From Podarcis muralis (lineage: Eukaryota): a stretch of DNA of 64,000 bases. Of this stretch, positions 1-64,000 are shown in pieces. A program made the translations under genes and the position numbers. Position 1 is the first letter of the stretch; each line of letters begins with the position of its first letter. The stretch spans positions 34,658,001 through 34,722,000 of the forward strand of contig NC_135664.1 of assembly GCF_964188315.1 (NCBI RefSeq), in the 5' to 3' direction. The notes under the pieces are model-generated. The model saw only the letters and a program-made list of their open reading frames with translations, did no database searches and was not told where the DNA came from.

Positions 1-1277
1 ATTAAATGAGTTATAAATATTTAAGTGCAACCCAATGCTTAATCAGAAGTTGCCTCTAATGAACTCTGTAAGTCTAATGAACTCTGTAAGTCTTACTCCC
101 ATCTACACCAACAGTCCTTATACATAACCCAGAGCCACACATGCATATTCTATATACTTTGGTGTTATCAGACAGGACATGCATGAAAGGGTCTACTACA
201 GACCCTTTAATCATGGCCATTCAGTTGAATGTTCCACTGAAACAACTGACTACCATAATTAGTAATGTCATGCAAATGGCCGTTGCAGCTACATGAATGA
301 ATAAGACTCTTTTCCTCTATAAATGGGTATGGTAGAGCCATACAGAATACAATCATGACCAGTGTATTTAGGGTGGTGATGCATGTTAAACGGTGAATAA
401 GATCACAACATAAAAATGTAATATGTATTTAAAAGTAGAAGTCAAACAGTTACCCTTTCACACTTTTCCAGCACATTTTACGTGCTATAAAATATTTAAT
501 TTCTTTTGACAAATATGGGCATTTGCTAAAGTACAAATATCATTTTTCCAAAATTAGGGCAATGAAATATATGCTATCAATACCCTAAAAATAAACATTA
601 TTTCATCAAAATGTTAGACACCAGCAAGGTTGTACTGTACCTAATAACCAGAGTAATCATACTGGGGGCAGGAAGAGAGGAGTGTCCATGATAAACGAAC
701 TGCCGCATCCAATCCATCCTGAGCTTGCACCAGTTGGGACAGAAGCTGGGTAGGAGCAGCTCTTTTCCTGGTAATTCTGGTGCTTTTCCACCCCTCCAGT
801 TTCCCTCCCATTGGTTCCCATGGAAGGGCAATTCACTAAAGCAGCTTCAGGACTGGCATAGTTTTATTTCTGGTTTGGGGGTTTAACAAGAGAAAAATTT
901 GGATCATGGGGGTTCAATGCCTCCCTCTGTCTGCTCTGGCACTCCCTACTGCAGCACTCACCTATCCAATGCATCTCTGAATTCAGTTGCGGTACATTGG
1001 CTCTCATTCAGTCCACCACTTGGTCATGCACCGCTTATGAATGATCATGCCATGGATGAGTGATGTTTTATTATGGACTGGCATGGCATTCACCAGAAGC
1101 AGCAGGTGAGTAGGTCCACATAGCCACCCTAGCCTTGCTGGATGAGAAGAGCAGGCTTTGCTTATACTTTATGTTCTTCCTTCCAAGATAGTACACCTCA
1201 CTCCTTGTGCCTCATCTCCCAGTACCTATAACCCTGAAGATGATATAGCTTGAAAATACTCCTGTTAACAAACTAAC

Positions 1278-3932
1278 CTGTTGAATATCATAATGCTGTG
1301 CATAAGGGCTCTGTAATGGAGTACCCCAGCTGATATTCGAAGATGAAAGTAGTAGACCAGTATGAGGCTGTCCACCACTGTATGGAGTGTAGGGATCACC
1401 ATCCTAAAATAAAAGACTTTTTAAATGGCAAAGTGTTATGCTTTGTTAAACTGTTGCAGAATATCAATTGCCCAAGAATTCAGGAAGCAAATTCATAAAA
1501 TTTATGGACATTGGAAATACACAAGAATGAGCTGTCTGACCACATTAGTCAGCCACAAGTATCATGTGTGTTGTGGCAAGAGTTTTATCACACACAAGTA
1601 ACAATACGAATTTCAGAGAGAAGTGGTTTTTTTTTACATAAACCTAATCCAAATAATGCCAATTAGGAGCTGCAAAACAGTTTTCTATCCTGAAATATCT
1701 CACACAGCTGCATATTCTGCCCAACTTATTAAAAGAATATTCTAATGAATTCAGAAAATTAGTTAGATGACTGGTAAGTGACAACTAGGGCAGCATATTC
1801 AAGCTAGCACTCATTATGAGATCTATATATTATTTTGTTTTTTACTTCTAGCAACTGCCACATCTAAAAGTTGGTTAATTTTCTGAAATTAATAGGTAAT
1901 TGTTACCTCATCCTCTGAATCTCCCAGCTTTCCCAGATCAAGGCATGGAACTCTGTAGAAAATCAGAAATTAGAGAATGTAGCAAGCTTTCAAAACTTCC
2001 TTTGGTTTTCAGATAGCACAATATGTTTTCCTTTCAAGAAGTTTCATTGATTTCTAAAGGGGTCTAATTAAAAAGTTCCAACCCTCCTTTTCCTTATGGA
2101 GTCAGGTAAAAGAAGAAAATAAAGAAAATAAATGCACTTCAGACTATTTCCATCCCCATTTGCAAAGAACCCTTGAAGTTCTGTGAGGAAGTTCTGGAAG
2201 GCAATTTTTTGTTACCATCTCATAAAGCTTGAGCCAATGAAGATTAATTCTTTTTCACTCTCCACTCAGATAAGTAGCAATTCAACATTACATTTCTATT
2301 ACCTTTCTTAATAAATTTATTCTAATTATTTCTCTTATAACCATCCAGTAATCAAGTGAGATATTAATCGTAGTGAAAGTGGGTAATGCATTTGTGAATA
2401 TTTATGATTTAGAAAGAGGCATTCGGTCTGCTATTAATATTTAGTATCTGAGACCACTCTAGTTCTCAGTGAAATAATTGAAATGTTGAAATGTGTAAAG
2501 ATTTGCAAGAAGAAAACAGTGCTCAGCAAGGCTCCACTGCCTCTAAACATTATCTATAATAACACTTCTACTTACTTCACCCAGTGTACATAGATGCATG
2601 CACAGCAGCAATCCCTATCTTTCTGCCTTCATAGTCTTCCTAAATCCTCTCTAGCTCAAAAAGTCTTGATGTCCCCAAACATTCCTTTCACATCAGTCAG
2701 CTAGTTTTTCTCCTTTGTCTACATCTTTCATTCCTGAACCCAACAGCCCTCTGTACCTAGATAACTCTAATCCCTATATAAAAAATAATTTTCAAGTACA
2801 AAACTTGTTTAAAAAGCACATAAAACTCTGGAATAATTGTAGTAAAAAGAATGATACACTTCTCTCTACATAGTTTTCTTCAACGTATGAACTTGTTCAT
2901 TGAGAAATACGTGAAAGCAAAGTAACAAAGTAACATAAAAACAAGAACACGGACCCTATAGATACATACATACACACACAGAGACAATAAATAAAATTTG
3001 ATGAGAATTACTATTTTTCTTTGTAGAATTATGTAAGAAAAGTCTGCTACTAAGCAATTCTTATTTTCAGAGAGTTAGAGCTAGAGAGCCTAAGGCTGAA
3101 GTTCTACTCACGAAAGCAGAAGGTAGGATTTTAGGGGGGGATTCCCCCTTCCCCTGCAAATCTGCTCTGGAGGACTGGAATGCCCTCAAGAACAATGTGG
3201 GAGGTGGGGAAGGAAGAGACAGGAGGAATCTGAGAAAATAGCCATTGTCCTTCCAAGAGGAACAGCATCCACTGGACCAGCTGACCTTCCATTAACAGAA
3301 GGAAGGGCTGCTTTGGATTCATATGAAATGAAAAACGTGACAGTACTGTGAAGGGGTAGCGGGGGTGGGGGGGAGAGACAGTAAACAAAACATAGGCACT
3401 AAAAAAATGAAAACATTGACTTACTCAGCTGGTCGAGGGCCATGTTTTGTTTTTGTATGCGGCCTCCATCCCTAAGGGAAGAAAAAAATAGAACCATATT
3501 TAATTCCAGGGTTTTTTTTCCATATTTCTAAACCCTAAGATTTGAAATCTTTTAAATGAGTATCAATCAGGGTCGAAATACATTTAAATGATGGGCACAG
3601 TAGTGGAGAAACCAAGGTTTGTTCTTGGGTTTACAGCATGTGATTTGTCTGGAGGAGACAAACCACAGCCCCAGGATTGGATGACACATTAAACCTTGCA
3701 GCAGCACAGCAGCAGGAAGACCAGGGTTACAGTATTTAGTGACATGTCAGTTTAGTGACATGGTATTTTTCATACCACAACAGGATAGGACAGATGCGGT
3801 GTTTGATAGCATGTTGTAACAAGGGATTGTTTTGAAAAATTATATTAGCAATGAGAGACAAATATGAAAGAGGATCCAATACTGAACTTCACCTACCATG
3901 TACCAAGGACTTTCCAGAGAATGGTTAATGAG

Positions 3933-3982
<50 letters not shown>

Positions 3983-4249
3983 CTTTCGTAGATTTTCACG
4001 GGTACAGGAATGCAGGTTTTGGTGTCCTCGGGTATCTTCCCGTGTAAAAGTTGGGGTGTCTAGGCGACGTTTCGACGAGGTCTCACTCGTCATCTTCAGG
4101 CTGGTGCTTTCGGCTTCTTGTTACTTGTTACTTGTTCCAGTAACAAGAAGCCGAAAGCACCAGCCTGAAGATGACGAGTGAGACCTCGTCGAAACGTCGC
4201 CTAGACACCCCAACTTTTACACGGGAAGATACCCGAGGACACCAAAACC

Positions 4250-4285
<36 letters not shown>

Positions 4286-4377
4286 GCTCAACTTACTTGA
4301 GCAAGTTTGTAGTTCCTTGAGGACAGGGCTGCTTGCTTTCTTGGAGATGCAGCAACTCCTTTAATCTCTAAATCCAT
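1278..4377 (-). CDS. CAPS2: Calcyphosin-2, 5' part (first four coding exons; gene continues beyond the left edge)
   Basis: Exons 4377-4297 (exon starts 4398), 3471-3425, 1952-1907 and 1403-1278 all have AG/GT sites and compatible phases. They give MDLEIKGVAASPRKQAALSSRNYKLAQ/GWRPHTKTKHGPRPAE/VPCLDLGKLGDSEDE/DGDPYTPYSGGQPHTGLLLSSSNISWGTPLQSPYAQHYDIQQ, which matches the remembered human CAPS2 N-terminus (MDLEVKGVAA...VPRLDLGSLVDSDDE...LGWVTPCQTPY). Synteny with the GLIPR1 genes agrees. Confidence 0.9.
3979..4254. mobile_element. Penelope-like element relic: perfect 116-bp inverted repeat with hammerhead-type core, inserted in (TA)n
   Basis: Arms 4010-4125 and 4139-4254 are exact reverse complements with a 13-nt loop. 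Each carries CTGAAGA-T-GACGAG-TGAGAC-CTCGTC-GAAACGTC. Flanked by (TA)n at 3936-3978 and 4254-4281. Confidence 0.75.
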
Positions 4378-4450
4378 TTGAATTCAGGTATTAACTACCT
4401 GTAAAAAAAAAAAGGAAAGGAAAAAAAGGTTATTCTTTGTATTTTTCTTT

Positions 4451-4590
4451 TGTGTGCATGCACGCTTCTTCAGATACGGAAGCTCATACCAAGAACAAAC
4501 TTAGTTGGTCTCTTAGGTGCTACTGGACTATTTTTATTATTATTTTTTATATATTTCTACTGCGTCAGACCAACTTGGCTACCTACCTGA
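4451..4590. mobile_element. Penelope-like (Neptune-type) pLTR fragment with inverted 5' piece
   Basis: GCTCATACCAAGAACAAACTTAGTTGGTCTC..GGTGCTACTGG..GGCTACCTACCTG is a common squamate PLE terminus. An inverted CTGAAGAAG(C/T)GTGCATGCACAC piece precedes it. Confidence 0.65.
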
Positions 4591-5283
4591 GTCAAAAGGG
4601 TGACTGAGTTGTTTCAACTATAATGTAGTGTGCTTGCAAGACACGAGGGAGTATGACATGAAAATAAGAAATATTGTATGGGGGGGGTGCCAAATATTGT
4701 CATCTCTTAGGGCACCATACTATATTACCAAAGTCCACCCCTGAACATAGTTTCCATGATGGCTAGTAGCCACTGATTCACTCCGAAGACTCAGTTAGGA
4801 TCAGGGTTGTGCTGTCCTTTGAGGACAGTGATTCATCTCTCACTACTGGTGGCAGAGCCAGTAACTATGGGGGGCTAGCCAGGCTTTTTGCCCTGGGGTT
4901 AAGCTTCCCGAAGGGTGCCATTGAGGCTCCCAGCCTCTGTGTGTGTGTGTGTACTCGTGTACGCAAAACAGCATGGGGGGGGGGGGGTTGCCAAACTGGG
5001 TCTTTGACTGGGCTGAAATAAAGCCTAGTTTTGCCCCTGCTGGTGGGAAATGCTGTAACCCTGCCTGAGTCCATAGAACAGGGCGGGTAATAAAATATAT
5101 TGACTAAATCGTCCATTTAAACCAGCAGACCTGTTTACAGAACCACAGAATGGCAGAGTTGGAAGGGACCCTCCTCTGATAATCTACTTCCCTCCCGCAA
5201 CAACATTGATATCTGCAAATAAATGTATTGGGGAGAGGGGGCTGCCCTGCAGGACACTTTTTAAAGTAACTTGGGAGTGATCT

Positions 5284-5715
5284 AAAGCTATGGTTTTCCC
5301 AGTAGTGATGTATGGAAGTGAGAGCTGGACCATAAAGAAGGCTGATCGCCGAAGAATTGATGCTTTTGAATTATGGTGCTGGAGGAGACTCTCGAGAGTC
5401 CCATGGACTGCAAGAAGATCAAACCAATCCATCGTGAAGGAAATCAGCCCTGAGTGCTCACTGGAAGGACAGATCCTGAAGCTGAGGCTTCAATACTTTG
5501 GCCACCTCATGAGAAGAGAAGACTCCCTGGAGAAGACACTGATGTTGGGAAAGATGGAGGGCACAAGGAGAAGGGGGCGACAGAGGACGAGATGGTTGGA
5601 CAGTGTTCTCAAAGCTACTGAGTTTGACCAAACTGCAGGAGGCAGTGGAAGACCTGGCGTGCCTGGTCCATGGGGTCACGAAGGGTCGGACACGACTAAA
5701 CAACAACAACAACAA
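5284..5715 (+). mobile_element. Bov-B (RTE) LINE 3' fragment
   Basis: MVFPVVMYGSESWTIKKADRRRIDAFELWCWRR...KTLMLGKMEG RT C-terminus plus a (CAA)n tail. Confidence 0.93.
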
Positions 5716-5769
5716 AGGCAGGTGGGCCCCCTGGGACTTCCTTTGGGCTCTACTACATATTTAGCTAGC

Positions 5770-6760
5770 CTAGATGGCGGCGCCTTCGGGCACGCAAGGG
5801 ATCCCTCGGGACTCCTTCGCGCACGGTCCCGTTTCCTCGCCCCCAGAAGCGCGCGCGGCCGCGGAGCTCTCACCGCCGCCTGCCGCCGGGCTGGGGATTC
5901 GCGGCCAAGCGCGACGGCCGCCTCTCGGTTAACGCGGCTCCGTCCATGGCTCCTCGCCCTCCCTCTTGGGGCGGCGAAGGCGGCCCGTCAACAAATCTTT
6001 TCTCTCACACACGCGCGCGTGCGCGCGAACTCTGTGGAGATCCGACTTTGATGCTAAGCGCGGCGGAGAAACGGCGGTTGGAATTTGAAAGGCCCCGCTA
6101 GTTTCTCCGTTAACGGCTCCCGGGAAGGGATGCGTTGGGCGCGCGCCCCGGCGGTTGCCTAGGCGACCGGTAAACAAGACGGAACGCCTCCCGCTCCCTC
6201 AACCGCCACTTGGGCGCGTTAAGTTGAAAAGACGCCCCGAGAGGCGAACGGGGAGGCCGGGCGAGCGCCCCGATGGTCTGCCGCTCTCACCTCAGCGACG
6301 ACGTCCCTTCCTTCCTCGGCCTATTCCCGCCTGGGCGCTTCCTTGTCCAGCCTCCTTCCCAGCCCCACCTCTGCTCTCTCTTCTGGGCTTGTTCCGAGGG
6401 AACAGTCCGCGAGCTCCTCCCTAGGAAGCGAGCCTAGAGCTGCTGGTGCTGCCCTAGGAGGGGCGCATAGAGACCGGGGGGGGGGGTGTAGGGAAGCGGG
6501 CACCCACCCACCGACCGACCCATCTACCTTCCCCTGAAATCGCAGAGACAGCGTTGCATTTGTCAAAATGCGGCAGCTCCTCACCTGGAGCTTGCGCTCT
6601 TTTTTTTTTTACCAGGCATACCTACAAGCGGGAAGGAGGGGCGACTACTAAAGGCCACCGTTGCAACAACCTCTCTACTCCGTACGCTGCTACCATAACA
6701 ACATCGCGGTGCCCGGGACAAGTTCCAGGGGGCAATTCCACAAATCGGATTACGAGGTAT
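5770..6760 (-). promoter_or_regulatory. CpG island, probable CAPS2 promoter with non-coding first exon(s)
   Basis: Dense CpG/GC stretch 1.4 kb upstream of the first coding exon. Minus-strand GTGAG donors lie near 5871, 6289 and 6583; an X-box-like GTTGCCTAGGCGAC is at 6154-6167 and the palindrome CCGTTAACGG at 6107-6116. Confidence 0.7.
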
Positions 6761-7526
6761 ATATGAGCCAACTTTTGCTACTATGATAGCCTTCAGCTGC
6801 CCACCTGTTTCAGCGAGCGGCCCTGGTTTGTGTGTTTTTATAAAGTTCCTGCGCCCGCCAGCTTTCTCCTAATGCAAGAAACCACTATTTCGCTCATGAT
6901 CCTAAGCAAGCGTGGTGGTGTAAGATGGAACCTTTTTTTTCCCAGACACCCAGGCTGCAGGGCAATCCGTGTCAGGTTCTTCTATCCTGACAAAAGTTTT
7001 TCCCCTCATAATGTATTTTATGCTGCTCTCGGTAATGGATACAGTATTTTGAAATTAAGTTTACTGTATGTAAAATACCCAAGTGTGAATTCAAAGATAG
7101 CTTTATTTCTGTTAAATAAATCATGACACAGTGTAATATATCATGTTTGGTTGCTCATCTAAGGGTGCATTTACCTGATTTTAAGACCTGCTAAGGAAAA
7201 GATTATTATTATGTCCTCATATGTAAAACCACCTATGATTAATACTTCTTCAATCCTACTGAAGCCCTATTTAAAAACATTTGTCATAGAATTCTGTCTT
7301 CATAGTATTTGCAGGGATCAAATAAGAAAGAAATATTTGTCCTCAAATTTCAAACTTAGGGATTATTTTTCATCTGTTTTTGTCCACTTACACCTAATAT
7401 GGGTTATATGACACCCCATCAGGTAAGTTATTACATTTCACTATTGTTAGCTAGTCAGTTTTTCAATACTTCTGCTGCTCTATACAATTTTCAGGAAGGC
7501 TGGCAAAAATTATTAAGATTGAGGTA

Positions 7527-7630
7527 ACAGAATCATAGAATTATACAGTTGGAAGGGACCAACTCCCTGCAATGCAGGAATCTTTCACCCAACATGAGGC
7601 TCATGCTCTACCAACTAAGCTATCCCAGTA
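7527..7630 (-). mobile_element. tRNA-headed SINE with CR1-like tail (degenerate)
   Basis: Reverse complement reads GCTTAGTTGGTAGAGCATG...ATTCCTGCATTGCAGGGAGTTGG...ATTCTATGATTCTG; same family as 58551-58707, 32850-32920 and 45660-45725. Confidence 0.6.
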
Positions 7631-8060
7631 CAGTGTGTTTCCACAGTGAATTATATAAACTTTCCAGGGTATTTCAATTGTTTCAGAACAAAAGTAAAAA
7701 AAACAAAATAGGACTCACTGCTTGTCAGTACACAGTATTTGGAGACATTCATGTGAAACATGTAGATGAAACATGTAGACTTTAAAAGAAATTTTAAAAA
7801 ATGTATACAACATAATCTGTTACCATTCCTGGACTTTAATAGTTGTAAAAAATATGTTGCATCTTTACAGTGTACTGGAATACTATATAGAGCTTTTAGG
7901 GTAATATATACAGAAATACCTTTATATAGAATAAATAGAAAAGTTTCATAAATATATTGTTTCAATGCATATTGCAGCAAATGTGAACCTGTTCCATAAT
8001 AATTTAAAAGTGCATTATAATATGTGCAATAATTCATCTCGTTTTTAAATGTAACTTATC

Positions 8061-11000
8061 TTATCTACCTAATTCATTTTTAATACGTCGTCTTAACCCA
8101 GTCTCTGGTTCTGCTGTTTCTTGATCAATTACTTCATCATCTTCCACTTTCTTTGGGTCTTCCGTTGGACTAAGCAAGAACTCATGATCATAGTGCTTAT
8201 GCACCTCTTCATCACAGTGTTCCTCAATATCTGCAAACAGCTCTTTATGCCCACAGTTTTTATTATCACCCTCACCCATCTCTGCCTCAGGATGTGAACT
8301 GAATGACTGAATAAGATCTTCAAGCCTCTCTTGGCACGTGTGGCTAACATCTGAATTAAAAAAAGGGGGGGGAGGGAAGAAAATGGGAGATTTAAAATTA
8401 TAATTAAGTCCACTGTCTGTTTAATAATTAAAACAAAGCTGCTATCAGAAAATTGCAAATGAGCAACCAGCTTTATTAGAGATGGCAGTATACACTACAT
8501 TAAAGTATACAGTTCTGTAACTTGTCTATTAAACCATAAGTAATGTTTCTTTTGTTCTGTAGCTTAAACAAATATATAGATAATTCACAGGCCCACCTTC
8601 CTCTATAAAAATGAGTGAAGAACACCATAGAAGCCGCAGATCTGCATCCACTAATAATGTAATGAAAGGGTGGGCAATCTTTGGTCTGTTCTCCCCTGTT
8701 TTCCCCAAACCACACCTATCTCCCCTACACCTTATGTCAGAGCTTTCCAAACTTTTCATGCTGGTGACACACTTTTTAGACATGCATCATTTCATGACAG
8801 TAATTCAGTTTTACTAGCAAACCAGAGGTTAAACTAACCTCTTTCCAGTGCTGAGAGGAGCGCAGGGAGTGTTCATGCAATACCCCTACACATGATAGCT
8901 GACACACATGTCGCAACAGAGTTTGGAAAGTTCTGCCTTATGTCATATATGGTCGGGTAGCGGTGCAGCTGGTTCAGCTGCATGCCTAAGTATTCCATGG
9001 CAAACTCAATAGCACCACTGATTCATGCACAAAGCAGGTTTGAAGTCACAGCCTATCAGCCAATGGGCAGTGAGTTCAAGCCTGTTAGATTAGCTATGAC
9101 TGTGCTCCCAGCCCTATGCTCAGCACTGTGGTTCCCAAGTGTCCAACAAACAGCCGAGTGTTAGACACTTGGAAACTACTAGACAAGGACTTGGGACAGG
9201 TTGGCAGGACCGCCTGCAAAACAGCAGAACCAACATAGGTGGAGACAAATAGCAATTTGGCCCGCTGGGCTAAAAAGTTTCCCCACCTCTGATCTAATGG
9301 GAAGGTATGCTGTGCCCTCTAATTGCTTAGAAAGAACAATACTACACTATACCACCAAGTCATACAAATATGTCAAGACCCGCAAAATCGTATGCAAAAC
9401 CTTCAGCCAGAGTCTCAAGCAGGGTTATTACAGTGTGATTTTAACATACTAAAGATGTAAGTACCTTCTGGTTTCATTGTCGATTTGTCCAATCCACTTT
9501 CTTTCATCAGCTTCCTAATGGACTCAAGCTGTACCATAATTTCATCTTTCTGTTCCGAAGCCAAGGCATTAATGCTGACATGAAATTAAATGAAAAGTCA
9601 GCAGGTAGTAATAGAGAGCAGCTGTTAATATGCCACCAAAATTCTTTTTCTAGCCCTCTTATAAGAAAACTCTCACTGATATATTCTTATGACAGCACTT
9701 AAGAATCAGACAGGCTGTGGAACCATCTTTCAACTATGCCAGTCACTAGGGACCACCATTCATCACATCAAGGAAGCAATAGGAATTCTCCTGCTGTCGG
9801 GATTCTGCAATCCAGATTAGAACTACAGGACACAAACTGGCAAGTGCAAAGAAGCAAACAGCACTGTATTGATAATACAGGCACAAAACCTAACTGTGTC
9901 TGCCATGATGTGGGCAGAAGCCGATAAATGTACCTATGTAATATTGCTCAAGACACATGCAAAAGAAGAGATCCAAGATATATTCAAACTCTCATCTACT
10001 TATCTACCACTACAGTGGTACCTCGGGTTACATACGCTTCAGGTTACAGACTCCGCTAACCCAGAAATAGTGCTTCAGGTTAAGAACTTTGCTTCAGGAT
10101 GAGAACAGAAATTGTGCTCTGGCGGCGCGGCAGCAGCGGGAGGCCCCATTAGCTAAAGTGGTGCTTCAGGTTAAGAATGGTTTCAGGTTAAGTACGGACC
10201 TCCGGAACGAATTAAGTACTTAACCCGAGGTACCACTGTATTAGTCTAATAAATGTTTAAATGGGTCATTCAAGTGATACTGGTGTAATTTATTTTTCAG
10301 TCGTAAAATATTCAGACCTATAAATACTCCAAATGCATGAAAAGCCTGTATGAAGAAAACTTAATATTGGCACCTTGAAATCTGAATTACTCATCCAGTC
10401 TTGTGTAGCCTACATTACCAAAATGCTATTTAGGGTCTAGGAAGGGAATGTAAAGATTGTTCCAGTAATTTTTTTAATATAGTCAATTGTTAATGCAGAA
10501 AATATGGAGACAGCACAACAATTCACATGCTAATATTCTTGTGTTGTTTAATCACATTTACCAACTCACAATTGTCTCAAGAGCTGAAATATTACTAAAT
10601 CAAATCCCCACCAAAATACTCACCAGCTTGAAAGTGGATCTAACTGATTCAATAAAGAATTTAACATTTTCTCTGTCTGTGCTAGATGTTGCTCCAACTG
10701 CATAAGCTGGCGTTCTACAAGTGAGAACAAATAATTTTAAAGCAGTGTTGCTAATAGGTATTTAAAAACCTATTTTTCTACTTTTCCAGAGGAGCTATGG
10801 AACTGGACTAAAGCATTCAAGGGCTGTAATCCTAAACCTATTTTTATATTTAAAAAAATCAAGTTTCACTGAATTTACTTCAGGATAAACATGATTGGGA
10901 TTGCATTATAAATAATACAATGCAGAGAAAATTTGAAAAGGTCATTTTACCAGCAAAATTGGCTAGGAAAAAACAGCTTCACTTATTTGATTAAATGAGC

Positions 11001-12373
11001 AGCATTTGATCTGGCAGACATTTTTTCCTAAAAACCAAATACATACATTATCAATACTCGCAAGAATTCTGTTCTCCAAAATAGATTGCTGTAGTCTGTG
11101 CTAAGGAATAATGATACAAAGTAGCTTTGCCATAACTATTCAGTAAGCAGTGAGTGGAATGCATTTTCATGAATGCACTCAACTCATAAAACAGCATCCC
11201 AAAAAGCAATTAAGATTATACAATTCCACCAATTTGATTGCTGCTCACACAAATGGGGGAACAGAAGTGCTGTAGAAAAAATATATCAAGATTCTTAAGC
11301 TGAGGTGTGATTGCCTGAACTACTATGTGCAAACTGTATGATAAAGATCTCTAGGCCGGAGATTTCTGAATCGACTTCTACCTGTTTCTTTTGTCTTAAC
11401 TTCTGTAGTTTTTTCTTGCTTGGATAAGCTTTCCTCTTGAGATTTCATCTATGAAAGAATAAACAAAATTTACCACAAAAGCTTTTAATATTGAAAATAA
11501 CTAAACCTCAAGAAAACGTTTCACTCGTTTGGATTAATGTGAAGACACGAGGCAGGTAATAATACTTTATCTTGGAAATATAGTGTAATCCAAAACATAT
11601 TTCCCCATCTGCTTAATTTATGTTTCAGCCTCTTTATTCTCACTGACTTCACTATGACAAAACCAGCATCAATCCAAAATTTCCAGTTGAACTAGGCTGA
11701 AAACTAGCCCCTTCCTAGTCATAATGCTTTAACTTACAGTTCAGTTTTCCTGATTTAGTCATACCGATTTTAGTATAATTTATTTCAGATACAATCCTAA
11801 GAATGATTAAAATTCCCACTACTGCCTTTTGTGATCTGAATTCTGTATACAACACAGACATTTCTCTAATATCACAAAAGCCTTTCTAATAGAAGAACCT
11901 TTGGGAGACACAATTGTTGCTTATACTCCTAACCACATTTATTGGACTATAAAAGCATTTACAAGTCCAGCCTAAGGCATTTATATTTCATTCTTTCCTG
12001 ATAAAGCAAAGGGCTCCAATACTGGAAATACATATATTTATGACCAGGTTGCAAACTTGTTGTGGAGAACCCAGTATGCCAATGCATATTTCAACTGTTG
12101 CTGGAGAAATACACTTCTCCACTTGGTTATCATTTCCACTTCCACTATCAGACTAGGTGACTGCCTATCTGTAGACACCCTTTCCTGCGATGCAGGCCCA
12201 ACCACCTCCAACTCCAATTGGCTTTGCTGTTGACTTCTTCTCTCCTTTTGGAGTCAATCATTTGTCTACGCAGGGGTTGTGTTTGCTGCTATGTTTGTTT
12301 TGCTGCCTGCTGGAGCAGGAAGCTACTTGAGGGTTTCAGCTGAATAGGATGGTGAGGGGAGGATGTGGCATCC

Positions 12374-12413
<40 letters not shown>

Positions 12414-14464
12414 TTATTTCTACCCCGTCCATCTGGCTGGGATTCCCCAGCCACTCTGGGTGGCTTCCAACAAAAGATTAAAAATACATTAAAACATCAG
12501 TCATTAAAAACTTCCCTAAACAGGGCTGCCTTCAGATGTCTTCTAAACGTCAGATAGTTGTTAATTCCTCTGACATCTGATGGGAGGACATTCCACAGGG
12601 CATACGTCACTACTGAGAGGGCCCTCTGCCTGGGTCCCTGTAACGTCACCTCTCGCAGTGAGCGAATCTTGTCTTGTTTCTGCTTTGAGTCAGAACAGAG
12701 ACTGTTCTAAAAGCTATGTGCAGAGGCATCATTATCATCACCTTTTCCTGCATTGTTCCAAAGTTGTTTGGGAGTGGGGCATGGCAGTGTCATTATCATT
12801 ACGCACATGACTGAACAAATCCCAGTTCTGTACAACTACGTGGATCATAAATTCTCTTGCTTACTAATCCCAGTTCTGTACAACTACGTGAATCATAAAT
12901 TCTCTTGCTTACTAATAGTTACCTTTAAGAACTTGTATAAAGCAAATACACCCACACCAACAGCATACAAGGGCATGAGTGTTAAAGCAAAGTCTTTGCC
13001 ATTCCCTCTAGTCCGCTCAGTCTTCATCTCCTTCTCCATTGCATTTCTCATTTGTTGGATGCTTTGGTATGTTTTGCTTTCAGAACCCTCTGAATTCATC
13101 TGTGACTGCAAGATTCTCTCAGATCCACCTGAAAAACAAATAATACATACATACATGTAATACATACATGCACATACAAACAGACTGAAATAAAAAAAAT
13201 GAGAAGCACTCAAGTCTGTGAAGAAGAGAATTGTTCTGCAGCATGGTGAAATCAGCTTCACTGTGGAAAGCAAATCCAGGTACAGTCTCAATGCGATAGT
13301 GTGAGATTGGCTGATGCTAATGAACATGACAAGAGGCTTCTCCACTCCACACTTAAAATTAGCCCCTCTTAAAAACTCTTATGAGTCTCCTCTTTGCAGA
13401 TGGAGCTCTGCGGTCACATCAGACACAGGAATTGGCTGGGAATGTTTTATTTTTATTTTGTGCTATATGTTGACATTTTGTTTGATTTTATGTCTTGCTG
13501 GAGCTTGAAAGACTGCTATACTTTAGCCATCTTACAATGGAAAAGCAACATTAAAGTATGAACAAATAAAGCAAGTTATGAGCAACATTCAGTTAAAGCA
13601 CAAAACACATTCCCCATTCCCCACAGCTTTGACACACTGGCAGAGTAACAAGAGAAGTATGGAGCCTACTAGTATATTAAAGGGGGGGATTAGGATAGCT
13701 TAAATCTGAACTAAGGAGACATACCTAATGCTGCTATAGGAATGGCTGAAATTTTAATTTCTAATTTTCTTGATGGATTTTAGGCCAAAAGGAAGTTAGC
13801 CAGGTTTCCCCCTTGAAAATATTTATCTTCCAAGACTTTATCAATTTTAAGAGCATAGAAACAAAAGTGGGTTTTTCCTCATTCTGCCCTAGAAGTTATC
13901 TTTCCCAGTATGCATAAAAGGCAGAAAACGCCAGTTTTTCACATTCCTTGGGACTAATTCAATACTACAACTCAAAATATTATTATTCAAAAAAGAAAAA
14001 GAAGAATTAATGGGTTAAAGGGGGAAGACAACATCCAAAAGTTGGAACTGTTTCGTAGCACACTAATAACATAAGTGACACCGATGACGGTTAATGGCCA
14101 GCATCACCTTTCTCCTCCAGTATCACCCATACCATTGCGGCAAAAAAAAAAATTTTAATGGGGGCGGGACTTAAGGGAGATTGCTTGGGAAAAGGATCCT
14201 CTTGGAAAAAAACAAAACACAGTTCGCTAACTAGTCTAATGAAGCTCCCTCGTTTCCCTCTATAACCGGACTGCAGGGATGGGAAGGGGAAGGTGGCCGA
14301 CACCATATACCGTGGCGCTGCTGATGAGGATCGTGGCGACCCGGGGAGGCCTTGGTCCCCCGCGGGGACCTGCCGCTTCCGCCGAACATCCTCGGCATCA
14401 CCACGAAAACGCAGAGCACCAGCAAGACGGAGATGAACACCTGCTGCACCGACGACAGCACCAT
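8061..14464 (-). CDS. CCDC107: CCDC107/RIC3-family ER membrane coiled-coil protein, 6 exons, 305 aa
   Basis: Exons 14464-14311, 13128-12923, 11448-11382, 10714-10624, 9574-9465 and 8350-8061 (918 nt, in phase, strong Kozak gccgccATGG). Motifs: MVLSSVQQVFISVLLVLCVFVVMPRMF (signal/TM, RIC3-like), LMPLYAVGVGVFALYKFLK (TM), QLEQHLAQTEKMLNSLLNQLDPL (close to human CCDC107 QLTQQLAQTEQHLNNLMAQLDPL) and a C-terminal GLRRR. The gene model is solid; the symbol is less certain (could be a paralogue). Confidence 0.85.
8738..8935. mobile_element. hAT-type MITE
   Basis: TIR CAGAGCTTTCCAAAC/GTTTGGAAAGTTCTG and 8-bp TSD CCTTATGT. A related partial copy lies at 45938-46134. Confidence 0.85.
10013..10238. mobile_element. 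Tc1/mariner (Tigger/pogo-type) MITE
   Basis: TA TSD and TIR CAGTGGTACCTCGGGTTA. Confidence 0.85.
12374..12660 (-). mobile_element. L2-type LINE 3' end with (AAT)n tail
   Basis: (AAT)13 followed by TTTCTACCCCG..CTGGGTGGCTTCCAAC..GGGCTGCCTTCAGATGTCTTCTAAA..ACATTCCACAGGG, recognised from memory as a squamate L2 3' end. Confidence 0.6.
12818..12913. repeat. 48-bp tandem duplication (2 copies, 1 mismatch) next to the CCDC107-like exon 2 donor
   Basis: AATCCCAGTTCTGTACAACTACGTG(G/A)ATCATAAATTCTCTTGCTTACT x2. Confidence 0.9.
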
Positions 14465-14479
14465 GGCGGCAGCGGGGAA

Positions 14480-15075
14480 AGGAACAGCAAGAACGGCAGC
14501 AGCGGAGGAAACGACCAAAAGGAGAAGCGGAGGGCGGCAAACGGCCCTTGGCCAGCCGGGAATCGTCGAACGGCTCGTGTAACGGTGGCAAGACGCCTGG
14601 GGAGAGCGAGAGTCAGCAGCGCAGGAGAGAGGGAAGTTGGGAGAGGAAACCCTTAACGTGGGAAGGGCGACTTCCGGACCCGCGCCGCCTCCGCTTTTCC
14701 TTTCTAGCGCCCCCTTTCGGGCTCCAGGCGACACGGGAAACCAAAGCGCCTTTTGCCTTCGTGACGCTCTTCATAGGAAATTAGAGAGCGATGTTAGCTA
14801 GTTGAACTCGGGCTAGACCCATTGACGCTAATGGGCCTATCGGCTCTCTGAGGAAAACTTAGCGGAGGGAAAACCCGCGCGGCTTCTGCCGGTTGCCTAT
14901 ATAGAAACGGCGCCCCGAAGTGGCCAGAGCCTCCGCCTCCTCCTCCTCCTCCTGAGGGCGGGAATACATCGTCCCGAGGCGGCTTGGGGGGCGGAGCCAG
15001 GAGGCGGAGACCGTTAGGGCAACGGTCGCTGCGCGCTCCGCCCGGCCCGCGCGTTCCTGTCAGGGCGCGGCGGCC
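14480..15075. promoter_or_regulatory. Bidirectional CpG-island promoter shared by CCDC107-like (-) and GLIPR1L2-like copy 1 (+)
   Basis: The two ATGs (14464 and 15076) are 611 bp apart head-to-head in one CpG island. It contains GC boxes, an ETS-like CTTCCGG, a TATA-like CTATATAG near 14897 and CCGTTAGGGCAACGG at 15011-15025. Confidence 0.7.
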
Positions 15076-18000
15076 ATGAGGCGGTTGTGGCCGTGGCTCG
15101 TCTTGGGGCTGGTCGTCCCCGAGGAGGAGCCCGTCAAGAAGAACTTCCAACCCTACCCCCAGATTACTAACCAGAACTTTATCCGTCAGTACGTGGACGC
15201 CCACAACAACTTCCGCACCAAAGTCCAGCCCACCGCTTCCAACATGCTGTACATGGTGTGTCCCCGGCGTGGGGTGGAAGGAGGAAAGGGAGCCGTGGGC
15301 TTAGCTGGGGTGGGGTGTGGGTGTGCAGGTAGCGGGCAGTGCTGGATCTACCTATAAGCGAAACAAGCTATAGCAAGCATAGGCAAACTCGGCCCTTCGG
15401 ATGCTTTGGGACTACAACTCCCATCATCCCTAGCTAACAGGAGCAGTGGCCAGGGATTATGGGAGTTGTAGTCCCAAAAAAACATCTGGAGGGCCAAGTT
15501 TGCCTATGCCTGAGCTATAGCTTAGGGCCCTGCTCTCTTGGGGGCCCCAAAAAAAATTAAAGGGGGAAAAACATTTCCAAAATATATGATAAAAAACAAA
15601 ATAAAACCTACATCCAGCAACAGTGTTTTGTGTTGTGTAGGCTCCTATGATGTAATGCACCTGCTAGCCTGCTCCCTAAAATATCACTGGTTTTAGAAAC
15701 TTACTAGGTCCATAAATTACCATATAGCATCAAAAAAACAGCGACAATTTGCTGTTGACAAAGGACAGCTGGACATATAAACAGCCCCATTACCTTCGGT
15801 AGCTGAGGGCCTCATCACACCTAAATCCAGCCCTGGGGAAATGTGAATACTTCACTCCGACCAATTGTGCCGCAAATAGCTCGGTTTTGTTCCCCACCAC
15901 CAAAAAAAATAAAGCCTGCCCCTCCCAAAAAATAATTCCTGGCTACACCCATGAAGGGAGCTGAGACAATTTGCAGTGCCACTGGAGAGGCGAACCCCTC
16001 CCCCTGGCTTCTCCTTGGGCCCTAAAAGGGAGAAACTCCCACTGTCATCCACTACATCTTAAGGACAGTCAATGAACATTGGACATTTTTGAGAAGCAAA
16101 CCATGGCTGCCCTACAAGAGGGGTAGTGGGGGTGCCTGCCTCGGGCAGCCAGTGTTGGCTGTATTGAGGGCGGTGAGAGAGTAGCAGAGATGGGTAGAAC
16201 ACAGAAGTGAATAATATCACTGTACTCAAACCTTGGTTTCAACTGCTAATTTCCCACCTGGGCAGGGTCATTGTTTAAAACTGCCATTTTCCTTTGTGCC
16301 CCTCCATCCCTGCTTTATTCAAACCTCTGTCATTTTTCAAACTATTTTCCTCTCAGTTCTCTTCCTCTCCACTTCACTTTAACTTCTGTTTTAAACCACC
16401 AGTTTTCCCATGCCAGGTCATTCATTGGTGATGTGCTCCACCTACCTCACTTTGATTCCAGGATTGTGCTAAGGCACTACAAATCCACCAATGAGGGCTG
16501 TGCCATATGTCTTTTTTTATGTGTAAAGGAAGACATTGTTTGAGAGCTGGGTGGAAAAGGTATTGAAAGTGAAATATACTCAGAGTCGAGCGTGAATTTT
16601 ATGCCCTTTATTCAGCTCGTAGTAGCAATGAATGAAAATTTCCCCAAAACATCTAGCTATATATACATTATTTACACAATGGGCCCCATGTGATTGGCTA
16701 ATTCCAGGCTGCTCCTGTAGGCCAATCAGGTTGCAGATTCACTTCTTCCAGAAGCCTGATTGGCTGCTTCTGCAGGCCAATCAGGTTGCAGATTCACTTC
16801 CACCTGGAGCTGGATTGGGTGGCTCCTGCAGACCAATCAGGCTGCTACATTCTGGATCCTATTGTTCTAGGATTCAGCTCAGTACATAACAGAAAGAAAG
16901 ACTTGTAATCTGAATTTTGACTGAACTGAAAATGTGACATTGTTACATTTACTAGAGCTGCATAACAAAAATAATTAATAGCTGTGTGTGATACTTTTGT
17001 ATTTTGCAGACATTTGATCTCGCTTTAGCTAAAATAGCCAGAGAATGGGGAAAGAAATGCATATTTGAATATAACCCAGTTAATAATATTCACCCTGAAT
17101 ATGCATTTAGGCCGTTTGGAGAAAATATGTACAGGACACCTGCCAGAAGTAAACCATTTGATCCTGCTATTCCTATTTCAGTATTTCATGATGAAGTAAT
17201 ATACTACAACTACAGCAGCAACACATGTGAAATGATATGTAGACATTATCTTCAGGTAAGTTGTATTTTTCACTGGTCAGATTGTCAACCATTTTTGTAT
17301 CTTCAGAAACAGAAGCACCTTAAGGTTAGACATTTTCCTGGCACATGTAAATAATGAATACAGCTCTTAATCAGACACCAAAGATTTAACAGTTATCACC
17401 CCCAAATTAACAGAAATAGTATTCCATTTACATGTCAACCAGGATGATTGAATACTAACATAAAACATAAAGGTACCTTTAGCCAAATGACAATAAAGAG
17501 AGGAGTCTGAAGAGAAACTGAATATTACACAATGTAGTTTATATTATATAATCTACTTTTTTCCAGGTTGTTTGGGCTAATACTTATAAAGTTGGCTGTG
17601 CTGTTATCCGCTGTCGTCAATCACAAGATGGAAGGAGGAATAGTGCGACATTTGTATGCAATTATGGTCCATCGTAAGTTAACGAATGTTAAAGAGATCC
17701 AAACTTGTGTTTACACAAAGTGTTCTAACTTGCAGAATTGCATGAGTATTCACAGTTGAATTAAGGAGCAATCTTAACTGCTCTTTACAGAGCTATAGAA
17801 CCATTGGTGCATCTGCGGTTCTGCCATGCACAATGACTGGGACAGAAAGTACAGGACAGGCATATCACTGTGCCAGCCTCTGCCAGGGTGTAGGTGGCAG
17901 CTCAGTCCCTCCCCACCCATTTAAAACTGCTATCAGTGGGAACCCCACAGGCATCACCCCACTGGCAGCAACCAGAAGGAAGCTGACAGGCCTGTAGGGC

Positions 18001-21000
18001 TGGGCAAAGGTACACCCTTGCCTAATCCAAACCTCCCTAGCCTGGTGTAAAGGAGGTTGGATTGCTTTCTTACTGTATGTATGTATTGCATCTTTTACTG
18101 TTGATTGCAAAGCAAACAGAATACTCAACTGCTGTTTTCCAGCCATTTCTATGATTAACAATTATTTCTGTTATCCAAATGGTTAGAAATACAAAATGTG
18201 ATTAATAAGACATTCACAATTTTAGTTCTATTTCAACTGTAGTTTAAAATTTTATTGCATTGTAAGTACCGTACTCTTCCATGTATAAGACGAAGTTTTT
18301 TTACTCTAAAGTTATGTTCAAAAACTTGCCTCGTCTTATAGAAGGATAGTGAATGGGGTGGACGAGTGATTGGCTGCAGCTGCAAGCAGGAGCATGTCAG
18401 CGACAATTGTTGGCTGCTAGAAGGGCTGCTTTGCATTGGCTGCTGCTTCTCTAATTGGGTTGGTGATTGGCTTCTGCAGCAAACACTGCTGTTGATTGGC
18501 TGTCGCTGCCATGATTGGTGGCTGCTGTTCTGGGACACACGTGATTGCCAGTGGACAGCTTTTCTCAGTCCGGTATGAATTTTTTTTGCTGGGGAAGGGT
18601 CTGTTTGCGATTGGCTGTCGCTGTGGCAAGTGGGCGATTGTCTGCTGCTGGCAATTGTCAGTATCGATGCTGCATGTGAGTGATTTTTGGCACACACCCC
18701 TCCCAGCTGTAAAACTCTGGGCAATCCTTTGCAAAAAAACTCAACAACTCTGAGCCATCTCCCCTCCCCCTCCCATTTTCTTAAATTTGAGTCCCCCAAA
18801 ATAGGAGGCGTCTTATAGACGGGGGAGTCTTATAGACGGAAAAGTACAGTGTGTTGTCTCCCTAGCAGGGAGGAGCCATCAGTCATAGAATGCATCCTTC
18901 CATGAAGAAGCTTCTTGGTTCAGTCCTCAGTATCTCTGCTTAAATAATCATGTACCAGGTGCTGGGGAAATACCTGACATTCCAGGAGAATCACCAAATC
19001 AACTTCATGCACCCTAGAAAGTGGGCTCTGGTCCATGAAAACTTAGACTAAAATAATTTTTTGACAATGGCACTTTTTGTAGTTTCGACTACTACAGGAG
19101 ACCATTTTTTGTGTTTTTAACAGTGTTGTAAGTCACTTGGAGACCTTTAGGTAACAAGCGACTAAAGTTAATAAATAATAATACCAGATACCCTATTGCA
19201 ACTTTACTACACAAACCTTGTAGGGCACCAATCCAACCCCCTACATGATGGCTGCACTCGCTCACAGGTGAACTTCTGGGGCATTATACCTACAGTGAGT
19301 GGGGCCAGAGGCAAAAGAGGGCATGGCAGTAGATGAAACATTTACCTTTGCATAGTAGGCCATGTTCCAGTGACCAAGAGAGACCAAGCAAATAGATCAG
19401 TGTTGCAGAGCCAATACTGGTGACACTGGCACTTTGACAGGGCAGCAGCAAGATTTTGGTTAAATGGGTGCACTAGCAAAAACACCGGATTTACTCCACT
19501 GCTGTTCCCTCACAACCCAATCTTGCCTTTGCTTCATCCTCTTAAGCGGCAGTGATGTCAGTACTGTATCAGAAGGGTAGGTCTGCAGCACCATACTGGT
19601 CACTCCTGCCAGCCATGAAAAGCCAGAGGTCTCTATAACCTGTTCATATCCACACTTCTTAGTCTTTCAGCCAGTGCAAAGCTGGGAGTGTGGCCCAGGC
19701 AGAATTGTAAAAGCCAGGAAAGGATTAGAGGGATGCATTCAGCACCCAGGACTGAGGTTGTCCACTCTTCACAATTTGTTAGCATCTGTAACTTTTATTA
19801 TATTTATCATTGCCTTCGTTTTAATTTTCAGTAACTTTGTGTACTTAATTTGTTATTACTTTAATAAACTTTTGTTCTTCAGGATGGAAGTTGGAATTCA
19901 ACCATATAAACCAGGAAGGCCATGTAGTAAATGCCCAGGAGACAGGTGTCAAAATAGACTCTGTAGTAAGTATAGTGAATGATGCAAATGTTCATGATAA
20001 AGATTATTTAAACCATCAATTATGTTGGTTTTTGAGTTCCATTTGTATCACCTCTAGTAGGACATTCTAATGTGCTTCAGGCATGGAACGCAGGAAAGGC
20101 GAGTAGTGTTCTGGTGTTCACCTCTTTGCTTTGTCCCATGTCAGTTAATCCTTTGGGAAAAGGGGAATAATTGTGCTTTGGTGCACTGTTGCAGTAGAGA
20201 GACAACAGTTGCTTCCTTCCTTAATCTAGGTGATCTAGGTTCTTTTGAGAGGGATCTCATAGGAGGTCAGTGTCTCTGGGTGCTATAGAGTACAAAGCTG
20301 CATTTTCAGTCATTCCTGAAAAGTGGTCCTTAAAATATTGTTGTCAATACTAGTACTGAGCTAGTGTAGAGAAACAAAAGGGAACATTCCATTATACCTA
20401 TTAGTAGTTCTGTTCATGATTCAAGAAATCACATTCAGATATTTTACTGATTAATTGGTGTTCAGGTTTAAAGCTTTACACATGACTATATCTTATAAAA
20501 GTATGTGATTGCAAGGATACATAGAGTGCCTTTTGATTAGAGCAAAAGATAAGTGAGAAAACACAGTGCTCCCTGTTGCTAGCTCATCAAAAATTATTAC
20601 GTATCTGTTGGTTACTGCATATTGCCTGTTATTACCTGTACTTTGCCCATGTCTCTGTGGTTTTGAAAGGTGTCTAATGATTGTGGTGGTAGCCACCACT
20701 GTGTACCTCTGGACAAGGTATTACTGAAAACCAAATAAATTACAGTGGTACCTCAGGATGCTCCCGTTCCGGAGCCCCGTTCACATCCCGAATGGAACGC
20801 AAGATGCAACGGCGCGGGTCACATTTCGCCGCTACCACACATGCGTCATTTTGAGCGTCTGCGCATGCGCGAGCAGTGAAACACGGAAGTAACGCACTCC
20901 GTTACTTCCGGGTTGCCGTGGAGCGCAACTCGAACGGGTTCAACCAGAAGCACATTTAACTCGAGATATGACTGTACCTTCTTCCTTTCAGCTTCCAGAT

Positions 21001-21627
21001 TATAGAAAAAAGGTTATAGGCAGGACAGCAGATAGACTACAGTCTGAGCCTTCAAGTCATCAGTATTGGCGGGCAGTGGCGGTGGCAGAATTTCACTGTA
21101 ATTTTGTTATTAAAATTGGTTACTCACCTTACTCTTAACTTAAAACCTAATAGACTTGGGGTAAGGAGGGGGGCTTTCAACTTACCAGGTATTTATCAAA
21201 TAAATCACTGTACATTTTGGATGCTGAAATTTAATGGAAATGCTTTCACGTTTCCTGTCATATGGCTGAAAATAAAAACTCATAGCAAAATGCTAACATT
21301 TTTAAAGCCTTTTTTCACTTGTTACAACTATTTCCCTTTTGCAGGAAATTCTGAACGCGAAAAAGTAAACAACCGTATGTATTACATTTGTTTTATACTT
21401 TAATTTACTTAAAGAACAAAATTCAAATTCAGTGAAACTTTTTTATTTTTTAAAAAATAGGCTATTCACGATGGCATCCAACCTCTAAATTCAAGTTTAT
21501 ATGTGATGACTTCTGCATCGCTGTTGCAGTTTTAAGGCCATTATTAATGTTTGTAGCATTTGTAGCTGTTTACATCTTAAAACTCCATTATCCAGGTTTA
21601 GTTTTTAATACTAGGGTAGGTTACTGA
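15076..21627 (+). CDS. GLIPR1-like protein 2-like, tandem copy 1 (CAP/SCP domain + C-terminal TM), 270 aa
   Basis: Exons 15076-15255, 17010-17255, 17567-17673, 19883-19965, 21345-21374 and 21461-21627 are in phase with no stops. CAP motifs HNxxR, GEN, HYLQVVW, GCA and FVCNYGP; tail CDDFCIAVAVLRP resembles GLIPR1L2. AATAAA at 21796 and 21831. Confidence 0.92.
15374..15512. mobile_element. hAT-Charlie-type MITE
   Basis: TIR CA(A/G)GCATAGGCAAACT, 8-bp TSD AGCTATAG, internal GACTACAACTCCCATCATCCC hairpin family. Confidence 0.85.
16570..16891 (-). mobile_element. Solo LTR (Gypsy-type)
   Basis: On the minus strand it runs TGTTATGTAC...TATTTCA, with repeated CCAAT boxes, TATATATA and AATAAA. Flanked by 5-bp TSD GAAAG (16565-16569 and 16892-16896). 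Confidence 0.85.
18269..18849. mobile_element. Tc1/mariner-type MITE (CCGTA-TIR family) with internal GATTGGCTG repeats
   Basis: TA-CCGTACTCTTCCATGTATAAGAC...GTCTTATAGACGGAAAAGTACAG. Confidence 0.7.
20743..20974. mobile_element. Tc1/mariner (Tigger-type) MITE
   Basis: TA-CAGTGGTACCTC...GAGATATGACTG-TA with internal palindromes. Confidence 0.7.
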
Positions 21628-21844
21628 GCATATTTACATGAATGATAAAGATTATATTCCTGCATTTTATATTAAAGTAGATTTGCTTTGTTACATTGTT
21701 TCACATGTTATTTTGTGTTTTCTCAAACTGTATAAATTTACCTGTTACATATTAATGTAATATTAAATATTTTTAAACTGGAAAGATAAATTTAAAATAA
21801 AATATATGGTTATCTTGAATATTTTGTACAAATAAAAATTAAGC

Positions 21845-22025
21845 GTATTAAATTGATTGGCATCTGTCTGTCTCAGGAGACAATGAAGCAGTGTGCCTTT
21901 GGGGGTGAGGTCAAGCTGTTGGAAGGTTGCATCACATGCTGTGGCTGTAGAGACCTGTGTGGGAAAGACCAATTTTGTTGCAGCTGGGGCAAATTAAGGC
22001 GTTCAGTTGTGCTGCTGCAGATGCA
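21845..22025 (-). mobile_element. RTE LINE 3' end fragment
   Basis: Reverse-complement similarity to 45290-45440 (TGCATCTGCAGCAGCACAAC..CCCAGCTGCAAC..CTCCTGAGACAGA). Confidence 0.6.
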
Positions 22026-22742
22026 CATACATTTCTCCACTCACTCTTACCTCCAGTTCTATTCAATATGTATTACACTATATGAGGGAGTATTCTGTGG
22101 TGGCTTCCCATCTTTGGAATGTTGTCCCCAAGGAAGCCTGCCTGGAAATTGCATTTAATACCATTTCAGCAACAGGGAATATATTTGTTTTCCCAGGCTT
22201 TCAAAAACTGCTAGTATAAACATTTTAACTTAAAAGAGTTTGATTTTACTGTCTATTTGAATGGGCTGTGGCTGCTTTAGTTGTTTTAACTTTATTATTA
22301 TCAGTTGTTAAATTGAAGGGTTTTTAAAAATAGTTTAGTACTGTTAGCCGCCCTGGGGCCATGAATTTATGTTGAAAGTGCAGGATATAAATTATGTAAA
22401 AAAATTATTCTGTATATAATATCCATAACAAGATGTAAACTCCTTCCACTTAGATCTCCTTATAACAGCACAATTTTGGATGTATATTAAGGTAGATCAA
22501 AAATGCTTTCTCTCTTTTAGCAATGTCTCTTTTCAAAGTCCAGTTTTAAACTTTTAATTTATTTGAATGTGTTTCTCTTGGGGAGGAGTGGAGAGAGAGT
22601 GGAGCACTGGCTATCTTCTAGTCCAGGGTTTCCCAAACTTGGGTCCCCAGCTGTTGTTGGACTACAACTCCCATCATCCTTCCCTACCAGGACCTGTCCT
22701 CAGGGGTAATGGGAGTTGTACATGTTGCACATGTTGACTGAA

Positions 22743-22917
22743 CAACAAATGCTCCCCACACCAAGAACATGAGTATTAAAGCAAAGGATTTGCCATTCCA
22801 CTGCGCTGAGTCTTCAAGTTCAACTCCTCCATTACAATCCTTTTTGGGATGCTTTGGCAGGTTTTCTGTCCGAACTCTCTGAATTCATCTGCGACTGCAG
22901 CATTCTGTCATAGCCAC
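22743..22917 (-). pseudogene. Degenerate duplicate of CCDC107-like exon 2
   Basis: Clear nucleotide similarity to 12930-13128 with the acceptor retained. Translates GGYDRMLQSQMNSESSDRK, then a 1-bp deletion and a stop. Intron similarity continues at ~23380-23430 (vs 13340-13410). Confidence 0.85.
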
Positions 22918-22923
22918 CTGAAA

Positions 22924-22956
<33 letters not shown>

Positions 22957-22964
<8 letters not shown>

Positions 22965-23048
22965 GACCTGATAAGAGTCCAGCTGATGAAGACCAGCACT
23001 GAATATATATGACCTGATAAGAGTCCAGCTGATGAAGACCAGCACTGA
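22957..23048. repeat. 46-bp perfect tandem duplication following (CA)n
   Basis: ATATATATGACCTGATAAGAGTCCAGCTGATGAAGACCAGCACTGA x2; (CA)n at 22927-22957. Confidence 0.9.
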
Positions 23049-23449
23049 AAGCATGACTTAGGCTCAAGTAGCTTCTGAATGGAATTGCTTGGGATTCGCC
23101 AGTCAAGAGTACCCGCTTCCCCCGCAGCATTTCAGCTGAACCACAGTTCAGATGGATTTAACACAACCACAGTAGCCAATCGCATATGTATGGACTGCAA
23201 TGGCGGGGGAGACAGAGAGGAGAGATAGAAAAGGACCCGCAAATGTCCTCTTTAAAAAGAGAGGAGAGCGGGAAGAGGCCCAGTGCACAAACCGGGAAAG
23301 AGAATCGTTCCGGAGATGGAGGTAGAGCCTCGAGAATGGCTGGTGCTGTTTAAAGCAGCAAGAGGTTTCTGAGCTCCGCACTTTAACATCTCGGTGCGAG
23401 TCTCGTCTGTGCAGGTGGAGCTCTGCAGCTGGTGGGGTCACAACCAAGC

Positions 23450-23578
23450 AAAGGAACGGCGGAAGCGTTCTAAGTGGAGGGCGGGGGTTCGGCACGGAGG
23501 CGGGAGGCAGTAGCGCCGCCTGAGGCCGTTAGGAAGCAACGGTCTCTCCGCGCGCGTCCCTAACTCCTCGCCGCAGCC
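23450..23578 (+). promoter_or_regulatory. CpG-island promoter of GLIPR1L2-like copy 2
   Basis: GC/CpG-rich, GC boxes, CCGTTAGGAAGCAACGG at 23526-23542. Confidence 0.55.
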
Positions 23579-26500
23579 ATGAGGCGCTTCTGGCCGTGCG
23601 CCGTCGTGCTGGGGCTGCTCGCCGTCGAGGGCGTGCGCGGCGCGCAGAAATTCGCCACCTATCCCGACATCACCAACAAGACCTTCATCGACGACTATAT
23701 CAACGCGCACAACGATCACCGCAGCGAAGTCCAGCCCCCCGCTTCCAACATGCTGTACATGGTGGGTGTCCCGGGCGCGGGGTGGGAGGAGGAAAGGAAA
23801 GCCCTCGTTTCCAGCTGGGCGCTTAGGAGAAGGAGCTTCCCATTGAACCCGCCGCCACCTTTTCTTTCGCAGGGCTCCTTGCCTGCGGTTTAAAAAGGCA
23901 GATACTTCAGGTCACGCCTTTGGGCATTGTAAGATGACGGTCTCAGGCAGAACAACAACAACAAAAAAGTTCCTTTCAGTAGCACCTTAAAAGGTAAAGG
24001 GACCCCTGACCATCTCGCTTTACTGGCCGAGGGAGCCGGCGTACAGCTTCTGGGTCATGTGGCCAGCATGACTGAGCCGCTTCTGATGAACCAGAGCAGC
24101 GCATGAAAACGCTGTTTACTTTCCCGCCAGAGCGGTACCTATTTATCTACTTGCACTTTGACGTGCTTTCGAACTGCTAGGTTGGCAGGAGCTGGGACCG
24201 AACAACGGGAGCTCACCCCGTCGCGGGGATTTGAACCGCCAAACTTCTGATCAGCAAGCCCTAGGCTCTGTGGCTTAACCCACAGCACCACCCGCCAACT
24301 AAGTTTGTTCTTGGTATGAGCTTGCGTGTGCGTGCACACTTCTTCAGTAACTAGGTCTCAGGCAGCTCATTGTGGTTATATCTGGGAAGGGATGAAGGAC
24401 CCTGGTGAGGTTTTCTGCCTCAGATTGCGAAGTAACCGCAGCAGCTCGAGGCTGAGAATAGTCACTGGTGGTTTTCTTTTCTTTTGGCGTTAACGCCCTT
24501 TGACCCGCCTCTGAAAGCTGTATGCGTAATTCACATGGTAGAATGAGAATAGATAGCTGGCTCTTCAAAAGCCCGGCAGGTATTATACTTACTGGTGCCA
24601 GTGAGTAATATTTAAGTAAAGGGTCTACCAGTGTGAGAGATAAGATCATAAAGGGAAGGCAAAGTGACTAACATTAAAACCAATTAAGCACATTCAATAA
24701 AACCATCTAAAAACATAACTAAACAATTAAAAGGGGGCAGAACTTGTTTGTTTTAGTGAAACTGAAGACGTGTTATCCATTAGAAGTGGGAAATGTTATT
24801 CAAAGCTGTGTGCATGATACTTTTCTGTTTTGCAGAGTTTTGATCTAGGTTTAGCTAAAATAGCGAGAGCATGGGGACGGAAATGCATTTTTGGACATAA
24901 TCCAAACAGAAAAGTCCACCCTGAAATTAAATATCAGCCATTTGGAGAAAATATATGGCGGGGATCTGCCTCCAGCCAACCATTTGATGCTGCTGCTGCC
25001 ATTAATGCATTTTACAGTGAAGTACAATACTATACCTACGATGACCACACATGTTCCAAAGTATGTGGTCATTATACTCAGGTAAGTTTCATCTTCATCT
25101 GCTTAGAAAATTTTAATCAAAACTTAAAGAACTTGAGTAATTTGAGACTCTGGATGCTTCCAGACTGTCATATTTTGATGTGATTCAGTCACATCCTGGC
25201 AAATTCAAGCTGTGCAATTAAAGTTAATTTGGAGCTCTTGCAAAAAAAAAACCTGCTTCCCCAAAATACTGGACTTTTTGCAGTCAGAAAAGTGATGGGG
25301 AAATGCCCTGGAAAGTGAGGCATAACATTTGCTTCACACAATGCTGTCTAATAATCTCTCCACAAATAAATCAGGATGAATGCTAAATAGCCAACACTAT
25401 CAAATCTTCAAACAAATCAGGTTGAACATTCATTAAACAGGCCGTCTGGAAGTGACCTCTGTAATCATACTTTGTGAAATAATCATATTCCTACCATCAC
25501 AATAGAAACTGCTTACTTATAAAATACATTGAATGCTTGAAGTTAATTAATTGACAACTTTCAGAAAAAGGTCCCCACTTCAGTTTCAGTTCTGTAGGGT
25601 TTTTTGAATTGCTAGAAGTTCTAACATCTATAAAAACTCGGAGCTACTAGCAATGGGCCAGCACTAAGTGTTGCAGGGCTTATGCATGGCAAGTTCTTAC
25701 CATGAGAATTAAAGGCAAATTGTCTTAAGACAACCCTTCTTTTAATGTCCTGTTCTGCTCTTTGCAGGTGTGTAGTTTACCCATGCAAAAAGCAACAAAG
25801 GTATAATTTACAAAGAAATGACCCCCTTGGTCATGACACACAGCAGACAAACAACTCCAAAATAAATATTAAACATTTGTTTGTAGTACTTTTATACCCC
25901 TTGTTTGTTAAAGTTGCACAAAGCAGTTTGATAATACTGATTAACAACTGTAACAACCCAAATTCAGTAGAAATAATTGCTAAGCTATCAGCACAAATTA
26001 CTGACAAATAGGCCAGGAAGCCCAAAGGTGTTTTATTCAATAGCCATGCTATTATTCTAAAACAAAGCATTAAAAGTTAGTGTGTGGATCTGTTGAAGTT
26101 TGGTAGGGCATGATATTTCCTAACAAATGTCTCTTTGTAACACAACATACTGAGTTTGTAGCATCCTTCTCTATCAATTGCATCAAAATCAATAATAATT
26201 AAATATTCAATTGGGGATAGTGTTCTGTTGCTTTATATTGGAGAACCATTATTTTATCCTCACAAATATTTTGGTTACATATTTCCCTGGCACACAGTTG
26301 ATTTTAGATACTATATTTCCATTGCTCAAGATGAGCAGAAATCATACGCCATTTTACATCATAACTGTCAACTTTTCCCTTTTATTGTGAGGAATCCTAT
26401 TCAGAATATGTTTTGCATATATATTTTAAGAACATAAGACAAACACCCGTGGTCCATCTAGTTAAGCATTTTCACAGTGACCAACCAGATTAGGGTACTT

Positions 26501-29500
26501 GAATATAAGCTTTGAATTCTTATATAATATAAAGATGCCTGTAGCCAAATGCCAAGTGAGGGCAGGAATGTGGAGAGAAGCTGATTGCTAGAAATGGTAA
26601 CTATTAACACAACTTGTACCTTTATCTTATATAATAAAACATATCCTTTCCAGGTTGTTTGGGCTGATTCTTACAAGGTTGGCTGTGCTATTGTTTTCTG
26701 CTCTCGAGCGACAGATGGAGAGAGAAATGTTTTGCATTTTGTGTGCAATTATGCTCCAGCGTAAGTTAACAAATGCTAAAGAGATTGTGTTGACACTTAA
26801 GGTAAGGTAAAGGTACCCCTGCCCGTACGGGCCAGTCTTGACAGACTCTAGGGTTGTGCGCCCATCTCACTCAAGAGGCCGGGGGCCAGCGCTGTCCGCA
26901 GACACTTCCGGGTCACGTGGCCAGCGTGACATTGCTGCTCTGGCAAGCCAGGGCAGCACACGGAACACCGTTTACCTTCCCGCTAGAAAGCGGTCCCTAT
27001 TTATCTACTTGCACCCGAAGGTGCTTTCGAACTGCTAGGTTGGCAGGCGCTGGGACCGAACGACGGGAGCGCACCCCGCCGCAGGGATTCGAACCGCCGA
27101 CCTTTCGATCGGTAAGACCTAGGTGCTGAGGCTTTAACCCACAGCGCTAGCAGTCTAAAATTCATGTGATGGGCAGCTACAGGTGATTTGGAGGAAATCA
27201 GGCCTGTTAGGTGGAGCTTCCCCTCCGCTGCCATCACAGGACAGTACATATGACATCAAACATCTTTATAAGCTTTTTTTTTTGGGGGGGGGGACTTTTC
27301 ACCAGGGGTTTCAAATCATCTGTGAACAACAAATGTGAAACCAAATGCAAGGGTTATCATTGAAAGGGTTGTTTTTGTGACTTCAGTAACTCCTACTTCA
27401 TGGACCCTTTGCCAATATATATATAATGAATGGTCAGATTCTGCAAAAGACCCTCTTTTTACCCTTTTTGAGGGTAAAAAGGTGGTGTGGAGGAACCATT
27501 ACTGCTGCCACTACTATCATGGCAGCAAAGAATGCTTTTAAACATTAAAAAAATAGAACAGCTGGTAGGAGGAGTGTAGGAGAAATGGGGCCTGCAGGTG
27601 AAAAGAAGCCAGGAGTAGCACTGCTACCACAAATAGGAGGTTGGGACATAAAATTCAGCAAGCGTCATTGTGCGGGACATCAGCTAGATTGTGCTGACAG
27701 CCCTCTGAAGTCAGAGCCTTCCAGCATTAGCATATACATACTTTATACATGGTGTCTCTCTACAAATGTCTTTGACATCTGCATTTTGCCCTAATGTTCT
27801 TTGGCCTCTGAATTGCTGTCATGTTCCCCTGTACTTCCCCTGTACAATTCCTAGCTCCAGTCCATTCCCATTTGGACATTCATAAAGTTTTTCATCATTC
27901 CTGGGAGGTGAGCTGTCCTGAACTGGATATTCCTTATAAAAACTGGGCAGTCAGCCTTTTGATTTTAAATGCCAACTGCCTGCTTCCATTCTTGTTAGAG
28001 TGGTCCCTTTTTAAGCATGTCTGGCTTGTCCTGAAACATTAACAAATCCACCACTGTAAATCCACCTGTCTAGCTGGCCCTGTGCAAGGAATAAGAAGCA
28101 TTTGAAAGAAATCTATCTTGAAGGGCTGGTTTTCCCACCTAGCAATAAAAATTTTGCTGCCAGGATCTCATGACTACATTTTGTCACATCATTTGTGCCA
28201 ACGTGCACCACACACTCCTCTCCAGCACTATCTTATCAGGATATCTAAATGATGTTTGCCACCCACAACATTTCCACCATTGTTTACAGATGTATGTCTT
28301 GCTTTTATTTGTTGCTACTGTTGATTTTTGTAACACAAAAATACAATTTTGAGACGTGTCTGTTTGTCAGGACATTTACAGCATCGAACACAAGTCATTT
28401 GTATCTCTGATCAAATGAAAGAATCGATCCCTTACATCTGTTTCCTTAAGATTATTTCGGAAAGCTTTAACCTTTGTTCAAGCACAGGTGTTTCTATAGC
28501 TGGCTGACCCTTGCAAGAGTGTTCAAGTGAATAGTGTGAAAGGTGATAAGGTAACTTAAATAACTTCACAATGTAAGACCACTCATTTGAGCATTGTTAC
28601 CAGGGTGACTTGGACCACTTCAGTATTCTCTGAATGAGATCCAGATTGTAGTGACCAAAGGCAATGGTGTGTCTGAACTAGGCATAATACCTAAATATAT
28701 TTGGCAGCTCTATTCTGTGTAAGTCAGTTTTTATATCCATTCCTTCACATTCAAAGACTTGTCACCTCTTCCAGCTCAACATACTCTACTGTGATATTTG
28801 GTCTTGTGTGTTGATGCCTTTATACCTAGGATTGCATTCCCTCTCAGACAATTTTACAGGAACTGCATTACAGTGATGGGTAGGGCCAGAGGAAGAATAA
28901 TGGATGTGACTTTTACCTTTGTACAGTAGGCTTCCATCCAGACAAAAGCCAGACAAACACCCATCACCATAAGTAAGAGGCATGATCGCAGTTCAAGGAT
29001 TCATTACAGCCAGAAAAATCATTCAAGAGTGCAGAGGTAGGCCTGATGAGGCCCTTGGAAAAATTCAAGGACCAGATGGAGAGGCCTGGAAGGCTGCATT
29101 TGGCCCCCAGACCTAGACAACTTATTTGTTACATCTAAAATCTTTAATTATATTACCAGTAGCTTGCATTTTAATTTTCAGTTTAGCTTTGTGTACTGAA
29201 TACATAATGTTACATAATATTTTGTTCTTTAGGGGCAATTACCGGGGCGTTCGTCCTTATAAAAGAGGATCATCATGTAGCAAGTGCCCAGAAGGAGACA
29301 CTTGTCCAAATCAACTCTGCAGTAAGTATGATGATAAACTATCACATTTTAAAAAATGTATTTATTTAGATAATTTCTTTATTGCTTAACACATCTGGGG
29401 GGGGGGGGGAGAATAAGTGACTTGCAGCGTACCTTTAAAAACTACAAATACAATGCAGTGGTACCTTGGGATAAATACTTAATTCGTTCCGGACGTCCGT

Positions 29501-30047
29501 TCTTAACCTGAAACTGTTCTTAACCTGAAACACCACTTTAGCCTATGGTGCCTCCTGCTGCTGCTGCGCCGCCACTGTACGATTTCTGTTCTCATCCTGA
29601 AGCAAAGTTCATAACCCGAGGTACTATTTCTGGGTTAGCGGAGTCTGTAACCTGAAGCGTATGTAACCCGAGGAAATACTCTTCCATTATATGACAGAAA
29701 ATAAACCCAAGGTAAAATAGTAACATTTTTAAAGCTTTCTTTTGCTTGTTATATGTATTTTCTCTTTTTTCCAGGAAATTCTGAACGTGAGAAAGAAAGG
29801 AATGAGAGTATGTATTACATTTTTATTTTGTTGTTTAAATTTAGAGCAAAATTCACATTCAGTAAAAATTACCTTCTTTTTTTAAAATATAGATTATAAA
29901 CGATGGAATCCACCGTATGATTTCCACATTACCTGTGATGAATCCTGTATTGCTGTTGCAGTTTTAAGGCCATTATTAATGTTTATAGCATTTGCAGTTG
30001 TTTACTACTTAAAATTACGTTATCCAGGTTTAAATTTAAAACATTAA
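23579..30047 (+). CDS. GLIPR1-like protein 2-like, tandem copy 2, 270 aa
   Basis: Exons 23579-23761, 24836-25081, 26654-26760, 29233-29321, 29775-29807 and 29893-30047. Signal peptide, GHYTQVVW, FVCNYAPAGNY, C-terminal TM; AATAAA at 30324. Confidence 0.92.
23989..24295 (-). mobile_element. Sauria SINE inserted into a Penelope-like fragment (PLE parts ~23965-23988 and 24296-24350)
   Basis: (ACCTTT)n tail, CCTATTTATCTACTTGCAC..GCTTTCGAACTGCTAGGTTGGCAGG core and tRNA-like head. The flanks rejoin as CAGTAGCACCTTA..CAACTAAGTTTGTTCTTGGTATGAGC. Confidence 0.85.
26799..27147 (-). mobile_element. Sauria SINE
   Basis: AGGTAAAGGTACCCCTG tail, diagnostic core and GGATTCGAACCGCC B-box on the reverse strand. 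Confidence 0.88.
29456..29673. mobile_element. Tigger-type MITE (same family as 10013-10238, reverse orientation, one end damaged)
   Basis: CAGTGGTACCTTGG...TTAACCTGAAAC..GTAACCCGAGG. Confidence 0.75.
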
Positions 30048-31544
30048 TCTCCAATATGCACATAAAACACACAACAATTTTCTTTGAGTATCTTAGCTAA
30101 CAGAGCACATTAACACAAATGCTAATATTATTTCCTTGTGTTTTATATTGTAAAACTAAATTTGGCTTGTTTTATTGCTTCATATCATATTTTGTTGTTT
30201 TTTTTTCAAAATTGTAAAAAGTTCTGTTTCATATTGATTCATTGTGAATATTTTTAAGTCTGTAAGATATTAATATAATATAAAATATATGGTCATATAT
30301 TGTATGTTAAATACCATGTAAAAAATAAAGATCAAGCATATTAAAATAAGCTTAATTATTTGACATGATTAAGCTATACACGAGTCCTTTTTTCTTCTTC
30401 CAAAATCACGAACCGACAATTTTTAGTGTTCTACTTTAGTTTTATACATGCTTTTATAAATTTAATATGATTTTTTAAAACTGCTGTGGAATAGAAGCTT
30501 GAGACAGTTATTATTGCTAAGTAGCTGAGTCCTGTGATTGTTAGCTAGCCAGGTTTTGTTTCTGCTAAAATAAGTTAATGATAAAATTACACAGTGGAAT
30601 GGGTGTGCACTAAGATAAAGTTTGTTTGATTTTTAAGCTATTACTGATTTTTAAGAAGCAGGCAGTTGGCATTTAAAATCAAATAGAACTGGTATAGTTT
30701 CCAGTTTGTAATCTTTTCTTCCATTTTTCCTGGACACTTGTGAGGTTGACTGCTGTTTGCTATCTGTTCTGCAGCTTTTTGAGAATCCTTGCATAACCCT
30801 CATTCGTTTCTACTTCACACTGCTAATTCTGTACAGTAGTTTGTATCTGTTGGGGTAGCACATTTTCTGGTACTGTCTTTTGTTCCCACAAAGAAAGCCA
30901 GAAGTTGATAATCCAGAGCAATCAAGGTATCACCTATTGCAAAACAGAATTTTAGATTTGATAAAAACTGTATACTTGAACAGTTTTAAAGTTAATATTT
31001 TGACACAGTTATAAAAATTACCTGGTGCATTTGAAATATTTGTAAATAGGCAAGTGCAGTTTGCTGTACCAATTAACCAGATTTTAGAAGTTTGTTTCAT
31101 CCATCTTGAATTAAAACAATCTACACTTCAATTGCAAACCAGAAACAGTAAATATGAAAATGCAAGTTGCTATAGTTTTTGTAAAATGTAGGCTTTTGGG
31201 TTGGGAGACTTTATTTTCTATTATTGGAGAGAAATAGAAATATTTATTATTTCATTTTTTTCAAGCTCATTTTGGTGCACAAAAACACACAAAACATGCT
31301 TTTGCAGCTACCGGTACTTTGCTTCAGCTTTCTGCAAACCAGTTTTAATGTTATAATTTATAAATTATTTAAATCATTGTTTTACTCTTCGCCAAAAAGG
31401 CTCCCAGAATGGCTTACATATGTCAATAAGACAGTCCCTGCCCTCAGGCTTACAATCTAAAATACATGTCACAAAAGGAATAGGTACAGGAAATCAGGAG
31501 AAAACAGAAATAGTAAGAACATTCGGCCTAGAAATAGTAAAAAA

Positions 31545-32560
31545 AAGTCAAATGCTTGGGAATAGAGATTACAATGAAAAATATAAATCTATTTGAGGAT
31601 AATTACAAAAAAATTGGACTGCAGTAAAAAGTGATATGGAAATTTGGACAAAACTGAAATTAACATAATGGGGCAGAATATCAGGAATAACAATGAATCT
31701 CTTACCAAAATTAGTTTCTGTTTCAAATGATTCCCATAATAGGCAAAGTAGAATGATTCAACAAATGGAAATTGGACTTGACGAAATTTATATGGCAAGG
31801 CAGAAAGCCACTTATTAAATACAAATTATTAACAGATAAGAAACAGATAAGAAAGAAAGAGGTAAGTTTGGGCTCCCTGATTTGAGAACTTATATTGAAG
31901 CTGCATGTTTGTGCTGGATCAGAGAATGGATCATGCTAGAAAACATTGATGTTTTGGATCTGGAGGGATGGAACAATAGATTCGGCTGGCATGCCTATTT
32001 AGCGTACCATAAAGTAGAATAAAGAATTGATGCTTTTGAATTATGGTGCTGGAGGAGACTCTTGAGAGTCCCATGGACTGCAAGAAGATCAAACCGATCC
32101 ATTCTTAAGGAAATCAGCCCTGAGTGCTCACTGGAAGGACAGATCGTGAAGTTGAGGCTCCAATTCTTTGGCCACCTCATGAGAAGAGAAGACTCCCTGG
32201 AAAAGACCCTGATGTTGGGAAAGATGGAGGGCACAAGGAGAAGGGGACGACAGAGGACGAGATGGTTGGACGGTGTTCTCGAAGCTACCAGCATGAGTCT
32301 GACCAAACTGTGGAAGGCAGTGGAAGACAGGAGTGCCTGGTGTGCTCTGGTCCATGGGGTCACGAAGAGTTGGACATGACTAAACGACTAAACAACAACA
32401 AAGTAGCTGTACATAAAGAATTTTTAAATCATGTTATCAGAAGGTCATTATATAAAGTCTGCGGAAGACATTGGAGATTGTTAGAGCCCAAAACACCATG
32501 GTGGATATCACCATTAGAGGTATTATCTGTTAAAAAGAAAAATACATTTTCAGAGATCAT
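31545..32560 (+). mobile_element. Decayed L1 ORF2 fragment split by a Bov-B insertion
   Basis: KFIWQG..GLPDLRTYIEAA..WIREW..GWHAYLAYHKV|AVHKEFLNHVIRRSLYKV..KTPWWISPLE reads through once the insert is removed. Confidence 0.75.
32018..32399 (+). mobile_element. Bov-B LINE 3' fragment with TSD
   Basis: Near-identical to 5350-5715; (CAA)n tail; TSD AAAGTAG at 32011-32017 and 32400-32406. Confidence 0.92.
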
Positions 32561-32959
32561 CTCCGCTTTGGTATCATTTCATAGCCCAAGATTGGATTCT
32601 GACTCAAATGAAGCCTTCGCTGTCTTGACCTGTCTCCCGGGTTTGGTTTAACAATAATAATAAATAATAATAGCAGCAGCAGCACTGAGGAGATGTCCAA
32701 CTGCGCTTTTCCCAACGGTAATGATTTTATAAAAAAATACAAATGCTCACCGTAGGACCCGACTTCTCCTCAGACTGCTTGCCAAAGTAACTGGGAACCA
32801 AGCGGAACGCCTCCCCTAAACAAAATTAGATGTCGCTGCACCCAAACGGGTATTGCAGGGGGTTGGACTAGATGACTTCTAGGGGTCCCTTCCACTTCCT
32901 ACTCTACAATTCTATGACCTCATAGCCCCCTTCCTGTGTTTCCCGGACGCTTCCTAGTG

Positions 32960-33279
32960 GGGCTGCCCCACCTTGTGGCGCTGGTGCAAGTCAGCGCGCT
33001 CTGGATATGGCAGGGATGCATACAGTAACGGACTTAGAACGGGCGGGAGAGGAGGAAGAACCGTGCGCCACGCGCGCACTAAAAGTGGCGCGAGAACGCA
33101 GGCAGTGCGCGCGCAAAGTTCTAGCCGTTTAATCATCCAGGCTCCTGACCGTCCCCTGCAGTTTGAGCGGCCCGCCGCGCAAGGAGCAGGAGGCGGCGCC
33201 GGCGGAGACTGTTAGAGGGCAGCTATGCTCGCTGCGCGCGCCGCTACCCGACGCGCGCTTTTTCCCCCCCAATCAAGCC
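32960..33279 (+). promoter_or_regulatory. CpG-island promoter of GLIPR1L2-like copy 3
   Basis: CpG-rich; CTGTTAGAGGGCAGC at 33209-33223 aligns with the copy 1 and 2 element. Confidence 0.55.
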
Positions 33280-36200
33280 ATGGGGCTGCTGTGGTGGCCG
33301 CGGGTGGCGCTGGCGCTCGTCGCCTTGGAGGCCGCGAGCGGGCGCAGCTTCCCCAGCATCAGGAACAGGACCTTCATCAACCAGTATCTCGACACCCACA
33401 ACAACTACCGCAGCGGGGTCAACCCCCCCGCTTCCAACATGCTGTACATGGTGTGTGTCCGCGGGGTGGAAGGAGGAAAGGCAGCCGAGGGCGGGGAGTG
33501 CTTGGGGAGAAGCTGCCCCTGTCATATGCCCCTGCCTCAGGCAGTCAGTGTTGGCTGCTGTGGGGGTGCTGGGAGAAGGCTTCGCCAAGGGGGGCAAAGG
33601 GAAGCTGCCCCTCTAAATCAAGTAAATCAATAAAAATAGTTAACTAGCTGAGGGGCTGGCCCCCCATATTATTATTATTACTATTAGAGCTTATATACCG
33701 CCCTGTACCCGGAGGTCTCAGGGAAAAGATCACAACATATATAATCAGAATAAGAACAACAACCCCACCTCAGAAAAGAGCTATATTTTAAAAGGGTATA
33801 TGAAACCTGTCTCTCTCTCCCCCCCCCCATAAATCCTGACTACACCCATGGGAGAAGCCTTTGTGAGCGGCTGGGGGGGGGGGGGTTGCCACAGATTACA
33901 GAATAACAGACCAGCCTTGGTTTACTACATACCTTGCTGCGTTGTTGCCAGCGACGACGACAATCTTTTCTCTTTTTTAGGGTTTTCTGTCCATTTAGAG
34001 TTACACCTCATGTCTTGCTTCTGAACTATATGCATAATTTTTACATAGTCGAATGAGGAAAACGTGTTAGTTCTTAAAAAACCTAGCAGTTATATTTACT
34101 GCTGCTAAGTGTGTAATTCTTTATTTAAAATAATGTTTAAGTATAGAAGTACCAGGCTCAGGCCCCGATTCTCATGGCTCATGGCATTCCTTAAATAAAT
34201 AAATAAATAAATATTGCCTTCGGGTTCCTGGGCGATGATTACATTTTCCAGGGTTTAATTGATTCCAGAACTCAATCCCTGCATAAATTGAACCCTGACT
34301 AATGGCTGTTTTAGGTTGAGCCAAGACTGACTATCACCTGTCCTGCATCCAAGTTAGCTTGTTACCCACAGGGGGGTTACCCACAGAAACCAAGAATAAT
34401 AGGTTGCTTACTTGTAACTGATTAAGTCATCTTGTTAGTCAGTGTTTCAAAGAACTGTTTATGTAACAAAAAGAATGACGATCAGAGAAGAAGAAGAAAC
34501 CCATCCTTTTTATAATTCTTTAATAGGATGTTATGATTTTTACTATAACTGCAACCCTCTCTTTTATTGCACCAAATATGCATATAGTTCTAGATGCTTT
34601 TCTTTGCCTTTCTTTATATGCTTTTCTTTCAAACAATATATATGCTTTTTCTTATTGATATAAGTTATTGATATAACTTTACATATTTTTCCTTCTGTAA
34701 AGAAAGTCCAGACTGTTCATTAAGTGGAATATAAAATTAATTCATTATTTTATTGTTTTAAAATGACCAAAACAAAACAAAAAAAATAGTCTGAATCACT
34801 TCCACCTTTGGGAGTATTTGTTTAAATTGTTGATTATCTAAGGCAGCCACTTGTTTTGCATCTCTTGATTGTTTTTACCCAGACCTATTCATTATTAATA
34901 TAGATTTTTAATTTGAATGACACACTCCAGTTGTAGAGGATCCCATATTTGCAGTTTCTCTAGTAAGAACTGAAAATCATTTTTTCTTGACAGTATTTCA
35001 GCATGAACATAAAGACTAAGATTTCTGTAGTTTCAACAATCAGTTTCCTTTTGGCCACACATTCCTCTAAATAACAGCATGAAAGTAATGAAAATGTATT
35101 TTAATTCATTCAGTTTCTTTGATATTTTAGTTCCTATACAATTCGCTGTCCCCCCAATCAAGAAAAGCAATAAAATACTTAACTGAGGCTCTGCCCCCCA
35201 ACATGAAGCCTGTCCCAGCACAAATTCTGGCTATACCCATGCCTGTGGGTAGATTCCCTTGAACTCAATGGGGCTTTCTTCTGAGTAGACATATAGAATT
35301 TCATCATTCGACAGCTTGGTGCAAGTAAATATTTCTGAAGAAATACTTGCTAGAACTCAAGATGTATTATCAGCACGTTTACTATACATGCATAATGTGA
35401 TAATGTCATAATTTTTTATATTTTGCAGACATTTGATCTAGCTTTGGCTAGAATAGCTAGAGCATGGGCACAAAAATGCATTGTTATGCATAATCCAACT
35501 GATATGGTCCACCCTGATCCTAAATTTAGGCCTTTTGGAGAAAATATATGGGCTATAACGGGCTTTAACTACCCATTTGATCCTGCTGGCCCCATTGAAG
35601 ATTTTCATGACGAGGTAAAATACTACACCTACAATACCCACAAATGTACACGTGTTTGTGGTCATTATACTCAGGTAAGTTCTTCTCTTCTCTGCTTACA
35701 TAGTCCACAGAATTTGAAGCAAAATGCAATAACTTTAATTATTTCAGACAATAAAAGTATGAAGTAAATATTGTAGTTGCTCTGTGATCATAAACTGTGA
35801 AGTAATAATCTGCATTCTGTTATTATCAAGGATACTTAAAGGTAAAGGTAAAGGTACCCCTGCCCGTACGGGCCAGTCTTGACAGACTCTAGGGTTGTGC
35901 GCCCATCTCACTCAAGAGGCCGGGGGGCCAGCGCTGTCCGGAGACACTTCCGGGTCACGTGGCCAGCGTGACATCGCTGCTCTGGCGAGCCAGAGCCGCA
36001 CACAGAACGCCATTTACCTTCCCGCTAGTAAGCGGTCCCTATTTATCTACTTGCACCCGGGGGTGCTTTCGAACTGCTAGGTTGGCAGGCGCTGGGACCG
36101 AACAACGGGAGCGCACCCCACCACGGGGATTCGAACCGCCGACCTTTCGATCGGCAAGCCCTAGGCGCTGAGGCTTTTACCCACAGTGCCACCCGCGTCC

Positions 36201-39200
36201 CTAGTTATAAAGTATATGGAGTGTTTACAATTAATTTAGAGGCAACTGACAAAACAAACCTCTACTTTACTTCAGTTCCAATATTAAGTTAACATGTATT
36301 GCTGATGGTTGTAAGATTCGTAAAAACTGAGCTACTAGCACCTGGCCAGCACTAAATGTTACAGGGCATATACATAACAGCAGAGTTCTTACTAAGAAAA
36401 GGAAGGGCATCGAGTTTTGTTTGTAGCCCACTTCTGTTTAGTTTCAATTATGTCAGATACAATAAGACTTAAATATGGGACAAAAAGTTGGGATACTTAT
36501 TGGGGAGAATCTGGTGTTTTTCTATCTTTTTTGTTATTTGTGGGGGCTGGCATGTCTTTTATTGTGGAAAATTTTAACACACACACATGCATATACAGTG
36601 GTACCTTGGTTTACAACCATAATCCGTTCCGGAGGTCCGGTTGTAAACCAAAACAGGTTGTAACCCAAGGCTAGCAATTTCGCCAATGGGGCCTCCCCCC
36701 CCCAATTGGTTGTAATCCAAAAAAAGGGATACGCACTTCCGGGTTTGATGTTGTTGTAATCCAAAACGGTTGTAATCCAAAACGGTTATAATCCAAAATG
36801 GTTGCAAACCAAGGTACCACTGTATATAACATGCATCACCTTGGCCCCGTGATTGAGGGACCCTAGGGCCCTATTCGATCAATGTGGTGTGTGCCCTGTG
36901 GTGTGTGCGCATGACATCATCGTGCCCGACACATATGCCGCAGGGCATGCTGTCGCACACACCACAGTGCATGCTGATGCGTTGTTTGGATGCCTGCGGA
37001 ATGTGCCTGCTGCCACTGTCGAAATTGGGGGGACACGGCCCCCTGATTTGGAATATATGAAAGACTTAAAATACTTGTAGTCCTCAGCAGAATGCTAGCT
37101 CTGTCTTCAAAAACTGAATCACCATGAATTTATACATTTTCCTGACAGGAAAAATAATCAGTGAAGCTTGAAATAAGACATCTAAGACAGATCATTCATC
37201 AGCCAGGATTAGCAGAAATACTACTCCATTTACATGGTTCAGTGGTAGAGCACTTGCTTTGCATGCAGAAGGTCTCAGGTTCAGTCCCCAGCATCTCCAG
37301 GTAGCACTGGGAGATGCCTTTCTGAAAACTTTAGGAGTACAGAATAGGATACTTGAATATTAATCTAAGGTATAAATGTGCCTTTAGCTAAATGCCAATA
37401 AAAGTGGAGGGAGGGAGAGCAAAATCTGGAGAAAAAAATGAATGTAAGAAATGATACTGTTGAATGAAGCTTGGACTTTATATTGTATCATCAAACATGT
37501 TTTTTTCAGGTTGTTTGGGCTAATACTTATAAGATTGGCTGTGCTATTGTTCACTGTCCTGCGTCAACTAATAGCAAAGGAACCAAGACCAAGAATTTTT
37601 CATATTTCGTTTGTACTTATGGTCCACCGTAAGTTAACAAATCTTAAAGCGATCTAAACTTGTGTTACACTTAGTAATCATAAAACACCAAACTGTATGC
37701 CTGTTTGAAACTGAATGTATTAATTTTGGATTTTGTAAGCTAATTTACATTTCAATTATTTTTTAATTGAAAAGCAACCAGAAAACTTAACAGCTATGCT
37801 TTTCAGCCTTTACAATTTTAAACATTATATTCTGTGAACTAAAATATCAAGAACTGTAAAAAGTTCTCAGAACAGTTAGGAAAGCAAGAAAATGATCAGA
37901 AATAGCTTTAGTTCTGTCCCACCTGTATCTTGAACTTAAATAATGTACAGTTTTATACAATAAGCAATATTGCAAATTACAGTAGGCTGCATGATAGGCG
38001 GCATTATACTCAATTTACCATATTTTTCTAAGACTTGGTTTTTTTACCCAAAAATTAGGTTTAAAATTGGGGGTTGTCTTATACATGGGTAGTGCTGAGG
38101 GGTGTTTTCTAAATTTGGAGTCCCCAAAAATACCTGGCATCTTATACATGGGGGAGGGAGAGAGAGAGAGGGGCAGCGACCATTTTGCACAGGGGTTCTG
38201 TTCCTGGCCCCCATGCACTTTGGTGGAGCATGTATAAGCCTGCTTTGCCCTTTTCCTGATCCAAAAGGACCCACGCATTGGCGATCGTGCATCAATTGGT
38301 TGCGCACAGAATTGTCACCGCCTGTGTGTGTGTGTGTACACACATACACTTTTTACTTTGTAACACTGAATTTGTCTTTCCTTCCAGAGTTGCCTCAGCT
38401 AGTTAGCCCTCATTAACTATATGAAGCTACAACAGTTTAGTCCTGTTAGTTAGAATAGTTTAGTCCTGATGCAGCACTTTATTCTTACATAGAATCTCAT
38501 ATAACGTGCTGCCGCTTCATCCGTCTGGGAAGCAGTGGCGGAACTTCATGCTCCAACACCAGGGGGTGGAGAGCAGGCGGGGGCGGGGTTGGAGATGTCT
38601 TGTATATATATCTTAATGGTGATGTCTTGTATATTCGAAGTACAGACATCTTCTCAAAATCTCAGTATTAGAATATGAATACAAAGAGCTGCCATTACCC
38701 CACTTTTTAAAGTGTTGGGGACCCTCTTGTAAAAACACCTCAATTATTATGGAGAAAAAACAAAATTTTAAATACTTGAGGAGTGGTCAAAACAGTGGAG
38801 CATGTAGGACTTCGGTTTAAAATTAAATTTCTTCAAACACACTTATTGTACAAAAAAGTAAAATAAGATGTGGTAAGAGTATCATTTTACACGCATAAAA
38901 GCTAAAAACTAAAGTTGGGGGAAACAGAATGTTGTAATAAAGCACCAGTATATTGACACGACTAAACCACTAAACAACAACAAATATTAAAAAAAACCTC
39001 TACCTGAGCTAGGAGCTATCAGTTCTTAGTTGCAGAACAGTTTCAAAAATTATCAGTATAAATTTGTTCACTGACTGAAGAGCCAAGGCCATAGCTAGGG
39101 GGTGGTGAGGTGGGCTCTCACCAGGGGCACAGGTGAGGGGGGGCGCAAATTGTCTAAAATATGTCTATAAATTAAAATATTGATTATTGCCTCATAAGAA

Positions 39201-41536
39201 AAGGTTTTAAATAGAGGGTGAATAGAATGGGGGGGGGGGTTGGAGGAGAGGCGGAAAGAAGAACTAATTTGTCTGTGGCTAGGGGGTGCAATCTGCCAGG
39301 GGCGCAAGATCACCTAGCTACGGCTCTGTGATTCCCTAAACAAACGCTTCTATATACAAAATATTGTTTGTTAGTAACATAGAAAGTAAATGTTCTCCAG
39401 TTAATAGAAATACAGTGGTACCTCTGGATACGAACGCTTCTGGTTGCGCACTCGTCGGGTTACGAGCTGTGCTAATCTGGAAGTAGTTGCTCCTGGATGC
39501 GAACTTTGCCCCGGGATGCGAGTGGAAATTGTGTACCAGAGGCGCACGTGCGCACGCAGGAGACACACTGTCACTAATGGAGCCTCATGTTAAGAACAGT
39601 TTCAGGATAAGAACGGACCTCCGGAACGAATTAAGTTCATATCCAGACGTACCACTGTATAAATAATATTAATTTGAAAACAAATAATTACAGGGGTCAG
39701 GTAGCTGCAGGGCATAAAATACCAGTACAGTGGTACCTCGGGTTAAGAACTTTATTTGTTCTGGAGGTCCGTTCTTAACCTGAAACTGTTCTTAACTGAG
39801 GTACCACTTTAGTTAATGGGGCCTCCCGCTGATGCCGTGCCGACACCACACGATTTCTGTTCTCATCCTGAAGCAAAGTTCTTAACCCAAGGTACTATTT
39901 CTGGGTTAGCGGAGCCTGTAACCTGAAGCGTCTGTAACCCGAGGTACCACTGTACAAGGTCAGTTCCGTGGATTATCATGATGATACACAGACTAGCATT
40001 GCCTGGATAATAGCACCTGGAATGATTTGCAACTTGCTGGAACCAATAGAAAGCACAAAACATTTTGATCTTCAGTTTAATTTATGTACTGAATACATTA
40101 TTACATCCTGAAACTGTTTTTCAGGGGCAACTAGGAAATAGGAAGAAGAATGGATGTAACCTTTGTGCCACAGGCTTCCATCCATAACAAAAGTCAGATT
40201 TCTGTGCTCTGTACACACCCACCCTTCACCATCCAGATAAATAAGAAGCATGATCATAGTTCATGAACACATTACAGACAGGCAAAAACATTCGAGAGTG
40301 CAGTGCAGGGCTGGTAAGAAGAGAGAATGCAACGCTGGGGGAGTTCCAAGTACCAGATAGGCCTGGAGGTCTGCATTTAGCCCCCAGACCTAGACAACTG
40401 ATTCATTACATCTAAAACCTATTATTACATATCCAGTAGCTTGCATTTTCATTTTTAGTTTTGTGCACTTTGTGTACTGAATACATAACGTTATGCAATA
40501 TTTTGTTCTTTAGGGGCAACTACGCGGGAGTTCGTCCTTATAAAGCGGGAGCTCCATGTAGCCAGTGCCCAAAAGGAGATACTTGTAAAAAGAAACTCTG
40601 CAGTAAGTATAGAATTAAATGATGCAAACAGTCATGGAAAAGATGATGATATCAACCATCACATACAGTGAGGGGGGAAAGTATTTGATCCCCTGCTAAG
40701 TTTGCCCTCTGACGAAGAAATGACGAGTCCATAATTTTAATGGTAGGTTTATTGTAGCTGTGAGAGACAGAATAACAACAGCAGAAACCCAGAAGACAAA
40801 AGTCATGTGCAAAGGCATGTGAGTCCTTTCCATGGGAGGTAGGCAGCAGGTCAGTCCAGTTATGTAGTGCTGAGGAAAGGTGATCAGGGCAAAGCTAGTC
40901 TCTCCTTGTGTGGGGCCAGTTGTCCTTTACCAATTGCATGGGTCCTTGGCAGTGGTAGTGCTTCTCCAGGACAGGGCCCAGACTCCTTCTGCCATTTGGG
41001 GTCCTAAGCAGTTACAGGTCAAAGCCAACAGTATAAATTGAGCTTCAAAACGTAAGGTAGCCAATGTGGCCCTGTCAGAACCAGTGTTATATGACTGGTT
41101 TGTCTTAGGCCTACCAATAATCAGGCTGCTGAATTCTGAAGTAGCTTCAGTTTCTGAACAGTCTTCAATAGTCTTCAAAGGCATTTGCAGAACAAGTGCA
41201 TTACAGTTATCCTATTTTAAAGCCTTTCTTCATTTGTTATAACTATTCTCTCTTCCAGGAAATCCTGAACGTGAGAAAGAAAACAGCCTACGTATGTATT
41301 ATATATCTGTATTATAGTTTAAATTTACTTCAAGAACAAAACTCACATTTCATAAGAATGCTTTTATCTTTTTTAAAATAGGCTATTCACGATGGTATCC
41401 ACCCTTTGAATCCCGGATTATATGTGATGAATCCTGCATTGCAGTTGCAATTTTAAGACCGTTATTAATGTTTCTAGCTTTTGCAGCTGTTTATTACTTA
41501 AAACTCCGTTATCCAGGTTTAGGTTATAAAGCATAA
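33280..41536 (+). CDS. GLIPR1-like protein 2-like, tandem copy 3, 270 aa
   Basis: Exons 33280-33450, 35429-35674, 37510-37628, 40514-40602, 41259-41291 and 41382-41536. Signal peptide, GHYTQVVW, FVCTYGPPGNY, C-terminal TM; AATAAA at 41894. Confidence 0.92.
35838..36201 (-). mobile_element. Sauria SINE (near full length)
   Basis: Highly similar to 26799-27147. Confidence 0.88.
36596..36822. mobile_element. Tigger-type MITE
   Basis: TA-CAGTGGTACCTTGGTTT...AAACCAAGGTACCACTG-TA. Confidence 0.85.
37236..37320 (+). mobile_element. tRNA-derived SINE fragment (Squam3-like)
   Basis: TCAGTGGTAGAGCACTTGCTTTGCATGCAGAAGGTCTCAGGTTCAGTCCCCAGCATCTCCAGGTAG. Confidence 0.6.
39413..39657. mobile_element. Tigger-type MITE
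   Basis: TA-CAGTGGTACCTCTGGATACGAA...ATCCAGACGTACCACTG-TA. Confidence 0.85.
39728..39952. mobile_element. Tigger-type MITE (family of 10013-10238)
   Basis: TA-CAGTGGTACCTCGGGTTA...TAACCCGAGGTACCACTG-TA. Confidence 0.85.
40666..40810 (+). mobile_element. Tc1 transposon terminal fragment
   Basis: TA-CAGTGAGGGGGGAAAGTATTTGATCCCCTGC..GAAATGA..ATAATTTTAATGGTAGGTTTATT..GTGAGAGACAGAATAACAAC resembles remembered vertebrate Tc1 left ends. Confidence 0.55.
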
Positions 41537-42122
41537 TTTTTGATAGGCGTATATAACTTGAATATAACGAACAATAATATTTATAAGAATATTTTCCTGC
41601 ATTCTATATTTTAAAAGTAGATTTGGTTTGTTTCTACGATACTTCAATTTTTCTGAACTTGTAGTTACTTGTTGCATATTAATGAGTTGTAAATACTTTT
41701 AAAACTAGAATACATTAGTGTAAGTAGAATATATGGGGTGGTGTTCAACTGTGTTTTACTCAGAGTAGACTCATTTAAGTTAATGAACATGATTAAGTTA
41801 GTTTCATTAATTTTAATGGATTTATTCTGAGTAAAACTTAGCTGAATGCTATCCATGGCCATATCTAGTATGCCATGTTCAACATTAAGTGAAAATAAAG
41901 GCTAAGCATATTAAAAGAAGTTTATTTATTTATTGTATTATTTATTTTGCATGATTAACAGGATGCAATGAATGAATGAATGAATATTGATGTGATACAA
42001 TGTCACAAGGTGGTCCATCTGGCTTAACATGTTCCATATAAAGTTTTTCCCAACTTTTTACGTTCTTATCCTGTGAGCACTTTCCACTGCACTGTCCCGT
42101 GTCATTCCTTTATTTATCACAA

Positions 42123-42185
42123 AGGTTAGGTGATTAAAGTTGATTTGCTGGGAAGACCATCAAATCAACTTTAATCACCTAACCT
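42123..42185. repeat. Perfect 25-bp inverted repeat (63-nt hairpin)
   Basis: AGGTTAGGTGATTAAAGTTGATTTG / CAAATCAACTTTAATCACCTAACCT with loop CTGGGAAGACCAT. Confidence 0.9.
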
Positions 42186-43082
42186 GAATTTTCTGGTATG
42201 TGATTAGATCCCACTCAAAAATAGCAACAGTTTGAAAGAGCCCTTCATTTCTCTCTTTATGAGGTTTAGTGTGTGTGATTAGCCTAAGATTAGCCATCTA
42301 TATCGCAGAGAATCGTCTACAGTTTTTACATGAATACCAGCCTTATGTCCTATGTCTGGGGAAAATTAAGGCTTCAGAGATACTACAACCTGCTCATGTA
42401 TCAGGAAACTGTGCATATGACTATATCCTTTCTATGAACCCATCTTACAACTACAGCCAGAAAATGAGCCTCCGTGTCCATGTGTTTACTCAGATGTGAG
42501 TTGTGCTAACTTAATCAAGATTTACTCTCAAGTAATTGTGTATAAACTGCAGCTTTACAGAGCAATCCTTACTAGGTAGATTTGCTAGTGTATCTCCTGT
42601 GTATGTTCAGCTGCATCCTAACTGCTTCTGACCAGAATGTATGTGGCCAGGGAGGCAAGGTGAACTTTCATCTTCTACCCTTCTATTTACTCCTGTAGTG
42701 AATTTAGTTAAACCTGGTGGTGTATTTTATATCAAGCTGTGTAGACGAGACCAGTGAACTCAGGGAGTTCAGAAGCAGTGCAACTTTGTTTGGCCCTCAC
42801 TCCCCACCTTTGCTAAGGCCCTTTTTTTGCCTATGCCAATGTTATTTACACTGGCTTAATTTACACCAACTGGGCTTTCCCCCAGTCAGTGTAAGAAGAT
42901 ACTCTGGGGCCATCTCAAATGGTGTATCTGGGGGCTGGGATTGCACTGTAAGCAAAGTGAACACAGTGAATATTCAAAGGAATGGATTTGTGCTGAAAAG
43001 AAAAAGAAAAGACAGCAGAATGGTGTCATTGTTAATATGATTGCCTCCCCCCACTTGCCTGCCACTGTCCCTCTGTCCCTAT

Positions 43083-43313
43083 CTTTAGAAGGCACGTCGC
43101 TGGGCTCAAATGGAAATGAAGCCCAGCAAGTGCAGACTTGGTGTGTCCGTCCGTCCCCCCCGCCGCCTTTGACTTTCGCATTTTAAAAAGCGGTGGGCTA
43201 CGCGCTGCAGCACTTGCCTCGCCCTCCCTGCTCCCTCCATCCGCACCTGAGGAAAGGGTGGCGTAGCGAGCGGCGAGCTCCCCTTCGAGCGCCTTCCCCC
43301 GCCCGCCCCCCGG
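43083..43313 (-). repeat. Inverted copy of the start of copy-4 intron 1 (44565-44788)
   Basis: Reverse complement aligns over ~225 bp with a few substitutions and one small indel. Confidence 0.92.
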
Positions 43314-43767
43314 AACTTCAGGGGAACTTCCACAATAAAAAAGCCAAGCCTATCTGGAAAAGAGATTTTATTAACTAACATGTATCTTACAGTTCCCATC
43401 TGTGCTCTGATGCAGAAAGAACTACTATCTTCCAATGCCCCAATCCCAGGAGGAGGCCATTACCTCCTTCAGTGTAACCAATTCCCTCCTCAAATCAGTC
43501 TCTGGCTGGTCTGGTGCCAGTAAGCCAGTAACATTCCTGTGTTGTTCTCTCTTGGTGAGCTTCATTGCTGAACTCATCTCCTTCTCTCCCTTTCCCAATG
43601 GCGTTTGAAATGGCCCAGTGGAGCCGATGGGAAGCAACAGCACCACCACCATTGCTTCTGCTATCGACTTCAGTTTCTTGAGTGCTCTGCCCGTTGCTTT
43701 CAGTGCCTCCAGGGCTGACCATGAGGTCTCAAAGGCAGCGTACCGGACAAAAGGAACACCGTGGTTT

Positions 43768-43857
43768 CATAGCTGTCAACTTTTCCCTTTTCTTGCGAGG
43801 AATCCTATTCGGAAAAAGGGAATTTCCCTTAAAAAAAGGGAAACGTTGACAGCCATG
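43768..43857. mobile_element. 90-bp hAT-type MITE
   Basis: TIR CAT(A/G)GCTGTCAAC and 8-bp TSD CGTGGTTT. A partial relative lies at ~26362-26408. Confidence 0.85.
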
Positions 43858-44199
43858 CGTGGTTTAGATCCTGCACCACTGTTCAGACGCTAGGAGCAAC
43901 AGACTGCCAGCCACAGGACACTTGGAACAACCACCATCTTACTCCGGAAGAGTAAACTCGGTTAGAATGGCAGTGCACGGCAGCGATGAGTTGGAGGCAA
44001 TTCTAGGAGAAATTCCCTTTGAATTGAACGGAGCTGCAGACACGCGCACAGCATCAGACCAACACGCGTGGAGAGCGGGGCAGGCTGGGCTTGATTTGAG
44101 CCAAAGCTCGCGAGAGATAAACCCTGGAAGCTGAAGAACAGCAAAAGATCAGAAAACAGAGTAAGGCTAAAATCCTGTACTGTACACGCCTGGTTAGAA

Positions 44200-44357
44200 A
44201 TAAGCCCCGCAGAACGCAATGGGGTCGACTTCGGATGAAGCGTGCAGCAGACCTCGCGCGCCGACCGTTGAAGGAGAGCACCCGCGCATGCGCACCCGCA
44301 CGCACGCACGCCGAACTGGCGCTTCCGACGTGCGAGGGCGCTGCCGCCGCCGCCGCC
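44200..44357 (+). promoter_or_regulatory. CpG-island promoter of GLIPR1L2 copy 4
   Basis: CpG-rich; NRF1-type CGCGCATGCGCA at 44283-44294 and MYB-type CCGTTG at 44265-44270. Confidence 0.6.
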
Positions 44358-47300
44358 ATGCCTAGGCTGTGGCCGTGGGTGCTGCTTGGGCTCGTCGCCT
44401 TCGACGGCGCGCGCGGGAGGAAGAGGTTTCGGCCGCAGACTTACCCCGGAATTACCAACAAGACCTTTATCGGTCAGTACGTCGACATCCACAATAGGCT
44501 TCGCTCCGAAGTGCAGCCCCAGGCCGCCGACATGCTTCACATGGTGTGTGTGCCCGGAATGCGGCCGGGGGGCGGGCGGGGGAAGGCGCTCGAAGGGGAG
44601 CTCGCCGCTCGCTACGCCGCCCTTTCCTCAGGTGCGGAAGGAGGGAGCAGGGAGGGCGAGGCAAGCGCGGCAGCGCGTAGCCCACCGCTTTTTAAAATGC
44701 GAAAGTCAAAGGGGGGGGGGCGGGACACACCAAGTCTGCGCTTGCGGGGCTTCATTTCCATTTGAGCCCAGCGACGTGCCTTCTAAAGCGGCTACTGTGC
44801 CTAATTCGCAGGCTGTTGCGGATTTCGGGATTTCGCTGCGGGTATGTTTTCACTACAGTAGGAAGGTACTGGCGTGCTCAGGCCCCCGAACTTCGTGAGA
44901 GCGAGCTGTGAGGTAACTCGAGAGCCGCAGCCTTCTATTGTTCATGTGCATTTGCATTTTCCAGGGCTTAGTCCTGGCACGGAAAACATCCCAGCGCTGA
45001 AACCTATTAGACAAATGCGCTGGCCTAGGCAGGTCGACAAAATGGAAGATAGCAGGGTCCCCATAGACGTGCTCTGCGGGGAGCTGGCTTCTGGCACCAG
45101 GCCACTTGGCAGACCATCTCTGAGGTACAAAGATGGCTGCAAAGGTGACATGAAGGCCGGAAGCATCGACCTTGCCATGAGGGAATCCCTTGCAGAGGAC
45201 CGCAGTGCCTGGAGACAGGCAGCCTAAGTCATGTATCCATAGTAAGGGGGAGAAATGACCGCTGGGAGGAGCGGAGAGAGAAGAAACTCTGTGGTGCATC
45301 TCCATCTGCAGCAGCACAACTGGACGCCTTCATCTGCCCCAGCTGCAACAAAACATGTCTCTCCTGCATCAGACACTGCAATCTTGCAAGAGTTTGACCT
45401 CACCCGCAAAAGCTCACTTCTCCATTGTCTCCTGAGACAGATGAATGCCAACCAGTTAAGCCCAGACTGATGTTTGACACACTTTTAATAGCGAAGCTGA
45501 GCCAAGAATGGCACCTTCTGTGGGATAGCTATATTGGCAAAGAGGAACAAATCACACCCAAGTTACACTGGGTGAAAGTCTGCCTCTGCTGCATTCAGGA
45601 AAAGCATGCCCCCATACCTATGTAAATCTGCACCTTTGTACAACATCTTATGGGTGTTTAGAATTATAGAATTGTAGAGTTGGAACGGACCCAAAGGGTC
45701 AACTACTCCAAACCCCTGCAATCTAGGAACCAGCTTATGTCCTGCAGGACCTTCAAATGAAACTACTGTACAAATATTCACCTTCCATTTATGATAAAAG
45801 AGAAAATAGGTATTATTTGCTGAGAATAGATTACACTTCAGTTGCTTTGGCAAATGTGTTATTTTGCTGATACATTTTAAAATAATCATAGTGCATTGCT
45901 GATAAATAATAGCAATTATTATAGCACCATCTAAAACAAACTTTTCATTTGGTGACACACTTCTTAGACATGCATTATTACGTCACACAGTAATTCAGTT
46001 CAATTAGCAAACCAGAGGTTAAACTACTAAACCCTTTCCAGCCCCAGGAGAAACACGGGGAACATTTGTGCAACATACCTACACACTGCAGCCAACGCAC
46101 TAATGTGTTGTGACACACAGTTTGGAAAGGTCTGATCTAAAACATGAGGTGGCAGGTCTATAACCCAAGGGGCTTACAATCTGAAAACACACACAAAGGA
46201 AATTACAGAGGTAGGAGAGAGAAATACAGTAGAGGCAGCTGTAAGTGTAAAGTATATTAGTTCACTAATAATGTGTATTTAGACTTGCCTGTAACGGTAG
46301 GATATTGGAACTAGGGAGTTGTTTCAAAAGCTAAAAAGGCTATTCAAAATGTATATCCTGTCATTCCGCTAAATGGCTACAATATGGCTACAAATCTGTT
46401 CCATACAGTAAAATCACAGCAAACCCAAATTTATCAAATAGTAAAAATACAATCAAAAATACATTAAATTTAGAACGAAAAAGTAGCAGACAACCTCCTA
46501 ATTATTTTGTCCTCTGCTTGTTTATTTTAAAGCATTTATGAATCACTTTAATATTTTAAGCTCTCCCAACTGTATACAGAAATATGACATAAAAACAATA
46601 TCATAAAAACAGTAATTCAGTAGTAACAGGATGCAAGATTACACTTTGTATATGATGGCAGAAGGAAAGACATTCCAGAGAGTGTAAGGGCAATGATGGA
46701 AAATGTCTGCTCTTGGGTCACCACCTTGTTAAAGTCTGTTGGGTGCGTTGCTAAGAATAATAATTCTTAAAATTCCACTGTCGAACAGCTCTTACTGTCA
46801 GGAAGTTCTTCCTAATGTTTAGGTGGAATCTTCTTTCTTGTAGTTTGGATCCATTGCTCCGTGTCTGCTTCTCTGGAGCAGCAGAAAACAACCTTTCTCC
46901 CTCCTCTATGTGACATCCTTTTATATATTTGAACATGGCTATCATATTACCCCTTAACCTCCTCTTCTCCAGGCTAAACATGCCCAGCTCCCTTAGCCGT
47001 TCCTCATAAGGCATCGTTTCCAGGCCTTTGACCATTTTGGTTGCCCTCCTCTGGACACGTTCCAGTTTGTCAGTGTCCTTCTTGAACTGTGGTGCCCAGA
47101 ACTGGACACAGTACTCCAGGTGAGGTCTGACCAGAGCAGAATACAGTGGCACTATTACTTCCCTTGATCTAGATGCTATACTCCTATTGATGCAGCCCAG
47201 AATTGCATTGGCTTTTTTAGCTGCCGCGTCACACTGTTGGCTCATGTCAAGTTTGTGGTCAACCAAGACTCCTAGATCCTTTTCACATGTACTGCTCTCA

Positions 47301-50300
47301 AGCCAGGTGTTCATTCCGGGGGTCCATTCTTAACCTGAAACTGTTCTTAACCTGAAGCACCACTTTAGCTAATGGGGCCTCCCGCTGCCGCTGCACGATT
47401 TCTGTTCTCATCCTGAAGCAAAGTTCTTAACCCGAGGTTCTATTTCTGGGTTAGTGGAGTCTGTAACCCGAGGTACCACTGTATAGGGTCTGTAACCTGA
47501 GGTACCACTGTATAGGGGCAAATGATCTTTAAGGGAACTTGGCCCAAAGCTGTTCAGGATTTAACTTTATATGTTAGTAACAAGATCTTGAAAATAGCCG
47601 AGTAGTTATCAGCTGCCACTACTGTTCTAGGGACTAGGCAGGTATCCTGGTTCTAGACAGTTTAGGGCTTTTGAAATTCTGTATCTTTTAGGCATTTCAA
47701 AACAGGTAATATCTGTTTATAAACATCTGTTACTTTGAAGCAAGCCACTTTCAGAACTCGTGTCAGTGGAATAATCTCTAGGTCTAGACCAGGCTTCCTC
47801 AAACCCGGCCCTCCAGATCTTTTTTTAGCCTACAACTCCCATGATCCCTAGCTAGCAGGAGCAGTGGTCAGGGATGATGGGAATTGTAGTCTCAAACCAC
47901 CTGGAGGGCCGAGTTTGAGGAAGCCTGGTCTAGACTGCTTCCTTTACTACATGCTGCCTTTGGAGCAAGTACTCAAGGTGGTTTACAGTTTAGAACAGAG
48001 CATTAAATCTAATAGTTGTGATTCAAAAAGGGGGGGATGGAGAAGGAATAAGAAAATAAGCAGATTCAAATATTAATTCTTGCATAATGTTACATAATAT
48101 TCTAATAACACTGTATAGTTAATACAAGAAGCAGTTGCCAGTTGTTTCAGGCCTTTCAACTGTCCTCCTTAGAGAAACCTGTCTGGTCTCATCACTCTTT
48201 ACATTTTGCTGAGTAGATTGTGCTGAAGAACAGAGTTTTTCCAGGAAGGCTGGCTGAGACCTCCTACAGTTCTTTTTAGTAATTTTTCTGCTGCTTTGTT
48301 TTATTTTTCATTGTTTTATTTTTACTGATGATTGTTTTAAGCCTCTAGTGTTAGGCAATTTGGGATAAGTGGGATGTACATTTTTGAAAGTAAAAACCTT
48401 AATACTATACTTTCATCTTTAAAAGTTAAGCTCTTGAAAATTTAACTCTCATGTAGTTCAGCTCTAGTTAGCAAATCCCGTGGGGGCTTTGGCTGTTAGG
48501 GCTCTCTTCAAGCAATGATAATCATCTGATTATCAGAGCTTCAGAGTGCCTTGTAAAGAGCTTTGTAGGTCCTGCTGATCAGTGGTAAGTACAAATGGTT
48601 TTTGGGTTCAGGTGCAACTCTCCCTGCCTGAACCCAAATGCCGTAAATGAGCATGGCTTAGCTGGTTTTGGCTGATCAAATGGGGAGGCCTGGAGGACCT
48701 CAGTAACCCTGTCCTAAATTAATATGCATAAGTGCTTGAGTTGCTATGATACTGTTGACTAGATAATGCCAAGTTTCAGGATGAAACCAACTTAGACTGC
48801 AATCTATACCTACTTGTCTTGGCATATGCCCCATTGAACTCAACAGGACTTACTTCTGAGGATATTATGTACAGTATAAGATTGTTCTGCTTTAAGTTCT
48901 TGATCCAAATAAATATTTGCATAATGTTTGCAGTTCTGTTGAAATGTGGATGTGGAAACCTAGCCAGATGGGTGGGGCATAATAATAATAATAAATTTAT
49001 AGTCACTCGTGGAAGTTAGCTAATGAAAATGTGATTAAAAATGCATTATATATTTCTTATATCCTGCAGACATGGGATCTAGCTTTAGCTAGAACTGCTA
49101 GAGCATGGGGACAGAAGTGTATTTTTCAACATAACTATTTTATGAAGGAAAAAGGAGCTGGCCATCCTGATCCTAAACTTCATCCAGTGGGAGAAAATAT
49201 ATGGTTTGGACCTGCCCGCAGAGTGCCATTTAATTCTTCTAATGCCATCTATTCATGGTACTCGGATAAAGATTTCTATGATTACCAGGACAATTCGTGT
49301 TCACAAGTATGCAGACATTATAAACAGGTAACTTCTGTTCTCAGTTAAGATAATCTTAAAACATCAAGAAACATTGATCACTTAAGACAGCAAGTACATG
49401 AAGTGACTGTTATAATGGTGCTATATCATACTTTTTTTAAAAAAAAGATATTTATTGGCATTTTCACAAATTTTATAAAACATAAAAATCACAAAAAACA
49501 CAACAAAGAAAAACAAAAATACATAGAAAAAAGCAAAAAAACACATGTATAACTTCATTCCCTTATGTTCATGAAACTTTCTTTCCCGACCTCCTCATAC
49601 CTCTCCTTACTGTATTCCATTCTCTAATTAAGTCTCTTCAACAAATCCTTCCCTTAATTTCTGTTAGATTTTTAAGCTTACTTTTCATATTCACATGAAC
49701 ATTACAGCTAGCAACCCCTTAATTTCAAAATCAACATCGTCTTAACATTCAACAATTTTACAATATTTCTTAAGGTAGTCTTTAAATTTCTTCCAATCTT
49801 CTTCCGCCGTCTCTTTCCCCTGGTCTCGGATTCTGCCGGTCATCTCTGCCAGTTATATCATACTTTTTAAAGTAATCTGAAGGCTATCACATTTAGTTAT
49901 AAATATCCATTTAGTTATAAATGACATTGGATATTGAATTTATAACTAATGTCATGATGTCAGGATCCCAATACCTCAGGGATCACCTCTCCCCATATGA
50001 ATCAACCAGGACCCTGTGATCATCATCTGAAGCTCTTCTTCATGTGCCTCCTCCGCAAGAGGTCTGGAGGGTGGCATCATATGATCAGGCCTTTTCTGCA
50101 TTGGCTCCCCATTTATGGAAAGTTCTTTCCAGGGAAGCTCGGCTGGCACCTTCTTTGCATATCTTTAGGCACCAGGCAAAAATGTTTCTCTATAACCAGG
50201 CCTTCAGCTGATTAATATTCTATGGCCTTTCAAATGTGTTTGTGGGAGTTGGGGTTTGTTCTGGTTTTGGTTTTATGGTGTATTTTGTGTTCTCATTTTG

Positions 50301-53300
50301 TATTTTTATCTTGTGAACCACCCTATTATCTTCGGATGAAGGGCAGTACACAAATTTAAATCATCAACATCATCATCCAAAGAAGCACTACCTGATGAGA
50401 AGAGGTAGAATGGGACTTTCCCATCCCCTTTGCACCTAAGCCACCTGAAAAACCTCTACCGAAGTGGGTCAAGAAATCCTACTGAATGGAGTGGACTGTG
50501 GCACAGGGGAAGAGGAGATTACTAAAAATCAGGCACCTTCCAAGAGAGAAATTCTCATTCACAGAATATTTCTCTGCCTGGTTTTCAGCACCTTGTCTAC
50601 TAGAGCCCCTTTCAGTTCCCCATGTCATAGCCCACCCTACTCAGTAGGGTCCCCCAACCCCTCCAAAGAGGCTTTGAGGAAATTGCGGCCTGCTGATGAT
50701 TGTTGCTGGGAGAAAGACTGGTGGAAATCACCTTGTCCTGGCTCTAGTCTGCTTCCAAGTCATAGAATGGTAGAAATTAATGTAGAGATCATTTCTAAAA
50801 TTTCTGAATATATTTTTGTCAACTTCAGTTTTAATGAGATTATATAATTTTAATGAAATTATATAATTTTAATGAGATTATATAAATTGCAAGAATTATA
50901 GCTTTCATCAAAGTATATAAATTGCAAGATGTATAGTTCAGGATGCTGGAAGCTCCTTGAAATATCTGTAAAAACTTGGGATCTTCTCCTTTCCAAGCCC
51001 CATGGGCACCCAAGTTATTTATTTATTTATGAATGAATGAATGAAGCTTTTGTACCACTTTTCTTTTGGAATACACAAAGCAGCATACAATATTAAAACA
51101 AATAATAAAACAACATCAAGTGGCAGCAAAGGACCCTTGCTTACAGGAGATATAGGATAGCTACACGTGGAGTCACTGTGCTGTGCCAGTACCTGCCTTT
51201 GATGCAGCAATGTGGTGGCTCGGATCTGTACCTGATTTGTGTATTGGAAGGATTAGTTTGCTTTAATCACTCAGGCTTTGCACCTGCAAGGCATGAATGA
51301 TGATTGAAGGTTAGCCCTGTATATCATAAAATGCTCTCTCACCCCTTATATACCCAACCAATCACTGCACTCTGCAGGAGAGGGCTTTATGTATATGCCG
51401 TCTCATGAGGAGATCCACTCCATATGATGTAGGAATTGGGCCTTTAGTGTGGTGTCACCTATCCATTGGAACTTCCTTCTGCTGCATATGAGACGTGCCA
51501 TTTCTATTATCTTTTCTGAATCCATGCTGCACAAATATTCAAGGTTTGGTTTGGCCAGCACTCTGTACAAGTTGGATCCACTCTAAAGGTGAATGGTAAT
51601 GTACATTCTTGCAAACAGAACAGAAGAAGCAAAGCTTGGTTTAAGCTTGCTGCTTTCAAGCAATACACATAGGATGGAGAGGAATGCATAATTATGCACC
51701 TGCACCGTTTGCCACTTCTGAGAAGCATATACTTTCATTCGGTCATTAATCAGCCTCCTTCTGAATAAAATGGTCCATCATGTTTTAAATCATCTTATTA
51801 ACATTTAGTACAAGTCAGTTACCTCTGGTCACCTGAGCACCTTGTTTTGATTGGCTCAAGGCACTCCTGAGACCTCCCAGTCAGGCAGAAACCTGTTCTC
51901 TCTGCTGTAACTCAGTACCTGTGCCTATTGGCATGCCATATCTATTCTGTCTTGCTTCATCTTCAGTCTTAATCCTTTGTCTCTCAGGAACCCTCTCTCT
52001 TAAGGAAACCTAGCCTTTAAAATACCATTTCATTCAGTCTTCCCTATGGAGGCTGCTCCACAATCCTTGGCACCCAAACTTCTCCCTGAAAACAGAAATG
52101 TCTAGTTGTAACTATTTTCTGCCTTGTATCCTTTTCACTGTACCCTTTCATCTTATCTGTGTTTTGTTGTTTTATTTGTCGTGGTTACTGCCTCTTGAGG
52201 TGGGGTGAATAATCTTTTTCAGCCTAAGGCCCACATTCTGGATGCTACATACTACACACCGGTGCTGGGTGGGACCAGAGGCAAAAATGGGCAGAGCAAA
52301 GGCTATGAATTTTACCTTCATACCATAAACCACATTCCAGCCACACAAACGCCTGAGTTTTGTGCACTCCCATATCTCCGCCCTCAGTCGTGGCAAGCAA
52401 GAGACATTATCAAAGTTCACAAACACATTTCAGCCTGGCAAAAGCACTAGAGGAGGGAGTGGAGCAGGGTTTAGTGGTGTGGCCTAGGGAGAGGGGATGT
52501 GGCATATGGAGGGCCCTCCTGTAAATCTTGATATCCTTCTGTCTTTGTATGGTCCAGACCCAGCTTTTTGTTTTGTTTTTAGTTTTGCCCAAAGCTGTTG
52601 AGCTTTTTTTGTAAGATCTAGAAGAGGAAGTAGTTTCTGAGCTATTTTTAAGGAAATTCGCCAAAATCTACACTTCCAACATGTGTTGCCATATGTCCGG
52701 ATTTTCCCAAACATTAAAGCGATTTCCACCCAGACACTGTTTCCGATGGCTGAATCCCGGCAATGTCCGGTAAATTCTGAACGTATGACAACCCTTGTCT
52801 GTATAATAGAAGTATAATCTGTTGGTCAAGGGAATGTGGATTTAGATGCCCCGTGTATAATCTTGTGATAACTAACAATATTTTTCATGGGTGTAGCCAG
52901 GATTTTTGGTTTTTTTTGGGGGGGGGCAGAACTGACATGATTGGTCAGTTAGTTAAGTATTTCTATTGTTTTACTTGAAGGGGGGAGCAGCTGTCCACCC
53001 CCACTCACCTTGGCTAGGCTCATTCTTTAAGCCTCATCTTTTTATCCTGCAATTTTTGTTCAAGCCACAACACAGTATTACTTATTGACTGCAATTTTGG
53101 CAGTGTAAATAAATAAATATTACTCTGTATTAACCCAAATTGGGAATTGGCTGTCTTTGCTAATTCCACCAAATAATTGAGTGGAAATACCATGTAGCAG
53201 CCTCTGTGGCAGGTAACAATCCCTAGATTGAAGATCATCAATAATACATACACCTGTGTAGGCAGATCCCGTATGTAACTTTTAGGGGACACAGATAGGC

Positions 53301-56300
53301 TGATAAGGTTCAGCTGGTGAAGGCTGATCCACTGCAGGATGTTGCTGTAGCCTAAGAGAAGTTCCTTTCCACCAGCGAAGGCACTTCTGCCACATCCTGA
53401 CCCCAAAGACGAAAACCATTCACAGTTCTTTGTTCTGAAAACTGGAGGATTTGTACTAAATCTCTAAAGCCTAAATGCCTGGACTTGGTAACTATTAACA
53501 CAAATTGTACCTTTCTTTGTAAAATAAAATCTGCTCTCCCCCCCCCACCCCAGGTTGTTCGGGCTTCTACTTATAAGGTTGGCTGTGCTGTTGTTTTCTG
53601 TCGTAGACTTGATCGACATAGAAATACTGAATATTTCGTTTGCAATTATGGTCCGACGTAAGTTAACAAATGTTTAAGAGAATAAGAGATAAACCCAGCC
53701 AGTGACCTAAGAAGTGTAGGATTTTAGGTGATTTTTTCATTGACCGTGCACAAAGTGGCTGTGTAACTTTTCTAAGGCTTTGGTATTTTATTTAGCTTAA
53801 GTACTGTAAATATTTAAGGAGGGAGTCCTATGAATAGATAGCTGAGTATAAGTTTTATTGGACCCAATAGGGCTCACTTCTTCATAGACATGTATAGGAT
53901 TTGGCTGTAAGTGTCCAATTTTTTTTCATAAAGGAGTGCTGGTAGATATTAAGCAAATAAGTGTTTCTGAAGTACATAGAATTAAATGTACATGTTATTT
54001 GTCTTGCACTTAATTCAAATTTAATTTTAAATCGGTGATGGCTTCTTAAAAGACTCGCACTGCAAAAAAGAAGTAGAAGAAGAGGCTCAGAAGTTCACAT
54101 TGCAGACCCCTCACATAAGCAATTACTCATAGGGGTTGAAGTTCATGTAGTCATTACTGAACTGATCAAGGTTGCAGTGCAGTGGTTGGCCTCTTTGCTG
54201 TAACTTTAAAGGTCACATTTGGCAGTCCTAAATATTCTCTTCACAGATTTATTAATTGTGTATATATCACAGTCTATATCTAATCCACAGCATAGGACTG
54301 TTCAACTATTCTAACTCAGGAAAATCCATTTATAACCTAATATTTTTTAGTTGATGCCTCAACGCATAGGCAGTTTATTTGTTACAACTAAATAATTAAC
54401 CGTATTTTTCGCTCTATAAGACGCACCAGACCACAATACGCACCTAGTTTTTGGAGGAGGAAAACGAGAAAAAAAATATTCTGAATCTCAGAAGCCAGAA
54501 CAGCAAGAGGGATTGCTACGCAGTGAAAGCAGCAATCCCTCTTGCTGTTCTGGCTTCTGGGATAGCTGTGCAGCCTGCATTTGCTCCATAAGACGCACAC
54601 ACATTTCCCCTTACTTTTTAGGAGGGAAAAAGTCTTATAGAGCAAAAAATACGGTATATTCAGAATAGCTTGCCCTTTAGTCTTCAGTTTAGCTTGTGAA
54701 TTGAGTACCTTATTACATTCTGGAAATTATGCTCCTTAGTGACACCTACCCTTCAAGACCTTACAAAACAGGACAGCCCTGTAGTGCATGCCCAGAAGGA
54801 GACACTTGTCAAGACCATCTCTGTAGTAAGTACAGATCTGAGTAAAATGAACATTCATGAAAGGCTTTCTCACGCACATATGTATATATTTCTATTAACT
54901 TTAAAGCAATACGAGCTTCTCTTGTGTGTATATATGTATGTATATGCATGTGTCTATGTGTGTGTATGCACACACACATATATTTCTGTTAAGTTCAAGT
55001 CATGGAACTTAGAGCAAGGCAGGTTTGGTTGTCAAAGCAAACAATCTGCAAGACCTGGAAGGAAACCCGATCTTTTAAATACATTGTAGTAAATGGCTGC
55101 AGTTTCACAACACTGTGAAAAAGTAAAGTGCTGCACTATTCCAATGGGAAGAAAGCCTGCCTCCCAATCTAATACTGTATGTCTTAGATTCTGCTAGGAA
55201 GAACTCAAAGGGGGGGGGATTCCCACTCCCTTTCCCCAAAAAATCCATGTATTTTTACACCTCATATCATAATGATAGAATTGTGCTACACAATTGTACA
55301 AAATCCAGCTTCAAGGTTCCAGCAATTTTACATCCTTGTCTACAGTAGTGTGACAATGGTGTCAGACAATGCAGTCACAGGCATTGCACTACCACAGATT
55401 TGCTTACACAACTCATAATCTATGGAGATGCTTTCAGGCTGTATCCTGACTTCTTTGTTAACTCGTGCCTAATTAAAGTTCAAGAGTTTGGAGATGAGTT
55501 GATTTTTACCAAATACCATATTTTTCGCCCTATAGGGCGCACCGGCCCATAGGGCGCACTTTTTTTGGGGGGGGGGGGGAGAAAGAACCCCCCCCCCGAG
55601 CCCCAAAGAGCAAAGAAGCCATGACAGCAAGCGGGACCTCGCCATCGCTTGCGGGGCTGGGGGCGGGGGAAGCCCAAGCTTCCCCCGACCACAGCCCCCA
55701 GAACGGGTCCGGGAGTGAAGGCAAGGTTGCACGCAACCTCGCCATTGCTCCCGGAGCTTGCCAGGCTGGGGGGATAGCTTCCTGAAGCCTGGAGAGCGAG
55801 AGGGGTTGGTGCGCACCGACCCCTCTCGCTCTCCAGGCTTCAGCGAAAGCCTGCATTCGCCCCATAGGACGCACACACATTTCCCCTTCATTTTTGGAGG
55901 GGGAAAAGTGCGTCCTATAGGGCGAAAAATACGGTAAATGATTGTGTCATACACTGATGATTGCACATTCTGGATGCTGAAATTCTGTAGAAATGCTATG
56001 AGTTACCTGCCGCGCTCTGACTGAAAACAAGTAAAACCCATTGATAATATATTAATATTGTGAAACAGGTTTCTCCACTAGTTATAATGCTACTTTTCTC
56101 CTTGTGCAGGAAATTCAAGTCGTGACAAAATATACATCAAGCGTATGTATTACAATTAAATTATATAGCTCAAGTTTACATTTAAAATGACATTCTTGCC
56201 TAGTAAAAATATGTTTGTTTGTTTTAAATAGGCTATTCACGATGGTATCCTCCATGGGAACACAACCTTATATGTGATGACTCCTGTATTGTACTTGCAG

Positions 56301-56395
56301 TTTTAAGGCCATCACTAACACTTCTAGCATTTGTTACTGTTTACTGTTTACAGAAATGTTATCCAGATTTAATGCTGCAAACAGAAACTGTATGA
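44358..56395 (+). CDS. GLIPR1L2: GLIPR1-like protein 2, copy 4 (most similar to mammalian GLIPR1L2), 276 aa
   Basis: Exons 44358-44543, 49070-49327, 53554-53657, 54740-54825, 56110-56142 and 56232-56395. [22 protein letters not shown]...GENIWFGP...AIYSW parallels remembered human GLIPR1L2 ([22 protein letters not shown]...GENMWVGP...AIRSW); [15 protein letters not shown] parallels YRFWYPKWE..CDPLC. AATAAA at 56509. Confidence 0.88.
44960..45470 (+). mobile_element. RTE-clade LINE 3' fragment (decayed)
   Basis: ..[55 protein letters not shown] followed by a CPSC zinc-knuckle-like remnant. Confidence 0.8.
46773..47310 (-). mobile_element. CR1 LINE 3' RT fragment
   Basis: [83 protein letters not shown]. 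Confidence 0.95.
47313..47510. mobile_element. Tigger-type MITE, left end lost, right TIR duplicated
   Basis: Family of 10013-10238; ..GTAACC(C/T)GAGGTACCACTG-TATAGGG occurs twice. Confidence 0.75.
47790..47927. mobile_element. hAT-Charlie MITE
   Basis: TIR CAGGCTTCCTCAAAC and 8-bp TSD GTCTAGAC (NTCTAGAN Charlie preference). Confidence 0.9.
49437..49853 (-). mobile_element. 5'-truncated L1 3' end with TSD
   Basis: Minus-strand [36 protein letters not shown], 3' UTR with AATAAA and poly(A). 15-bp TSD TATATCATACTTTTT at 49422-49436 and 49854-49868. Confidence 0.85.
50040..50350 (+). mobile_element. L2-type LINE 3' fragment
   Basis: ..AGGCCTTTTCTG..GCTCCCC..TGGAA..CC..GAAG..GCTGGCACC..CCAGGCCTT..TGTGAACCACCCT..GGGCAGTACACAAAT pattern; decayed. 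Confidence 0.5.
50826..50886. repeat. 19-bp minisatellite x3
   Basis: TTTTAATGA(G/A)ATTATATAA repeated three times. Confidence 0.8.
52889..53020. mobile_element. Short PIF/Harbinger-like MITE (second copy ~59970-60100)
   Basis: GGGTGTAGCCAGGATTT..GGGGGGC..TGACATGATTGGTCAGTTA..GCAGCTGTCC..GCTA is shared by both sites. Confidence 0.5.
54400..54654. mobile_element. Tc1/mariner-type MITE (CCGTA-TIR family)
   Basis: CCGTATTTTTCGCTCTATAAGAC...GTCTTATAGAGCAAAAAATACGG-TA. Confidence 0.8.
55516..55934. mobile_element. Tc1/mariner-type MITE (CCGTA-TIR family)
   Basis: TA-CCATATTTTTCGCCCTATAGGGCGCA...TGCGTCCTATAGGGCGAAAAATACGG-TA. Confidence 0.8.
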
Positions 56396-58550
56396 CATGC
56401 ATATAACACAAAACATTATCCTTAATATCTAAGACTCAAATGTACATGGATGTTTATGTTTTTAAAAATAGATTTGGTTAATTACATTGTTTTATATATT
56501 TTCAATTTAATAAAATTATTAAAAAGTTTATTGTTTCATTTTAATGACTTGGGGATATTTTTAAAAGCAGAAAAATGAATACTAATATTGTGTGTGTGTG
56601 TCAGTGTGCAATATTATGGGTTTTACTGATCCGTAGAAACCTGTCTCTGGAATTGCCATTCTTTTATTGCTCACTTTTTCTGGAGCAGTCCAGTTCTTTT
56701 CATGTTATCCTCCGAAGTTTTTTGCAGGCTTTTTTCTTCATGTAATTGTAACAGCAGTATGTCTGTTTTGGCACACAAAACACTACAAGGGTTTTTCTGA
56801 AGACTTGTGCCTTTAAATTAAGCACTTCTTTACAAATTCAGCCCACTTTATTGCTACGTTTTGTTTCTAGCTGGGATATTAAGTATAGGCTACCTGTTGA
56901 TTACCCTGTGGATCAACTCACATTGTTTTCAACATAAATGAAAAGAGGAACTTGGTAACTAATCCTCACTTCATCAACCTTGGCTGGAGTACATTTTGGT
57001 TCCCAAACACCGCAAACCTAGAAGTGATTGTTCCGGTTTACAAACTTTTTTTGGAACCCAAACGTCCAATGGGGCTTCCATGGCTTCTGATTGGCTGCAG
57101 GAGCTTCCTGCAGCCAATCAGAAGCCACCATTTGGTTTGCGAACGTTTTGGAAGTTGAACGGACTTCCGGAACGGATTCCGTTTAACTTCCAAGGTATGA
57201 CTGTAGAGGATTCCTACACATGCACAGAAGTGTACCAGAAACTCCTACTGGGCAATTCAAAGTGGATATTCAAAGGGTAATTAACAGGCTATTCATCTGC
57301 AGGGATGAACAGGAAACAATAAAACTAGCTACATTTTTAAACCATATACTTTAAATTGAAGTTACCACAGATCTTTGCTTAATAGGATTCTACTTGTAAG
57401 TAAATACCATAAGAAAAACTTGTCTATGGAAGAGTGCATTGCGTTAATTAGTGTACTGTTTTAATTCCATTTCCAGTTAATTGTGATAAAGCAATACCTT
57501 AGACTCAAAGTGTGGAAGCAACCCAGGGCTTGAACAGTAAAATCTGCAGGGTTAATCAAGTGAGCCCCTGCACGTGCAGAAAACTCTTCAGGGGCAGAAA
57601 GAAACAAAAATGTACACCTTCAACCCCTGCAACTGACAGGTAGTAGGAAGACTGCAGAGTAGCCAGGCCTGGTATACATGTGTTTCCCTAGCCTGCTGAG
57701 CAGTGTCTCCAGCTTACTGTACTTCGTATGCTGGTTCAAGGCGCTGAACTCAGGAGCCTTCAGCTGAGGAACACACATCAGATACGGGAACAGCTCCTCC
57801 TAGTCCTTACACAATGGCCAGTGCAAGCCCACACTGAATAAATATAGTTACCATGGGACAAAAATGTCTATAATTGGGGTAGAGTCTAAACCGGGTTGCA
57901 TGCACTCCTAGTACTGCCAAGATGACTGGCGAGCTTTTTCACAACTCAGCCATTGTGTTCATCTTATTTGACTATTACAATGCTGAGCTGGGGAATATCA
58001 GTGGATTTGTGACCTCACAAATGTGAGGCCTTGGTCACAGCCTTCGATAAGCCAGCAGTAACTTCTTTGGGGTGGGGGGAGGGAGATATAGTCTCACTCC
58101 ATTGGCGTCTTAAGTCTGAGTCCTCTTTAGAACTAGGCCAAATGTTCTTCTAAATAAGTCACGTTTCTCTTTCTGTCTGGCAGGAGTGCTGGCCAAACAG
58201 CTTCCCCATCCTGTAGAAGGGCCTGAATATGGGAAAGTGCTTCTTCAAAGGAAGAATCTAATGTAGGATTTAAACAATATTTTACTTGTGTATTCTTCTA
58301 TGGGCAGAATCCACTTCATATTTTGTTTGGAGGAAGTCCTATTCAAATGAGTGAGATCTATATAGCCAGAGTGCTTTAGGGCCAGTTCACACAAGAATGG
58401 TTCTAAATTCAGCCCACAATCTTAAAAACCAAATAACCAATTCAGTGTTTCTCCTTTAAGTTCTACAATTCCCAAAACATTGCATGTGGGCATTTGGAGC
58501 TCCAACAGGGTTTAAGAAAGTTAAAGGTGGCTTGACAAACCACCACTGTC

Positions 58551-58707
58551 TTGCTCAGTTGGTAGAGCATGATACTACTACGACTACTACTGCTACTACT
58601 GCTACTATTCCTGTTAATCTCAGGGTTGTGGGTTCAAATCCCATGTTGAGCAAAAGATTCCTGCATTGCAGGCGGTTGGACTAGATTACAAATTCTATGA
58701 TTCTATG
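58551..58707 (+). mobile_element. tRNA-headed SINE with CR1-like tail and a (CTA)n expansion in the head
   Basis: GCTCAGTTGGTAGAGC (A box), (CTA)n, GGTTCAAATCCC (B box), ATTCCTGCATTGCAGG..TTGGACTAGAT..ATTCTATGATTCTATG. Confidence 0.7.
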
Positions 58708-60489
58708 AAACATACCTCCATCTTCTCTGGATAAGCCCTTAATTAATTGCACCCTGTCTCAGAATTGGTCCTAGCTTGCTATACACCAGAAACATTTTTT
58801 ATTCATCAGATTAAAATGCTGTATCTGGGCTTCCCTGTTTTGGTTTTGTTTCAACACGCATGTTAAAGAAACCACTTCCTGTACACTTGTTTCAGAATAC
58901 TGATGCAACTCTTTCCTGCTGTTTTTAAAAAATATGTTTGAAGTACAAGTGATCAGTTTTCCAAAATATACACCTTGTATTTAATTAGTTTCACTAATCT
59001 GGAATTGAATCTTTTGCCCATGAATGTATTGTTGTGGTTGTATTACTGCCAGACACATATTTGGGACTGGTGTGCAAATGCCTAGACAGTATGTGATCAC
59101 TATCTTTCTTGTATTTCTGTCTGTCTATATTAATGTGGTCTGGGGATCCTATGCTAAGATACTCGTTGATACCTCTGCTTTCTACACTTCATAATACTTG
59201 AACACTAATAATTGTAAACAAATTTCCCAACAATATTAACAATGATGCCAGTGGAGGCTCTTCCACACTAGAGCTGGTGTAGCACAGCTTTGCCAAGAAG
59301 AATGCCAGACATTAACTACCCCCCTCCAAAAAAACCCCCATCAAATCCACACGCTCCATTTAATCTCAGAAAGCTACAAGTGTTAAACCATTCTGTGTAG
59401 CTCTATAGGGTGAATAGAGGTCTCCCTAATATCTCTCAGCACCCTTAACAAACAAACTTTGCAGGGAAGCCATGACTGTGATATGATAACGCTTTAAAGG
59501 TATAGGGCAGATGGGCCCTTAGTTGTGTCCTAAGTATCCATAAACCTGCTGCTTAAGTGTCCATTGTTTGTTTGCATGGAAGAGAATGGGGAGAAAACCT
59601 GAACAAGTTGCCATGCCTCTGTGATCCCATGGGCCACTCCTACATGACTTACTAGCAGTTCTGGCAGGTCCAATGGGCATCAACTGTCATTGAATGATGC
59701 TGAGAATAGGAACTTAAATTGTATTAATAGTCTAGCTGTCAAGGGGAAATTTGCAATTCCCCCCAAAAATTGGGAATTTCTTATTGAGATCCATAGCCCC
59801 ACTCAAAATTACCAGGGGGCTACATATCCAACTATATATTGTAAAATCTGTTGATGCTGCTTAACTTCCACTTCACATATTGTTCATATATATTTCGGGT
59901 CCAATTCAATCAATACGGAATTGCATGCTTAGAACATCACACTTTTGAAAATGCAGTGGTGTCTACCATGGGTGTAGCCAGGATTTATGTTGGGGGGGGG
60001 GCAAAACCGAGCTATCTGTGACATGATTGGTCAGTTAAGTATTTTTATTTATTTACTTGATTGAGGGAGGGCAGCTGTCCCCCACCCCTTTGTCTACCCA
60101 CGGCACCTACTTTGTGTATTATTTTGTGTCACAAATGGATCATTACTTGTACATCTGGCATTCTCACATTCATTTAAAAAAACATAGCTGAAACACGTGA
60201 ATTTGCACATTGACCCTGGAATGAAGAGATTCATAAATTCTTCCAGTAATATGTCTCTATGTGGTTAGTCATTATTTTCTATAATAGTGAAATATTTGGT
60301 GGCCACATGGTTTTTATACTAGGACAAACAGAAAATATAAAATATTGATATGGAAAAATGCTGTATATATGTCTATGTTTTTTGAAAGAAAAATATATAT
60401 TCTGCGACTGTAAAGGTTTGGGGCTTGCAGTGTGCAGGCCTGTGGCAGTAGATCTTGGTGGCAAGGCTCTGTAGGGTGGGGAGAGAGAC

Positions 60490-61260
60490 ACGGTCGCTTT
60501 GAGAATTTACTAGGTGGGGCCTGGATCAGGTAAATTCTCTCTGATCTGGGTGACAGCAGAATCCAACTGAATGGAAGTTCCAGTCAGTTGGGAGTTAACC
60601 ATCAATACGGGAAACAGTTGAGTTTAGTCAGTTGAGTTGAAGGGGAGAAAGAGAGTTGATGAGGAGGGGGTGACGAGTAGACCAAAGAAAAATAGAAGAA
60701 AAACTGAGGCATGGGTATTTATACCCATTGAATTATTATTTTCCTTTCTGGCGAAGATCAAGGGAAAGGAGCTGGTGACTGAGTTGGTCTGAGATGCTGA
60801 TCTATGTTAAAAGTCTAACCAGAGGATGGTTACACAGGCAGGTTTTTTACAGTTGACTAAACTGTCCAAGCAAGCCAGAAATACAACCTTAGCGTAGAGA
60901 CTTAGCGTAGAGAGGCAGATTGTATCCAATAGCAGGACTAATATTGGAGGTATTTGGCTAGGGTGGGAGGTATAAAGAATATTGCCTGAGGTAAAAGCTG
61001 CTTAGAGGCTGCTCTCTATTGAGTCCTCAGAAACTGTCAACTAGTGCCTTTGAGGTCCCCAATATACCGTAAGTGTCAGTATCCTGTTACATAACACAGT
61101 ATCCTTTTAATAAACAAACGATCTTAATTTCAGGTTCATTCTGTCTATAGTGTAGGTGCCCATCTCACACCTAAGTTTTATATACATGCCATTAGGAGGT
61201 TTTGAAAGCCTTCTGAGGGAAACTGGTGGCAGCAGGAAATTAAATAAGCGCAGGTACCTA
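60490..61260 (+). mobile_element. Possible LTR plus start of Gypsy-like internal region
   Basis: TATAAA near 60971, AATAAA near 61109, then TGGTGGCAGC (61224), typical of the sequence just after a Gypsy 5' LTR. No TSD or exact ends found. Confidence 0.35.
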
Positions 61261-62184
61261 AACCTGTGTTTATAGAAAGTGCTGCTGAGAGAACTATATA
61301 TTCTGGACTGGATATTTTACTGTTGTGTGTAGTACTGTAATTTTTTCCCTAAAGAGTCCTGAAATCATAAACCACTTAAAAATGTGGCTAGGACTGGTGT
61401 ACAAGCCAAAATTGGGGGGGGGGATGAAGAGGTTTTAAAATTATTGCACATCTTATACATGCAATTCTGGAATATGGACAGATCTCCAGACTTGGCAACT
61501 ATCAATATTTTGACACTGTGAACTATTATTACTTAAATTACTATATTATTTGTAGTGATTCAATTTTTTCTGTATATGGACACTGCAATTCCAATATTCT
61601 GTTGTACAAGTAATCAGTTGTGGATTTTCTAAAGTTTACTTGCTTTTTTATATTTCATATTTGTTTTAATTATTTACTTTGTGTTGTTGTTGTTGTTGTT
61701 GTTGTTGTTATTTCCTGCTCTTCCCCAGCAAACAAATTAGTAAAAAGAATAGAGTGGATCCGGAAAACACATCTCCAGTGCCAAAGAGGTGCTTTTATGA
61801 AGTTTCTTTATTTCATTAAAAAAAATTGCATCAAGAAGCTACTGAAAAAGGATTATTGTACATGCTCACATGAGACATTCTATAATGCTTATTATGGTTC
61901 TTAAATAGTAATGGACTTATACCATACGAAGAGATGTTAGAGAAGCATATAAGGAAGTATAAGAAAAGGAACAGTTCAGATGCAAAATTGACTCATGGTC
62001 TCCGCCTTCTACTGAAGCTCCTTCCGATGATTAATTTCCTGTAGTCTTTATGCTTATAAAGCAGAACAAGTGAGAAAAAGGCAGCCTGATGTTTTCAAGC
62101 TAAATATCAAATGCACAACAAAGAGCATTTTTAAAAAAGCTAATACATTTTGGCACTCTAAGAAATCAAGACAGTGACTGGAGA

Positions 62185-62367
62185 ATGCCAGAAATCCATT
62201 TTTTCTTTGGTGTTTTGCTTTTCCTGAATCTCTCTATTTCCTGCTACTTTTATGAGCCAAATACTTTGCCAGACATTGGAAATGCAGAGTTTATTGAGGA
62301 ATGTGTCAGAGTGCATAACAAATTCCGATCCAACGTGAATCCACCAGCTACCAACATGAAACGAATG
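62185..62367 (+). CDS. GLIPR1: GLIPR1 (glioma pathogenesis-related 1) coding exon 1; rest lies beyond the window
   Basis: MPEIHFFFGVLLFLNLSISCYFYEPNTLPDIGNAEFIEECVRVHNKFRSNVNPPATNMKRM followed by a gtaagg donor; matches human GLIPR1 LPDIENEDFIKDCVRIHNKFRSEVKPTASDM. Position after GLIPR1L2 fits synteny. Confidence 0.85.
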
Positions 62368-64000
62368 GTAAGGGATGCTTCATTCTGTAGCTATGGAAAA
62401 TGTGAACATTGCTTTATGTGTCCTGAAGATTTAAAATTACTTACTGGCAGGTGTTTTTAATTAAGGTATTAGATGCTACAGGTGTGTGCGTAACCCTAAA
62501 TTATCACACTTCCTAATGAAACGTATGTTGTGTTTTATTAGCCATGGCCTCTAAAATTCTTTCGAATGCATTTCTGCATTTTTGTTTTTAACTGAAAGGG
62601 GTTTCTTAGGCACTTATTTCCTTTACTTGATTCCTACAAGCCAAATAGCACCAATGCTGCTTTCATAGCATCATCTGATGCAAACTATTGGAATTAAGGG
62701 GCTCAACCTGGGTAGCAAAGTCCAAATGAATACACTGGTGCCTTGCAAAACTGGTGCCTTTTTCATGATAATGTTTGGATTGATTTGGGACCTTGAAAAG
62801 CACACAGCACTAACTATGGGTAAATCCTGACAGGATAAGAATTCAATACCTTTATTAGGAACAGCTATGGATCAGAACAAAAAGTCATTGCTTTTGAGTT
62901 TTAAAGAACTCTAACACCACCACTATTATTTTTATTATTATTTTATTAATTAAGCTTATTGTTTGCCTTTTGTTGCCAATGCAACCCAAAGCAATGTACA
63001 GTACAAAAATAAATTATTCTTTAGAGAAAGGATTATGAGGAAATGCTACATTGTTGATAGTGGAAGGCTTGTCTTCATGCTTACAGTTTTAAGATTGTGA
63101 TTCAAAACTTTGCAATGTGCCCCTTAGATGGAACTGTAGATGGCTTTAATGCATATTGAGATAACTATTGAAAATTATAAAATCTGCATTTATTTGGATT
63201 GCTCTCTAAGACAAATTGGATCTTACAGTTTCCTTTTAAGGTTACTACTGGACTAACCAGCACTAATTAGTGTCAATAGTCAAACTAGGATCCGCTCTGT
63301 TTTTATGCTTATGCTTCTACCAGCAATTTCCCCTAATTTTCTTTAAAACTTCAGGGATGGTGATCAGGCATATATCCAACTTCCTTTTGAAGGTCAAACT
63401 ACACATTACATTAAACGGATGTTGGAATTTTATTTTATTTTTTAGTTAAATTGCTGCTGTGGGGAGAGATCAGGACAGTGTAGGGTAGCTAACCATTTCC
63501 TTCAAAAACAAAAGCCCCCAGCAGCTGTGAGCTATGGGAGAGAATCTGCTATTAACACAGAACATTATTTGTTCATTTACCTTACCCACCCTTCCCCATA
63601 AGATATTGGATGACTTCCAGCTTCCATGTCCATTGCCAACACAATTCCCCCACTCCTGCCTGCCCCACATAACCAACTCTGCAATAGCTCACTTGGTTAG
63701 CACCTGAGGAGAGCAAGGAATCATTAAGCAGCTAGCAGGTGCTCACTGTTTCCTATATTGGCCTTAATTTCAGTGTTGCCACTCCCTAGCTTGCAGAAGA
63801 GAGTGTGGGCTGAAGTATGGATGCATAAAGCCTAAACTAAATTAGAACTGTATGTAGCACTCTTATCATTTTTATTTCTAAGGTAAAGATTTTGTTTTAA
63901 ATGAATATATAGTTCCTCTTTCAGGAAGCATTTAATGTTTGATGTTTCATTGTGTTCCATTATATTTTGTTGGAAGCTGCCGAGTGGCTGGGGAAACCCA

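What the first reader, a model, noticed from the sequence alone, without database searches (positions are those of the whole stretch)
15076..56395. Four intact, deeply diverged GLIPR1L2-like genes in tandem: a lineage-specific CAP-protein expansion
Seen: four complete 6-exon genes with identical intron phases, no stops or frameshifts, each with its own CpG-island first exon, poly(A) signal and C-terminal TM. Copies 2 and 3 share only 48/82 residues in exon 2 (hand count). Copies 1-3 share derived features (246-nt exon 2, TWD to T/SFD, WxxE to FxxE), while copy 4 keeps the mammal-like states. Known: mammals have one GLIPR1L2 (testis-enriched) and GLIPR1L1 acts in sperm-egg interaction; the CAP family also includes reptile CRISP toxins. 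Inference: a maintained family of membrane-anchored CAP proteins, plausibly gamete-recognition or immune surface molecules. No GLIPR1L1-type gene is evident in the window.
Basis: partly seen in the sequence, partly recalled or inferred. Interest (0 to 1): 0.78.

Follow-up and report, generated by a model that had tools for sequence, protein, structure and literature searches.

The report
Four tandem lizard GLIPR1-like genes
The wall lizard has four intact, fast-evolving, side-by-side copies of a membrane-anchored CAP-family gene related to the mammalian sperm proteins GLIPR1L1 and GLIPR1L2; they are real but already in NCBI's annotation, and they come from gene duplication within lizards and snakes, so they are not copies of GLIPR1L2 itself.

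Summary
Window 15076-56395 (+) holds four complete six-exon CAP-domain genes of 270, 270, 270 and 276 aa. All splice sites are GT-AG, the intron phases are identical (0,0,2,1,1), and each first exon lies in a CpG island. Each protein has a C-terminal transmembrane helix.

The window is Podarcis muralis. My four models equal current RefSeq proteins, which NCBI names "GLIPR1-like protein 1" or "GLIPR1-like".

- **Orthology:** in a careful ML tree, mammalian GLIPR1L1 and GLIPR1L2 are sisters (94/88) and all squamate copies form one clade (100/100). Joining copy 4 with GLIPR1L2 is rejected (AU p = 4e-5). Its "mammal-like" states are retained ancestral states.
- **Age of the duplications:** the copy-4 type split from the rest before geckos diverged. 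Copies 1-3 arose later, in the lacertid/amphisbaenian lineage.
- **Conservation:** the four-gene array is intact in P. raffonei and Zootoca; in Lacerta, copies 1 and 3 read intact and only parts of 2 and 4 were in hand.
- **Rate:** evolution is fast (dN/dS 0.40-1.60 against Zootoca), yet reading frames are preserved.

A sperm-surface role is inferred by homology only. A fifth CAP gene of GLIPR1 type starts at 62185. Interest is moderate to low.

The parts
15076..21627 (+). Copy 1 (c1), 270 aa; CDS exons 15076-15255, 17010-17255, 17567-17673, 19883-19965, 21345-21374, 21461-21627
   Evidence: Model built. It is 100% identical to P0193 = XP_028601541.2 'GLIPR1-like protein 1 isoform X1 [Podarcis muralis]'. 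The exon 3 translation hits Pfam CAP (E = 3.9e-4); exon 2 falls below threshold. Orthologs are intact in P. raffonei, Zootoca and Lacerta.
23579..30047 (+). Copy 2 (c2), 270 aa; CDS exons 23579-23761, 24836-25081, 26654-26760, 29233-29321, 29775-29807, 29893-30047
   Evidence: Model built. It is 100% identical to P0155 = XP_028602651.2. Exon 2 hits Pfam CAP at E = 1.4e-5. It matches the human GLIPR1 crystal structure 3Q2R at E = 3e-60 over residues 27-216. The AF2 model has pLDDT 90.3 and its best fold match is 3Q2R, TM-score 0.91 normalised by target length.
33280..41536 (+). Copy 3 (c3), 270 aa; CDS exons 33280-33450, 35429-35674, 37510-37628, 40514-40602, 41259-41291, 41382-41536
   Evidence: Model built. 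It is identical to P0494 = XP_028602650.2. Orthologs are intact in P. raffonei, Lacerta and Zootoca; the Zootoca copy is not among the called genes of L003/L004 but reads through.
44358..56395 (+). Copy 4 (c4), 276 aa; CDS exons 44358-44543, 49070-49327, 53554-53657, 54740-54825, 56110-56142, 56232-56395
   Evidence: Model built. It equals the last 276 aa of P0481 = XP_028602938.2, whose model starts at an upstream in-frame ATG at 44235. The lacertid orthologs named are 276 aa. Orthologs are intact in P. raffonei and Zootoca.
14001..15500 (.). CpG island over c1 exon 1
   Evidence: 500-nt windows with GC above 0.5 and CpG o/e above 0.6. Exon 1 +-300 nt has GC 0.60 and o/e 0.72.
23001..24500 (.). 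CpG island over c2 exon 1
   Evidence: GC 0.59, o/e 0.92.
32751..33500 (.). CpG island over c3 exon 1
   Evidence: GC 0.60, o/e 0.81.
44001..45250 (.). CpG island over c4 exon 1
   Evidence: GC 0.63, o/e 1.09.
62185..62367 (+). First coding exon of a fifth CAP gene (GLIPR1 type), 5.8 kb downstream of c4; the rest lies beyond the window
   Evidence: A 61-aa open frame ending at a GTAAGG donor in phase 0. Its best protein matches fall in the sauropsid GLIPR1 clade, 56-70% identity. It has no CpG island (GC 0.36, o/e 0.35). A CAP gene of 261-265 aa is called at the same place in Zootoca and P. raffonei.

Best explanation
The region is a tandem array of four functional paralogs of the GLIPR1-like (GLIPR1L) branch of the CAP/SCP superfamily.

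**Architecture.** Each gene encodes a type-I membrane protein made of these parts:
- an N-terminal signal-like hydrophobic segment
- one CAP domain with the fold of human GLIPR1
- a Cys-rich stalk
- a conserved juxtamembrane motif, CDxxC-I-x4-L-R-P
- one transmembrane helix
- a 14-18 residue tail

**Origin.** The array arose by repeated tandem duplication inside squamates. The source was a single sauropsid GLIPR1L gene lying between CAPS2/RIC3 and GLIPR1. That gene is most likely the co-ortholog of both mammalian GLIPR1L1 and GLIPR1L2.
- The copy-4 type separated first, before geckos diverged.
- Copies 1-3 arose later, on the lacertid/amphisbaenian line.
- The four-gene state is shared by Podarcis, Lacerta and Zootoca.

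**Evolutionary rate.** Amino acids change quickly, while cysteines, splice sites and reading frames are kept.

**CAP cavity.** c2 and c3 keep the full His-Glu-Glu-His tetrad. c1 and c4 have lost parts of it.

**Function (inferred, not shown).** The proteins are displayed on a cell surface with the CAP domain outside. Male germ cells or sperm are the most likely site, as for mammalian GLIPR1L1. There they would take part in cell-cell or cell-matrix recognition, under the kind of rapid turnover typical of reproductive proteins. I put about 0.4 on the sperm role.
For: **Shown**
- The gene models are intact, with identical phases, and equal RefSeq proteins.
- CAP family: Pfam hits exon by exon; PDB 3Q2R GLIPR1 at E = 3e-60; AF2 pLDDT 90.3 with helix 236-262; Foldseek top hit 3Q2R with TMt 0.91; hydropathy peaks.
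- Careful tree: GLIPR1L is separate from GLIPR1; mammal L1+L2 94/88; squamates 100/100; c4-type clade with geckos 100/98; c1-c3 plus Rhineura 88/86.
- The c4-type + L2 clade is rejected at p = 4e-5.
- Synteny in this window is CAPS2 - RIC3 - c1-c4 - GLIPR1. RIC3 and GLIPR1-type neighbours recur in Lacerta, Rhineura, Elgaria and Paroedura.
- Orthologs of all four are intact in P. raffonei and Zootoca. In Lacerta, c1 and c3 are intact.

**Selection on the frame, c1 against Zootoca**
- There is one in-frame indel. About 7 are expected from c1's own clean introns (Poisson p = 0.007).
- P(no stop | 69 random substitutions) is 0.05.
- P(no stop) at paralog-level divergence is 5e-4.

**Rate**
- dN/dS for P. 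muralis against Zootoca is 1.60, 0.54, 0.86 and 0.40 for c1-c4.
- c1's nonsynonymous difference per site (0.094) exceeds its clean-intron divergence (0.067), Fisher p = 0.02.

**Homology basis for function**
- Mouse and human GLIPR1L1/L2 are testis-enriched and GLIPR1L1 binds IZUMO1, as reported in PMC12917576.
Against: - No expression data could be examined here, so transcription rests on RefSeq models only.
- CpG-island promoters are more typical of broadly expressed genes than of testis-specific ones.
- The mouse Glipr1l1-3 triple knockout is fertile, so even in mammals the reproductive role is subtle.
- c1 evolves at dN/dS of about 1, and no pairwise test shows dN/dS significantly above 1. 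Relaxed constraint on c1 is therefore hard to separate from positive selection.
- The AU test does not reject sauropsid genes being L2 orthologs (p = 0.21). It also does not reject a lacertid-only origin of c1-c3 (p = 0.09).
- Gene conversion between tandem copies in stem squamates could inflate squamate monophyly.
- The position of the gecko-only clade is unresolved with respect to the two types.
Confidence: 0.8

Rival explanations
1. All four genes are co-orthologs of GLIPR1L2. The L1/L2 duplication predates the mammal-sauropsid split, and GLIPR1L1 was lost in lizards (or in all sauropsids).
For: - The AU test does not reject a clade of mammalian L2 plus all sauropsid GLIPR1L genes excluding L1 (lnL difference 4.1, p = 0.21).
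- Eutherian L2 and the lizard genes share the CDxxC...LR transmembrane-start motif, which L1 lacks.
- The c4-type and mammalian L2 have both lost the second His of the CAP tetrad.
Against: - The ML tree joins L1 and L2, each with marsupial and eutherian members, at 94/88.
- The shared motif is also in lungfish, caecilian and sauropsid GLIPR1, so it is ancestral.
- The lizard proteins lack the 38-71 residue tail that follows the transmembrane segment in eutherian L2.
- A specific c4-type + L2 clade is rejected (p = 4e-5).
Confidence: 0.12
2. Part of the array, above all copy 1, is drifting toward pseudogene status. On this view it is an annotated but functionless duplicate whose frame has merely not been hit yet.
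For: - c1 has dN/dS of 1.0-1.65 between genera.
- It has lost the first His of the tetrad in Podarcis. In Lacerta and Zootoca it has lost the conserved Trp of the VVW motif and has Gln in place of the second Glu; Lacerta has also lost the second His.
- The gene calls for Zootoca and Lacerta give only truncated c1 products of 172 and 224 aa.
Against: - The full six-exon frame, all splice sites and all 12 cysteines are intact in four species.
- Only one indel is seen, and it is in frame, against about 7 expected at the intron rate (p = 0.007).
- P(no stop) is 0.05 for the Zootoca comparison alone.
- The nonsynonymous difference per site exceeds intron divergence (p = 0.02). That points to positive selection more than to drift.
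Confidence: 0.08
3. The genes are functional but are not gamete proteins. They would act in somatic tissues like GLIPR1 itself, in immune or epithelial cells or in lipid/sterol or metal binding at the cell surface. Rapid change would then be driven by pathogens.
For: - All four promoters are CpG islands.
- The closest solved structure is GLIPR1.
- Many CAP proteins act in defence or lipid binding (titles of the hits).
- Nothing here ties the lizard genes to testis.
Against: - In the tree the genes belong to the GLIPR1L clade and not to GLIPR1. A separate GLIPR1-type gene follows the array.
- The characterised members of that clade are testis-enriched.
Confidence: 0.3

Closest known systems
Mammalian GLIPR1L1 (testis-enriched, sperm acrosomal/raft protein, IZUMO1 partner)
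   Same: It falls in the same GLIPR1L clade and in the same genomic neighbourhood between CAPS2 and GLIPR1. It has a single CAP domain with the same exon logic, and NCBI gives this name to the lizard genes.
   Different: Eutherian L1 proteins are shorter (241-254 aa). In most of those sampled no strong C-terminal hydrophobic helix or CDxxC...LRP motif was found by my regex and hydropathy survey. The lizard genes are not one-to-one orthologs of it.
Mammalian GLIPR1L2
   Same: It has a C-terminal transmembrane helix preceded by a CDxxC...LR motif. It has lost the His pair of the CAP cavity, as the c4-type has partly done.
   Different: Eutherian L2 has a 38-71 residue tail after the helix, against 14-18 residues here. 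The tree places L2 with L1 and not with any lizard copy, and a c4-type + L2 clade is rejected.
GLIPR1 (RTVP-1), crystal structures 3Q2R/3Q2U
   Same: It is the best sequence and fold match: E = 3e-60, 49% identity, TM-score 0.91 normalised by target length. The layout is the same: signal peptide, CAP domain, stalk and transmembrane helix.
   Different: It forms a separate clade in the tree. The lizard's own GLIPR1-type gene starts at 62185.
Mouse Glipr1l3 and other lineage-specific GLIPR1L duplicates
   Same: It is a tandem, lineage-restricted duplication at the same locus. PMC12917576 says Glipr1l3 is found only in mice.
   Different: The event is independent. The lizard array is older and larger, with four copies and paralog dS of 0.44-0.75.
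Reptile CRISP venom proteins (natrin, triflin, pseudecin, helothermine type)
   Same: They share the CAP domain fold.
   Different: The Foldseek and phmmer matches to CRISP structures are much weaker than to GLIPR1 (E about 1e-16 against 4e-26, and 1e-22 to 1e-30 against 3e-60). The lizard proteins end in a transmembrane helix where CRISPs have a C-terminal ion-channel-regulator domain, and they lie in a different clade. No link to toxins is suggested.

Membership tests
CAP/SCP superfamily (Pfam PF00188) | Sequence match to the CAP domain profile | tested here: met
   Tested exon by exon, by reference. Exon 2 of c2 and c4 reach the gathering score (26.4 and 23.0 bits against 21.1). Exon 2 of c3 scores 19.0 bits. 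Exon 3 of c1 scores 21.7 and exon 3 of c4 scores 19.2. Exon 2 of c1 gives no hit on its own. The full-length database proteins identical to c1 and c2, and the one near-identical to c4, carry PF00188.
CAP/SCP superfamily (Pfam PF00188) | Alpha-beta-alpha sandwich fold | tested here: met
   The AF2 model of c2 has pLDDT 90.3. Foldseek hits to 54 CAP structures have E <= 0.001, and the best is GLIPR1 3Q2R with TMt 0.91.
CAP/SCP superfamily (Pfam PF00188) | His-Glu-Glu-His cavity tetrad and the GHYTQVVW signature | tested here: inconclusive
   The tetrad is complete in c2 and c3. c1 has Tyr for the first His. c4 has Asp for the second Glu and Arg for the Trp of VVW. In Zootoca and Lacerta, c4 also lacks one or both His. 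Assignment of the tetrad positions rests on my knowledge of CAP structures plus the alignment to 3Q2R.
GLIPR1-like (GLIPR1L) clade of the GLIPR1 subfamily | Groups with GLIPR1L1/L2 and their bird and turtle relatives, apart from GLIPR1 | tested here: met
   In the careful ML tree of 78 proteins, the branch that separates the GLIPR1 sequences and the two outgroups from the 66 GLIPR1L rows has support 97/94. Squamates are 100/100 inside the GLIPR1L side.
GLIPR1-like (GLIPR1L) clade of the GLIPR1 subfamily | Position between CAPS2 and GLIPR1 | tested here: met
RIC3 and EF-hand genes are called in orthologous loci. A GLIPR1-type exon 1 lies downstream. The mammalian gene order is from my own knowledge.
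GLIPR1L2 orthogroup | One-to-one or co-orthology with mammalian GLIPR1L2 to the exclusion of GLIPR1L1 | tested here: inconclusive
   The ML tree says no, with L1+L2 sisters at 94/88. The AU test cannot reject L2 + sauropsid genes (p = 0.21). The stricter c4-type + L2 grouping is rejected (p = 4e-5).
GLIPR1L2 orthogroup | Long tail after the transmembrane helix | tested here: not met
   Eutherian L2 has 38-71 residues after the hydrophobic peak. The four lizard proteins have 14-18.
CRISP subfamily | C-terminal cysteine-rich ion-channel-regulator domain, secreted | tested here: not met
   The C-terminus is a transmembrane helix. CRISP structures match the CAP domain only, and more weakly than GLIPR1 does.

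The most novel reading that the evidence does not exclude
The squamate GLIPR1L arrays are a recurrently duplicating gamete-recognition family under positive selection. Copy number differs between geckos, anoles, lacertids, amphisbaenians and anguids. On this reading copy 1 evolves faster than neutral DNA because of sexual conflict or sperm competition. The copies with and without the metal-binding tetrad would have split into different molecular roles.
Probability: 0.22. Interest if true: 0.55.

Novelty: new member of a known kind. Interest (0 to 1): 0.3.

Why it matters
Little is known about the molecules of sperm-egg interaction in reptiles. A fast-evolving, membrane-anchored family related to a mammalian IZUMO1 partner gives a concrete candidate set for such work.

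The array also corrects a naming problem. As a genomic fact it is ordinary: a tandem expansion of a known family, already in RefSeq.

Tried and rejected
- **c4-type as the specific ortholog of GLIPR1L2.** Rejected by the AU test.
- **Extra CAP exons or pseudogene fragments in the window.** tblastn with all four proteins found only the 24 exons and the exon 1 at 62185, on the + strand only.
- **Segmental-duplication traces in introns.** Self-blastn shows paralog similarity only at exons and their flanks (68-76%), plus interspersed repeats.
- **Regional hot spots of amino-acid change.** The elevated pN/pS is spread over all exons, with no clear hot spot.
- **Literature on lizard or bird GLIPR1L.** Four searches found no such paper. 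The one chicken sperm paper only cites bovine GLIPR1L1.
- **Earlier scan notes on GLIPR1 in this genome.** None were found by words.
- **Joined (spliced) models.** Searches used single exons by reference or database proteins returned by the tools, which turned out identical to the models. The joined frames were assembled only inside scripts from window coordinates.
- **Not attempted.** I ran no complex prediction, because no binding claim is made. I ran no codon-site likelihood tests, because no such program was at hand and there were too few species.
- **Failed call.** One look-up of encoding contigs failed on a queue and was repeated successfully.
- **Human sequence.** No human contig was met.
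Full report
**What is in the sequence**

An all-against-all comparison of stop-to-stop open frames showed five groups of four paralogous + strand frames between 15 and 56.4 kb; the sixth exon, of 30-33 nt, was found when the splice sites were traced. It also showed a fifth relative of the first-exon frame at 62.1 kb.

Tracing splice sites gave four six-exon models with canonical GT-AG introns and the same intron phases (0,0,2,1,1). None has an internal stop. The products are 270, 270, 270 and 276 aa.

Exon 2 is 246 nt in copies 1-3 and 258 nt in copy 4. The hand count of 48/82 identical residues between copies 2 and 3 is exact.

- Each first exon sits in a CpG island: GC 0.59-0.63 and o/e 0.72-1.09, against a window mean of 0.41 for both.
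- Poly(A) hexamers follow each stop.
- tblastn with all four proteins finds nothing else in the window except the fifth exon 1.

**Identity of the window and of the genes**

Pfam CAP matched exon 2 of c2, c3 and c4 and exon 3 of c1 and c4.

A profile of the four exon-2 translations was run against the representative library. It returned 1476 relatives, the best a 270-aa protein.

The tools themselves returned full-length database proteins that proved identical to my models:
- c1 = XP_028601541.2
- c2 = XP_028602651.2
- c3 = XP_028602650.2
- c4 = the last 276 aa of XP_028602938.2

All are from Podarcis muralis and are named 'GLIPR1-like protein 1' or 'glioma pathogenesis-related protein 1-like'. 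So the array is already in RefSeq. I found no paper about it.

**The protein**

The protein equal to c2 matches the crystal structure of human GLIPR1 (3Q2R) at E = 3e-60 over residues 27-216.

An AlphaFold2 model built on 58 homologs has mean pLDDT 90.3. It shows these elements:
- an N-terminal helix at 5-17, signal-like
- the CAP sandwich
- a short stalk
- one long helix at 236-262

Foldseek returns 3Q2R first, with a TM-score of 0.91 normalised by target length.

Hydropathy gives a 19-residue peak of 2.15-2.54 in all four copies, followed by 14-18 residues. The helix begins with a CDxxC-I-x4-L-R-P motif.

A survey of the tree set shows where this motif occurs:
- present in lungfish, caecilian, sauropsid GLIPR1, sauropsid GLIPR1L and eutherian GLIPR1L2
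- absent from mammalian GLIPR1, from marsupial GLIPR1L1 and, but for one partial match, from eutherian GLIPR1L1

The motif is therefore ancestral and does not mark GLIPR1L2.

**Gene tree**

I ran three word searches and three cluster look-ups. These gave named GLIPR1, GLIPR1L1 and GLIPR1L2 proteins from eutherians, marsupials, monotremes, birds, turtles, crocodilians, tuatara and many squamates.

A careful ML tree of 78 proteins gave the following support values (ultrafast bootstrap / SH-aLRT):
- GLIPR1 is separated from GLIPR1L.
- Mammalian L2 (marsupial plus eutherian, 100/100) joins platypus plus L1 at 94/88.
- All squamate GLIPR1L form one clade at 100/100, sister to turtles (99/85).

Inside squamates:
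- A c4-type clade contains copy 4, an Elgaria gene and two gecko genes (100/98).
- A gecko-only clade is separate.
- A third clade (100/99) has copies 1-3 and the Rhineura gene together (88/86), sister to snakes, an anguid and iguanians.

AU tests gave three results:

| Constrained grouping | p-AU | Verdict |
|---|---|---|
| c4-type + L2 | 4e-5 | rejected |
| L2 + all sauropsid genes | 0.21 | not rejected |
| Copies 1-3 as a lacertid-only clade | 0.09 | not rejected |

The most likely reading is that the lizard genes are co-orthologs of L1 and L2 together. Copy 4's 'mammal-like' states are retained ancestral states. The W-to-F change in 'TWD' marks the whole non-gecko, non-cordylid c1-3 type and not only the lacertid copies.

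**Synteny and copy number**

Loci fetched around database proteins show these gene orders:

| Species | Order |
|---|---|
| P. raffonei | c1-c2-c3-c4-GLIPR1 type |
| Zootoca | c1-c2-c3-c4-GLIPR1 type |
| Lacerta | the same genes behind CAPS2 and RIC3 |
| Rhineura | RIC3, then one gene spread over 42 kb |
| Elgaria | CAPS2 - one c1-3-type gene - RIC3 - c4-type - GLIPR1 |
| Paroedura (gecko) | RIC3 - a - b ... c4-type - another CAP gene |

The two-type layout is thus old in squamates. The number of c1-3-type genes varies by lineage.

**Selection**

Within P. muralis the paralogs are 52-61% identical, with dS 0.44-0.75 and dN/dS 0.52-0.72.

Orthologous exons were recovered by blastn. All four genes read through intact in P. 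raffonei and Zootoca, and c1 and c3 do so in Lacerta.

dN/dS for P. muralis against Zootoca:

| Copy | dN/dS |
|---|---|
| c1 | 1.60 |
| c2 | 0.54 |
| c3 | 0.86 |
| c4 | 0.40 (below 1, Fisher p = 0.003) |

For c1, no pairwise test shows dN/dS significantly above 1. Several lines of evidence still argue against a drifting pseudogene:
- Its nonsynonymous difference per site (59/625) exceeds the divergence of its own well-aligned introns (169/2536), p = 0.02.
- It has one in-frame indel where about seven are expected at the intron rate, p = 0.007.
- Random placement of its 69 substitutions leaves the frame open in only 5% of trials.
- All 12 cysteines are unchanged across the four species.

This fits a functional, fast-changing protein better than a drifting pseudogene. 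It does not prove positive selection.

**CAP cavity**

Copies 2 and 3 keep His-Glu-Glu-His. Copy 1 has Tyr for the first His. Copy 4 has Asp for the second Glu and Arg for the signature Trp.

The c4-type in Zootoca, Lacerta, Elgaria and a gecko lacks one or both His, as does a mammalian L2. This parallel loss is convergent, given the tree.

**Function**

Nothing here measures expression. In mammals, GLIPR1L1 and L2 are testis-enriched and GLIPR1L1 binds IZUMO1. Even so, mice lacking Glipr1l1-3 are fertile (PMC12917576).

The sperm-surface reading for the lizard genes is an inference from clade membership and from rapid evolution. I give it about 0.4. A somatic or immune role is the main functional rival.

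**Verdict**

This is a tandem expansion of a known family that is already annotated but not studied. It is of moderate to low interest unless expression and selection tests tie it to reproduction.

Noticed in passing
window 62185-62367 (+): First coding exon of a fifth CAP gene, 5.8 kb after copy 4. It is AT-rich with no CpG island. Its best matches are sauropsid GLIPR1-clade proteins.
   Followed up: partly
window 43083-43313 versus 44565-44788: A 231-nt inverted duplication at 94% identity. The start of copy 4's intron 1 is repeated in reverse about 1.1 kb upstream of its ATG, so exon 1 and its CpG island lie between inverted arms.
   Followed up: no
window 44235-44357 (+): The current RefSeq model of copy 4 (317 aa) starts at an upstream in-frame ATG. 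That would bury the signal-like segment 41 residues inside the protein. The older model and the lacertid orthologs named are 276 aa.
   Followed up: partly
window 24047-24295, 26792-27147, 35831-36189: A CpG-rich repeat of about 250-360 nt (81-93% identity) lies in introns of copies 2 and 3. It accounts for the extra CpG-island calls at about 26.8 and 35.8 kb.
   Followed up: no
window 5352-5717 versus 32022-32403: A 380-nt segment at 90% identity is shared between the CpG-rich region near 5.5 kb and the region about 0.9 kb upstream of copy 3's ATG.
   Followed up: no
window 10011-10241, 29452-29673, 39411-39962, 47310-47520: Copies of one interspersed repeat of about 220 nt (70-90% identity, both orientations), including an inverted pair inside copy 3's intron 3.
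   Followed up: no
L003:20077-25028 and L004:3681-5012 (Zootoca vivipara): The ortholog of copy 3 is intact (270 aa, all splice sites present), yet no gene is called there in the collection's gene table.
   Followed up: partly
window exon 4 donors (19965, 29321, 40602, 54825): Reading through the exon 4 donor meets a stop after 5-21 codons in every copy. That would give a secreted form without the membrane helix. The Lacerta c1 database protein (224 aa, 'partial') ends in exactly this way.
   Followed up: no
c2 and c4 proteins against older RefSeq versions: The older P. muralis RefSeq versions differ from the window by three amino acids in copy 2 and one in copy 4. This may be within-species polymorphism or an assembly revision.
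   Followed up: no
L009 and L011 (Elgaria multicarinata): In Elgaria the RIC3-family gene lies between the two GLIPR1L genes. In lacertids, Rhineura and the gecko it lies upstream of all of them, so there has been a local rearrangement.
   Followed up: no
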